Shown: in pieces, positions 1-31,764 of the stretch
Position numbering within the stretch: position 1 is the stretch's first letter
Layout of the letters: each line of letters opens with the position of its first letter
Virus record (IMG/VR): IMGVR_UViG_3300042401_001464
Location: 1 to 31,764 of that record
Length of the DNA: 31,764 bases
Reading direction: 5' to 3' (one strand)
DNA from: a virus
Taxonomy: Duplodnaviria > Caudoviricetes
Program-made: the position numbers and the translations under genes
Notes under the pieces: generated by a model
What the model saw: the letters and a program-made list of their open reading frames with translations, nothing else
What the model was told of the DNA's origin: nothing
Database searches by the model: none

Positions 1-616
1 TTATGTGTCCAAGGTCAATCTGGTCTAACCTACCCCAAACGTCGCCATCCTTTATTATATAGCTAGGTCCACCTGAGTATTCTCTGAGTCTCCATCCGTA
101 GTATTCTACGATGTCTTCTCCTTTCGCAACGAAAGGAAGTTTTGATATACAATATACCTGGAACGCACTTCCTTCCAACATAAGTGTGTCTATGTCCTCT
201 ATCTCATCTCTTTCTTTCATCTCGTCTGGACAATCGTGTGGTGCATAATAGGTTTTATAACCGGCCTCGTCTGCAAGGTTATCTAGTGCGTAGAGTATTT
301 CAGAAGGTGACTGTTCGCTATACTCCCAGTTTGTGAAGGTTATTTCTAACACTACGTTATTTTCGCCTGGTAGTAGAACATCGGTCATCTCAATTTTTTC
401 TACGTGTGTAAGGAAACTTTCAATTGTTATTTCCCATCCCTGATCCGTCATTTCGACTAGGTACTCTCTGAGTAGGTCTTGATCTATCGCGGAAGCATTC
501 GGATCTGTTGGTGCCTCAGGATCTGGTTGTTCGTGTGGTACGATATCTGGGAAGAGCGACATTTGTAATCCTTTCTTCGCTTCGTTTATAAAGTCTGTAT
601 ATCTTTTTAATTTCAT
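1..616 (-). CDS. Hypothetical acidic protein, 3'-truncated by the window edge (MKLKRYTDFINEAKKGLQMSLFP...)
   Basis: ATG at 616-614, frame open to position 1; not in the ORF track; carries the shared MKxxxY/FxxFxxE N-terminus. Confidence 0.8.
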   Translation of the reverse strand, partial: MKLKRYTDFINEAKKGLQMSLFPDIVPHEQPDPEAPTDPNASAIDQDLLREYLVEMTDQGWEITIESFLTHVEKIEMTDVLLPGENNVVLEITFTNWEYSEQSPSEILYALDNLADEAGYKTYYAPHDCPDEMKERDEIEDIDTLMLEGSAFQVYCISKLPFVAKGEDIVEYYGWRLREYSGGPSYIIKDGDVWGRLDQIDLGHI

Positions 617-620
617 ATTA

Positions 621-848
621 TTAAAAATGTTTTGAGATTATATGATCAATCGCATTTATCTCTTTATTATAGTTTTTTATCTCTAAATCGTCGTTTGATT
701 TATCTCTAAGTTCTTTGAATCTAAATCTCGAATCTAAAAGATCATTAATATCACCTGGTTGGAATTTATTAATTACGTAATTTTTATATGTTTCTGTTCG
801 TATGAATTCGGATTCTTTAAATCCTTCGAATAATTTTATATACTTCAT
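621..848 (-). CDS. Small hypothetical protein with capsid-targeting-like N-terminus
   Basis: 75 aa, MKYIKLFEGFKESE; TTAATATATA box immediately upstream. Confidence 0.7.
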   Translation of the reverse strand: MKYIKLFEGFKESEFIRTETYKNYVINKFQPGDINDLLDSRFRFKELRDKSNDDLEIKNYNKEINAIDHIISKHF

Positions 849-864
849 AGAAATATATATTAAA

Positions 865-893
865 CAAAAAAGGCGACATTGTCACCTTTTTTG
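865..893. terminator. Intrinsic terminator, likely bidirectional
   Basis: aaaaaaggcgac-att-gtcacctttttt. Confidence 0.7.
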
Positions 894-916
894 TTTAATT
901 ATGTCACGCAAAGTTT

Positions 917-1414
917 TCAAGCGAAAAAGAAAACCGCCCTTACGTTGTCCGTGTTTTCATCGAGATTTTTCATCCTTTCGAGTGTTTCCCTGAACTCGTC
1001 AAAGTCGCTCCAGTCGTGTTCAAGTAACTCGGTCAGTGTGAAGTAACTATGTGAGTGACCATCACCTTTCCACTGCTCTACGATGTAGAGGTATGCGTCC
1101 GATGCGTCATCGGGAACACCTCTCGGCTCTGCAATCGCGTCACCTTCACCGTAGGACCTCACGTTGGCCAGTCTCGAGAAAAGTGAGTAGTTCCTTCCTG
1201 AGTAGAGTGCGTTCGGATAATTCGACCAGTGTATATCACCATCACCGTAGTCCTCAGCTTCCCAGGTGTCCGCTGAAATCCATCTAGGTTCTGATGTTTC
1301 ACCGAGTAATTCGTTTACTCGGTTCTCTCTTTTATTCACCTTTGAAGTAGGTGTCGTCTCGTTTTCTGGATCGGTGGTGAATCTTTCCACGTACCAATGA
1401 ATATCTGCTCCGAT
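917..1414 (-). CDS. Conserved phage hypothetical protein (xGxDIH...RNYxLFxxLAxVR...HSHS type); start uncertain
   Basis: Track ORF 917..1390 extends in frame to ATC-GGA-GCA-GAT-ATT-CAT (IGADIHWYVE) at 1414. Confidence 0.65.
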   Translation of the reverse strand: MGADIHWYVERFTTDPENETTPTSKVNKRENRVNELLGETSEPRWISADTWEAEDYGDGDIHWSNYPNALYSGRNYSLFSRLANVRSYGEGDAIAEPRGVPDDASDAYLYIVEQWKGDGHSHSYFTLTELLEHDWSDFDEFRETLERMKNLDENTDNVRAVFFFA

Positions 1415-1491
1415 GATTTCTAAGTTTTAGATAAGTTAAACATATACTTATCATATTTTTGGTATATCTCAAAGTTTAATTATCTTCATAT

Positions 1492-1665
1492 TTATTTGTC
1501 TAATTTTTTTACTAATTTCTTTATTTTTTTCGCGGTATCGTTAACTCCCTCCATATACATTGAGGGTTTAGTTTCGTTCCTTATACAAAACTGTACATTG
1601 CGTTCTATTATCCAATTTAGTTCGTTAATAAGTATTTTACGCTTCTTATGTTTCTTTTTTCCCAT
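1492..1665 (-). CDS. Small basic hypothetical protein (57 aa, MGKKKHKKRK...)
   Basis: ATG..TAA read manually; A-rich leader; same strand as neighbours. Confidence 0.55.
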   Translation of the reverse strand: MGKKKHKKRKILINELNWIIERNVQFCIRNETKPSMYMEGVNDTAKKIKKLVKKLDK

Positions 1666-1834
1666 ATTAGTTTTTGGTAATATTCTACTCTACTATTAGT
1701 ATAGTATTCATAATATTTGTTTTAGTTTTTTAGTTACTTTTTTAGGTTCTTATGTAGTTCGTTTTCCATTATCCTTTTCTGTTTATATAAAAATAAGGAA
1801 TTTTTATTCAAAACGGAAATGTATCGTAGAAAAA

Positions 1835-1843
1835 TAATATATA
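1835..1843 (+). promoter_or_regulatory. Putative phage late-type promoter box (TAATATATA)
   Basis: Same WWTATATA box recurs a few nt upstream of starts at 848, 8360, 13769, 15084, 24285, 31513 and upstream of the tRNA leaders. Confidence 0.55.
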
Positions 1844-1847
1844 GGAT

Positions 1848-2450
1848 ATGAGATTGATAAAATATAAAGAATTTATTAAAGAGTCAATAGAAGTTTCTGT
1901 TGATTTTATTAAATTCCGTGATTACTTAGTATCACATAACGTACCGGTGGGTGAATATGGCACAGGTAAATACAAAACTATCGGACATCTTTATAAGGAA
2001 ATAAAAGAGGGTGAAACAATACTTACCGAAGAAGATGGTGGTCTAGTTAGACGTGTTGAATTTGTGGGTGCTAAAGTAGTTTATAGGGCACCTGAAGGTA
2101 CTCTTAGACTTTATGAGGCTAAACAAGTATTCAAAGATGGTAGAGTACGAGTTAGAAATAATATGCCATATTCTGCGGCAGAGAAGTTCAAAGTGGGTGA
2201 AGATTTGAATGAAGTACTTGTTAGAGGGATGGAAGAAGAGTTGGGTATACACGTCGATCCTTCACAATTTGCTTTCTATAATAAGAAAGAGGTTGAGAAC
2301 AATGATGACTACCCAGGAATAAGGTCTTTTCACATAGGTCACGAGTACATAGTTAACCTGAATAAAGAACAATATAAACCTGAGGGTTACATAGAGAGAC
2401 AAGATGATAAAGACGTCTACTTCGAATGGAGACCAATCTCAGTTAAATAG
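1848..2450 (+). CDS. Nudix-like hydrolase
   Basis: Nudix-box-like EKFKVGEDLNEVLVRGMEEELGI. Confidence 0.6.
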   Translation: MRLIKYKEFIKESIEVSVDFIKFRDYLVSHNVPVGEYGTGKYKTIGHLYKEIKEGETILTEEDGGLVRRVEFVGAKVVYRAPEGTLRLYEAKQVFKDGRVRVRNNMPYSAAEKFKVGEDLNEVLVRGMEEELGIHVDPSQFAFYNKKEVENNDDYPGIRSFHIGHEYIVNLNKEQYKPEGYIERQDDKDVYFEWRPISVK

Positions 2451-2474
2451 TAAAGTAAAATAAAATAACTAAAT

Positions 2475-4922
2475 ATGAAATTAAGAAGGTATGACAGTTT
2501 CGTCGAACGTGCAAAGGTTGATAGTAACTTTGAGTTGTTGAACGAGAACCTTGAAAAGTCCAAGAAATTTATGTTGGACAACTACATTTTGTCCACTGCA
2601 GTAAAATCAATAGGTCTTGCCAATCTACTTGGTAAAGAAAAGGCTGAGCAAATCGAGTACGATATGCAGGAGGGTAACAAAAAGTCTTTAAGTCCTACGG
2701 ACTTCGCCGGGATAGACACTGAGAAGAAGAAGATGCTCACTGATGAGATGAAGTCTGTCAAAAGTAAACGTGAGACTTTGTTAGAAGGTGATACTTTGAC
2801 AAAGTTGAGTAATAGAGTGGGTGTTGACATCAATAGCTTGAAGTCAATGAACTCTTGGCTTTCTGAGTATGGTCCGAACGACGTTTTACCACACATAAAC
2901 AAAGATGGGAATCCTGTCGAAGTGGTTGTTAGTAGATTGGACGATAATACAGTGAAGGGTCTTATTACGACACCGGAGTTCAAAGCACTCAGAGAGCTTT
3001 CAGTTGAAGCCACTGCGGCTGATGGTAAGACCAAAGAATACGTTCTGGATAAAGACAACATCGGTTGGCTTTCAAACTTTGTCTACTTCTACTATGTAGA
3101 GGGTACAGACTTAGAAGGACTCAAAGCTATCTACAAGATGCTCATTGAGAATAGTGACCTTCTACCTAAATTGGAGATAATGGAGGGTGTAAAGCTCGTT
3201 AAAAAACCATTCGACCTGAACTTCATAAACATAAGGATACCTAACAACGCAGAGAAGCTGATTGATGCGCTCAATAGACTTCCTTTACAAAGAAATTACA
3301 ACAAATATTATAAAGACCTTCCTAGACACTTAAGAGCGGATCTTGACAAAGAGCCACAGATTATAAAGGATAAGTTCGCTGCTGTTGCAGAGGGATTTGA
3401 GGCACTATTCATAAACCCAGCGACTGAGAAAAGATGGACTGATAAAGAAAAACTTGAAAAAGCGGATAAAGACTTCAAAGGATTTTGGGGTAAGATGGAC
3501 AAAGACACACGTGAGGGATCGAAGACTTTCGGACAATCAGTTTTTATGTCCCCTATATTCAGATACAAAACTATCACCGAACTAATCGATAATGCTAATG
3601 GATACCTCAAAGCACTTGGTAACTCTAACTTCGAGGCATTTTATGACAAATTCAACACGTGTAACCTACAATTCGGGGATGCCGGTGCAAAAGAGATGTT
3701 CAATGCTAAGGGTATTTTCGTAATTGAAGTCAAATCTTTCGGTGCCAATAGGGTTCTAAATGGTCACACAACACACTGTATCAAAGACTCACTTAGTCAG
3801 TGGAACAACTATGTGAATATGGACAAGAACCGTAACTTCGTTGAGGAGAACAAGCAGTACTACATCTACAACTTCAACCTTCTTTCATCTGACCCGATGT
3901 GGACTATTGGTGCAACAATCGAACCGGATGACAATTCTGGACACCTAAGGGCGGCTCACAATAAAACTGACCAGAGTGTTTCTCATAGTCTATTTAAGAT
4001 ACTCAATGACTGGACAGAAAAATATGACATCAAAGAAGATGCGACGAATAAGGCGAAGGCACTCGGTGCGACCAGTGAAGAAATTGAGAAATATGGACCA
4101 TTATATTGTATAATGAGACCTTTATCAGGTGATGAGTTTGATAGGAAAAAGGCACAAAGACAAAACAACATAGAAATAGTAAAACCAGGATTATCGATCG
4201 ATAGGTTGAAATGGCTCACTATTGGTGGTAAGGACGAGAATGGTAAGGTTGATCCTAAATCCGGAGGAGCTGATGTGAACAGGGAAGGTGATAAAAAGAA
4301 TAGTGCCGCCCTCTACAACGCTGTATTGGAAGATGATGTCGAAAAGGCGGAACTTCTTCTAAATCTTGGTGCGATGCCTAACCTATTTGACAATAGGAGA
4401 AACGCACCAATATCTTTTGCGAAATCTAAAGAGATGATAAAACTACTTGTTTCTAGGGGATCCGTTCTTACACCACAGGTTTTTGGTACAATCTGTCAAG
4501 ATGTAGAGACTGTTGAGTTCTGTTTGAAATCTGGTCTTGATCCGAACTTTGAGAACTCTTTCCCACTTAGAGCATCTTGTAAAGGATCTTATAAGAGTGC
4601 TAACGAACCAGGTGAAGTTTTTTGGGACTCGTTCAAACTTTCACTTAATTATGGTGCCAGTCTTGTTGATGAGACAGGAAACTTCTGGATACTCAAATGG
4701 GCTGCTGAATATGGGAGAATTGATCTTATCGACTTCGTAGATAAAGAACTTGAAGGTAAACAAGGTTATGTAGGTGCGTATTGTTGGATGTCAATGGTTA
4801 GAAAAAGAACACCAGAAGACAACAAAAAAACCGCTGCTAAACTTATTGAACTTGCGGAGAAATATGAACCAGAAACATGGGACGCACTTCCAGATACTAA
4901 GAAGTGGCACCTAAGAAGATAA
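2475..4922 (+). CDS. 815-aa protein with a LysM-like domain and C-terminal ankyrin repeats
   Basis: EGDTLTKLSNRVGVDINSLKSMN (LysM-like); GADVN..SAALYNAV..AELLLNLGA, LKWAAEYGRIDLI (ankyrin). Confidence 0.7.
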   Translation: MKLRRYDSFVERAKVDSNFELLNENLEKSKKFMLDNYILSTAVKSIGLANLLGKEKAEQIEYDMQEGNKKSLSPTDFAGIDTEKKKMLTDEMKSVKSKRETLLEGDTLTKLSNRVGVDINSLKSMNSWLSEYGPNDVLPHINKDGNPVEVVVSRLDDNTVKGLITTPEFKALRELSVEATAADGKTKEYVLDKDNIGWLSNFVYFYYVEGTDLEGLKAIYKMLIENSDLLPKLEIMEGVKLVKKPFDLNFINIRIPNNAEKLIDALNRLPLQRNYNKYYKDLPRHLRADLDKEPQIIKDKFAAVAEGFEALFINPATEKRWTDKEKLEKADKDFKGFWGKMDKDTREGSKTFGQSVFMSPIFRYKTITELIDNANGYLKALGNSNFEAFYDKFNTCNLQFGDAGAKEMFNAKGIFVIEVKSFGANRVLNGHTTHCIKDSLSQWNNYVNMDKNRNFVEENKQYYIYNFNLLSSDPMWTIGATIEPDDNSGHLRAAHNKTDQSVSHSLFKILNDWTEKYDIKEDATNKAKALGATSEEIEKYGPLYCIMRPLSGDEFDRKKAQRQNNIEIVKPGLSIDRLKWLTIGGKDENGKVDPKSGGADVNREGDKKNSAALYNAVLEDDVEKAELLLNLGAMPNLFDNRRNAPISFAKSKEMIKLLVSRGSVLTPQVFGTICQDVETVEFCLKSGLDPNFENSFPLRASCKGSYKSANEPGEVFWDSFKLSLNYGASLVDETGNFWILKWAAEYGRIDLIDFVDKELEGKQGYVGAYCWMSMVRKRTPEDNKKTAAKLIELAEKYEPETWDALPDTKKWHLRR

Positions 4923-4926
4923 AACT

Positions 4927-4954
4927 AAAAAGGCATCCGATTGGATGCCTTTTT
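4927..4954. terminator. Bidirectional intrinsic terminator between convergent genes
   Basis: aaaaggcatcc-gatt-ggatgccttttt. Confidence 0.85.
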
Positions 4955-5584
4955 TCATTCGTCGTCTCTTACACACCTGACTGCAGCTCTGTCGTAAAGA
5001 GATCCTTTACCTTTACTTTTATTTCTACTATTATCCAATTCAATTCCTTCACACCTACTATCACTTATTGTAGATGACCACCAAAATCCACCTTTTTGTT
5101 TCTCTACCTTTTTCTTAAGTATTGTATCATCCTTAACAATTTCATAACTTATATAACCTGGTAATTCACTAAACATAAACATTTTAATATCTATATCAAC
5201 CATATTCATATTAAATAATGTGTCCCATTCACCTATTCTAGGAACTCTCCATTTATCAGGACATGCATTTTGTGCACCCGCCGGATTAAAATATATACTA
5301 TCGTAGTTTGCATTTATGAAAAGACCTACACCTGACATATTTCTCTGTGTCTTCATATTTAGTAGGTTTTTTTTACCATAAGGTCTCAAATCATTTAGAA
5401 ACCAAAGTTTCCAATTTATTGTCTCTGTTCCATTGATGTCTTGATTTAAATATCCTATTCTTACGATTTTGTAAAGATGACCTTCAAAAACCATATCATT
5501 TTTAATTTGAAAAAGACGACTAGAAATGCTCTGTCCAAACGATGTCGAGCAGAGCATTACAAATATGTATATTAGATTTCTCAT
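4955..5584 (-). CDS. Secreted FISUMP (Fibrobacter succinogenes major paralogous domain) protein
   Basis: Signal peptide; ACPDKWRVPRIGEWDTL, GFWWSST, AVRCVRD motifs. Confidence 0.75.
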   Translation of the reverse strand: MRNLIYIFVMLCSTSFGQSISSRLFQIKNDMVFEGHLYKIVRIGYLNQDINGTETINWKLWFLNDLRPYGKKNLLNMKTQRNMSGVGLFINANYDSIYFNPAGAQNACPDKWRVPRIGEWDTLFNMNMVDIDIKMFMFSELPGYISYEIVKDDTILKKKVEKQKGGFWWSSTISDSRCEGIELDNSRNKSKGKGSLYDRAAVRCVRDDE

Positions 5585-5943
5585 TCTTTGTGTAGGTAGC
5601 CATTTACTAAATTACTTACCGCAAGTGCCACACCTGCTAAACCTAAACCACCGATGATCCATAGTGGATTATCTTTTAATACTCCAATCATACCGGAAAC
5701 CGCCACAACACTCAATAATAATACTGCGAACATAGGCATTATTCCTTTTGTGTTTGTTACCTTATCAATTCTTTCTACCCACACCAATCTCTCAATTGCA
5801 TCCTGCATGTCTTTTCCGTATGCTGGAACGTCGTGGATTGTTCCATCAACTTCTTGTATGGTTACTTTGTATTTAAAGTATCCTGGGTGATCTTTACTTT
5901 CTCTAATTAGTTCTGCTTTTGTTGCTTTTCTTCTACTCTTCAT
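5581..5943 (-). CDS. Hypothetical membrane protein (2 C-terminal TM helices)
   Basis: 120-aa ORF with hydrophobic C-terminus; ATGA overlap with the next gene. Confidence 0.75.
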   Translation of the reverse strand: MKSRRKATKAELIRESKDHPGYFKYKVTIQEVDGTIHDVPAYGKDMQDAIERLVWVERIDKVTNTKGIMPMFAVLLLSVVAVSGMIGVLKDNPLWIIGGLGLAGVALAVSNLVNGYLHKE

Positions 5944-5963
5944 TTTTGTTTTGTTTCTTTTTA

Positions 5964-5971
5964 CAAATGTA
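5964..5971 (-). promoter_or_regulatory. Bacteroidota-type sigmaA -7 element (TACATTTG)
   Basis: Matches TAnnTTTG; recurs at 6815-6822, 7961-7968, 9249-9256, 9348-9355, 17089-17096, 19976-19983. Confidence 0.65.
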
Positions 5972-6005
5972 TGTATTTATTTTAATTATGTCTGTGAAAT
6001 GTCTG

Positions 6006-6143
6006 TTAATTATTTAATGTTAAATTAACTTTACTTATTATTTTTCTAATGGTGGTCAATATTGATATATTTTTATTAGCATCTTTTCTTAATTTTTCTC
6101 TACTAGATTTAATAGTGCCTTCAATAACTATTCGTGTCTTCAT
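6006..6143 (-). CDS. Possible small basic protein (45 aa, MKTRIVIEG...)
   Basis: ATG..TAA just downstream of tRNA-Ala; no motif recognised. Confidence 0.35.
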   Translation of the reverse strand: MKTRIVIEGTIKSSREKLRKDANKNISILTTIRKIISKVNLTLNN

Positions 6144-6165
6144 ATTTTAATTTAATTTTTTTTCG

Positions 6166-6241
6166 TGGAGCAGGTAGGAATCGAACCTACCACATACGCT
6201 CAGTGCAAATGAGCCCCGCCAGCCTTGGTACATGCTGCCCC
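6166..6241 (-). tRNA. tRNA-Ala(TGC)
   Basis: GCTCA-TT-TGC-AC-TGAGC; G3:U70; atypical D arm. Confidence 0.85.
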
Positions 6242-6299
6242 AAATTGAAGGAAGACTAACCTTCTTTGTCCTTTGTACGTAGGGACTTTTAAGTCTTTT

Positions 6300-6375
6300 T
6301 GGGCGAGAGACGGGCTTGAACCCGCGACCTTCTGGTTGGAAGTCAGATGCTCTAAGCCAACTGAGCTACTCTCGC
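6300..6375 (-). tRNA. tRNA-Gly(TCC)
   Basis: GCGAGAG acceptor; anticodon loop CT-TCC-AA. Confidence 0.9.
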
Positions 6376-6385
6376 GTTTATTTTG

Positions 6386-6459
6386 TACCGATAGCGGGAC
6401 TTGAACCCACAACCTTGACGATATAAGCGTCCTGCTCTCACCAATTGAGCTATATCGGC
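6386..6459 (-). tRNA. tRNA-Ile(TAT)
   Basis: GACG-CT-TAT-AT-CGTC; full cloverleaf. Confidence 0.88.
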
Positions 6460-6468
6460 GTTTCAAAG

Positions 6469-6542
6469 TAGTCCGTATGGGATTCGAACCCATGATCTTC
6501 TCATAGAAAGTGAGACGTGTTAAACCACTTCACTAACGGACC
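6469..6542 (-). tRNA. tRNA-Glu(TTC)
   Basis: TCTCA-CT-TTC-TA-TGAGA. Confidence 0.92.
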
Positions 6543-6552
6543 ATATATTTTG

Positions 6553-6636
6553 TGGGAACCGCGGGATTCGAACCCGCTCAGGCGTAAGCCACTTGTTTTA
6601 CAGACAAGCCCGACTCTCCAACGTCGGCGCGCTCCC
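6553..6636 (-). tRNA. tRNA-Tyr(GTA)
   Basis: CTTGT-CT-GTA-AA-ACAAG; long variable arm. Confidence 0.92.
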
Positions 6637-6643
6637 ATAAACG

Positions 6644-6675
6644 AAAAAACCCAATCTGTTTTGCAGACTGGGTTT
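6644..6675 (-). terminator. Attenuator terminator 1, directly 5' of tRNA-Tyr
   Basis: AAACCCAGTCTG-CAAAA-CAGATTGGG-TTTTTT. Confidence 0.85.
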
Positions 6676-6698
6676 ATCATATTTTGTAATCTTTACAA

Positions 6699-6785
6699 CT
6701 ACTCAACAGACAAAGTCAGTCCACTTACAAAGCTACCCGCTTCATATGCATACCCTATGGCTTCTATTTTGTGTGTTGTTTTCAT
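6699..6785 (-). CDS. Putative attenuation leader peptide 1, MKTTHKIEAIGYAYEAGSFVSGLTLSVE
   Basis: 28 aa between promoter boxes and terminator; 11-codon run of I/E/A/G/Y only. Confidence 0.8.
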   Translation of the reverse strand: MKTTHKIEAIGYAYEAGSFVSGLTLSVE

Positions 6786-6916
6786 TGTTTTAGTTTTTAT
6801 CGTTGTTTCTTTTACAAATATAAGTATTTTTCTTTTACTTGTTCTATATATATTATATTTTTTTCCTCTCTTTTTGTATTTTATCGAAAATAAGTGAAAA
6901 AGTTTTATATTTTTTG

Positions 6917-7000
6917 TGGAAAGCTACGGAATCGAACCGTATACCTTTAGGTACCCACTGTTTTCAAGACAGGGCTGCAGGCCGCTGCAGTTCATCTTCC
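6917..7000 (-). tRNA. Atypical tRNA-Ser(TGA) with 6-bp D stem, imperfect acceptor stem and A73
   Basis: CTGT-CT-TGA-AA-ACAG; long variable arm; GGTTCGATTCC. Confidence 0.7.
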
Positions 7001-7002
7001 AT

Positions 7003-7089
7003 TGGCGGAGAGCAGAGTATTTGAAACCCATTCCTTTCAGAACCACTCGCTTAGCAGGCGGTGTCAGGGACCTCCCTGATTTACTATCC
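7003..7089 (-). tRNA. tRNA-Ser(GCT), 8/4-type fold
   Basis: CGC-CT-GCT-AA-GCG; G73 plus encoded CCA; long variable arm. Confidence 0.8.
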
Positions 7090-7096
7090 ATTTTTG

Positions 7097-7184
7097 CGGA
7101 AAAAGTCGGGCTCGAACCGACACACCACTGGGGCCTACGCATTTCAAGTGCGCTGAGCTTAGTCCTCACTGCTCTTATTTTTCC
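7097..7184 (-). tRNA. tRNA-Ser(TGA)
   Basis: GCGCA-CT-TGA-AA-TGCGT; G73; long variable arm. Confidence 0.85.
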
Positions 7185-7189
7185 TTTTG

Positions 7190-7261
7190 TAGTCCCAGAG
7201 GGATTCGAACCCCCACCTGATCGGCCGTAACGACCTGTCCTGTCCAGTTAGACGATGGAAC
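7190..7261 (-). tRNA. tRNA-Arg(ACG)
   Basis: GGTCG-TT-ACG-GC-CGATC. Confidence 0.88.
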
Positions 7262-7272
7262 TATATAAACAC

Positions 7273-7304
7273 AAAAAACCCTCGGCGTTTAGTCCGAGGG
7301 TTTT
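7273..7304 (-). terminator. Attenuator terminator 2, 5' of tRNA-Arg
   Basis: AAAACCCTCGG-ACTAAACG-CCGAGGG-TTTTTT. Confidence 0.85.
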
Positions 7305-7330
7305 ATTTATATGATACAATTAAAGTATTA

Positions 7331-7408
7331 CTAACTAAATAAACACGTCAGATCTATCACTCTACTCGAGCGACTTAAACTTGACGATATGTTAATAATA
7401 GTTTTCAT
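7331..7408 (-). CDS. Putative attenuation leader peptide 2, MKTIINISSSLSRSSRVIDLTCLFS
   Basis: 25 aa; TCG TCA AGT TTA AGT CGC TCG AGT AGA run. Confidence 0.78.
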   Translation of the reverse strand: MKTIINISSSLSRSSRVIDLTCLFS

Positions 7409-7437
7409 AATTCTTTATTTGTTATATATTATAAATG

Positions 7438-7988
7438 TAGTTCTTTGTTTAGATTATTCTTTCTTTATATCTAAAAGCTGTTTACGTATTTTTCTAAAAT
7501 CTTTTCTTGAATAACCTGATAATCCTTCTTTATTAAATTGTCTGTATAATTTTGAGCAATAGTTAATCTGTTGGTTGATTGCATAGTCTCTACGTTCTTT
7601 CCATGAATCTGTAAAAGGATGATTTTGCATTTCTTTACGATTTCGATATACACTATCACAAAATGTAATCTCGGAGTCTAAAATGGGACTACGTGTATTT
7701 ATATATTTAGTTACCCATTTTTCACGTTCTAATATCTTTTGTCTTTTGTGAATATTTTCTTCGTTTTTTTTATTACGCCACTCTTTAAAAGTCTGTGGGT
7801 GTGAGTTTATATAACTAGAGTTAATATATCCAGAGTAACTATACGAATAGTATTGTCCGTTGATTACTCCGTGACCATTGATACTATAATATTGTGCTGA
7901 TACCAAAATACACGTTAGTAACGAGATGGTCAATAAAATTATTTTTGAATTTCTCATATACAAATATAGTTCTTTGTTTAGATTATTC
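7438..7988. repeat. 22-bp direct repeat TAGTTCTTTGTTTAGATTATTC (7438-7459 and 7967-7988) flanking one ORF
   Basis: Exact match read from the sequence. Confidence 0.9.
7454..7963 (-). CDS. Hypothetical secreted protein
   Basis: 169 aa with an N-terminal signal peptide; TATATTTG at the 5' end, so the true start may be the second Met. Confidence 0.7.
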   Translation of the reverse strand: MYMRNSKIILLTISLLTCILVSAQYYSINGHGVINGQYYSYSYSGYINSSYINSHPQTFKEWRNKKNEENIHKRQKILEREKWVTKYINTRSPILDSEITFCDSVYRNRKEMQNHPFTDSWKERRDYAINQQINYCSKLYRQFNKEGLSGYSRKDFRKIRKQLLDIKKE

Positions 7989-8004
7989 CTAATCTTTTTA
8001 TTTT

Positions 8005-8135
8005 TGGTAGGGAGGTGGGATTCGAACCCACGACCACGCGGTTAACAGCCGAAGTAACTCTTCTATTCGGCACTCTTGCGAGGCAAAGTTATAAATGAGT
8101 ATTGTACGTGCTCTACCAACTGAGCTACTCCCTAC
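8005..8135 (-). tRNA. tRNA with GTT (Asn) anticodon interrupted by a 55-nt insert (8052-8106) in the 5' strand of the anticodon stem
   Basis: Canonical D arm (TAGCTCAGTTGGTAGAGC) and T arm; removing the insert restores CGCGG-CTGTTAA-CCGCG. Confidence 0.8.
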
Positions 8136-8138
8136 GTA

Positions 8139-8360
8139 TTATTTTATTCTTACAATCAGTGATCCTGGATTTAGTGGAATCTCCTCTATTTTGAAGTTGT
8201 AGTCTTTCGATACTTCCTTCACAATATTCTTCATACTCTCACTTATACCCGTAACAACCTCAACTTCATAATGTCCTCGCTGTATCATCTGCCAGTAGAA
8301 CTGATCAAGTTTCAATTGTACATCAGCGTGTTTTGTCCCGTGTAAGTCTAATCTGTTCAT
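8139..8360 (-). CDS. Stand-alone Smr (small MutS-related) domain protein
   Basis: LDLHG...VEVVTG...NPGSLIV motifs. Confidence 0.8.
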   Translation of the reverse strand: MNRLDLHGTKHADVQLKLDQFYWQMIQRGHYEVEVVTGISESMKNIVKEVSKDYNFKIEEIPLNPGSLIVRIK

Positions 8361-8380
8361 AAATTATATATTATGTTCTG

Positions 8381-8455
8381 TGACCCCGGTGGGACTTGAA
8401 CCCACGACCCCTCCATTAAAAGTGGAGTGCTCTGAACCAACTGAGCTACGAAGTC
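8381..8455 (-). tRNA. tRNA-Lys(TTT)
   Basis: CTCCA-CT-TTT-AA-TGGAG. Confidence 0.92.
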
Positions 8456-8463
8456 ATAATTTG

Positions 8464-8536
8464 TGTGGATGACAGGAATTGAACCTGCGCGACCCAGATC
8501 TTCAATCTGGTGCTCTACCTGCTGAGCTACATCCAC
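8464..8536 (-). tRNA. tRNA-Phe(GAA)
   Basis: CCAGA-TT-GAA-GA-TCTGG. Confidence 0.9.
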
Positions 8537-8540
8537 GTTT

Positions 8541-8615
8541 TGGTGTCGAACGGGACTTGAACCCGCGACCTCTGGTTCCACAAAACAGCGCTCTGACCGA
8601 CTGAGTTACCGACAC
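8541..8615 (-). tRNA. tRNA-His(GTG), no encoded G-1
   Basis: CTGTT-TT-GTG-GA-ACCAG; C73. Confidence 0.85.
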
Positions 8616-8617
8616 AG

Positions 8618-8690
8618 TGACCCCGGTGGGTTACGATCCCACTCTCCCCATATTAAAAGTATGGTGCTTTCCCGATTAAGCTACGAAGTC
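8618..8690 (-). tRNA. tRNA-Lys(TTT), variant T loop
   Basis: CCATA-CT-TTT-AA-TATGG; T loop ATCGTAA. Confidence 0.88.
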
Positions 8691-8698
8691 ATATTTTG

Positions 8699-8771
8699 CG
8701 CGTCGCCAAGGATTCGAACCCTGACCCTCTGGGTTGGAACCAGAGATGCTAAGCCGTTACACCAACGACGC
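8699..8771 (-). tRNA. tRNA-Trp(CCA)
   Basis: TCTGG-TT-CCA-AC-CCAGA; G73. Confidence 0.88.
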
Positions 8772-8783
8772 TTGTGTTTTTTG

Positions 8784-8855
8784 TTGCCCCGACAGGGATT
8801 GAACCTGTGATCCCCTGATTAAGAGTCAGGTGCTTTACCGCTCAGCTACAAGGCA
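8784..8855 (-). tRNA. tRNA-Lys(CTT)
   Basis: CCTGA-CT-CTT-AA-TCAGG. Confidence 0.9.
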
Positions 8856-8859
8856 ATTT

Positions 8860-8935
8860 TGGTGGAGCCGACGGGTTACGATCCCGTTCCTCTGGATTTT
8901 CAGTCCAGCGCAATGACCACATCTGCCACAGCTCC
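8860..8935 (-). tRNA. tRNA-Phe(GAA), variant T loop
   Basis: CTGGA-CT-GAA-AA-TCCAG; T loop ATCGTAA; encoded CCA. Confidence 0.88.
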
Positions 8936-8944
8936 TTGTTATGT

Positions 8945-9019
8945 TGGGTGCATGAGGAATTTCGAAATCCCGACCTTCGGCTCCACAAACCGACACTCTG
9001 CCTCTGAGCTACACACACC
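8945..9019 (-). tRNA. tRNA-His(GTG)
   Basis: TCGGT-TT-GTG-GA-GCCGA; G-1:C73. Confidence 0.9.
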
Positions 9020-9032
9020 ATATATGTAAACG

Positions 9033-9062
9033 AAAAAACCCAAGTCTTTTGAACTTGGGTTT
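9033..9062 (-). terminator. Attenuator terminator 3, 5' of tRNA-His
   Basis: AAACCCAAGTT-CAAAA-GACTTGGG-TTTTTT. Confidence 0.85.
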
Positions 9063-9082
9063 CTGTTATTTATTGTTATTGT

Positions 9083-9202
9083 CTACAAAGTCGTCAAATC
9101 TTCCGAAAACAAACACAATACTTTTACAGTACCAAGTTCTGATTTATTGCTAAACCACTTGCTTGATTTACTAAAATGCTTATGTGTATTAATTGTTCTC
9201 AT
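9083..9202 (-). CDS. Putative attenuation leader peptide 3, MRTINTHKHFSKSSKWFSNKSELGTVKVLCLFSEDLTTL
   Basis: 39 aa; H/K/F/W/N(+S) run followed by antiterminator GAACTTGG. Confidence 0.8.
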   Translation of the reverse strand: MRTINTHKHFSKSSKWFSNKSELGTVKVLCLFSEDLTTL

Positions 9203-9294
9203 TATTTCTATATATTAAAAATTTATTCTCTCTTTTTTATTTATAGTACAAATTTAGTAAAAGTTTTTAAATTTACCAAGTTTTTTCATTTATT

Positions 9295-9350
9295 TTGTAA
9301 AAAAGTTGAAACTTGTATCTGAATCGTTTCCCATTCCAACTTTTTTACAA
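9295..9350. repeat. Perfect 14-bp inverted repeat (TTGTAAAAAAGTTG / CAACTTTTTTACAA) with a 28-nt spacer
   Basis: Read from the sequence. Confidence 0.8.
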
Positions 9351-9391
9351 ATTTATGGGCTTTTTCCGTTCTACCTAATTTTATAGGTTTT

Positions 9392-9426
9392 AAAAACAAA
9401 AGTCATAAATAAATTTATGACTTTTG
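9392..9426 (-). terminator. Terminator-like hairpin downstream of the lysozyme gene
   Basis: CAAAAGTCATAAA-TTTA-TTTATGACTTTTG-TTTTT. Confidence 0.65.
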
Positions 9427-9514
9427 AAAAAAAAAATTTTATAACTATGACTCAAATAATAGGGTTATTATCATCAATGTATATATTATAATTTAAATGT
9501 CCCTTTTGATATTT

Positions 9515-9973
9515 TTATTTTTTAAAATATAAATCAGCTTCTGCTGTTCTTCTTGTTACTAAACCTTTCAAAACTTTACCGCCTCCTTTTGTCCATTTCA
9601 TGAACTCTGCTCTAATAGTCTCATCATTTGCATTTGCGTTAACTTTTTTCAACAACGTTGATGATTTTAAGTTTGCTGGTCCCACATTGTAACAAAATGA
9701 TACGATTGCGTCAAATTGGTTTTGAGTTATTGTGTCTATGCAATAAGAATCTACATATTGTTCAAATTTCTCTAAACTTTGTTTCAACATCTCAACTGCT
9801 TTTTGTTCTGTTATTGGTTTGTCATTAAGTGTTACTTTTTTACCATTTTTATAAAACGTATTCCCGTATCCGATAGTGGGAATTTTTGCGGGACATAGAT
9901 AAGGTTTTAGACTAAGTCCTTCGAATCTTTTTATTAATTCTATACCATTATCTGAAATTTTTGTAATTCTCAT
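9515..9973 (-). CDS. Phage lysozyme / endolysin (GH24)
   Basis: IKRFEG..PYLCPAKIPTIGYG; QFDAIVSFCYNVG; GLVTRRTAE. Confidence 0.95.
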   Translation of the reverse strand: MRITKISDNGIELIKRFEGLSLKPYLCPAKIPTIGYGNTFYKNGKKVTLNDKPITEQKAVEMLKQSLEKFEQYVDSYCIDTITQNQFDAIVSFCYNVGPANLKSSTLLKKVNANANDETIRAEFMKWTKGGGKVLKGLVTRRTAEADLYFKK

Positions 9974-10557
9974 AATAATTTTTTATTTTTTGAGCCGTCA
10001 TTTGCGTATTTTATACCCATAATTGTACCTACGATGGAGAATGCATTTGTCAGTAGTATACTTACTAAGTTACTCCATGCTGGTCCTATTATGTTTGTTT
10101 CTTTATTTAGTATTATTGCAACTATATAAAGTGATGTTGCTACAACACCAACACCTATTATTATCCATATTGAAACTTTTACAACTGTGTTTATAAGTTC
10201 ATATTGTGTTCTTTTACGTATTATTTCTAAGTCTTCCTCAGCAACCTCTTTGGCCTTTATTGCGTTTTGTTTAGCTATTTCTGCGATGTTTAATGCATTT
10301 TTCAGTTCCTCACCTATCCTTACATTTTCATCTTTCCATTCTAACAATTCTCTATTTTGTGTTTGTATTTGTTTTGTTATAACTAATCTTTTTCTTCGAT
10401 TGTTTTTATCCTTATCTGTTGCAATTTTAATATATTCTTTGAATTCTAAATCTGTATCATCTGTTTCAATTACTTTAAGAATATTACCTTCCAAATAGAT
10501 ATTATTTATCTTGGCTAATTCGAGAAGGTCTTTCTTTGTATCTTTACAGAGTTTCAT
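9970..10557 (-). CDS. Coiled-coil protein with 2 C-terminal TM helices (holin or lysis-regulator candidate)
   Basis: Hydrophobic segments; ATGA overlap with lysozyme. Confidence 0.6.
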   Translation of the reverse strand: MKLCKDTKKDLLELAKINNIYLEGNILKVIETDDTDLEFKEYIKIATDKDKNNRRKRLVITKQIQTQNRELLEWKDENVRIGEELKNALNIAEIAKQNAIKAKEVAEEDLEIIRKRTQYELINTVVKVSIWIIIGVGVVATSLYIVAIILNKETNIIGPAWSNLVSILLTNAFSIVGTIMGIKYANDGSKNKKLL

Positions 10558-10988
10558 TATTTATATATTTTGAAATTTGCAGTCCTGTTCACATAAGATG
10601 GATAGTCCTTTTTAAATTCTTCTAGTCTTGGTTCTATATCATCATTCTTTATTATCCAAAATTGTGCACCTGCTTGTAGTGCTTTGGCTTGTTCGGTTGC
10701 TTCATTTGAAGATGAGATGATGCCTATAACAACGTGATTTCCATATTCAAAGTTTATTCTTCTGACTAATTCTATTCCGTCAAATGTAGAGCCTATTATA
10801 TTTAAGTCTACAAATACACAAACTGGTCTTCCTGTTGGATTTTTGTGCCATTTTGAGAATTTATTGGATGCCTCATCAGCGCTATCTATACATTCTAATG
10901 TAAGTGAAATATCGAGTAGACTACAAGCGTCTTCAAAAACTAAGTGAAATAGAGACTCATCGTCTACGAGTAGTATTGAATCAATCAT
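10557..10988 (-). CDS. Stand-alone response-regulator receiver domain
   Basis: ILLVDDE; VFVDLN (phospho-Asp); DGIEL; IISSS; WIIK. Confidence 0.9.
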   Translation of the reverse strand: MIDSILLVDDESLFHLVFEDACSLLDISLTLECIDSADEASNKFSKWHKNPTGRPVCVFVDLNIIGSTFDGIELVRRINFEYGNHVVIGIISSSNEATEQAKALQAGAQFWIIKNDDIEPRLEEFKKDYPSYVNRTANFKIYK

Positions 10989-12759
10989 TTTTATATTTTA
11001 TTTTTATTTTAGTACCACCAATGTCTACCTTTTCACATGACACTTTGAATCCATGTTCTTTAAGTATTGCAATGCAGATATTAAGTCCTAAACCAGTTCC
11101 TGATTCCTTTTGGTCAGCTTTTCGCGCATATGGTTTAGAGTATATATCAAATTCTTCTTGTGTTAGTCCACGTCCGTTGTCTTGTATGGCTATTGTATCA
11201 TCGGTATCGTGATATATTTTAACTATTCTGGTTGGACTGTCATTGTATTTTAGACCATTTCTTATTAGATTATCTATTGCCGTACAAAATAGAGATTCGT
11301 TAACTTCGATAGTTGGTAAATTATCAGATAATATAACTGCTTCTTTGTATGCGGTTGATTCTAAATATCGGTTAAGTATTTCTTTTATATTATATGGTTC
11401 AATTTCCAGTACACTATCCTTTTTTACCAGATTTGTAAATTCATACACACCTTTATAAACACGTTGTGTGTGAGTGAGTCCTTCTTTTAGAAGTCTTATT
11501 GGTGCCTCTAATTTATATTCTTTTATTATTTCTGGTTTTAGTCTTCGTATCAATGAGTTTATTCCTTTTGGAATATAGGTATTTATACCTGAGTGCATAT
11601 CGTGTCTCAATATTTTGGCGGCGTGTTCTAAGTATGTGTTTTTCTTTTCGATTTCAATTGATGCATCAACGATTTTGGTTACGTCTTGTCTAATTGATGT
11701 GAATCCGATATGTTCATTAGTTTCTGGATCAAAATCTGCCTTTATATAGGTATCTACAAAATAGTGATGTCCATCTTTTGACTTATTGGTAACAACCTCG
11801 TTCCATATTTCTCTTTTGTTTATTGTGGTTGTGTACATATTTTTCCAAAATTCTTTGTTATGTATACCGGAGCTCAATATTTGATGGTCTTTACCCATAA
11901 CTTCTTTAGTTTTCCATCCTGAAACTTTTGTAAATTTTTCATTGACATAAGTTATTCTACCTCTTTTGTTTGTTTTGGAGACCAACATTGCAGTGTCCAT
12001 AAAATTCTCAATTTCTACAAGATTTTTTTTAGTATCATTACCATCTGCAATTGACCATGAGAATGAGTATAATGATGATAATACTTGTGCGAAATTAACT
12101 TCGGTGTCTATCCAATTTCTTTTGGTGTAACTCTCAATACAAATAACACCTATTGTTTCACCTCTGAATAAAATTGGTACATCTATTAGAGATTTTATAC
12201 CAAGTGGTTTTAGATAGCTTTCGTGTAGACATTCTGTTGCTAAATTTGTTTCTGCATCGTCTGCAACTATAACTGGGTTGGTTAGTAATTCATTGAAATA
12301 TGATAGATAATCACTATATTCTAAACTACCACCCGTTGACCAATCATTATCGGATAATTTATAGAGCATATCCAATTCAATTGATTTAGTTTGATCGTTA
12401 TACAACCAAATTCCACATCTATCAACACCTAAATTTTCAACAACATCTTTGGTTAATATTTTTGAACATTCTAATAAATCGCCATCGTAAAAAACTGGAT
12501 TATGTGATTGGTTTATAAGTGTTAAATTTAATTTATTTGTATAATTATTTAATTTTTCCGCATCTTGTGCTCTTATTAGGTGATCTCTTACCATTCTAAA
12601 GAAAAATGGTAGGGTTGATAAAAAAAATAATATTTCGATTGTTTTTGTACTTGATGAAGTTTCTAATATATCGGTCAACATAAGTAACTTTAGTATAAGG
12701 TAACCCACGGAAAAGGCACTTGTCATTATTATGTTTGTGAGTGTTCTTTTACTAATCAT
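10981..12759 (-). CDS. Membrane sensor histidine kinase (TM-GAF-PAS-HisKA-HATPase)
   Basis: GAF (GIKSLIDVPI..GVICIE); PAS (GRITYVNEKF); H box LRHD; N box NLIRNGLKY; DNGRG; GTGLGL. Confidence 0.93.
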   Translation of the reverse strand: MISKRTLTNIIMTSAFSVGYLILKLLMLTDILETSSSTKTIEILFFLSTLPFFFRMVRDHLIRAQDAEKLNNYTNKLNLTLINQSHNPVFYDGDLLECSKILTKDVVENLGVDRCGIWLYNDQTKSIELDMLYKLSDNDWSTGGSLEYSDYLSYFNELLTNPVIVADDAETNLATECLHESYLKPLGIKSLIDVPILFRGETIGVICIESYTKRNWIDTEVNFAQVLSSLYSFSWSIADGNDTKKNLVEIENFMDTAMLVSKTNKRGRITYVNEKFTKVSGWKTKEVMGKDHQILSSGIHNKEFWKNMYTTTINKREIWNEVVTNKSKDGHHYFVDTYIKADFDPETNEHIGFTSIRQDVTKIVDASIEIEKKNTYLEHAAKILRHDMHSGINTYIPKGINSLIRRLKPEIIKEYKLEAPIRLLKEGLTHTQRVYKGVYEFTNLVKKDSVLEIEPYNIKEILNRYLESTAYKEAVILSDNLPTIEVNESLFCTAIDNLIRNGLKYNDSPTRIVKIYHDTDDTIAIQDNGRGLTQEEFDIYSKPYARKADQKESGTGLGLNICIAILKEHGFKVSCEKVDIGGTKIKIKYKND

Positions 12760-12800
12760 AACTTATATTTTTTATTAGAATATATATAAATATTTAAATG

Positions 12801-12830
12801 AAAAAAACCGACAATAAATGTCGGTTTTTT
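12801..12830. terminator. Intrinsic terminator
   Basis: aaaaaaaccgaca-ataaa-tgtcggtttttt. Confidence 0.8.
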
Positions 12831-12843
12831 ATTTTACTATAAA

Positions 12844-12972
12844 CTAAAAATTAAATATCAATTTACCGAGTCTTATAGATTTTGTTTCAAAATCTGATAG
12901 TGTTGTTTTATTACTTATTACGAAATCTGCATCTTCCTTAGGTATATTGAAAGATAATTTTTCCTTTTTTAC
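12844..12972 (-). pseudogene. Start-less C-terminal gene remnant resembling the end of phage dNMP-kinase-like proteins
   Basis: VKKEKLSFNIPKEDADFVISNKTTLSDFETKSIRLGKLIFNF*; resemblance is from memory only. Confidence 0.45.
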
Positions 12973-13769
12973 CTGATCACAGAATTATAATCTTCATAAT
13001 ATTTAAATTTGAATTTTTTACATTTATTTTTTTTACTTACTAGACAAGCATATTGTATAGCACCACCGGTTACATTTATATATTCCCCTGCCTCTTTTGC
13101 GGATGAAAAATCTCTTATAAAATTCCAATCTAAATCAAACATCATAACTTTTTTTGATTTAATACTAACCTGACCCTTTTTAAATGATCCTGAATTTGTT
13201 TTTATGTTTTTATAAAACCTTTCATCAATCAATTCTTTAATATCTTTATTTGATAAATTTAACAAATAATCTTTATAAAACCAAGTGATGTCTTTAATCG
13301 TTTTTGATCTATTATTTGGATTACAACATCCGCTTATGGTTTTTCTATTTAAATTTAGAAAATTACTAGCTTCTGTACAGGTGTCAAACTCATATACTTT
13401 TTCATAAAATTTATTATAACCAATAACCTTTTTACCACCTTGTCCTTTTTTAAAGGATGTTTTATTAGCAAATGTACATCCATCACCACCCTCTGTATAA
13501 TTTATTAAATTGAATCCCCAGGTTTTTATTAGTGATATCCAAAATGTCTCCCAGAATTGCCAATTGTTAATAGGTACAGTATCAATAATTTCTATTATTG
13601 GCTTTAATCCTTGTTTTTTTAGTTTACTTAACCAATTTCTTTTATGTGTTTGATCACTTTTTGAAAAATTCAAGTGGTTTTTTAATCTATTTTTAGGGTT
13701 ATTTGATTTACCAACATATCTAATTTCATCAGTCGTTGGATCTATTAGTATATAAATATATGTTTCCAT
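12969..13769 (-). mobile_element. GIY-YIG homing endonuclease with NUMOD-type DNA-binding repeats
   Basis: YIY..IRYVGKS..RLKNH; conserved E and N (NYTEGGDG); SFKKGQ x2; FxSAKEA-type HTH repeats. Confidence 0.85.
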
Positions 13770-13799
13770 ATGTTATATATAAATGTCTTGCATCCCCCA

Positions 13800-14222
13800 T
13801 TATAAGTTTTCTTCTGTATCTATATCTTTATCTATATCTATATCTTTTGATTTGGATTTTATTTTTTTCTCAATCTTTGGTTTATTTTCATTGTGTTTGG
13901 ATAATTTAATATAAAGACATTCAATCTCCTCAAATGATAAATTTGCTTTTTTACCATTTATGTCAATAGTACATGCGACTACATTACCTTCTATATAACC
14001 TTTTTCGGAGTCTATACGATCAAATGATCTGGCTAATGTACCTTCTTCTGTAAATGGTAGACCTGTGTAATAACAATTTTTGTATTCTAATAAATTTCTT
14101 ACGTATTCGAAACTTAGATTGAAATCGATTTTTCTATCTTGTGCACTTTGGTAAATATTGATGAGTTTTTTTGCGACTTCTACATCAGATAGAGTATTTT
14201 TTGAATTATTTTTTTTACTCAT
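13800..14222 (-). CDS. His-Me/HNH-like protein, resembles the T4 Srd family
   Basis: RKIDFNLSF..CYYTG..SFDRIDSEKGYIEGNVVAC..N. Confidence 0.65.
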   Translation of the reverse strand: MSKKNNSKNTLSDVEVAKKLINIYQSAQDRKIDFNLSFEYVRNLLEYKNCYYTGLPFTEEGTLARSFDRIDSEKGYIEGNVVACTIDINGKKANLSFEEIECLYIKLSKHNENKPKIEKKIKSKSKDIDIDKDIDTEENL

Positions 14223-14237
14223 GATTATTATAATTTT

Positions 14238-14465
14238 CTATCCACCGTAAACATCTGTTACGATGTTATTTTTAATTCTGAAATTCAATCTATTACTTTT
14301 ATTATCTAATTCATAGATAAATGAATTTCCATTTTCTTCAACTATACGTGTAATGAAGCCACCTTCTTCAGCATAATTTTTGGCATCTTGGTATGTCTTT
14401 CCAACATATTCGTTTTGTGATATAATTCCGTTATTTCTCATTTTTTTATTTTTTTTATTTTTCAA
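14238..14465 (-). CDS. Small protein resembling the peptidase inhibitor I78 / potato inhibitor I fold
   Basis: YVGK..A....RIV......D...NRLNF......V..VYGG. Confidence 0.55.
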   Translation of the reverse strand: MKNKKNKKMRNNGIISQNEYVGKTYQDAKNYAEEGGFITRIVEENGNSFIYELDNKSNRLNFRIKNNIVTDVYGG

Positions 14466-14946
14466 ACAATGTGTCTAAATTGTTTTCTCTTATAAGTCCG
14501 GATTCGAAGTAGATATCCGTTACTGCTTTATTTAGAAATTCTTTATTTTTTTCTATTATGACATTTTCGAGTTCTATCATAGTTTGTTTGAATATCTCTT
14601 TATCTTCGAAATAATTACGTCCGCTATGTCCGTATGTAAATGAAAATCCCTCATCATCTATCTCAATCTCAAGATACCTATCGTCACTATATCCTGTTAC
14701 TTTACCACTCATCATTTGCTTTACATCCCTACAGTTTATATACATTCTGTCACCTCTTACGTCTATTGAAGTTCCTATCTGTTCGACAATCTTGTTTATA
14801 AATGCCCTCATTGTTCTACTGATCTCTTGATTATATGGTGCTCTATATACAGACTCTTTTGTCGTCATACACTTATCACTTTCCGTGATTTTCTTCATTT
14901 CCTTTACAATCGCTTTGGCGACTTTCTTTTTGATTACTTTCTTCAT
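14455..14946 (-). CDS. Hypothetical protein
   Basis: 163-aa ORF ending IRENNLDTLFEK. Confidence 0.75.
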   Translation of the reverse strand: MKKVIKKKVAKAIVKEMKKITESDKCMTTKESVYRAPYNQEISRTMRAFINKIVEQIGTSIDVRGDRMYINCRDVKQMMSGKVTGYSDDRYLEIEIDDEGFSFTYGHSGRNYFEDKEIFKQTMIELENVIIEKNKEFLNKAVTDIYFESGLIRENNLDTLFEK

Positions 14947-15035
14947 TTTGGTCCCATTCCTTTTTCGTTAATATCTCGAAGTGCATAGTTTACTTCGGTA
15001 AAAAATTCAAAAATCTTTTTAAATATATTTCTCAT
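14943..15035 (-). CDS. Possible 30-aa peptide (MRNIFKKIFEFF...)
   Basis: ATGA overlap with the next gene. Confidence 0.35.
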   Translation of the reverse strand: MRNIFKKIFEFFTEVNYALRDINEKGMGPK

Positions 15036-15083
15036 AACTTTTATATGTTTGTAAAAGATTTTTGTTTTTTTATATATAGAAGT

Positions 15084-15890
15084 ATGAAGCATATGAAAAA
15101 AATTTTCGAGGCGTACAATGAAGTGCAGGCGAAGGCGGTAGCTGATAAGGTCACCGAACTACGCGACCACTACAAGTCGCTTGACGAGGTTTCGTCCGCG
15201 AACCACCTGATGTACGAGGTCTTCGATATGACGCATACGGTGGAACCGTATTTGTCACTGTACTTCCCAGAGGAGGCACACGAAGGCTGGATCTGGACCA
15301 ACAGGGGAGGAATTTCCTACACATCCATAGAGTTGAACGCCAAAGTCACTGATGGAATGGCCGAGAAGTTCGACAAAAAGATACAGAAGCTTTCCGAACA
15401 GAAAGAGGTCGAGCTTGTCGTGGACTACGATATGTTGATTGGTCAGGGTAGCGATAGGGGTAGAATTGACTGGTGGCAACGTAAGTCACACGATTTGAAA
15501 GTGGAGCAGATTGCCGAGATACTTGACCAGGTCGAGAGAATAGAAACGGTCGCAGGCGGTGTTGCTGTACTCGAGTTCGATAGCTACTACTCCAAGCCTT
15601 CTACGTCAATGTCGGCAACTAGGTCCACTTCTAAAAAGCTTATACTAATCTCGACAGACCCGATTTACCAGAAGTGGAAGAAGTTCATACCGAATGCTAC
15701 TGCTAAATTCATAAAACTTAGGAGGATAACCTTCCTGTTCAAAGTTGGTGTCAAAGTGGTCTCGGAAGACTTCGGTGTGGTTGTTCCAAAGTCGGTGATT
15801 GCGGACTTCAAAAGTTTCTGTGACGAGCACAAGCTCGGCTTCGAGTCTAGGAAGAGGTTGGCTGCCATAGTCGCGGCAGCGAAGGGTTAG
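15084..15890 (+). CDS. Hypothetical protein, GC-richer than its flanks
   Basis: Start moved to MKHMKKIFEAYNE, just after TTTATATATA. Confidence 0.75.
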   Translation: MKHMKKIFEAYNEVQAKAVADKVTELRDHYKSLDEVSSANHLMYEVFDMTHTVEPYLSLYFPEEAHEGWIWTNRGGISYTSIELNAKVTDGMAEKFDKKIQKLSEQKEVELVVDYDMLIGQGSDRGRIDWWQRKSHDLKVEQIAEILDQVERIETVAGGVAVLEFDSYYSKPSTSMSATRSTSKKLILISTDPIYQKWKKFIPNATAKFIKLRRITFLFKVGVKVVSEDFGVVVPKSVIADFKSFCDEHKLGFESRKRLAAIVAAAKG

Positions 15891-16210
15891 GCCCACATGA
15901 ACTCCTCTGTATCGTCTGATTTTAGAAGGTCGTCGATTCTATTTTCTCTCAAATGCTTCTGCATCTCTTTCCTTGCCTTTATCATCGAGTTGTAGGTGTT
16001 TATCCACCAACTTGGAATTTCTGGTTGGTCTATGAAGTCGTCGAGATCCTTTTCGGTGAAAACCTGTCCTTGTCCGTCGATGTAGAATTTGGCGTAGACG
16101 ACTATTTCACCTCTACAAGTCTTGCATATTTCGATTGTCATATTTTCCTTTATCGGGACAACCGTCTCGAGAACGAAGAGGGTTACGTTTTTCAGTGGTA
16201 TTACTTTCAT
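15887..16210 (-). CDS. Hypothetical protein
   Basis: 107-aa ORF; LRENRIDDLL motif. Confidence 0.7.
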   Translation of the reverse strand: MKVIPLKNVTLFVLETVVPIKENMTIEICKTCRGEIVVYAKFYIDGQGQVFTEKDLDDFIDQPEIPSWWINTYNSMIKARKEMQKHLRENRIDDLLKSDDTEEFMWA

Positions 16211-16569
16211 ACTAATCCATCTAGGTTTTTTCTTCTTCGGTATTTCTTCTTTGACTCGTTGACGTGCTTCTCTGGTTCGTTCCAGTGTCCGCTACGGAAG
16301 AGTAAGAGTGTGGCGTCCTCGAGATTCTCGGCGATACAACTGTCACAGATAGCGATGATGAAACTGTCGGTGTCGTGTGCTGATCCGAAACCTGCGTGGA
16401 TTAACTGTACGATACCACCGTTTACCATCTCGTTATCCACTGTGAGTGTCCTACCGTTTCTTAATTCTTCTCTCCACAACAAATCCTCCTCGGATTTTTC
16501 ACCGAGTTGTCCGTCCATAAGTGGATCGTATGGAGTGACTTTGTCTTGTTTACAACAGATACAGTACAT
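16207..16569 (-). CDS. Hypothetical zinc-binding protein
   Basis: CICC...ICDSC; GFGSAHD. Confidence 0.7.
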   Translation of the reverse strand: MYCICCKQDKVTPYDPLMDGQLGEKSEEDLLWREELRNGRTLTVDNEMVNGGIVQLIHAGFGSAHDTDSFIIAICDSCIAENLEDATLLLFRSGHWNEPEKHVNESKKKYRRRKNLDGLV

Positions 16570-16574
16570 TCGGT

Positions 16575-16877
16575 TTAGTTTGACCAGTTTTGTTTTATGT
16601 CTTTCAGTAAGTCAGACTTCATCTCACCGAAAGGTTTTGAGAAAAGGAATGCACCATTTTCTATACCGTAACATTTTGCGAGGTATTCGTCTATATGTGT
16701 CTCGGATAATTTGTCGGTTCTTTTGAATATTCCGGAGTTGGTATAAGTCGCGCCGTTTTCCGGATGGTTGAACCAGATGTTGAAATTGTCTACATTGAAT
16801 ATTATTTCTTCCAAAGGAATAACTTTCTTTGGTTGTTTTTCGTTTTTACTCAATAGTGAATCAATTATACTTTTCAT
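16575..16877 (-). CDS. Hypothetical protein
   Basis: 100-aa ORF in operon context. Confidence 0.7.
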   Translation of the reverse strand: MKSIIDSLLSKNEKQPKKVIPLEEIIFNVDNFNIWFNHPENGATYTNSGIFKRTDKLSETHIDEYLAKCYGIENGAFLFSKPFGEMKSDLLKDIKQNWSN

Positions 16878-17105
16878 TTTATATCAATTTAGGTAAAAAA
16901 CTTCAAAATCTTTACTCGCTATTTCTCCAATCAATATTTGGAAAGCAACGAACTCGTTACGAACAGTTATTCCTGATATTTTGTCTGTCAAAAACATATT
17001 AGTTGAATTTACGTGAATAATAAGCAATCTCGTGTGCCAATGCTGCAATTTCTATCTGTGTAAGTGTCATAGTTTCTTTCTTTTTTTACAAATATAAGAA
17101 AAATA

Positions 17106-17561
17106 TTAATCAATACCCAGACTATCGATTTTTATTTCTCGTGTCAACGACTTCATATATGAATTTACCCTTTCGTGTAGGTCATCATCATTTCCGTAAA
17201 GTGCTCTAACCTCGAACTCTTTGTCGGTTGAATCCTCAATTGGTTTTTCATTGTGTATGAGTAAAAAGGTGGTTTCTGAAAAACACCATTTTCTACCACC
17301 ATAGTATGTACCTTTTGAGTCTTTTTTATTCTCTTTGATTGCCTCGTTAGGAAGACCTGCTTTGATAAGTGCCTTCCTGTATTTGTCTGATGGACAGAAA
17401 CATTCAGCCAAAAATCCGTTGTGTCGTTCGAAGTCCCAGGTACACTCGGTTTTTGTGAGTCCCCAGGTTTTCTCGTGTATAGTTTCGAATGCTTTCTCAA
17501 TTGTTTCGAACACCAATGTCACGTTTTCGAAACCGTGTGTGAATATTACTGTCTTTACCAT
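17106..17561 (-). CDS. Hypothetical protein
   Basis: 151-aa ORF ending TREIKIDSLGID. Confidence 0.75.
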   Translation of the reverse strand: MVKTVIFTHGFENVTLVFETIEKAFETIHEKTWGLTKTECTWDFERHNGFLAECFCPSDKYRKALIKAGLPNEAIKENKKDSKGTYYGGRKWCFSETTFLLIHNEKPIEDSTDKEFEVRALYGNDDDLHERVNSYMKSLTREIKIDSLGID

Positions 17562-17565
17562 AATT

Positions 17566-17823
17566 TTATTTGTTTGAGAGTATCTTCGCGTTATCTGTCA
17601 TTGCCTCCATCATCTCGAGCATCGCTTGTTGTTGTGCAACATATGCTTTTTGAAATTTGATAGAGTTTTCCATAAATTTTGTCCACTTCTCGATGTCACC
17701 TGTCATCGGATTCCGAATTCCACTGAAAGCCTCTGCGTTCTTTACTCCTTTGAATACCTCTGGCATCTCAGGCATCATCTTTTGCTGGAATTTCATCCAG
17801 TCTTCCATCATTTTCTCAAACAT
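17566..17823 (-). CDS. Hypothetical Met-rich helical protein
   Basis: 85-aa ORF in operon context. Confidence 0.7.
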   Translation of the reverse strand: MFEKMMEDWMKFQQKMMPEMPEVFKGVKNAEAFSGIRNPMTGDIEKWTKFMENSIKFQKAYVAQQQAMLEMMEAMTDNAKILSNK

Positions 17824-17829
17824 GTCATT

Positions 17830-18165
17830 TTAGTTTAGTGAGATTATTGTGTTTCTAGCTATTTCCCTTACTGAGTTATCACTGCAGTGTTGAAAGACAA
17901 GTACCGCGTGCTCCTCTTTGTCGTCCCAAATCAATGGCAGCTTTATTTTGTCACCTTTACACCACTTTCCGTCTTCGGAGTTCTCCGTCAGTGTTATGAT
18001 TGCTAGGTATGGCTTACGGTGGTGTGACCACTCGTAGTCCTCTATTATCGTTCCGAGAGTGTAGACCTTTCCGTCTTCTGCAATTTTGAGTTCCAGTGCC
18101 TGACCCAGCTTGTAAGAATACCAATCTATCATAGGTTTTTGTTTTTTTGTTCCACTTCTGTCCAC
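17830..18165 (-). CDS. Hypothetical protein (true start probably MIDW, ATG at 18132)
   Basis: ORF track; overlap with the esterase stop codon. Confidence 0.65.
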   Translation of the reverse strand: MDRSGTKKQKPMIDWYSYKLGQALELKIAEDGKVYTLGTIIEDYEWSHHRKPYLAIITLTENSEDGKWCKGDKIKLPLIWDDKEEHAVLVFQHCSDNSVREIARNTIISLN

Positions 18166-18647
18166 TTCTTTGTAAACATAGCGTATTTTATAAAGACAGG
18201 AAGTGATATTTGATGACCCATATCTTCTATTACCAATTCAACTTTGTTGTAGATTCCGTTACTACGTAAGAACTCATATGATCTCTCTGGATCCACTACA
18301 TCGTCGTTCTTACCAAGTACTATAAGTATGTTTGAATCGAAATTTTTATTGAGATCATAACCGAAGTCGTCGTATCTAACACCGAATGCTGGATTGAAAC
18401 ACAACGCATCAATATTGTTTTTTGTTGCTAAGTAGAAAGCCATCTGGCCACCCATTGATGATCCTATGACGTGTGTAATACCTTCTGATTTGATTACTTC
18501 GTCCAATTCTTTGAAAAGATTTTGTCTTCTCATATCGTCCTCCCAGTCGATATGTGGTGCTATTACCTGTCCGAAGATTTCTTCGAGTGCTTTCACCTTT
18601 ACTGGAACTGGTGAAGATTGGAATCCGTGTATGTATAGTGCCTTCAT
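18129..18647 (-). CDS. YqiA/UPF0227-like alpha/beta hydrolase (esterase)
   Basis: YIHGFQSSP; GSSMGG nucleophile elbow; NPA; DDVVD; MGH. Confidence 0.85.
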   Translation of the reverse strand: MKALYIHGFQSSPVPVKVKALEEIFGQVIAPHIDWEDDMRRQNLFKELDEVIKSEGITHVIGSSMGGQMAFYLATKNNIDALCFNPAFGVRYDDFGYDLNKNFDSNILIVLGKNDDVVDPERSYEFLRSNGIYNKVELVIEDMGHQISLPVFIKYAMFTKKWTEVEQKNKNL

Positions 18648-18685
18648 AAGACGAATATAAGTATATATTTTAAATATTAACAGAG

Positions 18686-18710
18686 AAAAGGCGGAAAATT
18701 TCCGCCTTTT
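18686..18710. terminator. Intrinsic terminator
   Basis: aaaaggcggaa-aat-ttccgcctttt. Confidence 0.8.
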
Positions 18711-18712
18711 AA

Positions 18713-19960
18713 TTATTTTTTCTTTTCTTCTTCCTCTTCATTGAAGTATTCGTCCTCTTCGGATCCTCTCTCAGTAACCTTACTAGTGTAAGAGTTTGAT
18801 CCTACGAACTTGTCGAACTCCTCGTCTTGCTCGAAACCTTTACGAATCATCTTAGATGTAATCTCGTGCCAGTTCAACTCGCCGGTGTAAGTGATTTTTA
18901 TCACACCGCCTTCAGGTTTGATTTCGAACTTACCCTCGATGTCGATAGACTTGATATCGTTGATGATTTTGTTCAACTCGACTTCTTTCTCTTCGTCCTC
19001 TTTGCTGTAGTCCTCACGTTTGTCTGTGATGTTTATTTCGTAGAATCCAGATGTGAGCTGAGTGAAAAGAACGTCTTTCTTCAATCCTAAAAGGTCTGCA
19101 ATTTTGTCGGCTACGTGTTTGGTGTTCTCGTCTAATCCGGTTTCGTGTTTCTTCTCTTCGGATACGTGAAAAACAATACCGTTAGGTTCGTTTGTAGGTA
19201 ACATCGTCTCTAAACGTGAGTTTAGAACTTTCAATTCCTCAGTAGTCTTTTTAATCTTTGTCTCTGCGGTGCTTAGTTCGAACTTTGTCTTACCTAATTC
19301 TCTCTCAGATTTCTCGATGCGTTCTTTAAGTTCATTCACTTTTTGTTCATTCATCTTACGGAACGATTCCTCTAAGTAAGTTTCTGATGCAGATTTGAGT
19401 TTGTCGTTAGGCTCAGATGGGTTCTCAATCTCGTTTACCAAAACTTCTGCATCTTTCTCAGAAATTTCAATTTCGTCTTCTTCATCGAAGTCGTTGGTAT
19501 CACCAAATAAAAGATCAAGTGCACTTAAACCTTTTTCTGAAATCTCCGGTTCGTCAAAAATTGAACGAAGTTTATCAATTGGTTTTTGGTGTTCTACTTC
19601 AAGATAGCAGATACCACCATCCTCGTCTTTGAACGTAAATCCGGATGTTACGAATTTATTGGCATATCCAGTCACGTCTGCATCTTCGATTTGTTCGATT
19701 AATCGTTTCAACATAGCTTCGTCTGCGATGTCTGTGTCGATTTCCTCGAAATCTAAGGTACCTTCGTCACGGATTGTCATTTTGAACTTTGTCTTGTCGA
19801 ATAAACCTGACAATTGAGATCCGTCAATATATGCAGTCTCGCGGAAAAGCCTAACTCTTCCTTGTGTCGCCGACATAAAGCTGACGAACTTTCCTTTTGT
19901 TTTAAATTTACCAATTACTGGTGCCTTATCCTGCTTTTCGATTTGTTCTTCCATTTCCAT
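18713..19960 (-). CDS. Acidic coiled-coil hypothetical protein
   Basis: 415-aa ORF with a central heptad region. Confidence 0.8.
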   Translation of the reverse strand: MEMEEQIEKQDKAPVIGKFKTKGKFVSFMSATQGRVRLFRETAYIDGSQLSGLFDKTKFKMTIRDEGTLDFEEIDTDIADEAMLKRLIEQIEDADVTGYANKFVTSGFTFKDEDGGICYLEVEHQKPIDKLRSIFDEPEISEKGLSALDLLFGDTNDFDEEDEIEISEKDAEVLVNEIENPSEPNDKLKSASETYLEESFRKMNEQKVNELKERIEKSERELGKTKFELSTAETKIKKTTEELKVLNSRLETMLPTNEPNGIVFHVSEEKKHETGLDENTKHVADKIADLLGLKKDVLFTQLTSGFYEINITDKREDYSKEDEEKEVELNKIINDIKSIDIEGKFEIKPEGGVIKITYTGELNWHEITSKMIRKGFEQDEEFDKFVGSNSYTSKVTERGSEEDEYFNEEEEEKKK

Positions 19961-19995
19961 TATGAGTAGTTTTTACAAATATAATGTTTTAAATC

Positions 19996-20646
19996 AAAAT
20001 GCCACCCTAAAATTAAATTTTTATTCAGTGTAAAGTTTTGTTAATGATATATAACTAAAAGTAAATATCATATGGAACATTTTTTATGGATAGACGGTCA
20101 GAGATCGGCACAAAGTAGGTTTATAGTTGATATGTTTCCAGAGTTTTTAAAAAAATTTGATGTAATAATAGAATTGGGAACATTCACAGGTGTTTTCACC
20201 AAATATTTATCATTGAATGTGAATGTAAATACACGAATCTATACCTACGACATAAATCCACATTATAGAGAGGTCGGAGATTTACCGAACACAAACTTCG
20301 TTATATCTGATATATTGGAACCTTCTACAATTTTCGAGATAAAAACACTTGTAAAGTTCGGAGGTAGAGTTTTATTTCTTTGTGATGGTGGTGATAAAGA
20401 AACCGAATTCAAATTGTATTCAAAATTCCTGAAGACGAATGATGTTATAATGTTGCATGATTATGAGGATAGTCCGGAAGAATATGAAATTATTAAGAAT
20501 AGAATTGGATGGACTACCAAATCGGAATCTAAATACAAAAACTTAGAGATGTATCTCGAGAACTTAAACCTGAGTAAATTTATGTATGATGAATTTAAGG
20601 ATGTTCTTTGGGGATGTTTTGTTAAAAATTAAAAATGCCACCCTAA
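19996..20646. repeat. 15-bp direct repeat AAAATGCCACCCTAA (19996-20010 and 20632-20646) flanking the methyltransferase
   Basis: Exact match read from the sequence. Confidence 0.88.
20072..20632 (+). CDS. Class I SAM-dependent methyltransferase (CmcI / Methyltransf_24-like)
   Basis: IIELGTFTG; YTYDI; CDGG; IMLHD. Confidence 0.75.
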   Translation: MEHFLWIDGQRSAQSRFIVDMFPEFLKKFDVIIELGTFTGVFTKYLSLNVNVNTRIYTYDINPHYREVGDLPNTNFVISDILEPSTIFEIKTLVKFGGRVLFLCDGGDKETEFKLYSKFLKTNDVIMLHDYEDSPEEYEIIKNRIGWTTKSESKYKNLEMYLENLNLSKFMYDEFKDVLWGCFVKN

Positions 20647-20658
20647 GGTGGCATTTTT
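20631..20658. terminator. Bidirectional terminator
   Basis: aaaaatgccacc-ctaa-ggtggcattttt. Confidence 0.85.
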
Positions 20659-22190
20659 TATGCTAAAACTGTTTCGGTTCCACTTTTAGTGAGAGCCTCA
20701 ATTTTACCTCTAATCTCTGTAAGTGTGGTTTCGTTGTAAAACTTACCATCTTCGTAGATAACTTGAAGGATTCCTTCTTTCTCTTCGTCAAATGTGCATT
20801 GTACACCTACTGAGTGGTCACCATCTTCTGTTTCATGAACCGAGATAAGTCCTTTCAATGATTTCTTAGTTCCATCATCTGAGATTGGATCTTTGTAGAT
20901 ATCGTGTTGAACTCCATTCTCTTCGAACCAAGCACCTTTTGCTGCAAATCCAAATGTATCACGCGTATTGTATTGGTAAGTATAAGAACCTACACCTAAA
21001 ACAATGTTCGTAGCTGCAAAACCTTTCTCTGCTAATCTCTCATAGATTTGAACCTGACGATCGGTCGTAATAGAGTCACCGTAAATGGCACCGATGTGTG
21101 GGTCTAAGACTTTATATCCTTGTTCATTGATTGTTCCACCAAAGATGTCCCATAAACACTCAATCAATCCTTTTGTGTAGAACTCTGGATAGAATGCGCG
21201 GTTCTCATTATCTGTTAATTCAGTTCTTCCGTGTCCACAGATGATTTCAACTGGATCTCCAGAGTCAGGACGAATAACTAACTTACCATCACGAGATAAG
21301 ATTTGGTCTTTCAGGTCGAAGCAATATCCACCTTCAGATGGTTTGGCAACTTTTGTGATGTCGAACGTATCCATTACTACTGATAAAATACCTTTATCAA
21401 ATTTGTTCATCCAATCGATTAACATTTGTTTCTCACCAACGGTGAAAATTTTGGTAGTAGATACAGAGTGTTCTGATGCATTTACAGAGTTGATACAAAC
21501 TTCATTCTTAGGCTCACCATAGAAGTAACGAGCTGCTGGAATAACTACAATAGTATCAGAACCTCTAAATGACGTAGCGTGTCCTAAGCCAGATGAAACC
21601 ATCGTCCAAGGATCGATACCACGTGCTGAGAAGTCGTGTGCTAAGAAAGGAATCAACCAAGCGTTAGTAGGGTCTGTCTTTAGTACCCACTCGTAAAGGT
21701 TTCGGTTGTACTTAAGTGCGATTGTTGCGGATGTTGCAGGTTTCCACGCCAAAGATGACACGATTGTCTCTAAGAAAAGAGTAAGCCAAGCGTATCCTTT
21801 CTTTGTGTTGACGAACGTCATATGTGGCACGTTCGGTCTTGTCTCGATTCCCTCAGGAAGAGCTTTTGCTCTAATTGGTAAGTAACCTAATTTATGAAGA
21901 GTAATAAAGTGGTCTCCATTAAATTCCATACCTAAATATATACTCATATCTTCAACGAATGATATAGCTTCTTCAACTGGCTTGTTGAAAAAGTTTTCAG
22001 TGAATTCGTCATGAATCCATCGCCAAGTTAGTTGTTGTCCAAATGATACAATTTTATTGATACCTTTTGGTGCGTGTTTTGTAGAACGTGGAATCCATGT
22101 CCCATAAAGGAAGTCAGTTCCTTCTGCGAGCATCGCTTTGTGGCCAATCTTGTAGCCGTCTGTGTAATACAGTGATGTGGGTCTAAACAT
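20658..22190 (-). CDS. nadV: Nicotinamide phosphoribosyltransferase family protein (NAMPT/NadV; probable Namat of NARP1)
   Basis: TDGYKIGH; HDFSARG; ASEHSV; VIRPDSGDP; IYGDSIT; RDTFGFA; KKSLKG. Confidence 0.92.
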   Translation of the reverse strand: MFRPTSLYYTDGYKIGHKAMLAEGTDFLYGTWIPRSTKHAPKGINKIVSFGQQLTWRWIHDEFTENFFNKPVEEAISFVEDMSIYLGMEFNGDHFITLHKLGYLPIRAKALPEGIETRPNVPHMTFVNTKKGYAWLTLFLETIVSSLAWKPATSATIALKYNRNLYEWVLKTDPTNAWLIPFLAHDFSARGIDPWTMVSSGLGHATSFRGSDTIVVIPAARYFYGEPKNEVCINSVNASEHSVSTTKIFTVGEKQMLIDWMNKFDKGILSVVMDTFDITKVAKPSEGGYCFDLKDQILSRDGKLVIRPDSGDPVEIICGHGRTELTDNENRAFYPEFYTKGLIECLWDIFGGTINEQGYKVLDPHIGAIYGDSITTDRQVQIYERLAEKGFAATNIVLGVGSYTYQYNTRDTFGFAAKGAWFEENGVQHDIYKDPISDDGTKKSLKGLISVHETEDGDHSVGVQCTFDEEKEGILQVIYEDGKFYNETTLTEIRGKIEALTKSGTETVLA

Positions 22191-22202
22191 TTTATTTTAT
22201 TT

Positions 22203-22841
22203 TTATTTATTATCTTCGAATATAAGTGTGAATCTTTTTTTTGATAAACTCCATCTCATTTTATAATAGACGAATATGTACTCAGTCTTTTTATCGTCTT
22301 TATAGTTTTGTAGAAAAGTAAATGTCATCCATTTCAATTTTTTACTTTCAATTGCATCCGACACTGATTTTATAGAAATTATTTCATAAAATAAAGAATC
22401 TGAACATGTGCAACTTTCATTTTCGTCAAAAATACGTAAAACAATGTCATTTTTTATTGTGTCTGACATATAATAAAAGAAACGAATTATTGAAAACTCG
22501 GCTTTCGGATCATCTATTTCTTCACTTATAACATATTTTAGTTTTTCGTTGTTTTCAAATAATAATTTCCTTCTATCTGCGGCCAATGTGTTAATCTTTA
22601 CATTGACATCTTTGTTAGTCATAAAAATACCATTCTTATGAATATGTTTTGCAATAGTTTCTATTAAGTTTATGGAATCGTATTCGTGTAAATATGAGTA
22701 AGTGTGTCCATTATCCACAAAGTAATATTCCTTTAGGTTGGGTTCCTCATAATATATTGGTGTGTCCGCCTGTGAGAGACTAAAAAACGAAAATGATATA
22801 ATAAATATCGTTAGCATTCTGTTTATCACATCAGTTCTCAT
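22203..22841 (-). CDS. Hypothetical secreted protein
   Basis: 212 aa with a signal peptide. Confidence 0.7.
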   Translation of the reverse strand: MRTDVINRMLTIFIISFSFFSLSQADTPIYYEEPNLKEYYFVDNGHTYSYLHEYDSINLIETIAKHIHKNGIFMTNKDVNVKINTLAADRRKLLFENNEKLKYVISEEIDDPKAEFSIIRFFYYMSDTIKNDIVLRIFDENESCTCSDSLFYEIISIKSVSDAIESKKLKWMTFTFLQNYKDDKKTEYIFVYYKMRWSLSKKRFTLIFEDNK

Positions 22842-23028
22842 TATATTTTCTTTTATTATGTTCTTTCTCTATTCCTTTCGCCAAACATTCGTTTTGAGAT
22901 TCCTCTTCAAATACTCCACCCATAAAGATAAAGAATATTCCTGGTAATGAAAGTAAGAAAGAAGGTATTATAAGAATCATTCCGAATATCCTAAATATGG
23001 CTCCTAATATGTTGATCATTTTTCTCAT
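22831..23028 (-). CDS. Small membrane protein
   Basis: 65 aa, hydrophobic N-terminal half; overlaps both neighbours. Confidence 0.6.
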   Translation of the reverse strand: MRKMINILGAIFRIFGMILIIPSFLLSLPGIFFIFMGGVFEEESQNECLAKGIEKEHNKRKYNEN

Positions 23029-23441
23029 ATCTCGTATATTCCTGGTTCGTCTGACTCGTCCAAAAAACGGAATTTTACCATAGTCTTTCCGACTAATTCG
23101 TGTGTCGACGTTTTGTTAACGTTTTCTATTTCTCCTATTGTGTATGCGGTTCTTACAGAATCTGGTATTCCTTGTCGTATACACATTTCAGAATAAAGTC
23201 TGTGAATTTCTTCCGCAATCTCTCTAACCTTCTCTGGCTTAGTTGTACATCCAGGATGTACATCCTCGTCCATAGGTATAACAATTTCGTCTTTGAACCT
23301 CTCGTTTATATACTCTGCAATAGTCGCGACATTTTCTTGAAAGGATTTAGGTGTCTCGGAAAGGAAATGACAATACTTTATCCAATCACCAGGAACACCA
23401 TCTTTTGGACATATCTTTGTGTATATAACTCCGTATTCCAT
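23025..23441 (-). CDS. Hypothetical protein
   Basis: 138-aa ORF in operon context. Confidence 0.75.
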   Translation of the reverse strand: MEYGVIYTKICPKDGVPGDWIKYCHFLSETPKSFQENVATIAEYINERFKDEIVIPMDEDVHPGCTTKPEKVREIAEEIHRLYSEMCIRQGIPDSVRTAYTIGEIENVNKTSTHELVGKTMVKFRFLDESDEPGIYEI

Positions 23442-23442
23442 C

Positions 23443-24252
23443 TTATACCGTTTGTGGTTTGTTAAAAACTGTTCCTTCTAAAAGATAAACAAGATCATAA
23501 GTTGTCAAATTGTTGAGCTCGTAATATCCGAATTTCGAGTTGGTTGTGAATATTTTGTCATAGTGCTGCTCCAACTCAGGGTTAGGATTCTGAACCGTCA
23601 TATGTGATACTGCTAAGTAAAGTTTACCCGCGTTTCTTTCTTTCAGAAGTTTAGCCAAACCAACAAAAGTTCCTCCAAAAACACAAAGGTCATCAATAAC
23701 AAGAATATCTTTACCCTCAAAGTCTTCGTTCTCGATTACTTGCGTTAGCTTGTGTGTGATTAGGTCTCTCGACTTACTCGCACTATACACCTCACCCTCG
23801 AACTTAATTTTATCTGCTAATTTATTGATCCATTTGAACGATCCTGCGTCAGTTGATAAAAGCACCGGTTCCTGTTCCAGGTCTTTTAGAACCTGTGATA
23901 TAAAAGCACTATTGTCTACGACTCTAGCGTTTCTCACTCCCATTCCTGTTGAATCTGAGTGTGGATGGAATATTGTAACCTTGCTAAAATCACAAGAGTT
24001 GATAAAGTCTGCAACAAGTTTTAGTTCAAAAGACTCATTGTCTGCAAATCTACGGTCGTGTTGTTGTTGGAACATGCACGGTATAAAAAGCTCTACATCG
24101 TTTACTCCGTTAAAGTCACAAACGTCTTTGATCGACTTTATAAAGAAAAGGTCCTCGTATGAATTTATCCTCTCTACAATCTGTGGATTGGTGAAGTCTT
24201 GTACCTCTGCATAAATACCACCATCGGGATATTTTTTTCTAGTATATTTCAT
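23443..24252 (-). CDS. prs: Ribose-phosphate pyrophosphokinase family protein (probable Adps of NARP1)
   Basis: YPDG; QHDRR; HPHS; STDAGS; KSRD; VIDDLCVFGGTF; AVSH. Confidence 0.88.
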   Translation of the reverse strand: MKYTRKKYPDGGIYAEVQDFTNPQIVERINSYEDLFFIKSIKDVCDFNGVNDVELFIPCMFQQQHDRRFADNESFELKLVADFINSCDFSKVTIFHPHSDSTGMGVRNARVVDNSAFISQVLKDLEQEPVLLSTDAGSFKWINKLADKIKFEGEVYSASKSRDLITHKLTQVIENEDFEGKDILVIDDLCVFGGTFVGLAKLLKERNAGKLYLAVSHMTVQNPNPELEQHYDKIFTTNSKFGYYELNNLTTYDLVYLLEGTVFNKPQTV

Positions 24253-24284
24253 ATTACTAATATACGGATTTTTATATATAGTTT

Positions 24285-24824
24285 ATGAAATATTTAAAAA
24301 TTTTCGAGAACTTTTCAGAGAACAAAGATGTTCAGGATCTGTGGAAGATAAACCCTGAAGATAACATACACCTGTTGATATCTTGTTTAGAAGAGACCGG
24401 TCTTTACGGAGTCGCCGACTACGAGATATTCTACGCTGTACTGGAAACCGTAGAGGTCAAGCGAGCACCCGGGCTTCCCTCGTTCGGAAGCAGGCATTTC
24501 CGTGCGTGTTTCGTCCAGGATAGTGAAAAGTTGCGTATCGACGATGTTTATACGCAGCCCTACTATGCTTTACCTGGGCTCCGTCCGCAGTCTTCGGAGG
24601 AGTACATCGAACGTTTGAAGGCTTCAGGTCCGAGCGAGGGATTTATTCCTATGATTGAGGTAAGAGTGACCGGGCTTGACGAAGACCACGACAATCAGGT
24701 CGCCGCGTTCAGCCGCCTCTTCGGCGAGAGGTTCAGGGAGTATTTCGGTGGTGTGTACAACATAGACGAGACTGATTGGACAACCTCCGACGGCTATAGT
24801 ATGACGCTGCACATGGTTATCTAA
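24285..24824 (+). CDS. Hypothetical protein, GC-richer than its flanks
   Basis: MKYLKIFENFSEN start right after TTTATATATA. Confidence 0.75.
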   Translation: MKYLKIFENFSENKDVQDLWKINPEDNIHLLISCLEETGLYGVADYEIFYAVLETVEVKRAPGLPSFGSRHFRACFVQDSEKLRIDDVYTQPYYALPGLRPQSSEEYIERLKASGPSEGFIPMIEVRVTGLDEDHDNQVAAFSRLFGERFREYFGGVYNIDETDWTTSDGYSMTLHMVI

Positions 24825-25743
24825 GTATCGTCTCCAACATCTTATCTCGCCACTCCTGTGTTCCAGGAACTAACAACTCGTATTCCATAAGCCACTGCTC
24901 TGTACTTAGTTGACTCCTTATATCTTGTTCATGTTCAACCCAGTGTGTCTTCCAATCCCAGGAACCAATCGCAATACATCCGGGATTTTTGTCCTTACGT
25001 TTTCTCGCCCAGTCAAATACTGTTTCAAAATTACCTTCTCTGTCCGGAAGACCGGCAAGTACAATCTTCGTATTGGTCCTTGCGATAAGACCTGGAAACG
25101 TACCGGCTATTAGATCTAATCCATAAAATTGAATTCCGTCCACTATTAGAAGGTCAGGACTCACCAAAAGTTTAGACCTATCGAAAACTCGAATTGTACA
25201 CCCGTTTTCAAAACTTATAACTGCGGCAGGTTCAGGATCGTTATGCTCATTTACTTCACGAATACCAGATTGTCTATGATAAGGACAATTTTGAATTGCC
25301 TTCATTATTTTATGTGTCGCACCACGTACGTCCTTTGTTAAAAACATTATACTTTTATCCCAGTTGTTCGCTAAATAATGCGTAACATAAGTCGCCAACA
25401 CAGATGTAATACCTATCTGTCTGGCACAACTCAACACATTCATCTTATTTGATTGTATCTGTCGGAGCATCTCAAATTGGTATTCACGACTTTGTGGTAG
25501 AATACCATTCATCATTTCGGGAAGCGTTTTGTTACCTACTATATCTAGTAGTTCTTGATTGGTGTGGTTCAATACAATTGAAGAACTTCTTAGTCTATAA
25601 GATTCACCAAAAATATCAACATTGGTGTATGGTTCAACGGTGATATCTTCACCATCGTTGAGTAAATTAAGTAGCTTCATATCTCGTTCTACTGCTTTCG
25701 GATCCTCAAGCCATTGTCCTATGAGTTTTGTTGTCCAGTTCAT
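24817..25743 (-). CDS. Degenerate terminase large-subunit ATPase-domain paralog
   Basis: REYQ (Q motif); ARQIGITS (Walker A lacking K); FENGCTI; LLIVDG (Walker B lacking E); QWLMEYE; no nuclease domain. Confidence 0.7.
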   Translation of the reverse strand: MNWTTKLIGQWLEDPKAVERDMKLLNLLNDGEDITVEPYTNVDIFGESYRLRSSSIVLNHTNQELLDIVGNKTLPEMMNGILPQSREYQFEMLRQIQSNKMNVLSCARQIGITSVLATYVTHYLANNWDKSIMFLTKDVRGATHKIMKAIQNCPYHRQSGIREVNEHNDPEPAAVISFENGCTIRVFDRSKLLVSPDLLIVDGIQFYGLDLIAGTFPGLIARTNTKIVLAGLPDREGNFETVFDWARKRKDKNPGCIAIGSWDWKTHWVEHEQDIRSQLSTEQWLMEYELLVPGTQEWRDKMLETILR

Positions 25744-26009
25744 GATGGTGTATTTAACTCATCGTAAAGACCATAATAAACTGGTGATCTTTTGAGTATG
25801 TTCATCATTTCTTCACCTAAATTTGATATGGCAAATAGAGATTTAGGAGTGAATTCACTCTTTTCAACAATATTTCCTGAGCACAATTCCTTTATTTCCT
25901 TTTTAGTAAAATGTACATCTATTTTACCCAAAGAATCACGTGTTGTTAGATATCCCTTCTTACATATTTCCGTAAAAATTGATTCCGTTACTACTATTCT
26001 ATTTTCCAT
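25740..26009 (-). CDS. Hypothetical protein
   Basis: 89-aa ORF; ATGA overlap. Confidence 0.7.
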   Translation of the reverse strand: MENRIVVTESIFTEICKKGYLTTRDSLGKIDVHFTKKEIKELCSGNIVEKSEFTPKSLFAISNLGEEMMNILKRSPVYYGLYDELNTPS

Positions 26010-26072
26010 ATTTGAATTTATTTTAATATATATATTGTAATAAACATAGTTGGATTAAATTATATAAAATTT

Positions 26073-26390
26073 ATGAATATAGATTTTAAAAAAGATTTTA
26101 AATTTGTTGCACGTAATCAAACCTGGTTTGTTGGTGATGTCACTTTAGACTCGGACTGTACCGAATGGCACGAAACGATGGTGATTGAGAAGGGTTGGGG
26201 TTTCTTTCGGGGTTTGACCTACGAGACATACAAAGGTTACAACGGAGAACTTCCACGTGAAGACGAGGAGAGTTGCTCCTTCGAGGAATTCGAAATATAC
26301 TACAACGGAGTTCTAATTGATGAATTCACCACCTATGGTGAATTGAAAGTAATCATAAGAGAATCCAGAATTGATGAGATAATAAATTAA
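26073..26390 (+). CDS. Hypothetical protein
   Basis: 105-aa ORF ending IRESRIDEIIN. Confidence 0.75.
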   Translation: MNIDFKKDFKFVARNQTWFVGDVTLDSDCTEWHETMVIEKGWGFFRGLTYETYKGYNGELPREDEESCSFEEFEIYYNGVLIDEFTTYGELKVIIRESRIDEIIN

Positions 26391-26391
26391 T

Positions 26392-26422
26392 AAAAAACCC
26401 GGTTAGAAATTTAACCGGGTTA
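26392..26422. terminator. Terminator between convergent genes
   Basis: aaaaaacccggtta-gaaatt-taaccgggtt. Confidence 0.75.
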
Positions 26423-26437
26423 TTTAATTTTATTCAA

Positions 26438-29089
26438 TTAATCAAATTTAAAGTTCATTGTAATTGGTTTACTTATGTTTTTAACAATTTTACCATCAGT
26501 GTCCATATCATTTAGTTCTTGGTAATTCATAGTAATTGGTTTACTTAAATTTTTGATTATTTTTGTTTTTTTAGACCAGGGCCATCCAAGTGCATTGGGT
26601 GTTGGTACATCATCTTTTGCCAATAATATATTTTGTGGTGAGTTTGTAACAACTGATTTACTATTAGTATAAAGTGCTTGTGGTACAGAAGCAGTTGGTG
26701 ATAGAATTAATTCTGGATTTTTATATATCATACGACCATCTGTTGAGAAATATAATTTCCAAACATCTACTAATTGTAGGGGTCTTTTCCATATTGATAC
26801 CATACTTATTTCACCATCGGTATTATACCATTGTGATTTGTTATAACTACCACCTATATTACATTTATGTGTACCATTACTTCCTGGATCTACACCCCAT
26901 AAAGGAAGTGAATAGCGTTGCGCACCGTAATTTGCAGTCCAATAGGATCCATATCTTTGATTCCAATTATTATTTATAATTTCACTTATAGTAACCAAAT
27001 CTCTCCAATCGGTATAATTATCATTCCAATAAAAACCACTACGTAATGCACTATTTATAAAAACATTTGTTGTTTCGGTTTGTGCATCTCTTGATAAAAC
27101 TATATGTGTTTCTGGATTTTGTACAGATGACCAATTGTGTGGTACAACATAAAATGAATATGTTGAACCATTCATTACTTTGAATGAAATACCATATGGT
27201 TGTGCACTTAGAATCCATCCATCTCCATATTGACTTTGTGATGAACCAGAGTATGATGATATAAGTGGTTGTTCTCCGTTTATAGTTGAGAAAGTACCAG
27301 TAGAATCAGAATATTGTATTCCATCGTTTGGTGAATACCATAAACTAACAGCAAAGCTTGAAGTTCCGAAATTTAATGAATTATCGGGTAATGCTACATA
27401 TGAGTAAGTTACTCCTACTGGTTCAAAAGAAAATCCGGCCATTTTTTCAGATTTAGAGAATGATGCACTACCACACATTGTTCCATGATTTGTACCCCAA
27501 TTATCTTTTGCGGAATCTAAAAATTTATTAGTAAAAGGATAACTAACGCCGGCACCACCATTATAAATCATTTTTACTTCATCTTCTGATAAAACTCTCG
27601 TCCATGTATTTAGTGAATCAATTCTACCATTATGGTAATTTGTGATTAAGTTATTTCTAACATGCCACGCACCAATAGAACATTTTATTTCATCTACATT
27701 ATAAGAAGGGTTCACTGTATTTGCCGAGGTTTGTACTAATTCACCATCAATGTATATTTTACATTCACCAAAAGTGCCAGATTCTGTAGAAAGAAACTCA
27801 TTTGATGAAAATGTATTTCTCCTATTTGTAACTGTTATATAATGCCAATTACCAACTGATACTGTTCCACCCATAATTCTAACGTTGGAACTCCAGTTCC
27901 ATGCACCATATGGGTTATTCGAATTATTCATAATATCTAAAGAGATACTTGTACCTCTTCTGAATATACCCCATCCATTTGCAAGACCATCTATATGTAA
28001 ATTACTTACAATACATCCATCTGTTGATATATCTGAAAATAAGGCCCAAAAACTAACACTAAAGTCACCTGTGAAATTTAGAGTGTTAGGTGTAACTGAT
28101 ATAAAGTCATTGACACCATCGAAATTAAATGAATAACCACTTATACCTTTGGTGATATATACACCATTCATTGGTAGTGAACTCGCAGTTCCTACTAAAT
28201 CCGAATAGCTTTTATAAAGTTCATTTCCGTTATCTCCATATGGATAAGAAATACCTAATCCATTATTATATGATTCTCTTACGTGTTTATATTCCAAATC
28301 ACTATTAAAAGTTACAAGTGAATCTATTTTGAATGCTGGAGGTGCTGGTGTTAATATACCATCTACGTGTGTTACTCCTATGTAAGAATTACATTGTAAA
28401 GGATAAAATATATCCATTGTATTACTTGCACCATTTAGATTTAATGTATTTACTGATGCGGTTAAACCATTTATATAAATGTTAGGACTGCTAAACATTT
28501 TTTTAGATACTGCAATATGTGTCCATTGTTCATTCAATGTAAATTGTGTATAATTGTGATTTATACGCGTTGCGTATATTCCATCTACTGGATCACTTTC
28601 ACATATGAATGATAAAGTCCCATTATCATATTCTAATCTCCAACCCATTTCAGGATATCCTTTACCTCTACAGCTTATAATTCCTATTTTAGATGCTGTT
28701 GCTGTTGATGGTACGCTAACCCACATAGAAAATGCAAAATCATTTTCAAACTTAAGACCATCATTTGGTATAGATAAGAATATATCACCATTGAATAGAA
28801 AGGCTGCATTCACTTTCCCTGTCGTGTAAGTATATGGATTGTCATATGTTGTTGAGTATGTTCCAAACGATATCATTTTTGTTGCATTTATACCGCCGTG
28901 TGAATCATTTGTGTTGCTATTAAAGTTGTATGCTGATTTTATTAATGATTTTTCTATTTCAGAATCACCATTCCATGCGTTTCTAATATCGTTATCAATT
29001 AGATTACCTGGATAAACTCCATTCCATACACCATATAGATTTTGGTAAAGATCTTTACCAGGTTCGATTGATTGAACAAATCCTTGCAT
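26438..29089 (-). CDS. Protein with three LamG/concanavalin-A-like domains (putative virion fibre or decoration protein)
   Basis: Repeated GK...AFxFxG, FSVSFW, WHYI, IYIDG, IG, GRID...WTRVLS motifs. Confidence 0.8.
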   Translation of the reverse strand: MQGFVQSIEPGKDLYQNLYGVWNGVYPGNLIDNDIRNAWNGDSEIEKSLIKSAYNFNSNTNDSHGGINATKMISFGTYSTTYDNPYTYTTGKVNAAFLFNGDIFLSIPNDGLKFENDFAFSMWVSVPSTATASKIGIISCRGKGYPEMGWRLEYDNGTLSFICESDPVDGIYATRINHNYTQFTLNEQWTHIAVSKKMFSSPNIYINGLTASVNTLNLNGASNTMDIFYPLQCNSYIGVTHVDGILTPAPPAFKIDSLVTFNSDLEYKHVRESYNNGLGISYPYGDNGNELYKSYSDLVGTASSLPMNGVYITKGISGYSFNFDGVNDFISVTPNTLNFTGDFSVSFWALFSDISTDGCIVSNLHIDGLANGWGIFRRGTSISLDIMNNSNNPYGAWNWSSNVRIMGGTVSVGNWHYITVTNRRNTFSSNEFLSTESGTFGECKIYIDGELVQTSANTVNPSYNVDEIKCSIGAWHVRNNLITNYHNGRIDSLNTWTRVLSEDEVKMIYNGGAGVSYPFTNKFLDSAKDNWGTNHGTMCGSASFSKSEKMAGFSFEPVGVTYSYVALPDNSLNFGTSSFAVSLWYSPNDGIQYSDSTGTFSTINGEQPLISSYSGSSQSQYGDGWILSAQPYGISFKVMNGSTYSFYVVPHNWSSVQNPETHIVLSRDAQTETTNVFINSALRSGFYWNDNYTDWRDLVTISEIINNNWNQRYGSYWTANYGAQRYSLPLWGVDPGSNGTHKCNIGGSYNKSQWYNTDGEISMVSIWKRPLQLVDVWKLYFSTDGRMIYKNPELILSPTASVPQALYTNSKSVVTNSPQNILLAKDDVPTPNALGWPWSKKTKIIKNLSKPITMNYQELNDMDTDGKIVKNISKPITMNFKFD

Positions 29090-29171
29090 AATATATATAT
29101 TTTACTTTTATATATTATTACTTACAATGTACCCGAGAAATAAACCACTACTCTACTACTCTATATTTTTG

Positions 29172-29244
29172 TCTAAGTGGGAGGTCACGATCCCCCGGCC
29201 TGAGAGTCCCAAACTCCCCGCTCTACCATCTGAGCTACACCTAG
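29172..29244 (-). tRNA. tRNA-Pro(TGG), variant T loop
   Basis: GGGAG-TT-TGG-GA-CTCTC; T loop ATCGTGA. Confidence 0.85.
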
Positions 29245-29254
29245 TTATTTCTTG

Positions 29255-29326
29255 CGGTCTATGCGAGAATCGAACTCGCGTCTCCTCATAGACAGTGAGG
29301 AAGGATAACCACTACCCTAATAGACC
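29255..29326 (-). tRNA. tRNA-Asp(GTC)
   Basis: CCTCA-CT-GTC-TA-TGAGG; G73. Confidence 0.9.
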
Positions 29327-29333
29327 ATTTTTG

Positions 29334-29407
29334 TTGTCCCGCCTGGGCTCGAACCAGGAGTCTTCGCGGCCAAAACGCGACGATTTGCCTAATTAATCTA
29401 CAGGACA
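29334..29407 (-). tRNA. tRNA-Gln(TTG)
   Basis: TCGCG-TT-TTG-GC-CGCGA; U1:A72. Confidence 0.9.
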
Positions 29408-29413
29408 ATTTTG

Positions 29414-29488
29414 TAGGGTAGACCGGACTCGAACCGACACTATGTCCTCATCCCAAATGAGGCGGCCTACCAATTGGCCAACTACCCT
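29414..29488 (-). tRNA. tRNA-Pro(TGG)
   Basis: CCTCA-TT-TGG-GA-TGAGG. Confidence 0.88.
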
Positions 29489-29499
29489 AAGTATAAACG

Positions 29500-29529
29500 A
29501 AAAAACCCAGTTAGTAACTAACTGGGTTT
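29500..29529 (-). terminator. Attenuator terminator 4, 5' of tRNA-Pro
   Basis: AAACCCAGTTAG-TTA-CTAACTGGG-TTTTTT. Confidence 0.85.
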
Positions 29530-29550
29530 ATAATCATTTAAGCTTTTTAT

Positions 29551-29649
29551 TTAACTTTTTGACAATATACAGTTAGTCCCAAGTAACTTAGGTTGATCCT
29601 GATCCTGCGGGATGTTTACTACTGCGATATTTTTGTTAAAAGTTTTCAT
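29551..29649 (-). CDS. Putative attenuation leader peptide 4, MKTFNKNIAVVNIPQDQDQPKLLGTNCILSKS
   Basis: 32 aa; CCG CAG GAT CAG GAT CAA CCT run followed by antiterminator GACTAACTG. Confidence 0.82.
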   Translation of the reverse strand: MKTFNKNIAVVNIPQDQDQPKLLGTNCILSKS

Positions 29650-29709
29650 TATTGTTATATATAAAGTTTGTTACTCTTTGTTTTGTAAATATAGGAACTT
29701 TTTTTCGAA

Positions 29710-30399
29710 TTATTTTATATTTATATATTTTTTTATCTTATTTGGTGGTATATTATCATAAGTAAAATATCCTAACCTATAATTTGGATCCGTATGTAAT
29801 ATAAGACTATCGTCTTTGGAATCTATTTCAATAAGTATGTATTCGTGTTGATTATTATCGGATAATTTAAGATTTCTTAATAAAATTGGATAATTGTCTA
29901 AATCATCAAATAAGTATATTCTTTCAGGGTGTACAGAAATTCTATTTTTAGATTTTGGATATAATCCTAATTTTTTTATAGAATCCCAATTATTGGAATA
30001 GGTTAAATGATATAATTTATCAGGACATATTATGTTATTGGTTAGTAATCCATCGTCATATTTGGCTTCGTATTTTATTTCTATACTTGATACGTTAGTT
30101 GTATTTATATCTTTGATATTTTTAAAATAGTTATCCACCCCATTGGACAATATTACTCTATATTCAGATGGAAAATATCCGAGTGTATATGATTGATGGT
30201 TTATATTCTCTATTATATCCTTTTTGTTGGTAAATACTTCAATATAGAATACTAATTTATCTATTATTTTTATTGTGTAAGTTACATTTAACCCACGAAT
30301 GTAATCGGTAAGTATTCTACTATAACGATTTATGTCATGTGTTCTTATTAAACCTTCTTTTACATATACTGTAAATTCGGTATAATCTTTTATAATCAT
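29710..30399 (-). CDS. Protein with a C-terminal ADP-ribosyltransferase-like (Tpt1/DarT-like) motif
   Basis: LYHLT...WDSIKKLGLYPK...RIYL...NIPP. Confidence 0.55.
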   Translation of the reverse strand: MIIKDYTEFTVYVKEGLIRTHDINRYSRILTDYIRGLNVTYTIKIIDKLVFYIEVFTNKKDIIENINHQSYTLGYFPSEYRVILSNGVDNYFKNIKDINTTNVSSIEIKYEAKYDDGLLTNNIICPDKLYHLTYSNNWDSIKKLGLYPKSKNRISVHPERIYLFDDLDNYPILLRNLKLSDNNQHEYILIEIDSKDDSLILHTDPNYRLGYFTYDNIPPNKIKKYINIK

Positions 30400-30483
30400 A
30401 CTATTTCTGCCTTATTTTTCCCATCATAATTTATATATTAAATGTAAATAGCACTCAACAATCGTGAGTGCCAGATACTGGTG

Positions 30484-30557
30484 TGGTCCCGCTCGGGCAC
30501 GATCCGAGGACCCCCGGTTTATGAGACCGGTGCTCTAACCAACTGAGCTACGAGACC
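30484..30557 (-). tRNA. tRNA(CAT): elongator Met or Ile2; variant T loop
   Basis: CCGGT-CT-CAT-AA-ACCGG; paired 1:72, so not an initiator. Confidence 0.88.
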
Positions 30558-30560
30558 TTA

Positions 30561-30770
30561 TAGATTAGTATTATCGACACCTTTACCCTTTGGACTTAGT
30601 CAGTTCGTCCGTTCGGGTTCTGTACTCGCTTCTTTCCGACTTGATTTCTAATCCTTGTCGGTTATAGCTTTCCTCCCAGTCCACGTATTGTTTGCGCAAC
30701 TATCCGTGATGCAAAGGGTCAGATCATTTGCACGATGGCTATTCCCTCCATCTTATCGATTACTAATCTA
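30561..30770 (-). ncRNA. Unknown ~210-nt structured RNA between two tRNAs
   Basis: Closing stem TAGATTAGTA-ATCGA / TCGAT-AA-TACTAATCTA; several internal helices; no ORF. Confidence 0.65.
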
Positions 30771-30771
30771 G

Positions 30772-30844
30772 CACGGGAGGTAGGATTCGAACCCACGACC
30801 AACGGATTTGGAATCCGCGACTCTACCAGCTGAGCTACACCCGT
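30772..30844 (-). tRNA. tRNA-Trp(CCA)
   Basis: GCGGA-TT-CCA-AA-TCCGT; G73. Confidence 0.92.
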
Positions 30845-30847
30845 GTA

Positions 30848-31513
30848 TTATAAAATATGAGCAAGTTCTTCTAAAGATAAACCCATATCAATATATCGTT
30901 TGTCACTACCTACAACAATCAATAGTTTTAAGTTATTTCTCGATTGTGCATCGGACATTTTGTGTGACATTTTTTCAGTTATCCAACCTTTATATTCAAT
31001 ATACAAGTTTTGTTCACTTATATAAAAGTCTGGATAGAATTTCTTTTGTTCACCATCTTTTGTTATGTAAGGAAAACCTTTCCAATTTCTTATCCATTTC
31101 ACCTTACTGGTGTCTAATATTTGAGCAACGATTATCTCTTCTTTATTCAGTTTCATCTTTTCGCCCCAAATATTTGTATATTCTGTAGTTTTGGATCTAC
31201 CACCATTTTCTCTTAGACCACCATTATTAGAATAGTTGCCAATTTTTTTCTTACCTACCTGAAGTAAGTTTGAACACTTTTTACTGCATGATCGTCGTAG
31301 TGATAATGCAGTAAAAGTATTAGTACAAACTTCACATATTAGTTCTAATGGTTCAACAGTTTTTTTGAGTTTTAGTGAAACTTTCCTGTTTATTTCAGTT
31401 CTTTTACTTTTTGTACTGAAACCCCTCGAGCATTTGACCGAGCAAAATCTACCACTACCATAACTTCCATCATGTGTGGAAGAACAATTTTCACAAATCA
31501 TATAGATATTCAT
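30848..31513 (-). CDS. Cys-rich zinc-finger plus PD-(D/E)xK nuclease (putative free-standing homing endonuclease)
   Basis: CENC, FCSVKCS, CEVC, SCSKKC; FYPDFY..LYIEYKG. Confidence 0.75.
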   Translation of the reverse strand: MNIYMICENCSSTHDGSYGSGRFCSVKCSRGFSTKSKRTEINRKVSLKLKKTVEPLELICEVCTNTFTALSLRRSCSKKCSNLLQVGKKKIGNYSNNGGLRENGGRSKTTEYTNIWGEKMKLNKEEIIVAQILDTSKVKWIRNWKGFPYITKDGEQKKFYPDFYISEQNLYIEYKGWITEKMSHKMSDAQSRNNLKLLIVVGSDKRYIDMGLSLEELAHIL

Positions 31514-31597
31514 TTTTATCTATATATATATATTTTTTCACCACTTCGAACCATATAAAAATGGTTTTGATTAGTATCAAAGAACGTTTTTTTTTGT

Positions 31598-31704
31598 TGT
31601 GTGTACGGGATTCGAACCCGTACACACTACCAAAATTTCTATGTCTGCAAACATTTCGATTTTGGCTCTCGTAGGTTGTTGCAGCAACCTTTGATAATCT
31701 TAGC
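31598..31704 (-). ncRNA. tRNA-like element: 11-bp minihelix capped by a TTCGAAT T loop, preceded by two hairpins
   Basis: GTGTGTACGGG-TTCGAAT-CCCGTACACAC-A. Confidence 0.5.
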
Positions 31705-31706
31705 TG

Positions 31707-31764
31707 TGGAGCTAATGGGATTCGAACCCATGACCCCTTGCCTGCCAGGCAAATACTCTAGCCA
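31707..31764 (-). tRNA. tRNA-Ala(GGC), 5' end outside the window
   Basis: TTGC-CT-GGC-AG-GCAA; 3' end TAGCTCCA (U70). Confidence 0.85.

What the first reader, a model, noticed from the sequence alone, without database searches (positions are those of the whole stretch)
6166..29649. Codon-matched leader-peptide attenuators control phage tRNA operons (tRNA-depletion sensor)
Seen: all four tRNA operons with a visible 5' end share one layout: promoter box, short M(K/R)T leader ORF (6699-6785, 7331-7408, 9083-9202, 29551-29649), AAACCC..GGGTTTTTT terminator, first tRNA about 7-13 nt later. Each leader's central run matches its own cassette: IEAIGYAYEAG/Tyr,Glu,Ile,Gly,Ala; SSSLSRSSR/Arg,Ser; HKHFSKSSKWFSNK/His,Phe,Lys,Trp,Asn; PQDQDQP/Pro,Gln,Asp. 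Leaders 1, 3 and 4 carry a sequence complementary to the terminator 5' arm just after the run. Known: this is the logic of trp/his/pheST ribosome-mediated attenuation, and phage tRNAs can counter host anticodon nucleases (e.g. PARIS, retron Ec78). Inference: a ribosome stalled for lack of a charged or intact tRNA leaves the antiterminator free, so the cassette supplying that tRNA is transcribed. That is an on-demand negative-feedback loop against starvation or tRNA-cleaving defence. I know of no description of attenuation controlling tRNA genes themselves.
Basis: partly seen in the sequence, partly recalled or inferred. Interest (0 to 1): 0.97.

Follow-up and report, generated by a model that had tools for sequence, protein, structure and literature searches.

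The report
Leader-peptide attenuators gate phage tRNA cassettes
A large uncultured phage puts a tiny gene, rich in the amino acids carried by the tRNAs behind it, and a predicted transcription stop in front of each of four tRNA clusters, so it likely makes each tRNA set only when ribosomes read those codons slowly, a switch known from amino-acid operons that I found no paper describing for tRNA genes.

Summary
Observation confirmed. All 4 AAACCC..GGGTTTTT hairpins in the window sit just before a tRNA cassette, 20-27 nt after a short MKT/MRT ORF whose central run matches that cassette (best of 24 assignments). The design holds under blind tests in other phages: in two separate IMG/VR sets (69 and 40 leaders) the match is frame-specific (0 of 20,000 permutations; other frames null), leaders pair with their own terminator 5' arm far better than with foreign arms, and cognate codons peak 4-9 codons before that pairing segment, a ribosome-footprint distance. 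GenBank huge phage LR745206 has six such leaders (best of 720). A few bacterial genomes, mostly Bacteroidota, carry look-alikes. Best reading: ribosome-mediated transcription attenuators controlling tRNA genes (0.85). Not shown: translation, termination or switching. At equilibrium the terminator wins, so the switch must be kinetic; no general 1:2 helix; isoacceptor matching is weak; leader 2's antiterminator is degenerate. The anti-defence role is untested. Ten literature searches found no such control of tRNA genes, but this scan has noted it many times on other DNA, several notes marked in doubt.

The parts
6815..6822 (-). Bacteroidota-type -7 promoter box (TAnnTTTG, exact) before leader 1
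   Evidence: consensus from PMC9723704, PMC7366714 passages; function not shown
6699..6785 (-). Leader ORF 1, 28 aa; control run codons 7-17 at 6735-6767 (Ile, Glu, Ala, Gly, Tyr; both Ile codons ATA, read by the cassette's Ile(TAT))
   Evidence: 4 synonymous and 0 non-synonymous changes in the run versus L507
6717..6724 (-). Predicted antiterminator strand (segment 2) of leader 1
6644..6675 (-). Terminator-like hairpin and U-tract 1
6165..6636 (-). tRNA cassette 1: Tyr(GTA), Glu(TTC), Ile(TAT), Gly(TCC), Ala(TGC)
7331..7408 (-). Leader ORF 2, 25 aa; Ser/Arg run codons 8-16 at 7361-7387; -7 box with one mismatch
7348..7356 (-). Degenerate (bulged) antiterminator strand of leader 2, at the position where orthologues have a clean one
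   Evidence: (-8.8 kcal/mol)
7273..7303 (-). Terminator-like hairpin and U-tract 2
6918..7262 (-). tRNA cassette 2: Arg(ACG), Ser(TGA), Ser(GCT, by eye), Ser(TGA)
9249..9256 (-). Bacteroidota-type -7 promoter box (exact) before leader 3
9083..9202 (-). Leader ORF 3, 39 aa; His/Lys/Phe/Trp/Asn (plus Ser) run codons 7-20 at 9143-9184
   Evidence: 3 synonymous and 0 non-synonymous changes in the run versus L507
9132..9139 (-). Predicted antiterminator strand of leader 3
   Evidence: (p 0.025)
9033..9062 (-). Terminator-like hairpin and U-tract 3
8380..9018 (-). tRNA cassette 3: His, Phe, Lys(CTT), Trp, Lys(TTT), His, Phe, Lys(TTT)
8006..8134 (-). tRNA-Asn(GTT) with a 55-nt insertion in the anticodon stem; probably the distal member of cassette 3 (no terminator found in between)
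   Evidence: same insertion in L507
29551..29649 (-). Leader ORF 4, 32 aa; Pro/Gln/Asp run codons 14-20 at 29590-29610; -7 box with one mismatch at 29686-29693
29570..29578 (-). Predicted antiterminator strand of leader 4
29500..29529 (-). Terminator-like hairpin and U-tract 4
29171..29488 (-). tRNA cassette 4: Pro(TGG), Gln(TTG), Asp(GTC), Pro(TGG)

Best explanation
Each tRNA cassette is preceded by a short ORF whose central codons match the cassette and by a hairpin with a U-tract, and these likely act as ribosome-mediated transcription attenuators: a ribosome that would stall in the cognate run is predicted to leave the downstream leader segment free to pair with the terminator's 5' arm, so RNA polymerase would read into the tRNAs, whereas a fast ribosome would melt that segment and let the terminator form. 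Shown from sequence: layout, codon/cassette match, arm-specific complementarity, spacing. Inferred: translation, coupling, termination, a kinetic (not equilibrium) decision, and the trigger, most likely a shortage of the matching aminoacyl-tRNA during infection (high demand or tRNA loss). The result would be per-cassette negative feedback on tRNA supply.
For: Window. Set 1 (scan, 121 of about 550 stretches): 69 of 83 non-window sequence clusters had a leader by a rule blind to the cassette; mean match z 1.54 against 0.02 +/- 0.14, 0 of 20,000 permutations; frames +1, +2 and reverse complement null (-0.11, -0.22, 0.06); one member per each of 29 families, 200 draws, all p 0.0005; 15 of 18 amino acids testable are enriched at p<0.05; 51 of 65 A-rich short ORFs end 20-32 nt before the stem. 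Set 2 (other terminator stems): 40 of 51 clusters, z 1.91 against 0.01 +/- 0.20, other frames null. Antiterminator swap: -12.5 vs -8.9 +/- 0.27 kcal/mol (58 sites incl. the window's 4) and -11.8 vs -8.1 +/- 0.36 (40 sites), both 0 of 20,000; 3' arm, spacer and reverse-complement controls null. Own-cassette codon fraction 0.48-0.52 at 4-9 codons before segment 2, 0.12-0.19 at and after it, foreign-cassette level 0.15-0.18. Segments 2, 3, 4 change together in orthologues of leaders 2, 3, 4. LR745206: six leaders, true pairing 1 of 720. Start context A at -3 in 81%, -6 71%, -12 74%, SD-like motif in 4 of 58; TAnnTTTG upstream in 30 of 58 vs 8 on the reverse strand, fitting Bacteroidota initiation (PMC6847099; the picking rule favours A-rich starts, so this is partly built in). 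Model with the stem base still in polymerase: terminator nucleation 0.12-0.13 with the ribosome on cognate codons, 0.53-0.55 at the stop, 0.34-0.44 with a foreign leader.
Against: No direct data on translation, 3' ends or switching; RNA contigs cannot tell. On full-length RNA at equilibrium the terminator has probability about 1 at nearly every ribosome position, so only a kinetic switch works. No general 1:2 helix: 5' arm paired 0.59 without ribosome vs 0.63 with ribosome on cognate codons, p 0.45. Isoacceptor matching is modest (370 of 449 codons read vs 352.6 expected, z 2.7; Leu and Arg boxes poorly matched; Ser(GCT) genes are under-called). Ile, Val, Thr not significantly enriched. Leader 2's antiterminator is weak; leader 3 has Ser codons outside its cassette. 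Related phages share ancestry, so site counts overstate independent origins. Several earlier notes of this scan making the same claim are marked in doubt, reasons not shown.
Confidence: 0.85

Rival explanations
1. Translated leader and hairpin are real, but they tune RNA processing or stability of the pre-tRNA (or give a fixed, leaky read-through) rather than a regulated termination decision.
For: The hairpin lies only 7-13 nt from the first tRNA, where RNase P acts; equilibrium folding always favours the hairpin; no 3'-end data.
Against: Every hairpin carries a 3' U-tract; an arm-specific competing strand and a cognate-codon peak one ribosome footprint upstream of it make sense only for a switch set by ribosome position.
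Confidence: 0.07
2. Attenuators of opposite sign or of a general sensor type: they respond to overall translation stress or coupling (antibiotics, ribosome shortage) rather than to cognate tRNA supply.
For: Without a ribosome the antiterminator is predicted to form at most sites, so any block of leader translation would give read-through; the cyanobacterial trn array is induced by general translational stress (PMC8421152 passages).
Against: Codon content tracks the cassette in a frame-specific way, which a general sensor would not need; cognate codons lie upstream of, not on, segment 2, which sets the sign as stall = on.
Confidence: 0.05
3. Ribosome-free sensing (T-box-like codon-anticodon pairing with uncharged tRNA), or leaders as relics copied from tRNA sequence, or small functional peptides that merely sit next to the tRNAs they use.
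For: T-boxes also use a codon and a terminator/antiterminator pair (established knowledge).
Against: No T-box hit in Rfam; no UGGNACC motif in any of the 4 leaders; longest shared string with own cassette 7-9 nt, no longer than with foreign cassettes; start codon, stop codon, fixed stop-to-stem distance and synonymous change point to translation; peptides are not conserved outside the run.
Confidence: 0.02
4. Chance: short AT-rich ORFs before terminators with an accidental match.
For: Leader 3 alone is matched by 364 of 4409 protein pieces; single antiterminators are often not significant (35 of 58 at p<0.05).
Against: All permutation tests above; in bacterial genomes the same pattern gave a leader at only 12 of 43 sites and no overall signal (p 0.09), so the method does not create the signal by itself.
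Confidence: 0.01

Closest known systems
Leader-peptide transcription attenuators of amino-acid operons (pheL, trpL, hisL; multivalent thrL, ilvL)
   Same: Short leader ORF with control codons, competing 2:3 and 3:4 helices, U-tract terminator, stall = read-through (pheL mechanism read in passages of PMC3082878; the others recalled). Leader-peptide attenuation is reported before amino-acid operons in Flavobacterium (PMC9723704 passage).
   Different: Controls tRNA genes, not enzymes; up to five or more amino acids per leader; several parallel modules per genome; phage-borne; no general 1:2 helix, so the untranslated default is predicted to be read-through; no Rfam leader family at gathering score (best His_leader 23.6 bits vs 49).
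pheM-pheST attenuator (recalled, not read)
   Same: Attenuation feeding back on a component of the translation apparatus.
   Different: Target is an aminoacyl-tRNA synthetase, single amino acid.
T-box riboswitches (recalled)
   Same: Sense tRNA status through a codon and switch a terminator.
   Different: No ribosome, large stem I and UGGN bulge; none found here.
Cyanobacterial trn / L-array tRNA operon (PMC8421152)
   Same: Spare tRNA genes switched on when translation is impaired, near RNA-repair genes.
   Different: Controlled through direct repeats at the promoter; the words attenuat- and leader do not occur in its main text; global, not codon-specific.
Phage tRNAs as counter-defence (T5 tRNA-Tyr vs retron Eco7/Ec78, PMC11555353; T5 tRNA-Lys vs PARIS, PMC11464382; PMC10264068)
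   Same: Gives a reason for a phage to supply particular tRNAs when they are depleted.
   Different: There expression is ascribed to a strong promoter; no feedback sensor described; no nuclease link tested here.

Membership tests
Leader-peptide (ribosome-mediated) transcription attenuator | Short ORF between promoter and regulated genes | tested here: met
   promoter only as consensus match
Leader-peptide (ribosome-mediated) transcription attenuator | Control codons related to the function of the downstream genes, in frame | tested here: met
Leader-peptide (ribosome-mediated) transcription attenuator | Intrinsic terminator (3:4 stem plus U-tract) before the regulated genes | tested here: met
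   (by sequence and folding only)
Leader-peptide (ribosome-mediated) transcription attenuator | Antiterminator 2:3 exclusive with 3:4, placed just downstream of the stall site | tested here: met
   weak in leader 2
Leader-peptide (ribosome-mediated) transcription attenuator | 1:2 pause / anti-antiterminator helix as in trp and phe leaders | tested here: inconclusive
   no general effect (p 0.45); clear at some sites (leader 2, L116, L143, L168, L171)
Leader-peptide (ribosome-mediated) transcription attenuator | Leader is translated and read-through depends on ribosome stalling | not testable with these tools
   only indirect: synonymous change, start context; RNA contigs uninformative
Curated Rfam leader families (His, Trp, Phe, Thr, Leu) | Covariance-model hit at gathering score | tested here: not met
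T-box riboswitch | Stem I specifier domain and UGGNACC antiterminator bulge | tested here: not met
   no Rfam hit; motif absent in 4 of 4
Phage anti-defence tRNA system | tRNA resists or replaces one cut by a host anticodon nuclease | not testable with these tools
   host and its nucleases unknown

The most novel reading that the evidence does not exclude
Large Bacteroidota-type phages divide their tRNA genes into modules, each with its own ribosome-stalling sensor, forming a multi-channel monitor of the tRNA pool that re-supplies just those tRNAs that a host anticodon nuclease has cut. In this window leaders 3, 2 and 1 may form a cascade on one transcript (no terminator found between the cassettes; leader 3 carries the Ser codons of the next cassette). 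The same design in some bacterial chromosomes would make it a general, overlooked feedback on tRNA gene expression.
Probability: 0.3. Interest if true: 0.93.

Novelty: new variant of a known kind. Interest (0 to 1): 0.8.

Why it matters
Why phages carry tRNA genes is a long-standing question. A codon-matched sensor in front of each cassette says the tRNAs are supplied on demand, and it turns the question into a reporter assay: whichever condition opens a given leader is the condition its tRNAs are for. It would also be direct negative feedback of tRNA supply on tRNA gene transcription, which my searches did not find described, and the leaders read out which tRNAs become limiting in infection. 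Natural multi-codon sensors could serve as reporters of tRNA-cleaving defence systems.

Tried and rejected
First viral scan with the exact terminator tail gave 98 loci, of which only two, from one contig, had a tRNA behind the hairpin. Bacterial genome scan (120 of about 1300 stretches): 43 hairpin+tRNA sites, 12 with a positional leader, no overall match (p 0.09). Cultured Bacteroidota phages checked: Tenacibaculum phage Gundel_1 has tRNA clusters without terminator or leader; PTm1 has no tRNA hit; so no cultured carrier was found among the three records examined. A strict leader+terminator pattern found nothing in 5 bacterial genomes. A search of 151 genomes of G004's family with its array returned mostly single-tRNA matches and was not followed up. 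RNA runs hold only 0.06-0.09 of the words; contigs of relatives in RNA libraries cover leaders 1, 2 and 4 with their terminators and some cross into a tRNA, but DNA carry-over cannot be excluded and contigs show no ends, so not used as evidence. The single-base probe lay outside the 2:3 helix for leaders 1 and 4, so those 'paired with leader' values were discarded. Alignment A1 used the wrong stretch of L507 and was discarded. Pfam finds nothing for the four peptides. The paper on stop-to-stem distances and coupling was not held, so coupling in Bacteroidota is assumed, not sourced.


Full report
Source and context. The window is a whole linear virus record, estimated 13% complete, so a phage of roughly 240 kb. 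It encodes an endolysin, NAMPT and PRPP synthetase, a sensor kinase and receiver, and homing-type endonucleases. Its NAMPT is closest (63%) to Tenacibaculum phages PTm1/PTm5 among 50,697 GenBank phage records, and promoter and start-codon features look Bacteroidota-like; the host is inferred, not shown.

The observation. ARAGORN and Rfam find 20 tRNAs each at default settings; relaxed settings add two Ser(TGA) and an Asn(GTT) with a 55-nt insertion, and a Ser(GCT) is visible by eye. The motif AAACCC..GGGTTTTT occurs four times on either strand, each directly before the first tRNA of a cassette, each preceded by a 25-39 aa MKT/MRT ORF ending 20-27 nt before the stem. The true leader/cassette pairing is the best of 24, and none of 200,000 random disjoint amino-acid sets reaches it. 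Leaders 1, 2 and 4 are each unmatched by any of about 4,400 same-length pieces of the phage's proteins; leader 3 is matched by 364 of 4,409. Leaders 1, 3 and 4 hold an 8-9 bp complement of the terminator 5' arm just after the run (about -12 kcal/mol); leader 2 has only a bulged one (-8.8). Only leader 3's beats codon shuffling alone. The -7 box is exact for leaders 1 and 3, one mismatch for 2 and 4; it occurs in 22 of 288 tiles of the minus strand.

Blind tests in other phages. I scanned IMG/VR for the hairpin plus a tRNA T-loop, with no reference to any ORF (121 loci of about 550). With the window and two loci this gave 113 sites in 87 sequence clusters. A leader was picked by position and upstream A content only. 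Of 83 non-window clusters 69 had one. Their mean match to the own cassette was z 1.54 against 0.02 +/- 0.14 on permutation (0 of 20,000), while frames +1, +2 and the reverse complement gave -0.11, -0.22 and 0.06. Collapsing to 29 families and drawing one member each, 200 times, never gave p above 0.0005. Fifteen of 18 testable amino acids were enriched when their tRNA was in the cassette; Ile, Val and Thr were not. Of 65 A-rich short ORFs in a wider upstream window, 51 ended 20-32 nt before the stem. A second scan for stems other than AAACCC (121 of about 150) gave 97 sites, 51 clusters, 40 leaders, z 1.91 against 0.01 +/- 0.20, other frames null. The GenBank huge phage LR745206, found by tRNA similarity, has counterparts of all four window modules plus Gln and Asn/Leu/Val/Thr/Ile/Arg modules; its six leaders pair with their cassettes best of 720 ways; several of its other tRNA groups had no leader by my rule.

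The switch. Leaders pair with their own terminator 5' arm at -12.5 kcal/mol against -8.9 +/- 0.27 for swapped arms (58 sites that passed the A-content and distance filter, the window's four included) and -11.8 against -8.1 +/- 0.36 (40 sites); the 3' arm, the spacer and the reverse complement show no such preference. In orthologues of leader 3, segment 2, the 5' arm and the 3' arm change together, and likewise for leaders 2 and 4; for leader 1 the table is less clean. Own-cassette codons make up 0.48-0.52 of codons 4-9 positions before segment 2 and fall to background at and after it: a ribosome waiting there would just leave segment 2 free. Against the close relative L507 the control runs of leaders 1 and 3 differ by 4 and 3 synonymous changes and no replacement. 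In a model where the last four stem bases are still inside polymerase and RNA behind the ribosome cannot pair forward, terminator nucleation is 0.12-0.13 with the ribosome on cognate codons, 0.53-0.55 at the stop, and 0.34-0.44 with a foreign leader (55 and 28 sites computed); the stop comparison is partly built into the model, the foreign-leader control is not.

Results against. On the full RNA at equilibrium the terminator wins almost everywhere, so the decision must be kinetic. There is no general 1:2 helix, unlike pheL (passages of PMC3082878); an untranslated leader is therefore predicted to read through. Matching at the isoacceptor level is modest (z 2.7), although both Ile codons of leader 1 are ATA, read by its Ile(TAT). 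Leader 3 has five Ser codons; since no terminator was found between cassette 3 and leader 2, nor between cassette 2 and leader 1, and the His/Phe/Lys/Trp block is followed by the Arg/Ser block in L507, L343, L443 and L515 but not within about 2 kb in L143, whose leader has one Ser in its run, a cascade on one transcript is possible but untested. RNA contigs could not test expression.

Beyond phages. In GTDB genomes the same pattern gave 43 sites, 12 leaders and no overall signal, a useful negative control. A few look matched: L263/L325 (L263 titled Flavihumibacter; Ile, Gln), L295 (Asn), and L344 in the genome of L251 (titled Chitinophaga; Ile, Lys, Ile, His, Arg, Gln), the last followed by RNase-H-like and SPFH genes among ordinary chromosomal genes. 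These were not tested statistically on their own.

Mechanism and trigger. I commit to ribosome-mediated attenuation of tRNA cassettes (0.85). The sensor reads how fast cognate codons are decoded. More tRNA helps when tRNA, not amino acid, is short, so high demand during infection or tRNA cleavage are the likely triggers; I cannot tell them apart. Phage tRNAs do counter anticodon nucleases (abstracts of PMC11555353 and PMC11464382, passages of PMC11555353 and PMC10264068), but nothing here ties these cassettes to such a nuclease.

Literature and prior notes. Ten full-text searches (listings and abstract starts only) over open PubMed Central and bioRxiv found no description of attenuation controlling tRNA genes. 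I read passages of PMC8421152, PMC7162821 (huge phages; 'attenuat' absent from main text), PMC6847099, PMC9723704, PMC4833913 and PMC7366714; supplements were not opened, and the Flavobacterium list of structured leaders (PMC9723704 Table S7) or the Bacteroides sORF list could bear on novelty. Subscription journals are not covered. trpL, hisL, thrL, pheM and T-box details are recalled. This scan has noted the same design many times on other DNA, one note confirmed as seen, several marked in doubt without stated reason; these are not independent support.

Verdict. Real feature; a new variant of a known mechanism applied to a new kind of target; interest 0.8.

Noticed in passing
window 8006-8134 (-): tRNA-Asn(GTT) with a 55-nt insertion in the 5' strand of the anticodon stem, kept (56 nt) in relative L507; no significant fold of the insert alone (z -0.87). 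An unusual intron position for a phage tRNA.
   Followed up: partly
window 31590-31700 (-): Strongly structured non-coding stretch (z -5.9) of three hairpins ending in a T-loop-capped 11-bp stem, just after a truncated tRNA at the contig end; no Rfam hit.
   Followed up: partly
window 30560-30770 (-): About 210-nt GC-richer non-coding stretch between tRNA-Trp and tRNA-Met with short strings that recall RNase P RNA conserved regions (recalled, not tested); no Rfam hit, fold of 30560-30700 not significant.
   Followed up: partly
window 29710-30399 (-): 229-aa ORF just upstream of leader 4 with weak likeness to RNA 2'-phosphotransferase Tpt1/KptA (Pfam E 2.6e-4, NCBIfam E 0.02, both below cut-off).
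   Followed up: partly
window 7454-7963 (-): 169-aa ORF of no known family between tRNA-Asn and leader 2; absent in L507, where tRNA-Asn abuts leader 2, so probably an insertion.
   Followed up: partly
window 8139-8360 (-): 73-aa Smr-like ORF embedded in tRNA cassette 3 (Pfam E 5e-5, below cut-off).
   Followed up: partly
window 20658-24252 (-): NAMPT and PRPP synthetase genes, an NAD salvage pair.
   Followed up: no
window 9515-12759 (-): GAF/PAS histidine kinase and receiver protein directly upstream of a coiled-coil ORF and the endolysin; an earlier scan note describes a similar module.
   Followed up: no
L344 946-1700 and L263 1400-1750: Leader + terminator + spare tRNA array (starting with Ile(TAT)) in Chitinophagaceae genomes, followed by an RNase-H-like gene and, in L553, an SPFH gene; suggests a cellular version.
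   Followed up: partly
L295 about 1400-1600: Asn-rich short leader and terminator before a single tRNA-Asn in a 1.0-Mb bacterial genome, upstream of an ORF that looks like prolyl-tRNA synthetase (by eye).
   Followed up: no
window 29492-29669, runs X2 and X5: Contigs of relatives carry leader 4 and its terminator but continue into a Gln-like tRNA instead of Pro (loose ends): cassette order shuffles while staying within the leader's amino acids.
   Followed up: no

Follow-up and report, generated by a model that had tools for sequence, protein, structure and literature searches.

The locus studied here raises the question of whether a virus can control transcription of its tRNA genes by attenuation, that is, through a short translated leader and a terminator placed ahead of them. 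It lies in a viral contig, of which we analyzed a stretch of 31,764 nucleotides (hereafter the window). The original prediction had proposed such an attenuator in front of five tRNA genes (unit A1), and, as far as can be judged from sequence, this reading was borne out: a leader ORF, codons matching the tRNAs, a suitably placed antiterminator segment, and a terminator all held up, and they recur in relatives with co-varying tRNA content. We consider it very probable that A1 is a ribosome-mediated transcription attenuator, most likely one through which the supply of charged tRNA feeds back on the tRNA genes. The features of A1 and of three sister units (A2 to A4) are listed in Table 1.

Table 1. 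Features of unit A1 and of its sister units in the window (ends in window positions)
Feature	Start	End	Strand	Basis
A1 candidate Bacteroidota-type -7 promoter element, TATATTTG	6815	6822	-	TAnnTTTG pattern upstream of leaders
A1 leader ORF, 28 aa	6699	6785	-	frame retained in 21/22 orthologs
A1 regulatory run, codons 7-17, only Ile/Glu/Ala/Gly/Tyr	6735	6767	-	codon reading
A1 8-bp hairpin over codons 14-20, candidate pause (1:2) hairpin	6726	6746	-	predicted fold
A1 predicted antiterminator hairpin (6724-6717 with terminator 5' arm 6670-6663)	6663	6724	-	folding
A1 intrinsic terminator, 12-bp stem and U tract	6644	6675	-	sequence features; ortholog pairing
A1 tRNA-Tyr(GUA)	6552	6636	-	ARAGORN
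A1 tRNA-Glu(UUC)	6468	6542	-	ARAGORN and Rfam tRNA model
A1 tRNA-Ile(UAU)	6385	6459	-	ARAGORN and Rfam tRNA model
A1 tRNA-Gly(UCC)	6301	6375	-	ARAGORN and Rfam tRNA model
A1 tRNA-Ala(UGC), atypical	6165	6238	-	ARAGORN; absent from Rfam tRNA model listing
A2: Ser/Arg leader 7408-7331, terminator 7304-7273, tRNAs Arg, Ser, Ser-like, Ser	6918	7408	-	
A3: His/Lys/Phe/Trp/Asn leader 9202-9083, terminator 9062-9033	8006	9202	-	
A3 tRNAs: His, Phe, Lys, Trp, Lys, His, Phe, Lys, and interrupted Asn gene further on			-	
A4: Pro/Gln/Asp leader 29649-29551, terminator 29529-29500, tRNAs Pro, Gln, Asp, Pro	29171	29649	-	

The eleven-codon run of the A1 leader (IEAIGYAYEAG) is restricted to the amino acids of the five downstream tRNAs, its codons reading exactly as had been claimed. 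A run of this length was found in 0 of 5866 same-length stretches taken from the proteins of the window, and eleven codons drawn from the same five amino acids occurred at a frequency of 2.7e-5 among 300,000 simulated peptides. Both Ile codons of the run had been singled out as ATA, matching the UAU anticodon. They are indeed ATA, which taken alone is unsurprising because this is the commonest Ile codon in the genes of the window (255/510); support for its significance comes from the relatives described below. The element TATATTTG at 6822-6815 is a candidate -7 motif of the Bacteroidota type. A TAnnTTTG-type element was found upstream of most A1 orthologs and, in the larger set of 62 leaders introduced below, upstream of 22/62, as compared with 5/62 on the reverse complement.

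The tRNA genes of A1 start a few bases downstream of the terminator. The genes for tRNA-Tyr and tRNA-Ala were called by ARAGORN only and must be considered atypical, because the general tRNA model of Rfam lists neither at its gathering score. The spacer between the Gly and Ala genes (6240-6300) contains two small hairpins with a terminator-like score on the plus strand, and in orthologs a further tRNA is often present there.

The A1 terminator begins 23 nt past the stop codon of the leader. In agreement with the original prediction, the segment UGGACUG (6723-6717), 11 nt past the run, can pair with CAGUCUG (6670-6664) in the 5' arm of the terminator. The helix grows to 8 bp, position 6724 pairing with 6663, and closes a longer hairpin with a predicted energy of -22.5 kcal/mol.

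RNA folding with ribosome constraints, suggested as a check along with the original prediction, gave a divided answer. At equilibrium, no switch was seen: with the full-length A1 transcript and a ribosome mask, the terminator had a probability of 0.89 to 0.98 whatever the position of the ribosome, and values of at least 0.72 were obtained at every position in all four units of the window. A switch appeared at the end of the run when we used co-transcriptional snapshots, in which the RNA is cut at the terminator loop to mimic a 3' arm still inside the polymerase, with an assumed ribosome footprint. The 5' arm of the A1 terminator was then sequestered with a probability of 0.77 to 0.78 with the ribosome at any position up to Gly17, and of 0.03 with the ribosome at Val20; when the footprint was varied between 3 and 15 nt, this predicted switch point moved by four codons. 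In each of the four units of the window, the predicted switch coincided with the end of the run. The energy of the A1 snapshot fold was equalled by 0/1000 synonymous recodings, and the sequestration probability alone by 67/1000 recodings and 190/1000 shuffles. Since the terminator wins everywhere at equilibrium, the switch depends on kinetics (that is, on the snapshot and the assumed footprint), and in these models it appears to be visible only as a kinetic, co-transcriptional choice.

The three sister units also match their own tRNAs. When codons 6-20 of each leader were scored against each of the four tRNA sets, the own set accounted for 11, 8, 10, and 7 codons (A1 to A4) and the other sets for 0 to 4, so that each leader scored best against its own block (4/4 units). 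The run PQDQDQP of the A4 leader, for instance, precedes tRNAs for Pro, Gln, Asp, and Pro. The longest run of A3 was not significant by itself (p = 0.09), while its best window gave p = 0.01. The Met and Trp tRNA genes near 30.5-30.8 kb are devoid of such a terminator. Some peculiarities of these regions, all on the minus strand, deserve mention. The tRNA-Asn(GUU) gene at 8006-8134 carries a 55-nt insert in its anticodon arm, and a second, less certain interrupted tRNA gene lies near the end of the window (31596-31755; both are intron calls by ARAGORN). In A2, a degenerate tRNA-Ser-like gene at 7003-7090 has a GCU anticodon by eye and no proper ARAGORN call. Ahead of A2, a 169-codon ORF (7963-7454) is flanked, by eye, by direct repeats of about 21 nt (7437-7987) and looks inserted between two copies of a promoter region.

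To obtain orthologs of A1, we used patterns targeted to this unit, which identified 7 unit loci among 47 viral matches and 19 among 19 metagenome matches; after exclusion of four duplicates and of L642 and L643, the alignment comprised 23 units. Because the metagenome pattern preset the amino acids of the run and its first Ile codon, the conservation of these is by construction. The second Ile codon, which was not preset, is ATA in 23/23 units, with variable Ala and Gly codons flanking it, while Ile codons closer to the start are mostly ATC or ATT (32/43). The retained reading frame shows synonymous variation, and the spacer after the stop codon differs in length in 15/22 orthologs. In one ortholog (L629), the leader has lost one base, and its stop codon thereby lies immediately ahead of the antiterminator; an assembly error and a variant switch are both conceivable. 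Relatives were also represented in RNA sequencing data, where four of six listed runs (each with a share of 0.08 or less) yielded short contigs of relatives only.

Base pairing in these 23 sequences differed among the three hairpins. The terminator had 100% of its cells paired and two pairs with two-sided change, and the hairpin over codons 14-20 had 90.8% of its cells paired and one such pair. The antiterminator helix showed no two-sided change in the 23 sequences; it showed eight one-sided changes from G-U to A-U, and 13 of its 138 cells were unpaired, 12 of which came from a shifted register in four divergent relatives. The snapshot switch was predicted in 23/23 units, with a sequestration of 0.61 to 0.78 at the end of the run and of 0.00 to 0.41 three codons further on.

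The tRNA genes behind the terminator vary in order and copy number among the orthologs, and all those called belong to the Tyr/Glu/Ile/Gly/Ala set with one exception, an extra tRNA-Thr in L624, the leader of which contains Thr codons. In a 642-kb phage the block is split: tRNAs for Glu and Tyr follow a leader in which Glu, Tyr, and Gly codons abound, and those for Ile(UAU) and Gly follow a second leader (with VIAIGAG) that has no Tyr or Glu ahead of the pairing segment. The codon match is imperfect in this phage because the first leader retains Ile, Gly, and Ala codons. Three Ile/Gly/Ala-type units (L656, L665, and L178) have no Tyr or Glu ahead of the pairing segment, the leaders of L665 and L178 being of the second kind just described. 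Thus, the run lacks Tyr and Glu in units that have no Tyr or Glu tRNAs behind the terminator.

We also searched for this arrangement beyond A1. With a pattern consisting of a hairpin, a T tract, and a tRNA T-loop, 124 viral loci (from 8 of the 64 parts of the collection) yielded 89 terminator-plus-tRNA units; one narrow pattern has about 1100 matching stretches in the collection, of which these 124 loci were examined. Other patterns were less productive. One based on the terminator tail only gave 95 loci with two true units, both on one contig, and patterns anchored on anticodons returned few units (16 among 119 loci and 5 among 120), the matches being largely noise. We defined a leader as an ORF whose end lies 12-45 nt ahead of the terminator. 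Of the 96 distinct viral units for which sufficient upstream sequence was available, 82 had one, versus 14 of 59 units from cellular genomes; the other 45 cellular units had none, and some of the 14 ORFs are ordinary protein ends. The leader-terminator-tRNA arrangement is common among viral contigs. In a 634-kb phage, similar terminators with short upstream ORFs were observed before protein genes rather than tRNA genes (L651:12994 and L651:21537).

Among 62 non-redundant viral leaders (<45% identity, doubtful rows retained), 396 of 1409 inner codons were cognate to a downstream tRNA, as compared with 203 ± 17 after permutation (maximum 268 in 20,000; z = 11.6), a figure to be read with the reservation that the units are not fully independent and the permutation is tree-free. 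A codon for the first downstream tRNA was found in 56/62 leaders, as compared with 37 expected. The terminator arms paired better with their own leader than with those of other units (z = -12.2 for the whole arm and -6.9 for its variable part), the own leader ranking first for only 13 of the 62 arms, with a median rank of 10. Cognate codons had a density of 0.34 to 0.45 over codons -12 to -3 ahead of the pairing segment, as compared with 0.14 to 0.18 over codons 0 to +3. In the snapshots, predicted family-wide sequestration was 0.62 with the ribosome at cognate codons versus 0.19 at the stop codon; it was higher at the former in 54/56 units and below 0.5 in 13/56.

The arrangement is also found on bacterial chromosomes. 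In the family of Chitinophaga oryziterrae, 6/201 genomes matched the pattern. Five of these matches were examined: four had a leader containing cognate codons, as well as a pairing segment (e.g., QQQSYYSSNSWSQYS, which precedes tRNAs for Trp, Ser, Gln, and Tyr), and one had no leader by our criteria. This patchy spread, as seen with a narrow pattern, suggests mobile islands. Tandem attenuator-like units, with two leaders and two terminators before the tRNAs, were observed on chromosomes of this family (L298, L255, L309, L646, and L649). Outside Bacteroidota, we noted a leader-terminator-tRNA unit before a Phycisphaera array of eight tRNAs (L261:1502, minus strand) and an Asn-rich leader before a tRNA-Asn in a 1-Mb genome (L285:1502, minus strand).

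Taken as an attenuator, A1 would work as follows. RNA polymerase would reach the tRNA genes only if a ribosome had stalled within the Ile/Glu/Ala/Gly/Tyr run. With the ribosome at or before Gly17, the segment 6724-6717 is predicted to capture the 5' arm of the terminator while the 3' arm is still inside the polymerase. A ribosome that had advanced by another two to three codons would cover this segment, and the terminator would form. The signal would be the supply of charged tRNAs for the codons of the run, and feedback would be negative, the tRNAs that are made stopping their own transcription. The four modules of the contig would each monitor a separate codon family.

The least certain step is the nature of the shortage to which the units respond. 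The most serious alternative is that A1 is a plain sensor of amino acid starvation, as in biosynthetic operons, with tRNA abundance not being the selected signal; the attenuation mechanism would be the same and only the input would differ. A stalled ribosome cannot distinguish a missing amino acid from a missing tRNA, and amino acid limitation should therefore also open A1. Most leader codons match at the level of the amino acid only: a strict codon-anticodon match was sought and not found for Ser, Leu, Lys, and Glu, nor was a general match to isoacceptors, and a bias toward wobble codons ending in U was not significant (z = 1.5). On the other hand, two codon preferences fit sensitivity to particular tRNAs. 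Units with tRNA-Ile(UAU) use ATA for 5/5 inner Ile codons versus 24/82 elsewhere (p = 0.003, from two independent families only), and a chromosomal unit (L646) uses it for 8/9 Ile codons versus 16/47 in flanking frames. Cognate codons of the four-fold families (Ala, Val, Thr, Pro, and Gly pooled) lean toward a final G (41/86 versus 59/299, z = 4.1), Pro alone showing no such excess. Because the genes controlled are those of tRNAs, and more tRNA would not cure a lack of amino acid, we judge amino acid starvation a rather unlikely selected signal, and tRNA shortage, arising from heavy phage translation or from depletion of host tRNAs, the more likely input. A tentative extension, which is possible at best, is that the phage modules keep the tRNA pool of the host under surveillance. 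They would be codon samplers wired to matching spare tRNAs, tuned to particular tRNAs (through ATA for Ile-UAU and through G-ending wobble codons), and would fire upon tRNA destruction by defenses such as anticodon nucleases, providing an inducible counter-defense and an RNA-only tRNA homeostat that is also carried on islands in Bacteroidota chromosomes.

An improbable alternative is a terminator that acts as a fixed, leaky, or protein-controlled stop (overridden, e.g., by a phage antitermination factor), with the leader playing a minor role or one limited to general ribosome-polymerase coupling. The dominance of the terminator at equilibrium agrees with such a stop, as do the snapshots without any ribosome, in which the 5' arm was already sequestered in A1 (0.77), A3, and A4 (range 0.76 to 0.87); A2 alone released it (0.11). 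Because of this, any block of translation would be expected to give read-through in these three units, A1 included. Default termination of the untranslated RNA was accordingly not predicted for A1, A3, or A4. Such super-attenuation is known for trp and is not required of all attenuators. What a fixed stop leaves unexplained is that leader codons track the tRNA content, that cognate codons end just before the pairing segment, and that terminator arms prefer their own leader.

Still less credible is the idea that the ORF encodes a small functional peptide, or belongs to a trans-acting RNA, with a hairpin used for RNA processing and an incidental codon match. The frame and the C-terminal half are conserved among close orthologs, which speaks for it, but the conserved half is the part involved in base pairing, and the leaders of different units have no common sequence beyond an MKT- or MRT-like start, yet match their own tRNAs. 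Finally, short ORFs abound (positions 5800-8000 alone are overlapped by 36 with a length of 20 aa or more), the five amino acids of the run represent 31% of the 6433 codons in 21 ORFs of the window, and the A3 run is unimpressive by itself, but a chance arrangement in AT-rich intergenic DNA is refuted by the statistics of the A1 run (p about 3e-5), the agreement of all four units, and the permutation of the 62 leaders, leaving it a negligible probability.

The contig likely derives from a giant phage: it is a virus record, and when compared with phage records its DNA best matched two uncultured phages, 634 and 642 kb in size. A scan with PHROGs matched 9 of 28 proteins; an endolysin and a terminase-like protein were among them, together with a nicotinamide phosphoribosyltransferase and a PRPP synthetase. 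A bacterium of the Bacteroidota is the likely host, as indicated by the motif of the TATATTTG type, the scarcity of Shine-Dalgarno-like words (9/62 leaders), and the best protein match, which is to Tenacibaculum phages (63%, a cyanophage being next at 61%). On the minus strand, the contig further contains an NAD salvage pair (the nicotinamide phosphoribosyltransferase and the PRPP synthetase) and, adjoining the endolysin, a kinase gene paired with a receiver-like gene (20658-24252 and 10557-12759). A GC-richer stretch between the tRNA-Trp and tRNA-Met genes (30560-30770, minus strand), for which Rfam gave no match at the gathering score, is possibly a non-coding RNA.

The carriage of tRNA genes by phages is a long-standing puzzle, explained either by codon compensation or by the replacement of depleted host tRNAs. 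The leaders would name the codons that a phage monitors, hence the tRNAs at risk, and they predict that phage tRNAs are synthesized on demand. If this is true, attenuation would extend to non-coding RNA targets, and tRNA genes would be under direct feedback control. The presence of a unit in a cultured Chitinophaga strain (C. oryziterrae JCM 16595, L298) makes the idea testable, and leaders of this kind could help to assign atypical tRNA genes or serve as codon-specific sensors.

The classical attenuators of amino acid operons comprise trpL, hisL, pheL, and the multivalent leaders of thr (thrL) and ilvGMEDA. In its sequence features, A1 resembles a classical multivalent leader-peptide attenuator. 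It shares with this group a short leader ORF containing regulatory codons, a terminator hairpin with a predicted antiterminator as its alternative, a U tract, and putative multivalent sensing. It differs in that the classical elements control enzymes, whereas here the targets are tRNAs and a single run covers five amino acids; in its location in a viral genome, with several modules per genome; and in that the untranslated state of A1 is predicted to read through. In Rfam, the amino acid leader families (His, Trp, Thr, Leu, and Phe) gave no match to A1 at the gathering threshold; the sole signal from any of them was that of His_leader on A2, with 23.6 bits as compared with the 49 needed.

Attenuators of aminoacyl-tRNA synthetase genes (pheST and the Streptomyces trpS and leuS genes) are closer, as there too the supply of charged tRNA controls the translation machinery. 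Their output is a protein serving one amino acid, whereas the output of A1 is the tRNAs themselves, which would close a direct feedback loop. The trpS and leuS elements appear in the text of PMC1262725, which also gives actinobacterial examples from amino acid operons. In that source, exchanging candidate regulatory codons ahead of the Streptomyces ilvB gene reportedly changed nothing, a warning that the look of an attenuator can mislead. T-box riboswitches resemble A1 in that the charging state of a tRNA governs a terminator. They bind uncharged tRNA directly, without translation, whereas A1 is proposed to rely on translation of its leader, and the T-boxes of PMC2494555, as far as its text describes them, are located at tRNA-ligase genes rather than tRNA genes. 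No T-box match was obtained in Rfam at the gathering score, nor up to an E value of 5.

The switching on of spare tRNAs has a parallel in the Anabaena trn operon, one of the L-arrays, which have also been reported from Bacteroidetes; this spare tRNA array is induced under translational stress (main text of PMC8421152). Control is there exerted by a protein repressor, as described for a tRNA operon and TrcR in the text of PMC10272220, and the main text of PMC8421152 mentions no leader, terminator, T-box, or riboswitch. The discussion in PMC10264068 of host tRNA depletion and its offset by phage tRNAs offers a purpose for units such as A1, the text at hand proposing no sensor or regulation of phage tRNA expression. 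The arrangement is present in two published huge-phage genomes; the main text of PMC7162821, on such genomes, mentions neither attenuation nor a leader. In their accessible parts, PMC2494555, PMC8297930, PMC11109978, and PMC2965389 do not concern attenuation of tRNA genes, and we found no description of leader-peptide attenuation of tRNA genes in the literature, where subscription papers or supplements could list such elements. The mechanism proposed for A1 is thus one known from amino acid genes, and its class of target, tRNA genes, is new as far as the literature searched shows.

Follow-up and report, generated by a model that had tools for sequence, protein, structure and literature searches.

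Classical attenuation is known for protein-coding operons. In Escherichia coli, the leader thrL (threonine and isoleucine), like trpL, hisL and ilvL, is a short ORF whose sensing codons stand in a run; an antiterminator strand lies in the last third of the ORF, and about 25 nt lead on to a GC stem with a U tract. The leader-peptide attenuator pheM/pheST controls phenylalanyl-tRNA synthetase and responds to the level of charged tRNA. T-box riboswitches are terminator/antiterminator switches that respond to tRNA charging; they have been reported before tRNA genes in some Firmicutes, but no such report was found in the literature searched.

T boxes bind uncharged tRNA directly, via an element of 200–300 nt (PMC4052509). 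Upstream of amino-acid operons of Flavobacterium psychrophilum, the accessible text of PMC9723704 describes 'strong clues' of leader-peptide attenuation. The available parts of PMC8421152 and PMC10272220 describe the trn operon of Anabaena, a tRNA L-array that is controlled by the repressor TrcR and switched on by translational stress; 'attenuat' occurs nowhere in the available part of PMC8421152. In the literature accessible to us, mostly main texts from outside the subscription journals, we came across no description of tRNA genes controlled by leader-peptide attenuation. An Rfam motif name for tRNA-adjacent freshwater RNAs turned up neither in the literature searched nor in the main text of PMC5737381, whose supplements might describe such motifs.

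We describe here a phage leader that, judging from its sequence and from folding models, is very probably a classical ribosome-mediated transcription attenuator, wired to tRNA genes as negative feedback. It lies in the window, a whole virus record of 31.8 kb, which holds three further leader-terminator-tRNA units. In the direction of transcription, the locus is composed as follows.

7432..7439, minus strand: promoter-like -7 box TACATTTA, differing at one position from the Bacteroidota TAnnTTTG, with a start predicted near 7427
7331..7408, minus strand: leader ORF MKTIINISSSLSRSSRVIDLTCLFS, 25 codons, with A at -3 and Shine-Dalgarno absent
7361..7387, minus strand: sensing codons 8-16, TCG TCA AGT TTA AGT CGC TCG AGT AGA (sequence; family codon table)
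7356..7374, minus strand: possible protector or pause hairpin GUCGCUC-GAGUA-GAGUGAU (MFE folds)
7336..7356, minus strand: antiterminator strand UAGAUCUGA...UUUAUUUA, pairing with 7309-7290 (duplex, covariation, constrained folds)
7273..7304, minus strand: intrinsic terminator AAAACCCUCGG-ACUAAACG-CCGAGGGUUUU with U tract; 11-pair GC stem 7304-7275, -17.0 kcal/mol
7189..7262, minus strand: tRNA-Arg(ACG) (ARAGORN default; Rfam 49 bits; cloverleaf)
about 7096..7184, minus strand: tRNA-Ser(TGA), copy 1 (Rfam tRNA 44 bits; ARAGORN at relaxed threshold; cloverleaf)
7003..7089, minus strand: tRNA-Ser(GCT) with an atypical 6-bp D stem (cloverleaf fold; alignment with the Ser(GCT) genes of relatives)
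about 6917..7000, minus strand: tRNA-Ser(TGA), copy 2, with a 6-bp D stem (ARAGORN at relaxed threshold; cloverleaf; best Rfam model tRNA-Sec)

The phage leader shares the whole layout of thrL-type leaders given above. It differs in controlling tRNAs, in being phage-encoded and in being repeated for each tRNA block; it has no sequence homology to them at Rfam thresholds, and its 1:2 protector shows no covariation in the phage family. Since tRNA genes are what it controls, the molecule produced would be the very one that is sensed. The Rfam His, Thr, Trp, Leu and Phe leader families give no match at gathering score at the window leader, nor in 20 related loci; a weak His_leader match at 7270-7401 (E 0.79) reaches 23.6 bits against a cut-off of 49. 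The leader is placed outside the known amino-acid operon leader families, as its downstream genes are tRNAs and not biosynthesis or synthetase proteins. With pheM/pheST it has in common that a component of translation is controlled by a leader peptide, whereas pheM/pheST regulates a synthetase protein, concerns a single amino acid and is chromosomal. Unlike a T box, the phage leader is about 150 nt long and bears an ORF; the T-box model has no match at E<=1 in 5900-9500, nor at gathering score in 20 related loci. By function, the Anabaena operon comes nearest: as far as its available descriptions go, it resembles the phage system in that supernumerary, normally silent tRNA genes are turned on when translation is impaired; there, however, a protein repressor acts at initiation on the whole array, in contrast to a leader predicted to act in cis, codon-specifically and block by block. 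By folding models and by analogy, the phage leader works like the multivalent attenuators thrL and ilvL, outside any Rfam leader or T-box family.

The leader ORF reads ATG AAA ACT ATT ATT AAC ATA TCG TCA AGT TTA AGT CGC TCG AGT AGA GTG ATA GAT CTG ACG TGT TTA TTT AGT TAG. The preliminary description had proposed an SSSLSRSSR leader ahead of Arg-Ser-Ser-Ser tRNAs, and both parts are borne out: codons 8-16 encode exactly this peptide, and the cassette downstream is Arg(ACG), Ser(TGA), Ser(GCT), Ser(TGA). It was also right that TCG/TCA and AGT are read by the Ser(TGA) and Ser(GCT) of the cassette and CGC by its Arg(ACG), codon-anticodon assignments that follow the standard wobble rules. Serine and arginine account for 8 of the 12 core codons, against a background of 10% in the proteins of the window (P=3e-6). 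As in an attenuator, a short, presumably translated ORF is enriched in regulatory codons, and the enrichment is frame-specific.

In this cassette ARAGORN found only tRNA-Arg at default settings, and Rfam added two Ser genes. The second Ser(TGA) copy reaches 45 bits with the tRNA-Sec model, under its cut-off of 47, and was called Ser(TGA) in one ARAGORN run and miscalled Gln in two others. Ser(GCT) at 7003-7089 was called by neither ARAGORN nor Rfam; its anticodon arm is common to 12 of 17 aligned Ser(GCT) genes of relatives. ARAGORN runs with long introns allowed gave many false calls and were left out of the counts. The two tRNAs at 6917-7000 and 7003-7089 (minus strand) resemble tRNA-Sec in their D arm, a 6-bp stem closed by a 4-nt loop, and long D stems recur among the Ser(GCT) genes of relatives. 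In a related locus, L001, the first Ser gene (about 7948-7987) is a 40-nt remnant that retains both strands of the acceptor stem and the 3' end; a contig of run X9 shows a similar internal deletion.

Homologues were collected with a tRNA-blind pattern, AGTCGCTCR followed by a terminator, which matched 26 viral and 118 metagenome loci. A tRNA stands behind 40 of these 144 matches and none behind 104; the first tRNA is Arg in 38 of the 40 and Ser in 2, repeated contigs being included in all these counts. Together with earlier loci, this Arg-Ser family comprises 33 distinct leaders (35 before duplicate removal). Seven of them, among them that of the window, came to light independently of the pattern; in the remaining 26, conservation of S-R-S is circular because AGTCGCTCR was part of their search. 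The spacing between stop and terminator is 22-30 nt in all 33. TTA (Leu) is a private variant of the window copy: Ser occupies its place in 32 of 33 homologues, and in runs X9 and X13 nearly identical contigs read TCA there. The family does not conserve AGA (codon 16) as a sensor: of the 33, 12 have Arg(AGR) at this position, 14 have Lys and 7 have other residues.

Among 50,697 GenBank phage records, LR756502.1 (642 kb) and LR745206.1 (634 kb), which contribute two of the 33 leaders, are the only two that cover the leader and the Arg tRNA; a 415-aa protein of the window (18713-19960) matches only these same two (48% identity). Complete phage genomes of 634, 636, 642 and 735 kb have been reported, the largest belonging to the Mahaphage clade, whose hosts are predicted to be Bacteroidetes; 'attenuat' occurs 0 times in the available text (PMC7162821). 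The runs that contain the region are mostly lake or freshwater metagenomes. Other searches were less productive: the exact-leader pattern had 0 matches in viral contigs; a terminator-only pattern gave 97 loci, with tRNA cassettes located by script in only one, a close relative already known; a neighbour-protein search gave 13 loci, with cassettes kept only in L001; the cultured phage PTm1 had no match. In assembled contigs of four RNA-labelled runs, one 216-nt contig (X16) spans 7182-7396 at a depth of 2.6 with 2 differences, covering leader, terminator and Arg tRNA. As it may derive from either strand and from DNA carry-over, it is at most a hint of read-through.

The terminator stem begins about 30 nt past the leader stop, and tRNA-Arg follows 16 nt behind the stem; the terminator stands between the leader and the regulated genes, as an attenuator requires. 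Across the 33 homologues 97.5% of its cells are paired, with two-sided changes at 6 of 12 pairs. The U tract is present in all 33 rows, which the search pattern partly imposed.

Aligning the leader with its homologues, a check proposed in the preliminary description, revealed a covarying alternative helix. In it, UAG(A)UCUGA pairs with UCGGACUA (7297-7290) and UUUAUUUA with UAAAUAAA (about 7309-7302). In the family alignment the end of the ORF (A/G-U-C/U-CGA) pairs with the 5' arm of the terminator in 88.5% of cells, several of the unpaired ones being rows, the window's included, whose register is shifted by one column. Two-sided changes occur at 3 of 6 pairs: G-C/A-U (13:10), U-A/C-G (17:6) and A-U/U-A (26:2). 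Its covariation score was reached by 0 of 500 shuffles, a value that overstates independence because the sequences are related and the shuffles blind to kinship; slid controls are paired in at most 50% of cells. In the window, the duplex has -9.1 kcal/mol, the weakest of the 33 (family mean -13.4), and a U-G pair at 7350 is C-G in the X9 and X13 relatives.

The same preference emerges independently of alignment. Duplexes between leader and terminator arm average -13.4 kcal/mol for cognate partners of the Arg-Ser family and -10.1±0.4 for swapped ones; for 65 general units, described below, the values are -11.7 and -7.2±0.3. The segment further upstream gives only -6.1 for cognate and -5.2 for swapped. 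Covariation and cognate-versus-swapped duplexes both indicate that antiterminator and terminator are mutually exclusive, as in an attenuator. Two other antiterminators had been suggested for this leader, and neither holds. UCGAG with CUCGG lies within the sensing codons, is paired in 67.5% of cells without compensatory change, is equalled by 500 of 500 shuffles of the 33 homologues and forms a duplex of -5.8 kcal/mol against -9.1. The stretch needed for UUUAGUU with GACUAAA occurs in only 3 of 33 rows, with a duplex of -5.3 kcal/mol against -9.1.

Upstream of the leader, the consensus TAnnTTTG, known as the Bacteroidota -7 box (PMC6847099), is found in 12 of 32 Arg-Ser family leaders against 0.5 in shuffles, and in 30 of the 65 general leaders against 2.4. 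In the X13 relative, two changes turn the box of the window into the full consensus. A Shine-Dalgarno motif is found in 0 of 32 family leaders; a purine at -3 is present in 33 of 33. Between the ATG and the tRNA, TAnnTTTG occurs in 1 of 33 homologues, and the gap from terminator to tRNA is only 7-21 nt, which leaves no room for a promoter behind the terminator. A 30-nt direct repeat (93%; 7430-7459 and 7959-7988 of the window) carries the promoter-like box and flanks a 169-aa ORF (7454-7963). This ORF is missing in the X9 and X13 relatives and in L001, where the Asn tRNA is joined straight to the leader. From this arrangement, the ORF is apparently a recent insertion with promoter duplication.

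To model the ribosome, the nascent RNA was folded up to the 5' arm of the terminator, with nucleotides to 12 past the A site kept unpaired as the assumed cover. Without a ribosome, the antiterminator strand of the window leader is predicted to be sequestered by the Ser codons, and the antiterminator has a probability of 0. Seven A-site positions between codons 5 and 16 were tested: at six of them (codons 5, 8 and 12-16) the probability is 0.79-0.99; codon 10 gives 0.32, which climbs to 0.93 once three nucleotides of the 3' arm are included. From codon 18 onward it is at most 0.31. A stall near the Arg codon lets every one of the 33 homologues fold into the antiterminator; at the stop 0 of 33 do so, a result that follows by construction from the assumed cover geometry. 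In these constrained folds, a stall frees the antiterminator and a stop-bound ribosome covers it, as attenuation demands.

At equilibrium the finished terminator of the window leader prevails whatever the state of the ribosome, so the switch must be kinetic. The E. coli thrL leader (NC_000913.3), folded as a control, gives the same three-state pattern; with its U tract, it also ends terminator-dominated in all states tested but one. In MFE folds of the window copy, the protector hairpin with its flanking pairs sequesters the antiterminator when no ribosome is bound. In the family its cells are paired to 88%, with no compensatory change and not above shuffles. The antiterminator forms without a ribosome in 26 of 33 homologues, which makes a general protector doubtful.

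The three sibling units of the window are the following.

6165..6785, minus strand: cassette with the YEIGA-rich leader MKTTHKIEAIGYAYEAG... (6785-6699), terminator 6675-6647, tRNAs Tyr, Glu, Ile(TAT), Gly, Ala
8006..9202, minus strand: cassette with the HKFWN leader MRTINTHKHFSKSSKWFSNK... (9202-9083), terminator 9062-9036, tRNAs His, Phe, Lys, Trp, Lys, His, Phe, Lys, and Asn after a small ORF
29171..29649, minus strand: cassette with the PQD leader MKTFNKNIAVVNIPQDQDQPK... (29649-29551), terminator stem 29526-29506, tRNAs Pro, Gln, Asp, Pro

In the order listed, 11 of 15, 11 of 26 and 7 of 19 core codons are cognate to the cassette, and the antiterminators have -16.7, -15.0 and -9.7. Each of the four window leaders matches its own cassette better than the best other one (8 vs 1, 11 vs 2, 11 vs 5 and 7 vs 4 codons). 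Two short hairpins between tRNA-Gly and tRNA-Ala (6240-6300, minus strand) are conserved in L001. The tRNA-Asn(GTT) gene (8006-8134 of the window, minus strand; L001 7551-7680) has a structured insertion of 55-56 nt on the 5' side of the anticodon stem, almost identical between window and L001; it might be a small intron or else an additional domain. Roughly this stretch is skipped by some contigs of RNA-labelled runs, which may be tRNAs of other organisms.

We also searched viral sequences blindly to any leader, with a pattern of terminator plus tRNA T-arm (120 loci, 21 of 64 collection parts). Out of 95 terminator-tRNA units, 81 have an ATG ORF of 14-45 codons that ends 15-46 nt upstream; the 14 units lacking it were dropped, and de-duplication left 65 (loci L192-L231 have truncated cassettes). 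In these, 345 of 1032 core codons are cognate to the downstream tRNAs, against 152±15 with cassettes shuffled, where 10,000 shuffles gave at most 213; here too, relatedness of the sequences makes the shuffle values overstate independence. Over the last 8 codons the match is no higher than background. The signal is confined to the ATG frame (z 13.0; +1, +2 and reverse frames -0.3, 0.3 and 0.7), which implies that selection acts on translated codons. Cognate codons reach at least 30% in only 37 of the 65 units.

The match extends to arginine isoacceptors: leaders of CGN-reading cassettes have 8 CGN to 1 AGR codons and those of AGR-reading ones 1 to 5 (Fisher P=0.011). It is suggestive for Ile (11 ATY to 2 ATA with GAT/AAT tRNAs) and not evident at this level for Ser or Leu. 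A 476 kb record whose completeness is rated at 97% was examined over 100 kb; this part has 52 tRNA calls and six matched leader-terminator units: FHWK, RS, EY, NIL(VTM), DP and Q. In two viral contigs, GOLLD RNA precedes leader-terminator-tRNA units by a few hundred bases (L128 1069-1483; L148 1306-1716).

In bacterial genomes, the same blind pattern (120 loci, 29 of 64 parts) gave 73 terminator-tRNA units, of which 20 have a leader ORF, compared with 81 of 95 in viral loci. The cognate excess is weak (64 of 313 core codons vs 35±8) and appears to be carried by a few clear cases. Chitinophaga rupis DSM 21039 has a MKLMMSYSSSCYRY... leader before Tyr, Ser, Cys and Ser tRNAs, with a TATCTTTG box and an antiterminator of -13.2, among ordinary chromosomal neighbours (L478; G001:C6:1163100-1163700). 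A Planctomycetota bin has a poly-Ser leader before two Ser tRNAs, and two small genomes (0.9-1.1 Mb), one of them a Magasanikbacteria bin, have poly-Asn leaders before a lone tRNA-Asn; besides L478, the loci of matched units in bacterial genome records are L460, L469 and L476. Among 401 Bacteroidota genomes the pattern matched 6, with a matched leader only in the seed genome C. rupis, a lower bound since one strict pattern was used. Within the limits of that pattern, the system looks from its sequence distribution to be mainly phage-borne and sporadic in cells.

We propose the following course of events. Host RNA polymerase would start near 7427 at the Bacteroidota-type promoter, and a ribosome would load on the ATG; we infer that the leader is translated and that transcription and translation are coupled in the host. 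With ample charged tRNA, the folding predicts that the ribosome reaches TAG and covers the antiterminator; the terminator would then form, 16 nt short of the first tRNA. Should the ribosome stall on TCR, AGT or CGC, 7356-7336 would stay free, and this strand, whose pairing is backed by covariation, would capture the 5' arm of the terminator before the 3' arm is made; the Arg and Ser tRNAs would then be transcribed. The tRNAs produced would read exactly the sensed codons, which closes a negative feedback loop. The phage tRNA set would be divided into several separately sensed blocks.

Defences that cleave host tRNAs exist. The useful trigger is most likely a loss of host tRNA, by decay or nuclease cleavage in infection; Ser or Arg starvation would trip the switch too. 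The leader cannot tell starvation from tRNA loss, and we favour the latter as the selective reason because extra tRNA helps chiefly there. In the accessible text of PMC3862929, TCN and AGY groups of Ser isoacceptors differ in starvation sensitivity in Bacillus; the mixed TCN and AGY codons of the leader would cover both.

The attenuator reading, put forward in the preliminary description, is supported by the family, frame, covariation and folding tests. It might nonetheless be true of the family and fail for the window copy, which would then be decaying, with constitutive termination or leak, its tRNAs coming mainly from read-through or a phage antitermination factor. The oddities of this copy speak in that direction: its antiterminator is the weakest of the family and has U-G where relatives have C-G, a Ser codon has become Leu, the promoter box is one off consensus, and the 169-aa ORF has been inserted upstream between direct repeats. 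We nevertheless consider decay rather unlikely: the ORF with its frame, the spacing and the terminator have all been kept, each of the variants is a single substitution in a population otherwise nearly identical, and the predicted fold retains the switch, with values of 0 when no ribosome is present, 0.8-1.0 for a stall at codons 12-16 and 0 for a ribosome at the stop.

It is less likely still that the codons are sensed with pre-tRNA processing or stability as the output, or that the hairpin is mainly a processing or stop signal for upstream transcripts. Such a role would suit the dominance of the complete terminator at equilibrium in all states, the poor conservation of the protector, and L001, where the stretch from the upstream Asn tRNA to the leader shows no evident terminator, so that longer transcripts may run through. 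The helix between ORF end and terminator arm, covarying and exclusive with the terminator, is instead the signature of antitermination, and the U tract of all 33 rows, though partly imposed by the search, also points away from processing. A Ser-rich ORF might lie by chance in AT-rich DNA beside an ordinary terminator, as short ORFs abound and a terminator was built into the search patterns. Given the frame-specific enrichment (z 13), the match of 4/4 window cassettes and the absence of such ORFs from most bacterial terminator-tRNA junctions (present in 20/73 vs viral 81/95), we give coincidence hardly any credence.

Elsewhere in the window, a non-coding, GC-richer stretch of some 210 nt, possibly a structured RNA, lies between tRNA-Trp and tRNA-Met (30560-30770, minus strand). 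A GAF/PAS histidine kinase and a response-regulator receiver stand beside a lysozyme (9970-12759, minus strand). An NAD salvage pair of NAMPT-like and PRPP-synthetase-like genes occupies 20658-24252 (minus strand), the NAMPT being 63% identical to that of Tenacibaculum phage PTm1.

Why and when phages express their tRNA genes is a long-standing open question. With moderate confidence, we propose that giant Bacteroidota phages run a genome-wide circuit of tRNA homeostasis, in which a codon-matched attenuator for each block would sense host tRNAs that are destroyed or drained, for example by an anticodon-nuclease defence, and replace just those; the same cassettes would have entered some bacterial chromosomes (Chitinophaga rupis, the Magasanikbacteria bin). 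In C. rupis DSM 21039, a natural chromosomal example is at hand in a cultured bacterium. If the attenuator reading is true, classical attenuation extends to a loop whose product is the sensed molecule. A codon-matched attenuator per tRNA block would imply that phage tRNAs are an on-demand supply, with each leader naming the codons that the phage monitors.

Follow-up and report, generated by a model that had tools for sequence, protein, structure and literature searches.

Leader-peptide attenuators are known from amino-acid operons, for example trpL, hisL and pheL, and some of them, such as the thrL and ilvGMEDA leaders, are multivalent. The pheM attenuator controls the pheST (Phe-tRNA synthetase) operon of E. 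coli. T-boxes work without an ORF, by direct binding of uncharged tRNA. Why phages carry tRNA genes has been described as a question open for decades (PMC10264068); a counter-defence role has been hypothesised in the same paper, and a case involving PARIS is given in PMC11464382. For T5-like phages, the main text of PMC11555353 reports rescue from retron-Eco7 by tRNA-Tyr, which needs a strong promoter, and from PrrC by tRNA-Lys. Here we describe a phage tRNA unit whose leader codons match its own cassette and whose anatomy is conserved, with mutually exclusive pairings. From its sequence and predicted folds, it is very likely a ribosome-mediated attenuator acting on the host polymerase and opening on shortage; it would respond to His, Phe, Lys and Trp and probably also to Ser.

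The window (the stretch of DNA analysed, i.e. a whole 31.8-kb virus record) is part of a huge phage genome. The closest match to its tRNA region in the annotated collection is LR745206.1, an uncultured phage of 634,780 bases, and records of 385-508 kb are present among the best 150 of 248 tRNA matches listed. The window harbors 20 tRNA genes (default ARAGORN), and its ORFs include a phage lysozyme and a NAMPT/PRPP-type pair. The latter region (20658-24252, minus strand) carries NAMPT (PF04095) and phosphoribosyltransferase-domain genes in proximity, likely an NAD+ salvage pair. A phage-borne two-component pair, composed of a receiver-domain protein and a GAF-PAS-histidine-kinase gene (10557-12759, minus strand), adjoins the lysozyme gene upstream of the tRNA region. 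Between tRNA-Trp and tRNA-Met lies a GC-richer non-coding stretch of about 210 nt (30560-30770, minus strand) whose ends look complementary; it is a candidate structured RNA with no Rfam match at E values up to 5. Finally, a tRNA-like 3' half (31590-31705, minus strand), possibly an interrupted tRNA, follows about 75 nt incompatible with a cloverleaf and comes directly after the cut-off tRNA at the window end. The unit under study comprises the following features:

9397..9426, minus strand: hairpin and T-run after the lysozyme gene (-13.0 kcal/mol, z -6.8)
9249..9279, minus strand: Bacteroidota-type primary-sigma promoter candidate (sequence and motif count in relatives)
9209..9216, minus strand: AT-rich 8-mer immediately upstream of the start codon, perhaps an element for initiation or a phage promoter (motif count)
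9083..9202, minus strand: leader ORF of 39 codons (A at -3, no Shine-Dalgarno visible)
9152..9184, minus strand: predicted sensing codons 7-17, also segment 1 (composition, conservation, folding)
9151..9170, minus strand: weak candidate for a polymerase pause hairpin inside the sensing codons (consensus fold)
9132..9139, minus strand: segment 2, antiterminator strand, codons 22-24 (exact complement and covariation)
9051..9058, minus strand: segment 3, terminator 5' arm, common to antiterminator and terminator (complement and covariation)
9033..9062, minus strand: intrinsic terminator hairpin (3:4) and U-tract (terminator scan, covariation, fold)
8380..9018, minus strand: eight tRNA genes (ARAGORN)
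8139..8360, minus strand: 73-aa Smr-domain-like ORF inside the unit (Pfam, sub-threshold; same place in L008)
8006..8134, minus strand: tRNA-Asn(GTT)-like gene (found by ARAGORN only when a 55-nt insertion is allowed)

The tRNA genes downstream of the leader are His(GTG), Phe(GAA), Lys(CTT), Trp(CCA), Lys(TTT), His(GTG), Phe(GAA) and Lys(TTT), in the order given by the first-pass annotation. An Smr gene and a tRNA-Asn had been placed at the end of this series; the former corresponds to a match that remains sub-threshold (E 5e-5, 23.8 bits, below the cut-off of 25.7) and the latter to a tRNA-Asn-like gene whose anticodon stem is interrupted in its 5' strand by 55 nt, off the usual intron site. 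A search for the Smr protein returned two loci, neither with a tRNA cassette. The insertion, of 55-56 nt, is conserved in the tRNA-Asn(GTT)-like genes of the window, L032, L071, L074 and L120, and contains a small hairpin with a loop of GNRA type, variable in L074. The interrupted gene is a candidate for an unusual intron or a tRNA-like RNA. Moreover, four huge phages have tRNA-Asn genes of 87-90 nt in which the variable arm is long (L040 3512-3598, L043 3090-3179, L047 10002-10088 and L053 2399-2485).

The sensing codons of the leader read His7, Lys8, His9, Phe10, Ser11, Lys12, Ser13, Ser14, Lys15, Trp16 and Phe17. Over codons 7-20 there are two His (CAT), two Phe (TTT), four Lys (AAG at 8 and 15, AAA at 12 and 20), one Trp, one Asn and four interspersed Ser, a composition that the first-pass annotation had counted correctly. 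His, Lys, Phe and Trp make up 9 of these 14 codons against 17% in the proteins of the window; the binomial probability is 1e-4 for this run, chosen by hand, and 4e-4 for codons 6-21. Among 7,794 windows of 14 residues in the window's ORFs, four hold at least nine such residues and none holds them with all four kinds represented. The leader mirrors the cassette, as had been stated, in its set of amino acids, though not in their order. Each of the four leaders of the window scores best against its own cassette in a 4x4 matrix.

Some residues of the run are unlikely sensors. Asn sensing was rejected because Asn codons do not track Asn tRNAs: an Asn codon is present within codons 6-19 in 6 of 7 units with a tRNA-Asn and in 14 of 21 without. 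Of the four Lys codons, Lys8, Lys12 and Lys15 fall in the predicted window and Lys20 beyond it, and only the first three would sense, since the predicted footprint of a ribosome at Lys20 includes the antiterminator segment. A link between the Ser codons and a Ser cassette further downstream is retained in part. These codons lie inside the predicted window, up to 8 of 28 resolvable units include a tRNA-Ser ahead of the next leader detected (two of these eight may contain an Arg/Ser leader that was missed), and the Arg/Ser unit is often without its own -7 promoter element. On the other side, structure alone could keep Ser13-Ser14, because in the predicted folds these codons also supply the pairing partner of the antiterminator segment. 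Three non-exclusive explanations may apply, i.e. an in-unit tRNA-Ser, read-through to the Arg/Ser unit, and 1:2 pairing.

Relatives of the leader were searched with a degenerate pattern covering codons 10-18 only, by which the residues Phe10-Ser18 are fixed. It matched 24 viral loci, 108 metagenome loci and 11 prokaryote-genome loci; 134 phage and metagenome matches were examined, including the window and LR745206.1, from collections that overlap. In 121 of the 134, an ATG lies exactly nine codons upstream and opens a short ORF; a terminator and tRNAs stand behind 110 of these, nine are cut by contig ends and two are without a terminator by the script. The other 13 were set aside by this leader rule, although two of them (L105, L124) resemble true leaders. 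There are 91 distinct leaders, and 48 that are distinct in their first 26 residues. The start codon, His7, the terminator and the downstream tRNAs recur though absent from the search pattern, His7 being CAT in 88 of 91 leaders. Lys8 is AAA in 49 and AAG in 19, and Lys15 is AAG in 61 and AAA in 30, a synonymous variation that fits selection on the amino acid. Past codon 21, residues and ORF length vary freely, whereas codons 7-18 do not. At 28 loci bounded by the next leader, the cassettes contain tRNAs for His, Phe and Lys in 27 cases each and for Trp in 26. One natural example of a joint change in leader and cassette is L092 (2553-2395, minus strand), where both His codons are lost and only Phe and Trp tRNAs directly follow the leader, which keeps its Lys codons although no Lys tRNA follows. 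In a scan of 185,579 prokaryote species genomes with one exact leader pattern, none of the 11 matches has a tRNA within 1.5 kb; other leader sequences could still occur there. A terminator-pattern scan gave 10 loci, two of them relevant (one contig). In addition, tRNAs with TTA or CTA anticodons, possible stop suppressors, are present in G002 and G003 (L029 near +364 of the leader, L042 and L048), and the TTA-anticodon tRNA sits inside a His/Lys/Trp/Phe cassette.

The terminator hairpin has a predicted energy of -15.7 kcal/mol (z -4.25), with two-sided changes at 7 of 10 pairs in a 19-sequence alignment. As the first-pass annotation had noticed, the 8 nt at 9139-9132 are exactly complementary to 9058-9051 in the terminator 5' arm; they form the base of a much longer antiterminator hairpin (fragment 9145-9048, -25.1 kcal/mol, z -4.0), as stable in none of 200 shuffles. 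The antiterminator core of six pairs shows two-sided change at three of them (19-sequence alignment), and 94.7% of its cells are paired, versus 58-61% when slid one column, with 0 of 500 shuffles as high. The pair-count test alone is not significant for these 19 related sequences (66 of 500 shuffles). The 91 distinct leaders fall into segment-2/terminator-arm types of 60 and 28 members plus three others, with no mixed combination; the homologues being related, the 28-leader arm type counts as about one event. A one-pair compensatory variant is also found in L086, L138 and L151. The duplex between a leader's own segment 2 and arm averages -10.2 kcal/mol versus -3.4 when shuffled, and in 86 of 91 leaders it is matched by at most 2 of 50 shuffles. 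The hairpin at 9170-9151 is conserved, shows no compensatory change and is dominant in 25 of 48 leaders. It is extremely unlikely that these hairpins are processing or stability signals of a constitutive tRNA precursor with no termination switch. Termination is indeed predicted only, and structured 5' leaders can in general guide processing, but such a role leaves aside a GC-rich hairpin and U-tract conserved in 91 leaders, one arm with two mutually exclusive partners, and codons matched to the cassette. Six RNA runs, with 0.06-0.09 of the words each, consist of contigs; in the four examined, the pieces of interest came from relatives or covered other tRNAs, and they were set aside because contigs reveal neither ends nor strand nor level.

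In predicted folds of ribosome-free RNA, 44 of 48 representatives have segment 2 paired with codons 7-18, and the mean probability of the terminator over the 48 is 0.99. Masking of codons 7-17 makes the antiterminator the dominant fold of the nascent RNA in 48 of 48, and masking of codon 20 or a later one in 0 of 48; its loss at codons of at least 20 follows from the assumed ribosome footprint of 13 nt from the A-site start. For RNA ending at the 3' arm, the mean probability of the antiterminator is 0.26-0.39 for a stall at codons 10-17, exceeding 0.5 in 13-19 of 48 leaders for these codons and in 2 of 48 for codon 7. For the window leader it is 0.5-0.8 at codons 10-17 once the 3' arm is included. 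In the full window RNA the terminator reaches 0.8-1.0, and the equilibrium fold of the whole RNA shows no switch. Because at equilibrium the terminator wins in most leaders despite a stall, the switch would have to be kinetic, with the antiterminator forming first.

The predicted folds contain a complete four-segment switch of the trp/his type, with a sensing window at codons 7-17 under the assumed footprint. The unit has a short conserved ORF with cognate control codons and an intrinsic terminator before the first gene; in the predicted folds, a mutually exclusive antiterminator shares the 5' arm of this terminator, and the 1:2 pairing is masked by a stall. Conservation, covariation and folding support the attenuator proposed at first reading. 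Rfam leader families for His, Trp, Phe, Leu and Thr have no match in the window, where the downstream genes are tRNAs and not a biosynthetic operon. A T-box riboswitch was also considered and rejected, with no Rfam T-box match at the gathering score or at E values up to 5.

The promoter candidate consists of a -7 element (9256-9249) and an imperfect -33 element (9279-9276) separated by a 19-nt spacer, placing the probable start near 9244. The -7 motif, which corresponds to the Bacteroidota primary-sigma consensus taken from PMC6847099, is the top gapped 8-mer upstream of the leaders (82 of 86, versus 9 of 172 long ORFs). An A at -3, described for SD-less initiation in the same paper, is present in 64 of 86. 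Judging from this motif, the host would be a member of the Bacteroidota, whose RNA polymerase would transcribe the unit. A plain E. coli reporter may not work because the promoter is of the Bacteroidota type. This host group appears able to support the mechanism, since a flavobacterial transcriptome study reports strong clues that amino-acid operons are preceded by leader-peptide attenuation (PMC9723704). The hairpin at 9426-9397 likely insulates the tRNA unit from upstream transcription. Just upstream of the promoter candidate, an inverted repeat with 18-nt arms of 94% complementarity is present at 9294-9351. The AT-rich 8-mer before the start codon, present at 83 of 86 leaders and at 33 of 172 long ORFs, could act as a phage promoter, in line with another scenario in which a phage antitermination protein or phage polymerase overrides the terminator at a set time of infection, the ORF being a vestige or encoding a functional peptide. 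We hold this to be very unlikely, as codons 7-18 are constrained while later residues and ORF length vary, and read-through driven by a protein has no need of a covarying antiterminator.

For the attenuator, we propose that the host (Bacteroidota-type) RNA polymerase would start at this promoter and that a host ribosome would translate the leader. With charged tRNA plentiful, the ribosome would pass codon 19-20 and cover segment 2, the terminator would form and an RNA of about 210 nt would be released. A ribosome waiting on a His, Lys, Phe, Trp or Ser codon among codons 7-17 would mask segment 1, segment 2 would then capture the emerging terminator 5' arm, and the polymerase would enter the cassette. 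With no ribosome, 1:2 pairing would form and the terminator would win. Stalling would end once the new tRNAs are made, so that the loop would be one of negative feedback.

The window carries four leader-terminator units in total, the other three being the following:

7263..7408, minus strand: Ser/Arg-rich leader and terminator before Arg and Ser tRNAs (sister unit)
6637..6785, minus strand: Ile/Glu/Ala/Gly/Tyr-rich leader and terminator before Tyr, Glu, Ile, Gly and Ala tRNAs (antiterminator z -3.0)
29489..29649, minus strand: Pro/Gln/Asp-rich leader and terminator before Pro, Gln, Asp and Pro tRNAs (sister unit; antiterminator in the minimum-energy fold, z only -0.6)

An own -7 motif is found for 10 of 26 Arg/Ser units that follow, versus 81 of 84 for the His/Phe/Lys/Trp leader class, and the Arg/Ser unit may depend on read-through from the His/Phe/Lys/Trp unit. 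In the window, transcription of the Arg/Ser unit could also come directly from a -7 match that precedes the ORF at 7963-7454. This 169-aa ORF is flanked by a 30-nt direct repeat (93%; 7430-7459 and 7959-7988) and looks like an insertion that duplicated a promoter-like segment, because it is repeat-flanked and missing in L008/L032.

Six units each were identified by script in three near-complete relatives, G001 (476 kb), G003 (385 kb) and LR745206.1. The script also flagged hairpins and ORFs that are not leaders, and units were judged by eye. The six classes are His/Phe/Trp/Lys, Arg/Ser, Glu/Tyr, Gly/Ala(/Ile), Asn/Leu/Thr/Val/Ile/Met and Pro/Gln/Asp, together covering 19 amino acids as read from the listing; the tRNA-Cys of G001 stands alone, with no leader found there. 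G002 has five leaders and one large cassette with none detected; its separate Gln-only cassette has a leader with a Gln run, and its Glu/Tyr and Gly/Ala/Ile sets are joined behind a single mixed leader, like those of the window. In G004 (47% complete), Ser tRNAs lie inside the His/Phe/Lys/Trp cassette. Among 137 distinct units, His is enriched 7.6x and Trp 4.2x in the His/Phe/Lys/Trp class, Ser 7.8x and Arg 3.0x in the Arg/Ser class, and Gln 10.7x in the Pro/Gln/Asp class. The genome-wide match of leaders and cassettes rests on the unit listing, these class tallies and the 4x4 matrix of the window, and the cassettes of relatives are a lower bound (best 150 of 248 tRNA matches).

The same switch might instead read overall translation speed or ribosome availability, the codon match being incidental or historical. 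Any stall in codons 7-17 gives an identical fold, and three to four of codons 6-19 are Ser, yet 20 of 28 units are without a tRNA-Ser. We give this reading a small chance only, given that the six leader classes each carry the residues of their own cassette, a match that a generic sensor does not need, and that leader content follows the splits and fusions of cassettes among relatives.

If the leader is an amino-acid-specific attenuator, it could not distinguish amino-acid starvation from tRNA loss, and more tRNA would cure only the latter. For this reason, the signal under selection is probably a tRNA pool that is lost or overloaded in the course of infection, cleavage by host nucleases included. 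The coverage of 19 amino acids by the relatives suggests a general upkeep of the tRNA pool and not a role confined to Lys nucleases, nuclease defence being one trigger among others. We lean, with reserve, towards a genome-wide tRNA thermostat, in which about six attenuators would poll 19 of 20 amino acids and switch on only the failing cassette, so that the phage would detect and repair, in a closed loop, the destruction of host tRNAs by anticodon nucleases or general decay; in some members, the His/Phe/Lys/Trp and Arg/Ser leaders would be two serial gates for tRNA-Ser. If this is true, wiring each tRNA set to its own shortage sensor would mark these tRNAs as a reserve for times of depletion, as opposed to a fixed correction of codon usage, and co-regulated sets may reflect which host pools fail together. 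Each 170-nt leader would then be a ready reporter for charged-tRNA levels, and thus for tRNA-cutting defences, in Bacteroidota.

No description of the attenuation of tRNA genes was found in the literature searched, which consisted mostly of main texts outside subscription journals. The terms "attenuat" and "leader" have 0 occurrences in the main texts of PMC11555353 and PMC10264068, and likewise in that of the huge-phage survey PMC7162821; an earlier mention could lie in the supplements of PMC7162821 and in the leader list of PMC9723704. The unit would represent a known mechanism in a use not found described, i.e. trp-style attenuation extended to tRNA genes and to a virus.

With the leaders of the trpL/hisL type, the phage unit shares a short ORF with control codons, the 1:2, 2:3 and 3:4 pairings and an intrinsic terminator, and with the multivalent thrL/ilvGMEDA type the reading of several amino acids by one leader. 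It differs from these amino-acid operon leaders in being phage-borne, in having tRNA genes and not biosynthetic enzymes as its output, in reading four or five amino acids, and in an ORF that extends across segment 2, with its end 21-43 nt ahead of the terminator arm. As in pheM, stalling at cognate codons would raise a component that supplies charged tRNA; however, pheM is cellular and acts on a synthetase for one amino acid, whereas the phage units would supply the tRNA itself, in parallel for nearly all amino acids in the relatives. T-box riboswitches also sense tRNA charging via a choice between terminator and antiterminator, but the phage leader has an ORF and is without a T-box match. Finally, like the tRNAs of phage counter-defence, those of the cassette would replace tRNAs lost in infection, with a rescue that depends on expression level; the difference is that here their supply would be gated by a predicted sensor of shortage.

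Follow-up and report, generated by a model that had tools for sequence, protein, structure and literature searches.

The window, by which we mean the whole stretch of DNA analysed (31,764 nt), comprises an entire 31.8-kb virus record with a completeness of ~13%. Its best DNA matches are the unannotated GenBank phages LR756502.1 (642 kb; W01), LR745206.1 (635 kb; W02) and LR756501.1 (735 kb; W03). The available text of PMC7162821 assigns its five genomes above 634 kb to Mahaphage, with predicted Bacteroidetes hosts. We regard the window as a fragment of a virus resembling these Mahaphage-type giant phages, whose host is likely a member of the Bacteroidota. It encodes lysozyme and endonucleases. 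On its minus strand it also carries an NAD-rebuilding pair of nicotinamide phosphoribosyltransferase and PRPP synthetase (20658-24252), and a GAF/PAS histidine kinase with a response regulator (10557-12759).

At the locus studied here, a leader ORF precedes an intrinsic terminator and four tRNA genes (Table 1). The tRNAs lie 3' of the terminator in the order Pro-TGG, Gln-TTG, Asp-GTC, Pro-TGG, spanning 29488-29171. Codons 14-20 of the 32-aa leader read CCG CAG GAT CAG GAT CAA CCT. The sequence-only reading had described a seven-codon run made up of Pro, Gln and Asp only, residues that are absent from the remainder of the leader, and this description holds. Runs of at least seven arise in 2/200,000 permutations of the leader's own codons, and the chance of the run at window proteome frequencies is ~7e-6. 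Among the 305 short ATG ORFs in the window, the leader ORF is the only one with a Pro/Gln/Asp run of at least five. In this short ORF the codons cognate to the tRNAs encoded downstream are clustered, and six of the seven codons in the run are wobble-read.

Table 1. Coordinates of the Pro/Gln/Asp unit and of its sister units in the window.
Feature	Position	Strand	Basis or value
Candidate host sigma-A -7 box, one mismatch to TAnnTTTG	29686..29693	-	sequence
ATATATA motif, 13 nt 5' of ATG	29656..29662	-	sequence
Leader ORF, 32 codons	29551..29649	-	ATG-to-stop frame, conserved
Regulatory run Pro-Gln-Asp-Gln-Asp-Gln-Pro, codons 14-20	29590..29610	-	sequence
Predicted segment 1 (protector), pairs with segment 2 in ribosome-free RNA	29608..29625	-	folding
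Segment 2, predicted antiterminator strand	29570..29578	-	complementarity to terminator 5' arm
Intrinsic terminator hairpin, U6 tract	29500..29529	-	-14.0 kcal/mol
tRNA-Pro(TGG)	29413..29488	-	tRNA call
tRNA-Gln(TTG)	29333..29407	-	tRNA call
tRNA-Asp(GTC), unusual U at position 37	29254..29326	-	tRNA call
tRNA-Pro(TGG)	29171..29244	-	tRNA call
Sister unit: His/Lys/Phe/Trp(Ser)-rich leader, terminator, His/Phe/Lys/Trp tRNAs	8380..9202	-	
Sister unit: Ser/Arg-rich leader, terminator, Arg/Ser tRNAs	6918..7408	-	
Sister unit: Ile/Glu/Ala/Gly/Tyr-rich leader, terminator, Tyr/Glu/Ile/Gly/Ala tRNAs	6165..6785	-	

The TAnnTTTG motif is given as the Flavobacterium sigma-A box consensus in the available text of PMC9723704, which also contains clues to leader-peptide attenuation in this host group. 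Exact matches occur within 100 nt upstream of 33 of the 50 classified leaders described below (shuffles: mean 2.0, max 7). ATATATA (ATAAATA allowed) is found within 30 nt of the ATG in 39/50 leaders, against a mean of 5.9 in shuffles, and its position peaks at -12 to -15 relative to the ATG. Across alignment A1 of the leader homologues, ATATA is invariant; the motif may be a phage promoter or an initiation signal. Directly upstream of the leader unit, a 229-aa ORF (29710-30399, minus strand) has a weak, sub-cut-off match to Tpt1/KptA (RNA 2'-phosphotransferase) and possibly functions in RNA repair.

The design had been proposed to recur across the genome, and three sister units were indeed found at 9202, 7408 and 6785, their leaders rich in the residues of their own tRNAs. 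The tRNA genes of the window show further peculiarities. U37 is also present in its tRNA-Glu (6468-6542, minus strand) and in 13/55 distinct Asp-GTC genes of relatives, with a pyrimidine at position 37 in 18/512 tRNAs overall; in tRNA-Asp and tRNA-Glu it may serve nuclease evasion. A tRNA-Asn(GTT)-like gene at ~8006-8133 (minus strand) carries a ~55-nt insert between the D arm and the anticodon arm; it is the same in L025 and nearly identical in G001, and falls below default detection thresholds. The minus strand of 30483-31764 holds additional tRNAs (Trp, Met and an Ala-like one at the window end), interrupted by an endonuclease-like gene. No leader was seen before the Trp or Met tRNAs of this cluster, the start of which lies beyond the window. 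Between tRNA-Trp and tRNA-Met, a 211-nt non-coding stretch (30560-30770, minus strand) is closed by a long terminal helix, has a fold z of -3.8 and matches no Rfam family; judged by this modelled fold, it is possibly a novel structured RNA.

Terminator, antiterminator and folding

The hairpin at 29529-29500 is the sole terminator-like site within 29100-29800 and begins 21 nt after the leader stop. Every one of the 50 classified units has a gap of 19-34 nt between stop and hairpin, in line with the accessible part of PMC4824070, where attenuator terminators are placed more than 20 nt from the leader. A U-tract intrinsic terminator separates the leader from the tRNAs and lies clear of the RNA that a ribosome on the stop codon would cover.

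The antiterminator segment GACUAACUG (segment 2; 29578-29570) lies 11 nt 3' of the run and forms eight Watson-Crick pairs and one G-U pair with 29524-29516, the segment of the terminator 5' arm shared by both structures. This confirms, with nine pairs, the pairing to the terminator strand that had been claimed from the sequence. The duplex is calculated at -11.7 kcal/mol. The 9-bp complement by itself is modest, being present in 73/3,000 shuffles. Complementarity and conservation nevertheless predict mutually exclusive II:III and III:IV helices, with strand II just past the stalled ribosome. In RNA free of ribosomes, segment 2 would be occupied by segment 1, which overlaps the beginning of the Pro/Gln/Asp run. 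The probability of segment 2 being paired upstream is 0.88, compared with a shuffled mean of 0.35, and is matched by 1/200 shuffles. Across units, the predicted I:II pairing exceeds the shuffled mean in 48/50 cases and ranks in the top 5% in 20/50.

We modelled folding with the ribosome at successive positions. When only 3 nt of the terminator 3' arm are made, sequestration of the 5' arm is 0.96-0.98 with the A site at codons 2-21 and 0.28-0.58 at codons 23-32. This drop between codons 21 and 23 would place the switch point just past the run, given the modelled ribosome footprint. The partial-hairpin model also predicts antitermination for a ribosome located on the stop codon or absent. In equilibrium folding with the complete terminator, termination wins at nearly every ribosome position (0.73-0.93; codons 14-15 are the exceptions, with 0.54 and 0.23), and forcing the 2:3 pairing costs 5.7 kcal/mol relative to the ribosome-free fold. 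Equilibrium modelling backs the switch only partly. As these folds favour the terminator, the switch would have to be kinetic and rely on coupling and pausing, described as a strict requirement in the available text of PMC1183508.

Conservation and leader-array matching across phages

Homologues were searched for with the terminator pattern alone, which returned 34 metagenome and 15 viral loci. A homologous leader is present in 20 of the 21 metagenome loci with downstream tRNAs and in one further locus whose sequence ends just past the terminator; 12/34 are unrelated terminators. Leader and tRNAs occur together in 8/15 viral loci. All 28 distinct leaders keep the antiterminator anchor in frame, at six lengths from 66 to 81 nt. 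Pro, Asp or Gln account for 146 of the 157 tRNA calls within 900 nt downstream, identical loci being counted separately. The antiterminator strand, which lay outside the search pattern, pairs in 92% of 189 cells from 21 homologues, and in 5-43% when slid by 1-3 columns; covariation in alignment A1 is one-sided, since the search pattern fixed the terminator arm. The Asp-Gln-Asp core is nearly invariant at both the nucleotide and the peptide level. In contigs of related strains, compared by hand and offering few sites from mixed strains, substitutions in the run are synonymous at 2/2 sites, while the residue is changed at 6/7 ORF sites outside the run. One non-run strain variant keeps a G-U pair in the antiterminator. 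Locus L027 (760-1000) has the terminator, Gln/Gln/Pro/Asp/Pro tRNAs and a spacer very like that of the window, with unrelated sequence in place of the leader.

In L050/L073 and L017 the attenuator terminator is separated from the first tRNA by a protein gene, which would as such be co-regulated. By eye this gene is HNH-like in L050; in W01 it is a 69-codon ORF. In broader searches, 11 loci in viral contigs fitted a generic terminator pattern, one of them relevant, and a loose leader pattern gave 117 loci, one inside G004. Cellular genomes yielded 13 terminator-pattern matches, none with a leader and an adjacent tRNA, a result that excludes such units in hosts only loosely. Model R1 had no match in 151 genomes of the phylum of G011 (17 scored candidates per listed genome, no positive control in the set), a weak negative.

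The matching of leaders to arrays was then assessed in the DNA around tRNA clusters of 14 phage records. Units were identified as a hairpin with a U-tract upstream of tRNAs and a short ORF before each, composition being unused. After duplicate removal this gave 58 leader-terminator-array units, 50 of which fall into eight classes, labelled afterwards from peptide motifs: His/Phe/Lys/Trp; Arg/Ser; Tyr/Glu; Ile/Gly/Ala; a fusion of the latter two; Asn/Arg/Leu/Val/Ile/Thr/Met; Pro/Asp(/Gln); and poly-Gln. The eight unclassified units, three of them probably false, are included in the 58-unit counts and left out of the 50-unit counts.

For each unit we defined by position a sensing zone, the last eight codons where the ribosome leaves the antiterminator free; this test was added after whole-leader scoring. 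Cognate residues are denser in this zone than elsewhere in the leader in 56/58 units, and the unit's own array is strictly the zone's best within-genome match in 48/58 (median 0.75 versus 0.0). Whole-leader binomial scoring, which is blunter, ranks the own array first in 46 of 63 rows, and the observed score is reached by 0/20,000 within-genome permutations, five of these rows being duplicated. For one poly-Gln leader of G003 the choice was revised under an AT-rich-upstream rule, which was introduced later than the first pass. Relatedness among the units makes the p-values overstate their independence, and regroupings of tRNAs weigh more.

Such regroupings are seen for Gln. Its tRNAs are grouped with Pro/Asp in the window unit, where the leader has Gln codons; they stand alone behind poly-Gln leaders in eight records, and are joined by Glu/Met/Ile in W03 and by Pro/His in G002, leader composition following in each case. 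Many Pro/Asp leaders retain Gln codons although the Gln tRNAs form a separate unit. In W03, a Leu-rich leader likewise precedes five Leu tRNAs, and a Thr/Pro/Ala/Val/Arg/Gly-rich leader, missed by the pipeline, stands in front of a tRNA block that matches it. Before some tRNA clusters in W03 and G002 no leader was seen. CTA-anticodon tRNAs, which are amber suppressor-like, occur in the same two records (L063 and L066, respectively).

The antiterminators are class-specific as well. The median duplex energy is -12.4 kcal/mol with the own arm versus -8.2 kcal/mol with other-class arms, although in only 35/53 rows (three duplicated) does the own arm outperform 95% of the arms from other classes. 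In the His/Phe/Lys/Trp class, the window unit and its relatives differ by compensatory changes at matching positions of strands 2, 3 and 4. The spacing between the last cognate codon and the antiterminator is scattered (0-21 nt), because isolated cognate codons blur this measure. Codon choice follows the anticodon in places: Ile is ATA in 13/17 leader cases before TAT-anticodon arrays and in 0/8 before GAT-anticodon arrays, which in effect is a single evolutionary contrast. The Arg isoacceptor contrast has the same direction and is not significant (p 0.15).

These comparisons bear on whether the leader has a function at all. The hairpin could be a constitutive leaky terminator or a processing hairpin, with a vestigial or coincidental ORF; the equilibrium folds in favour of the terminator and the leaderless L027 would agree with this. 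Contigs of two RNA-recorded runs leave the leader uncovered, and those of one run cover the Asp-Pro tRNAs of a relative, contigs as such being uninformative on expression. A frame kept in 28/28 leaders, cognate enrichment in 56/58 units and class-specific antiterminators are unexpected of a vestige, and we hold this explanation to be decidedly improbable. Alternatively, the leader could work through nascent-peptide arrest or as an EF-P-dependent sensor of proline, its place before these tRNAs being fortuitous. The nearly invariant core and the prolines flanking the run would suit such a role, but the window leader has no Pro-Pro pair, and the eight classes encode unrelated peptides that each match their own array. 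Either role is a very improbable explanation.

Proposed mechanism, probable signal and known systems

We propose that the element is a ribosome-mediated transcription attenuator gating the phage tRNA array, a reading we consider highly probable. The leader-peptide attenuator put forward in the sequence-only reading finds support here, in that anatomy, conservation and cross-genome covariation, all at the level of sequence, fit it. If the ribosome slows on the Pro/Gln/Asp run, segment 2 would stay free and could capture the terminator 5' arm, so that RNA polymerase would continue into the tRNA genes (Pro, Gln, Asp, Pro). With a ribosome keeping pace, segment 2 would be covered and the terminator would form. 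We infer leader translation, transcription by the host RNA polymerase, their coupling and the switch itself. Each tRNA block would thereby be placed in a negative-feedback loop.

Codons that match downstream anticodons and precede a terminator/antiterminator could in principle be specifiers in an RNA that senses tRNA directly. T-box riboswitches likewise make a tRNA-responsive choice between terminator and antiterminator, and have been reported before tRNA genes in Firmicutes. Their fold, defined by a Stem I with specifier loop and T-box bulge, was not found in the phage unit: the T-box model (RF00230) gave no match at E <= 1 in the record, its control being positive in 6/14 genomes. The ATG-to-stop frame of the leader is, moreover, conserved. 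Direct sensing of this kind is extremely improbable, and in the proposed attenuator sensing would run through the ribosome. In the Rfam search, no family besides tRNA and no leader model was matched.

The unit is closer to attenuators of the trpL/hisL type, with which it shares a short ORF, clustered regulatory codons, I:II, II:III and III:IV helices (predicted here) and a U-tract terminator ~20 nt or more past the stop, as set out in the available texts of PMC1183508 and PMC4824070. It does not belong to the amino-acid operon leaders (trpL/hisL/thrL), as tRNAs lie downstream and no Rfam leader matches. Whereas those attenuators control enzyme genes, the phage units would control tRNAs, and do so in a virus. 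Unlike trpL/hisL, several units per genome divide the code, and their output would directly replenish the sensed molecule. Multivalent leader-peptide attenuators are known from thrL and ilvGMEDA, and leader-peptide attenuated aminoacyl-tRNA synthetase genes from E. coli pheST. Synthetase attenuators raise the charging enzyme, while the phage unit would raise the tRNA itself. Feedback on charged-tRNA supply via a translated leader is also a property of the hisS-paralogue leader attenuators in bacilli, according to the accessible part of PMC2965389.

The mechanism of attenuation is thus a known one, and the new element is the kind of target, namely tRNA genes. In the literature covered (titles and abstract openings, mostly outside subscription journals) no leader-peptide attenuator of tRNA genes was found. 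The available text of PMC11555353 and that of the main article of PMC7162821 make no mention of attenuation, and the accessible portions of PMC2965389 and PMC4833913 make no mention of phages.

Which signal has been selected is a separate question. The switch would respond to the supply of charged cognate tRNA, whatever lowers that supply, and mechanism alone cannot separate starvation from tRNA loss. The same switch may hence have been selected to sense Pro, Gln and Asp starvation, as in biosynthetic operons. Classical attenuators read amino-acid supply via charged tRNA, and their codon biases mirror selective charging (available text of PMC1183508). Wobble-read codons are also favoured in the Pro/Gln/Asp leader family, where CCG makes up 36/73 Pro codons (13/156 in the window proteome) and GAT 65/66 Asp codons, a preference that may raise sensitivity or reflect RNA structure. 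Making tRNA would, on the other hand, supply no amino acid and so could not cure an amino-acid shortage, which favours tRNA loss as the selected signal. Ile and Arg are each split between two leader classes by anticodon, and this isoacceptor-level matching in sister classes suggests the same; tRNA groupings moreover vary among phages. We regard selection for amino-acid sensing as unlikely, if still a serious alternative. What has probably been selected for is a response to scarce usable tRNA for Pro, Gln and Asp, be it by cleavage, decay or poor charging. The earlier attenuator reading is supported in its mechanism, and is refined in that tRNA loss rather than amino-acid starvation is taken as the likelier selected signal.

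Loss of tRNA during infection has precedents. Phage tRNAs with a role in counter-defence replace host tRNAs cut by defence nucleases: in the available texts, the T5 tRNA-Tyr counters retron-Eco7 (PMC11555353) and an anticodon-loop hypothesis relates phage tRNAs to tRNA-cutting defences (PMC10264068). PARIS is a further system listed in this connection (PMC11464382). The T5 case relies on a strong promoter according to the same text of PMC11555353, whereas supply from the phage unit would be conditional and array-specific. The attenuators may be linked to such tRNA-cutting defences. Tentatively, and with somewhat more doubt than confidence, we suggest that in giant phages of the Mahaphage-like kind the code is split over four to eight ribosome gauges acting independently. 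Each would report the loss of particular isoacceptors, for example to host anticodon nucleases, and induce only the matching tRNA block as an on-demand counter-defence, and the leaders would record which tRNAs are monitored.

What purpose phage tRNAs serve has been debated for decades, the two main rival answers being codon compensation and the replacement of host tRNAs that have been destroyed. These would become testable with a reporter of ~200 nt, and the partitioned form of the locus allows matched and mismatched leader/array pairs to be compared. The attenuators may also provide compact in vivo sensors for specific tRNA pools. Taken together, a switch wired to the decoding of the same codons would imply that the tRNA supply of these phages is conditional and feedback-controlled, and would add tRNA genes, and viruses, to the known range of leader-peptide attenuation.
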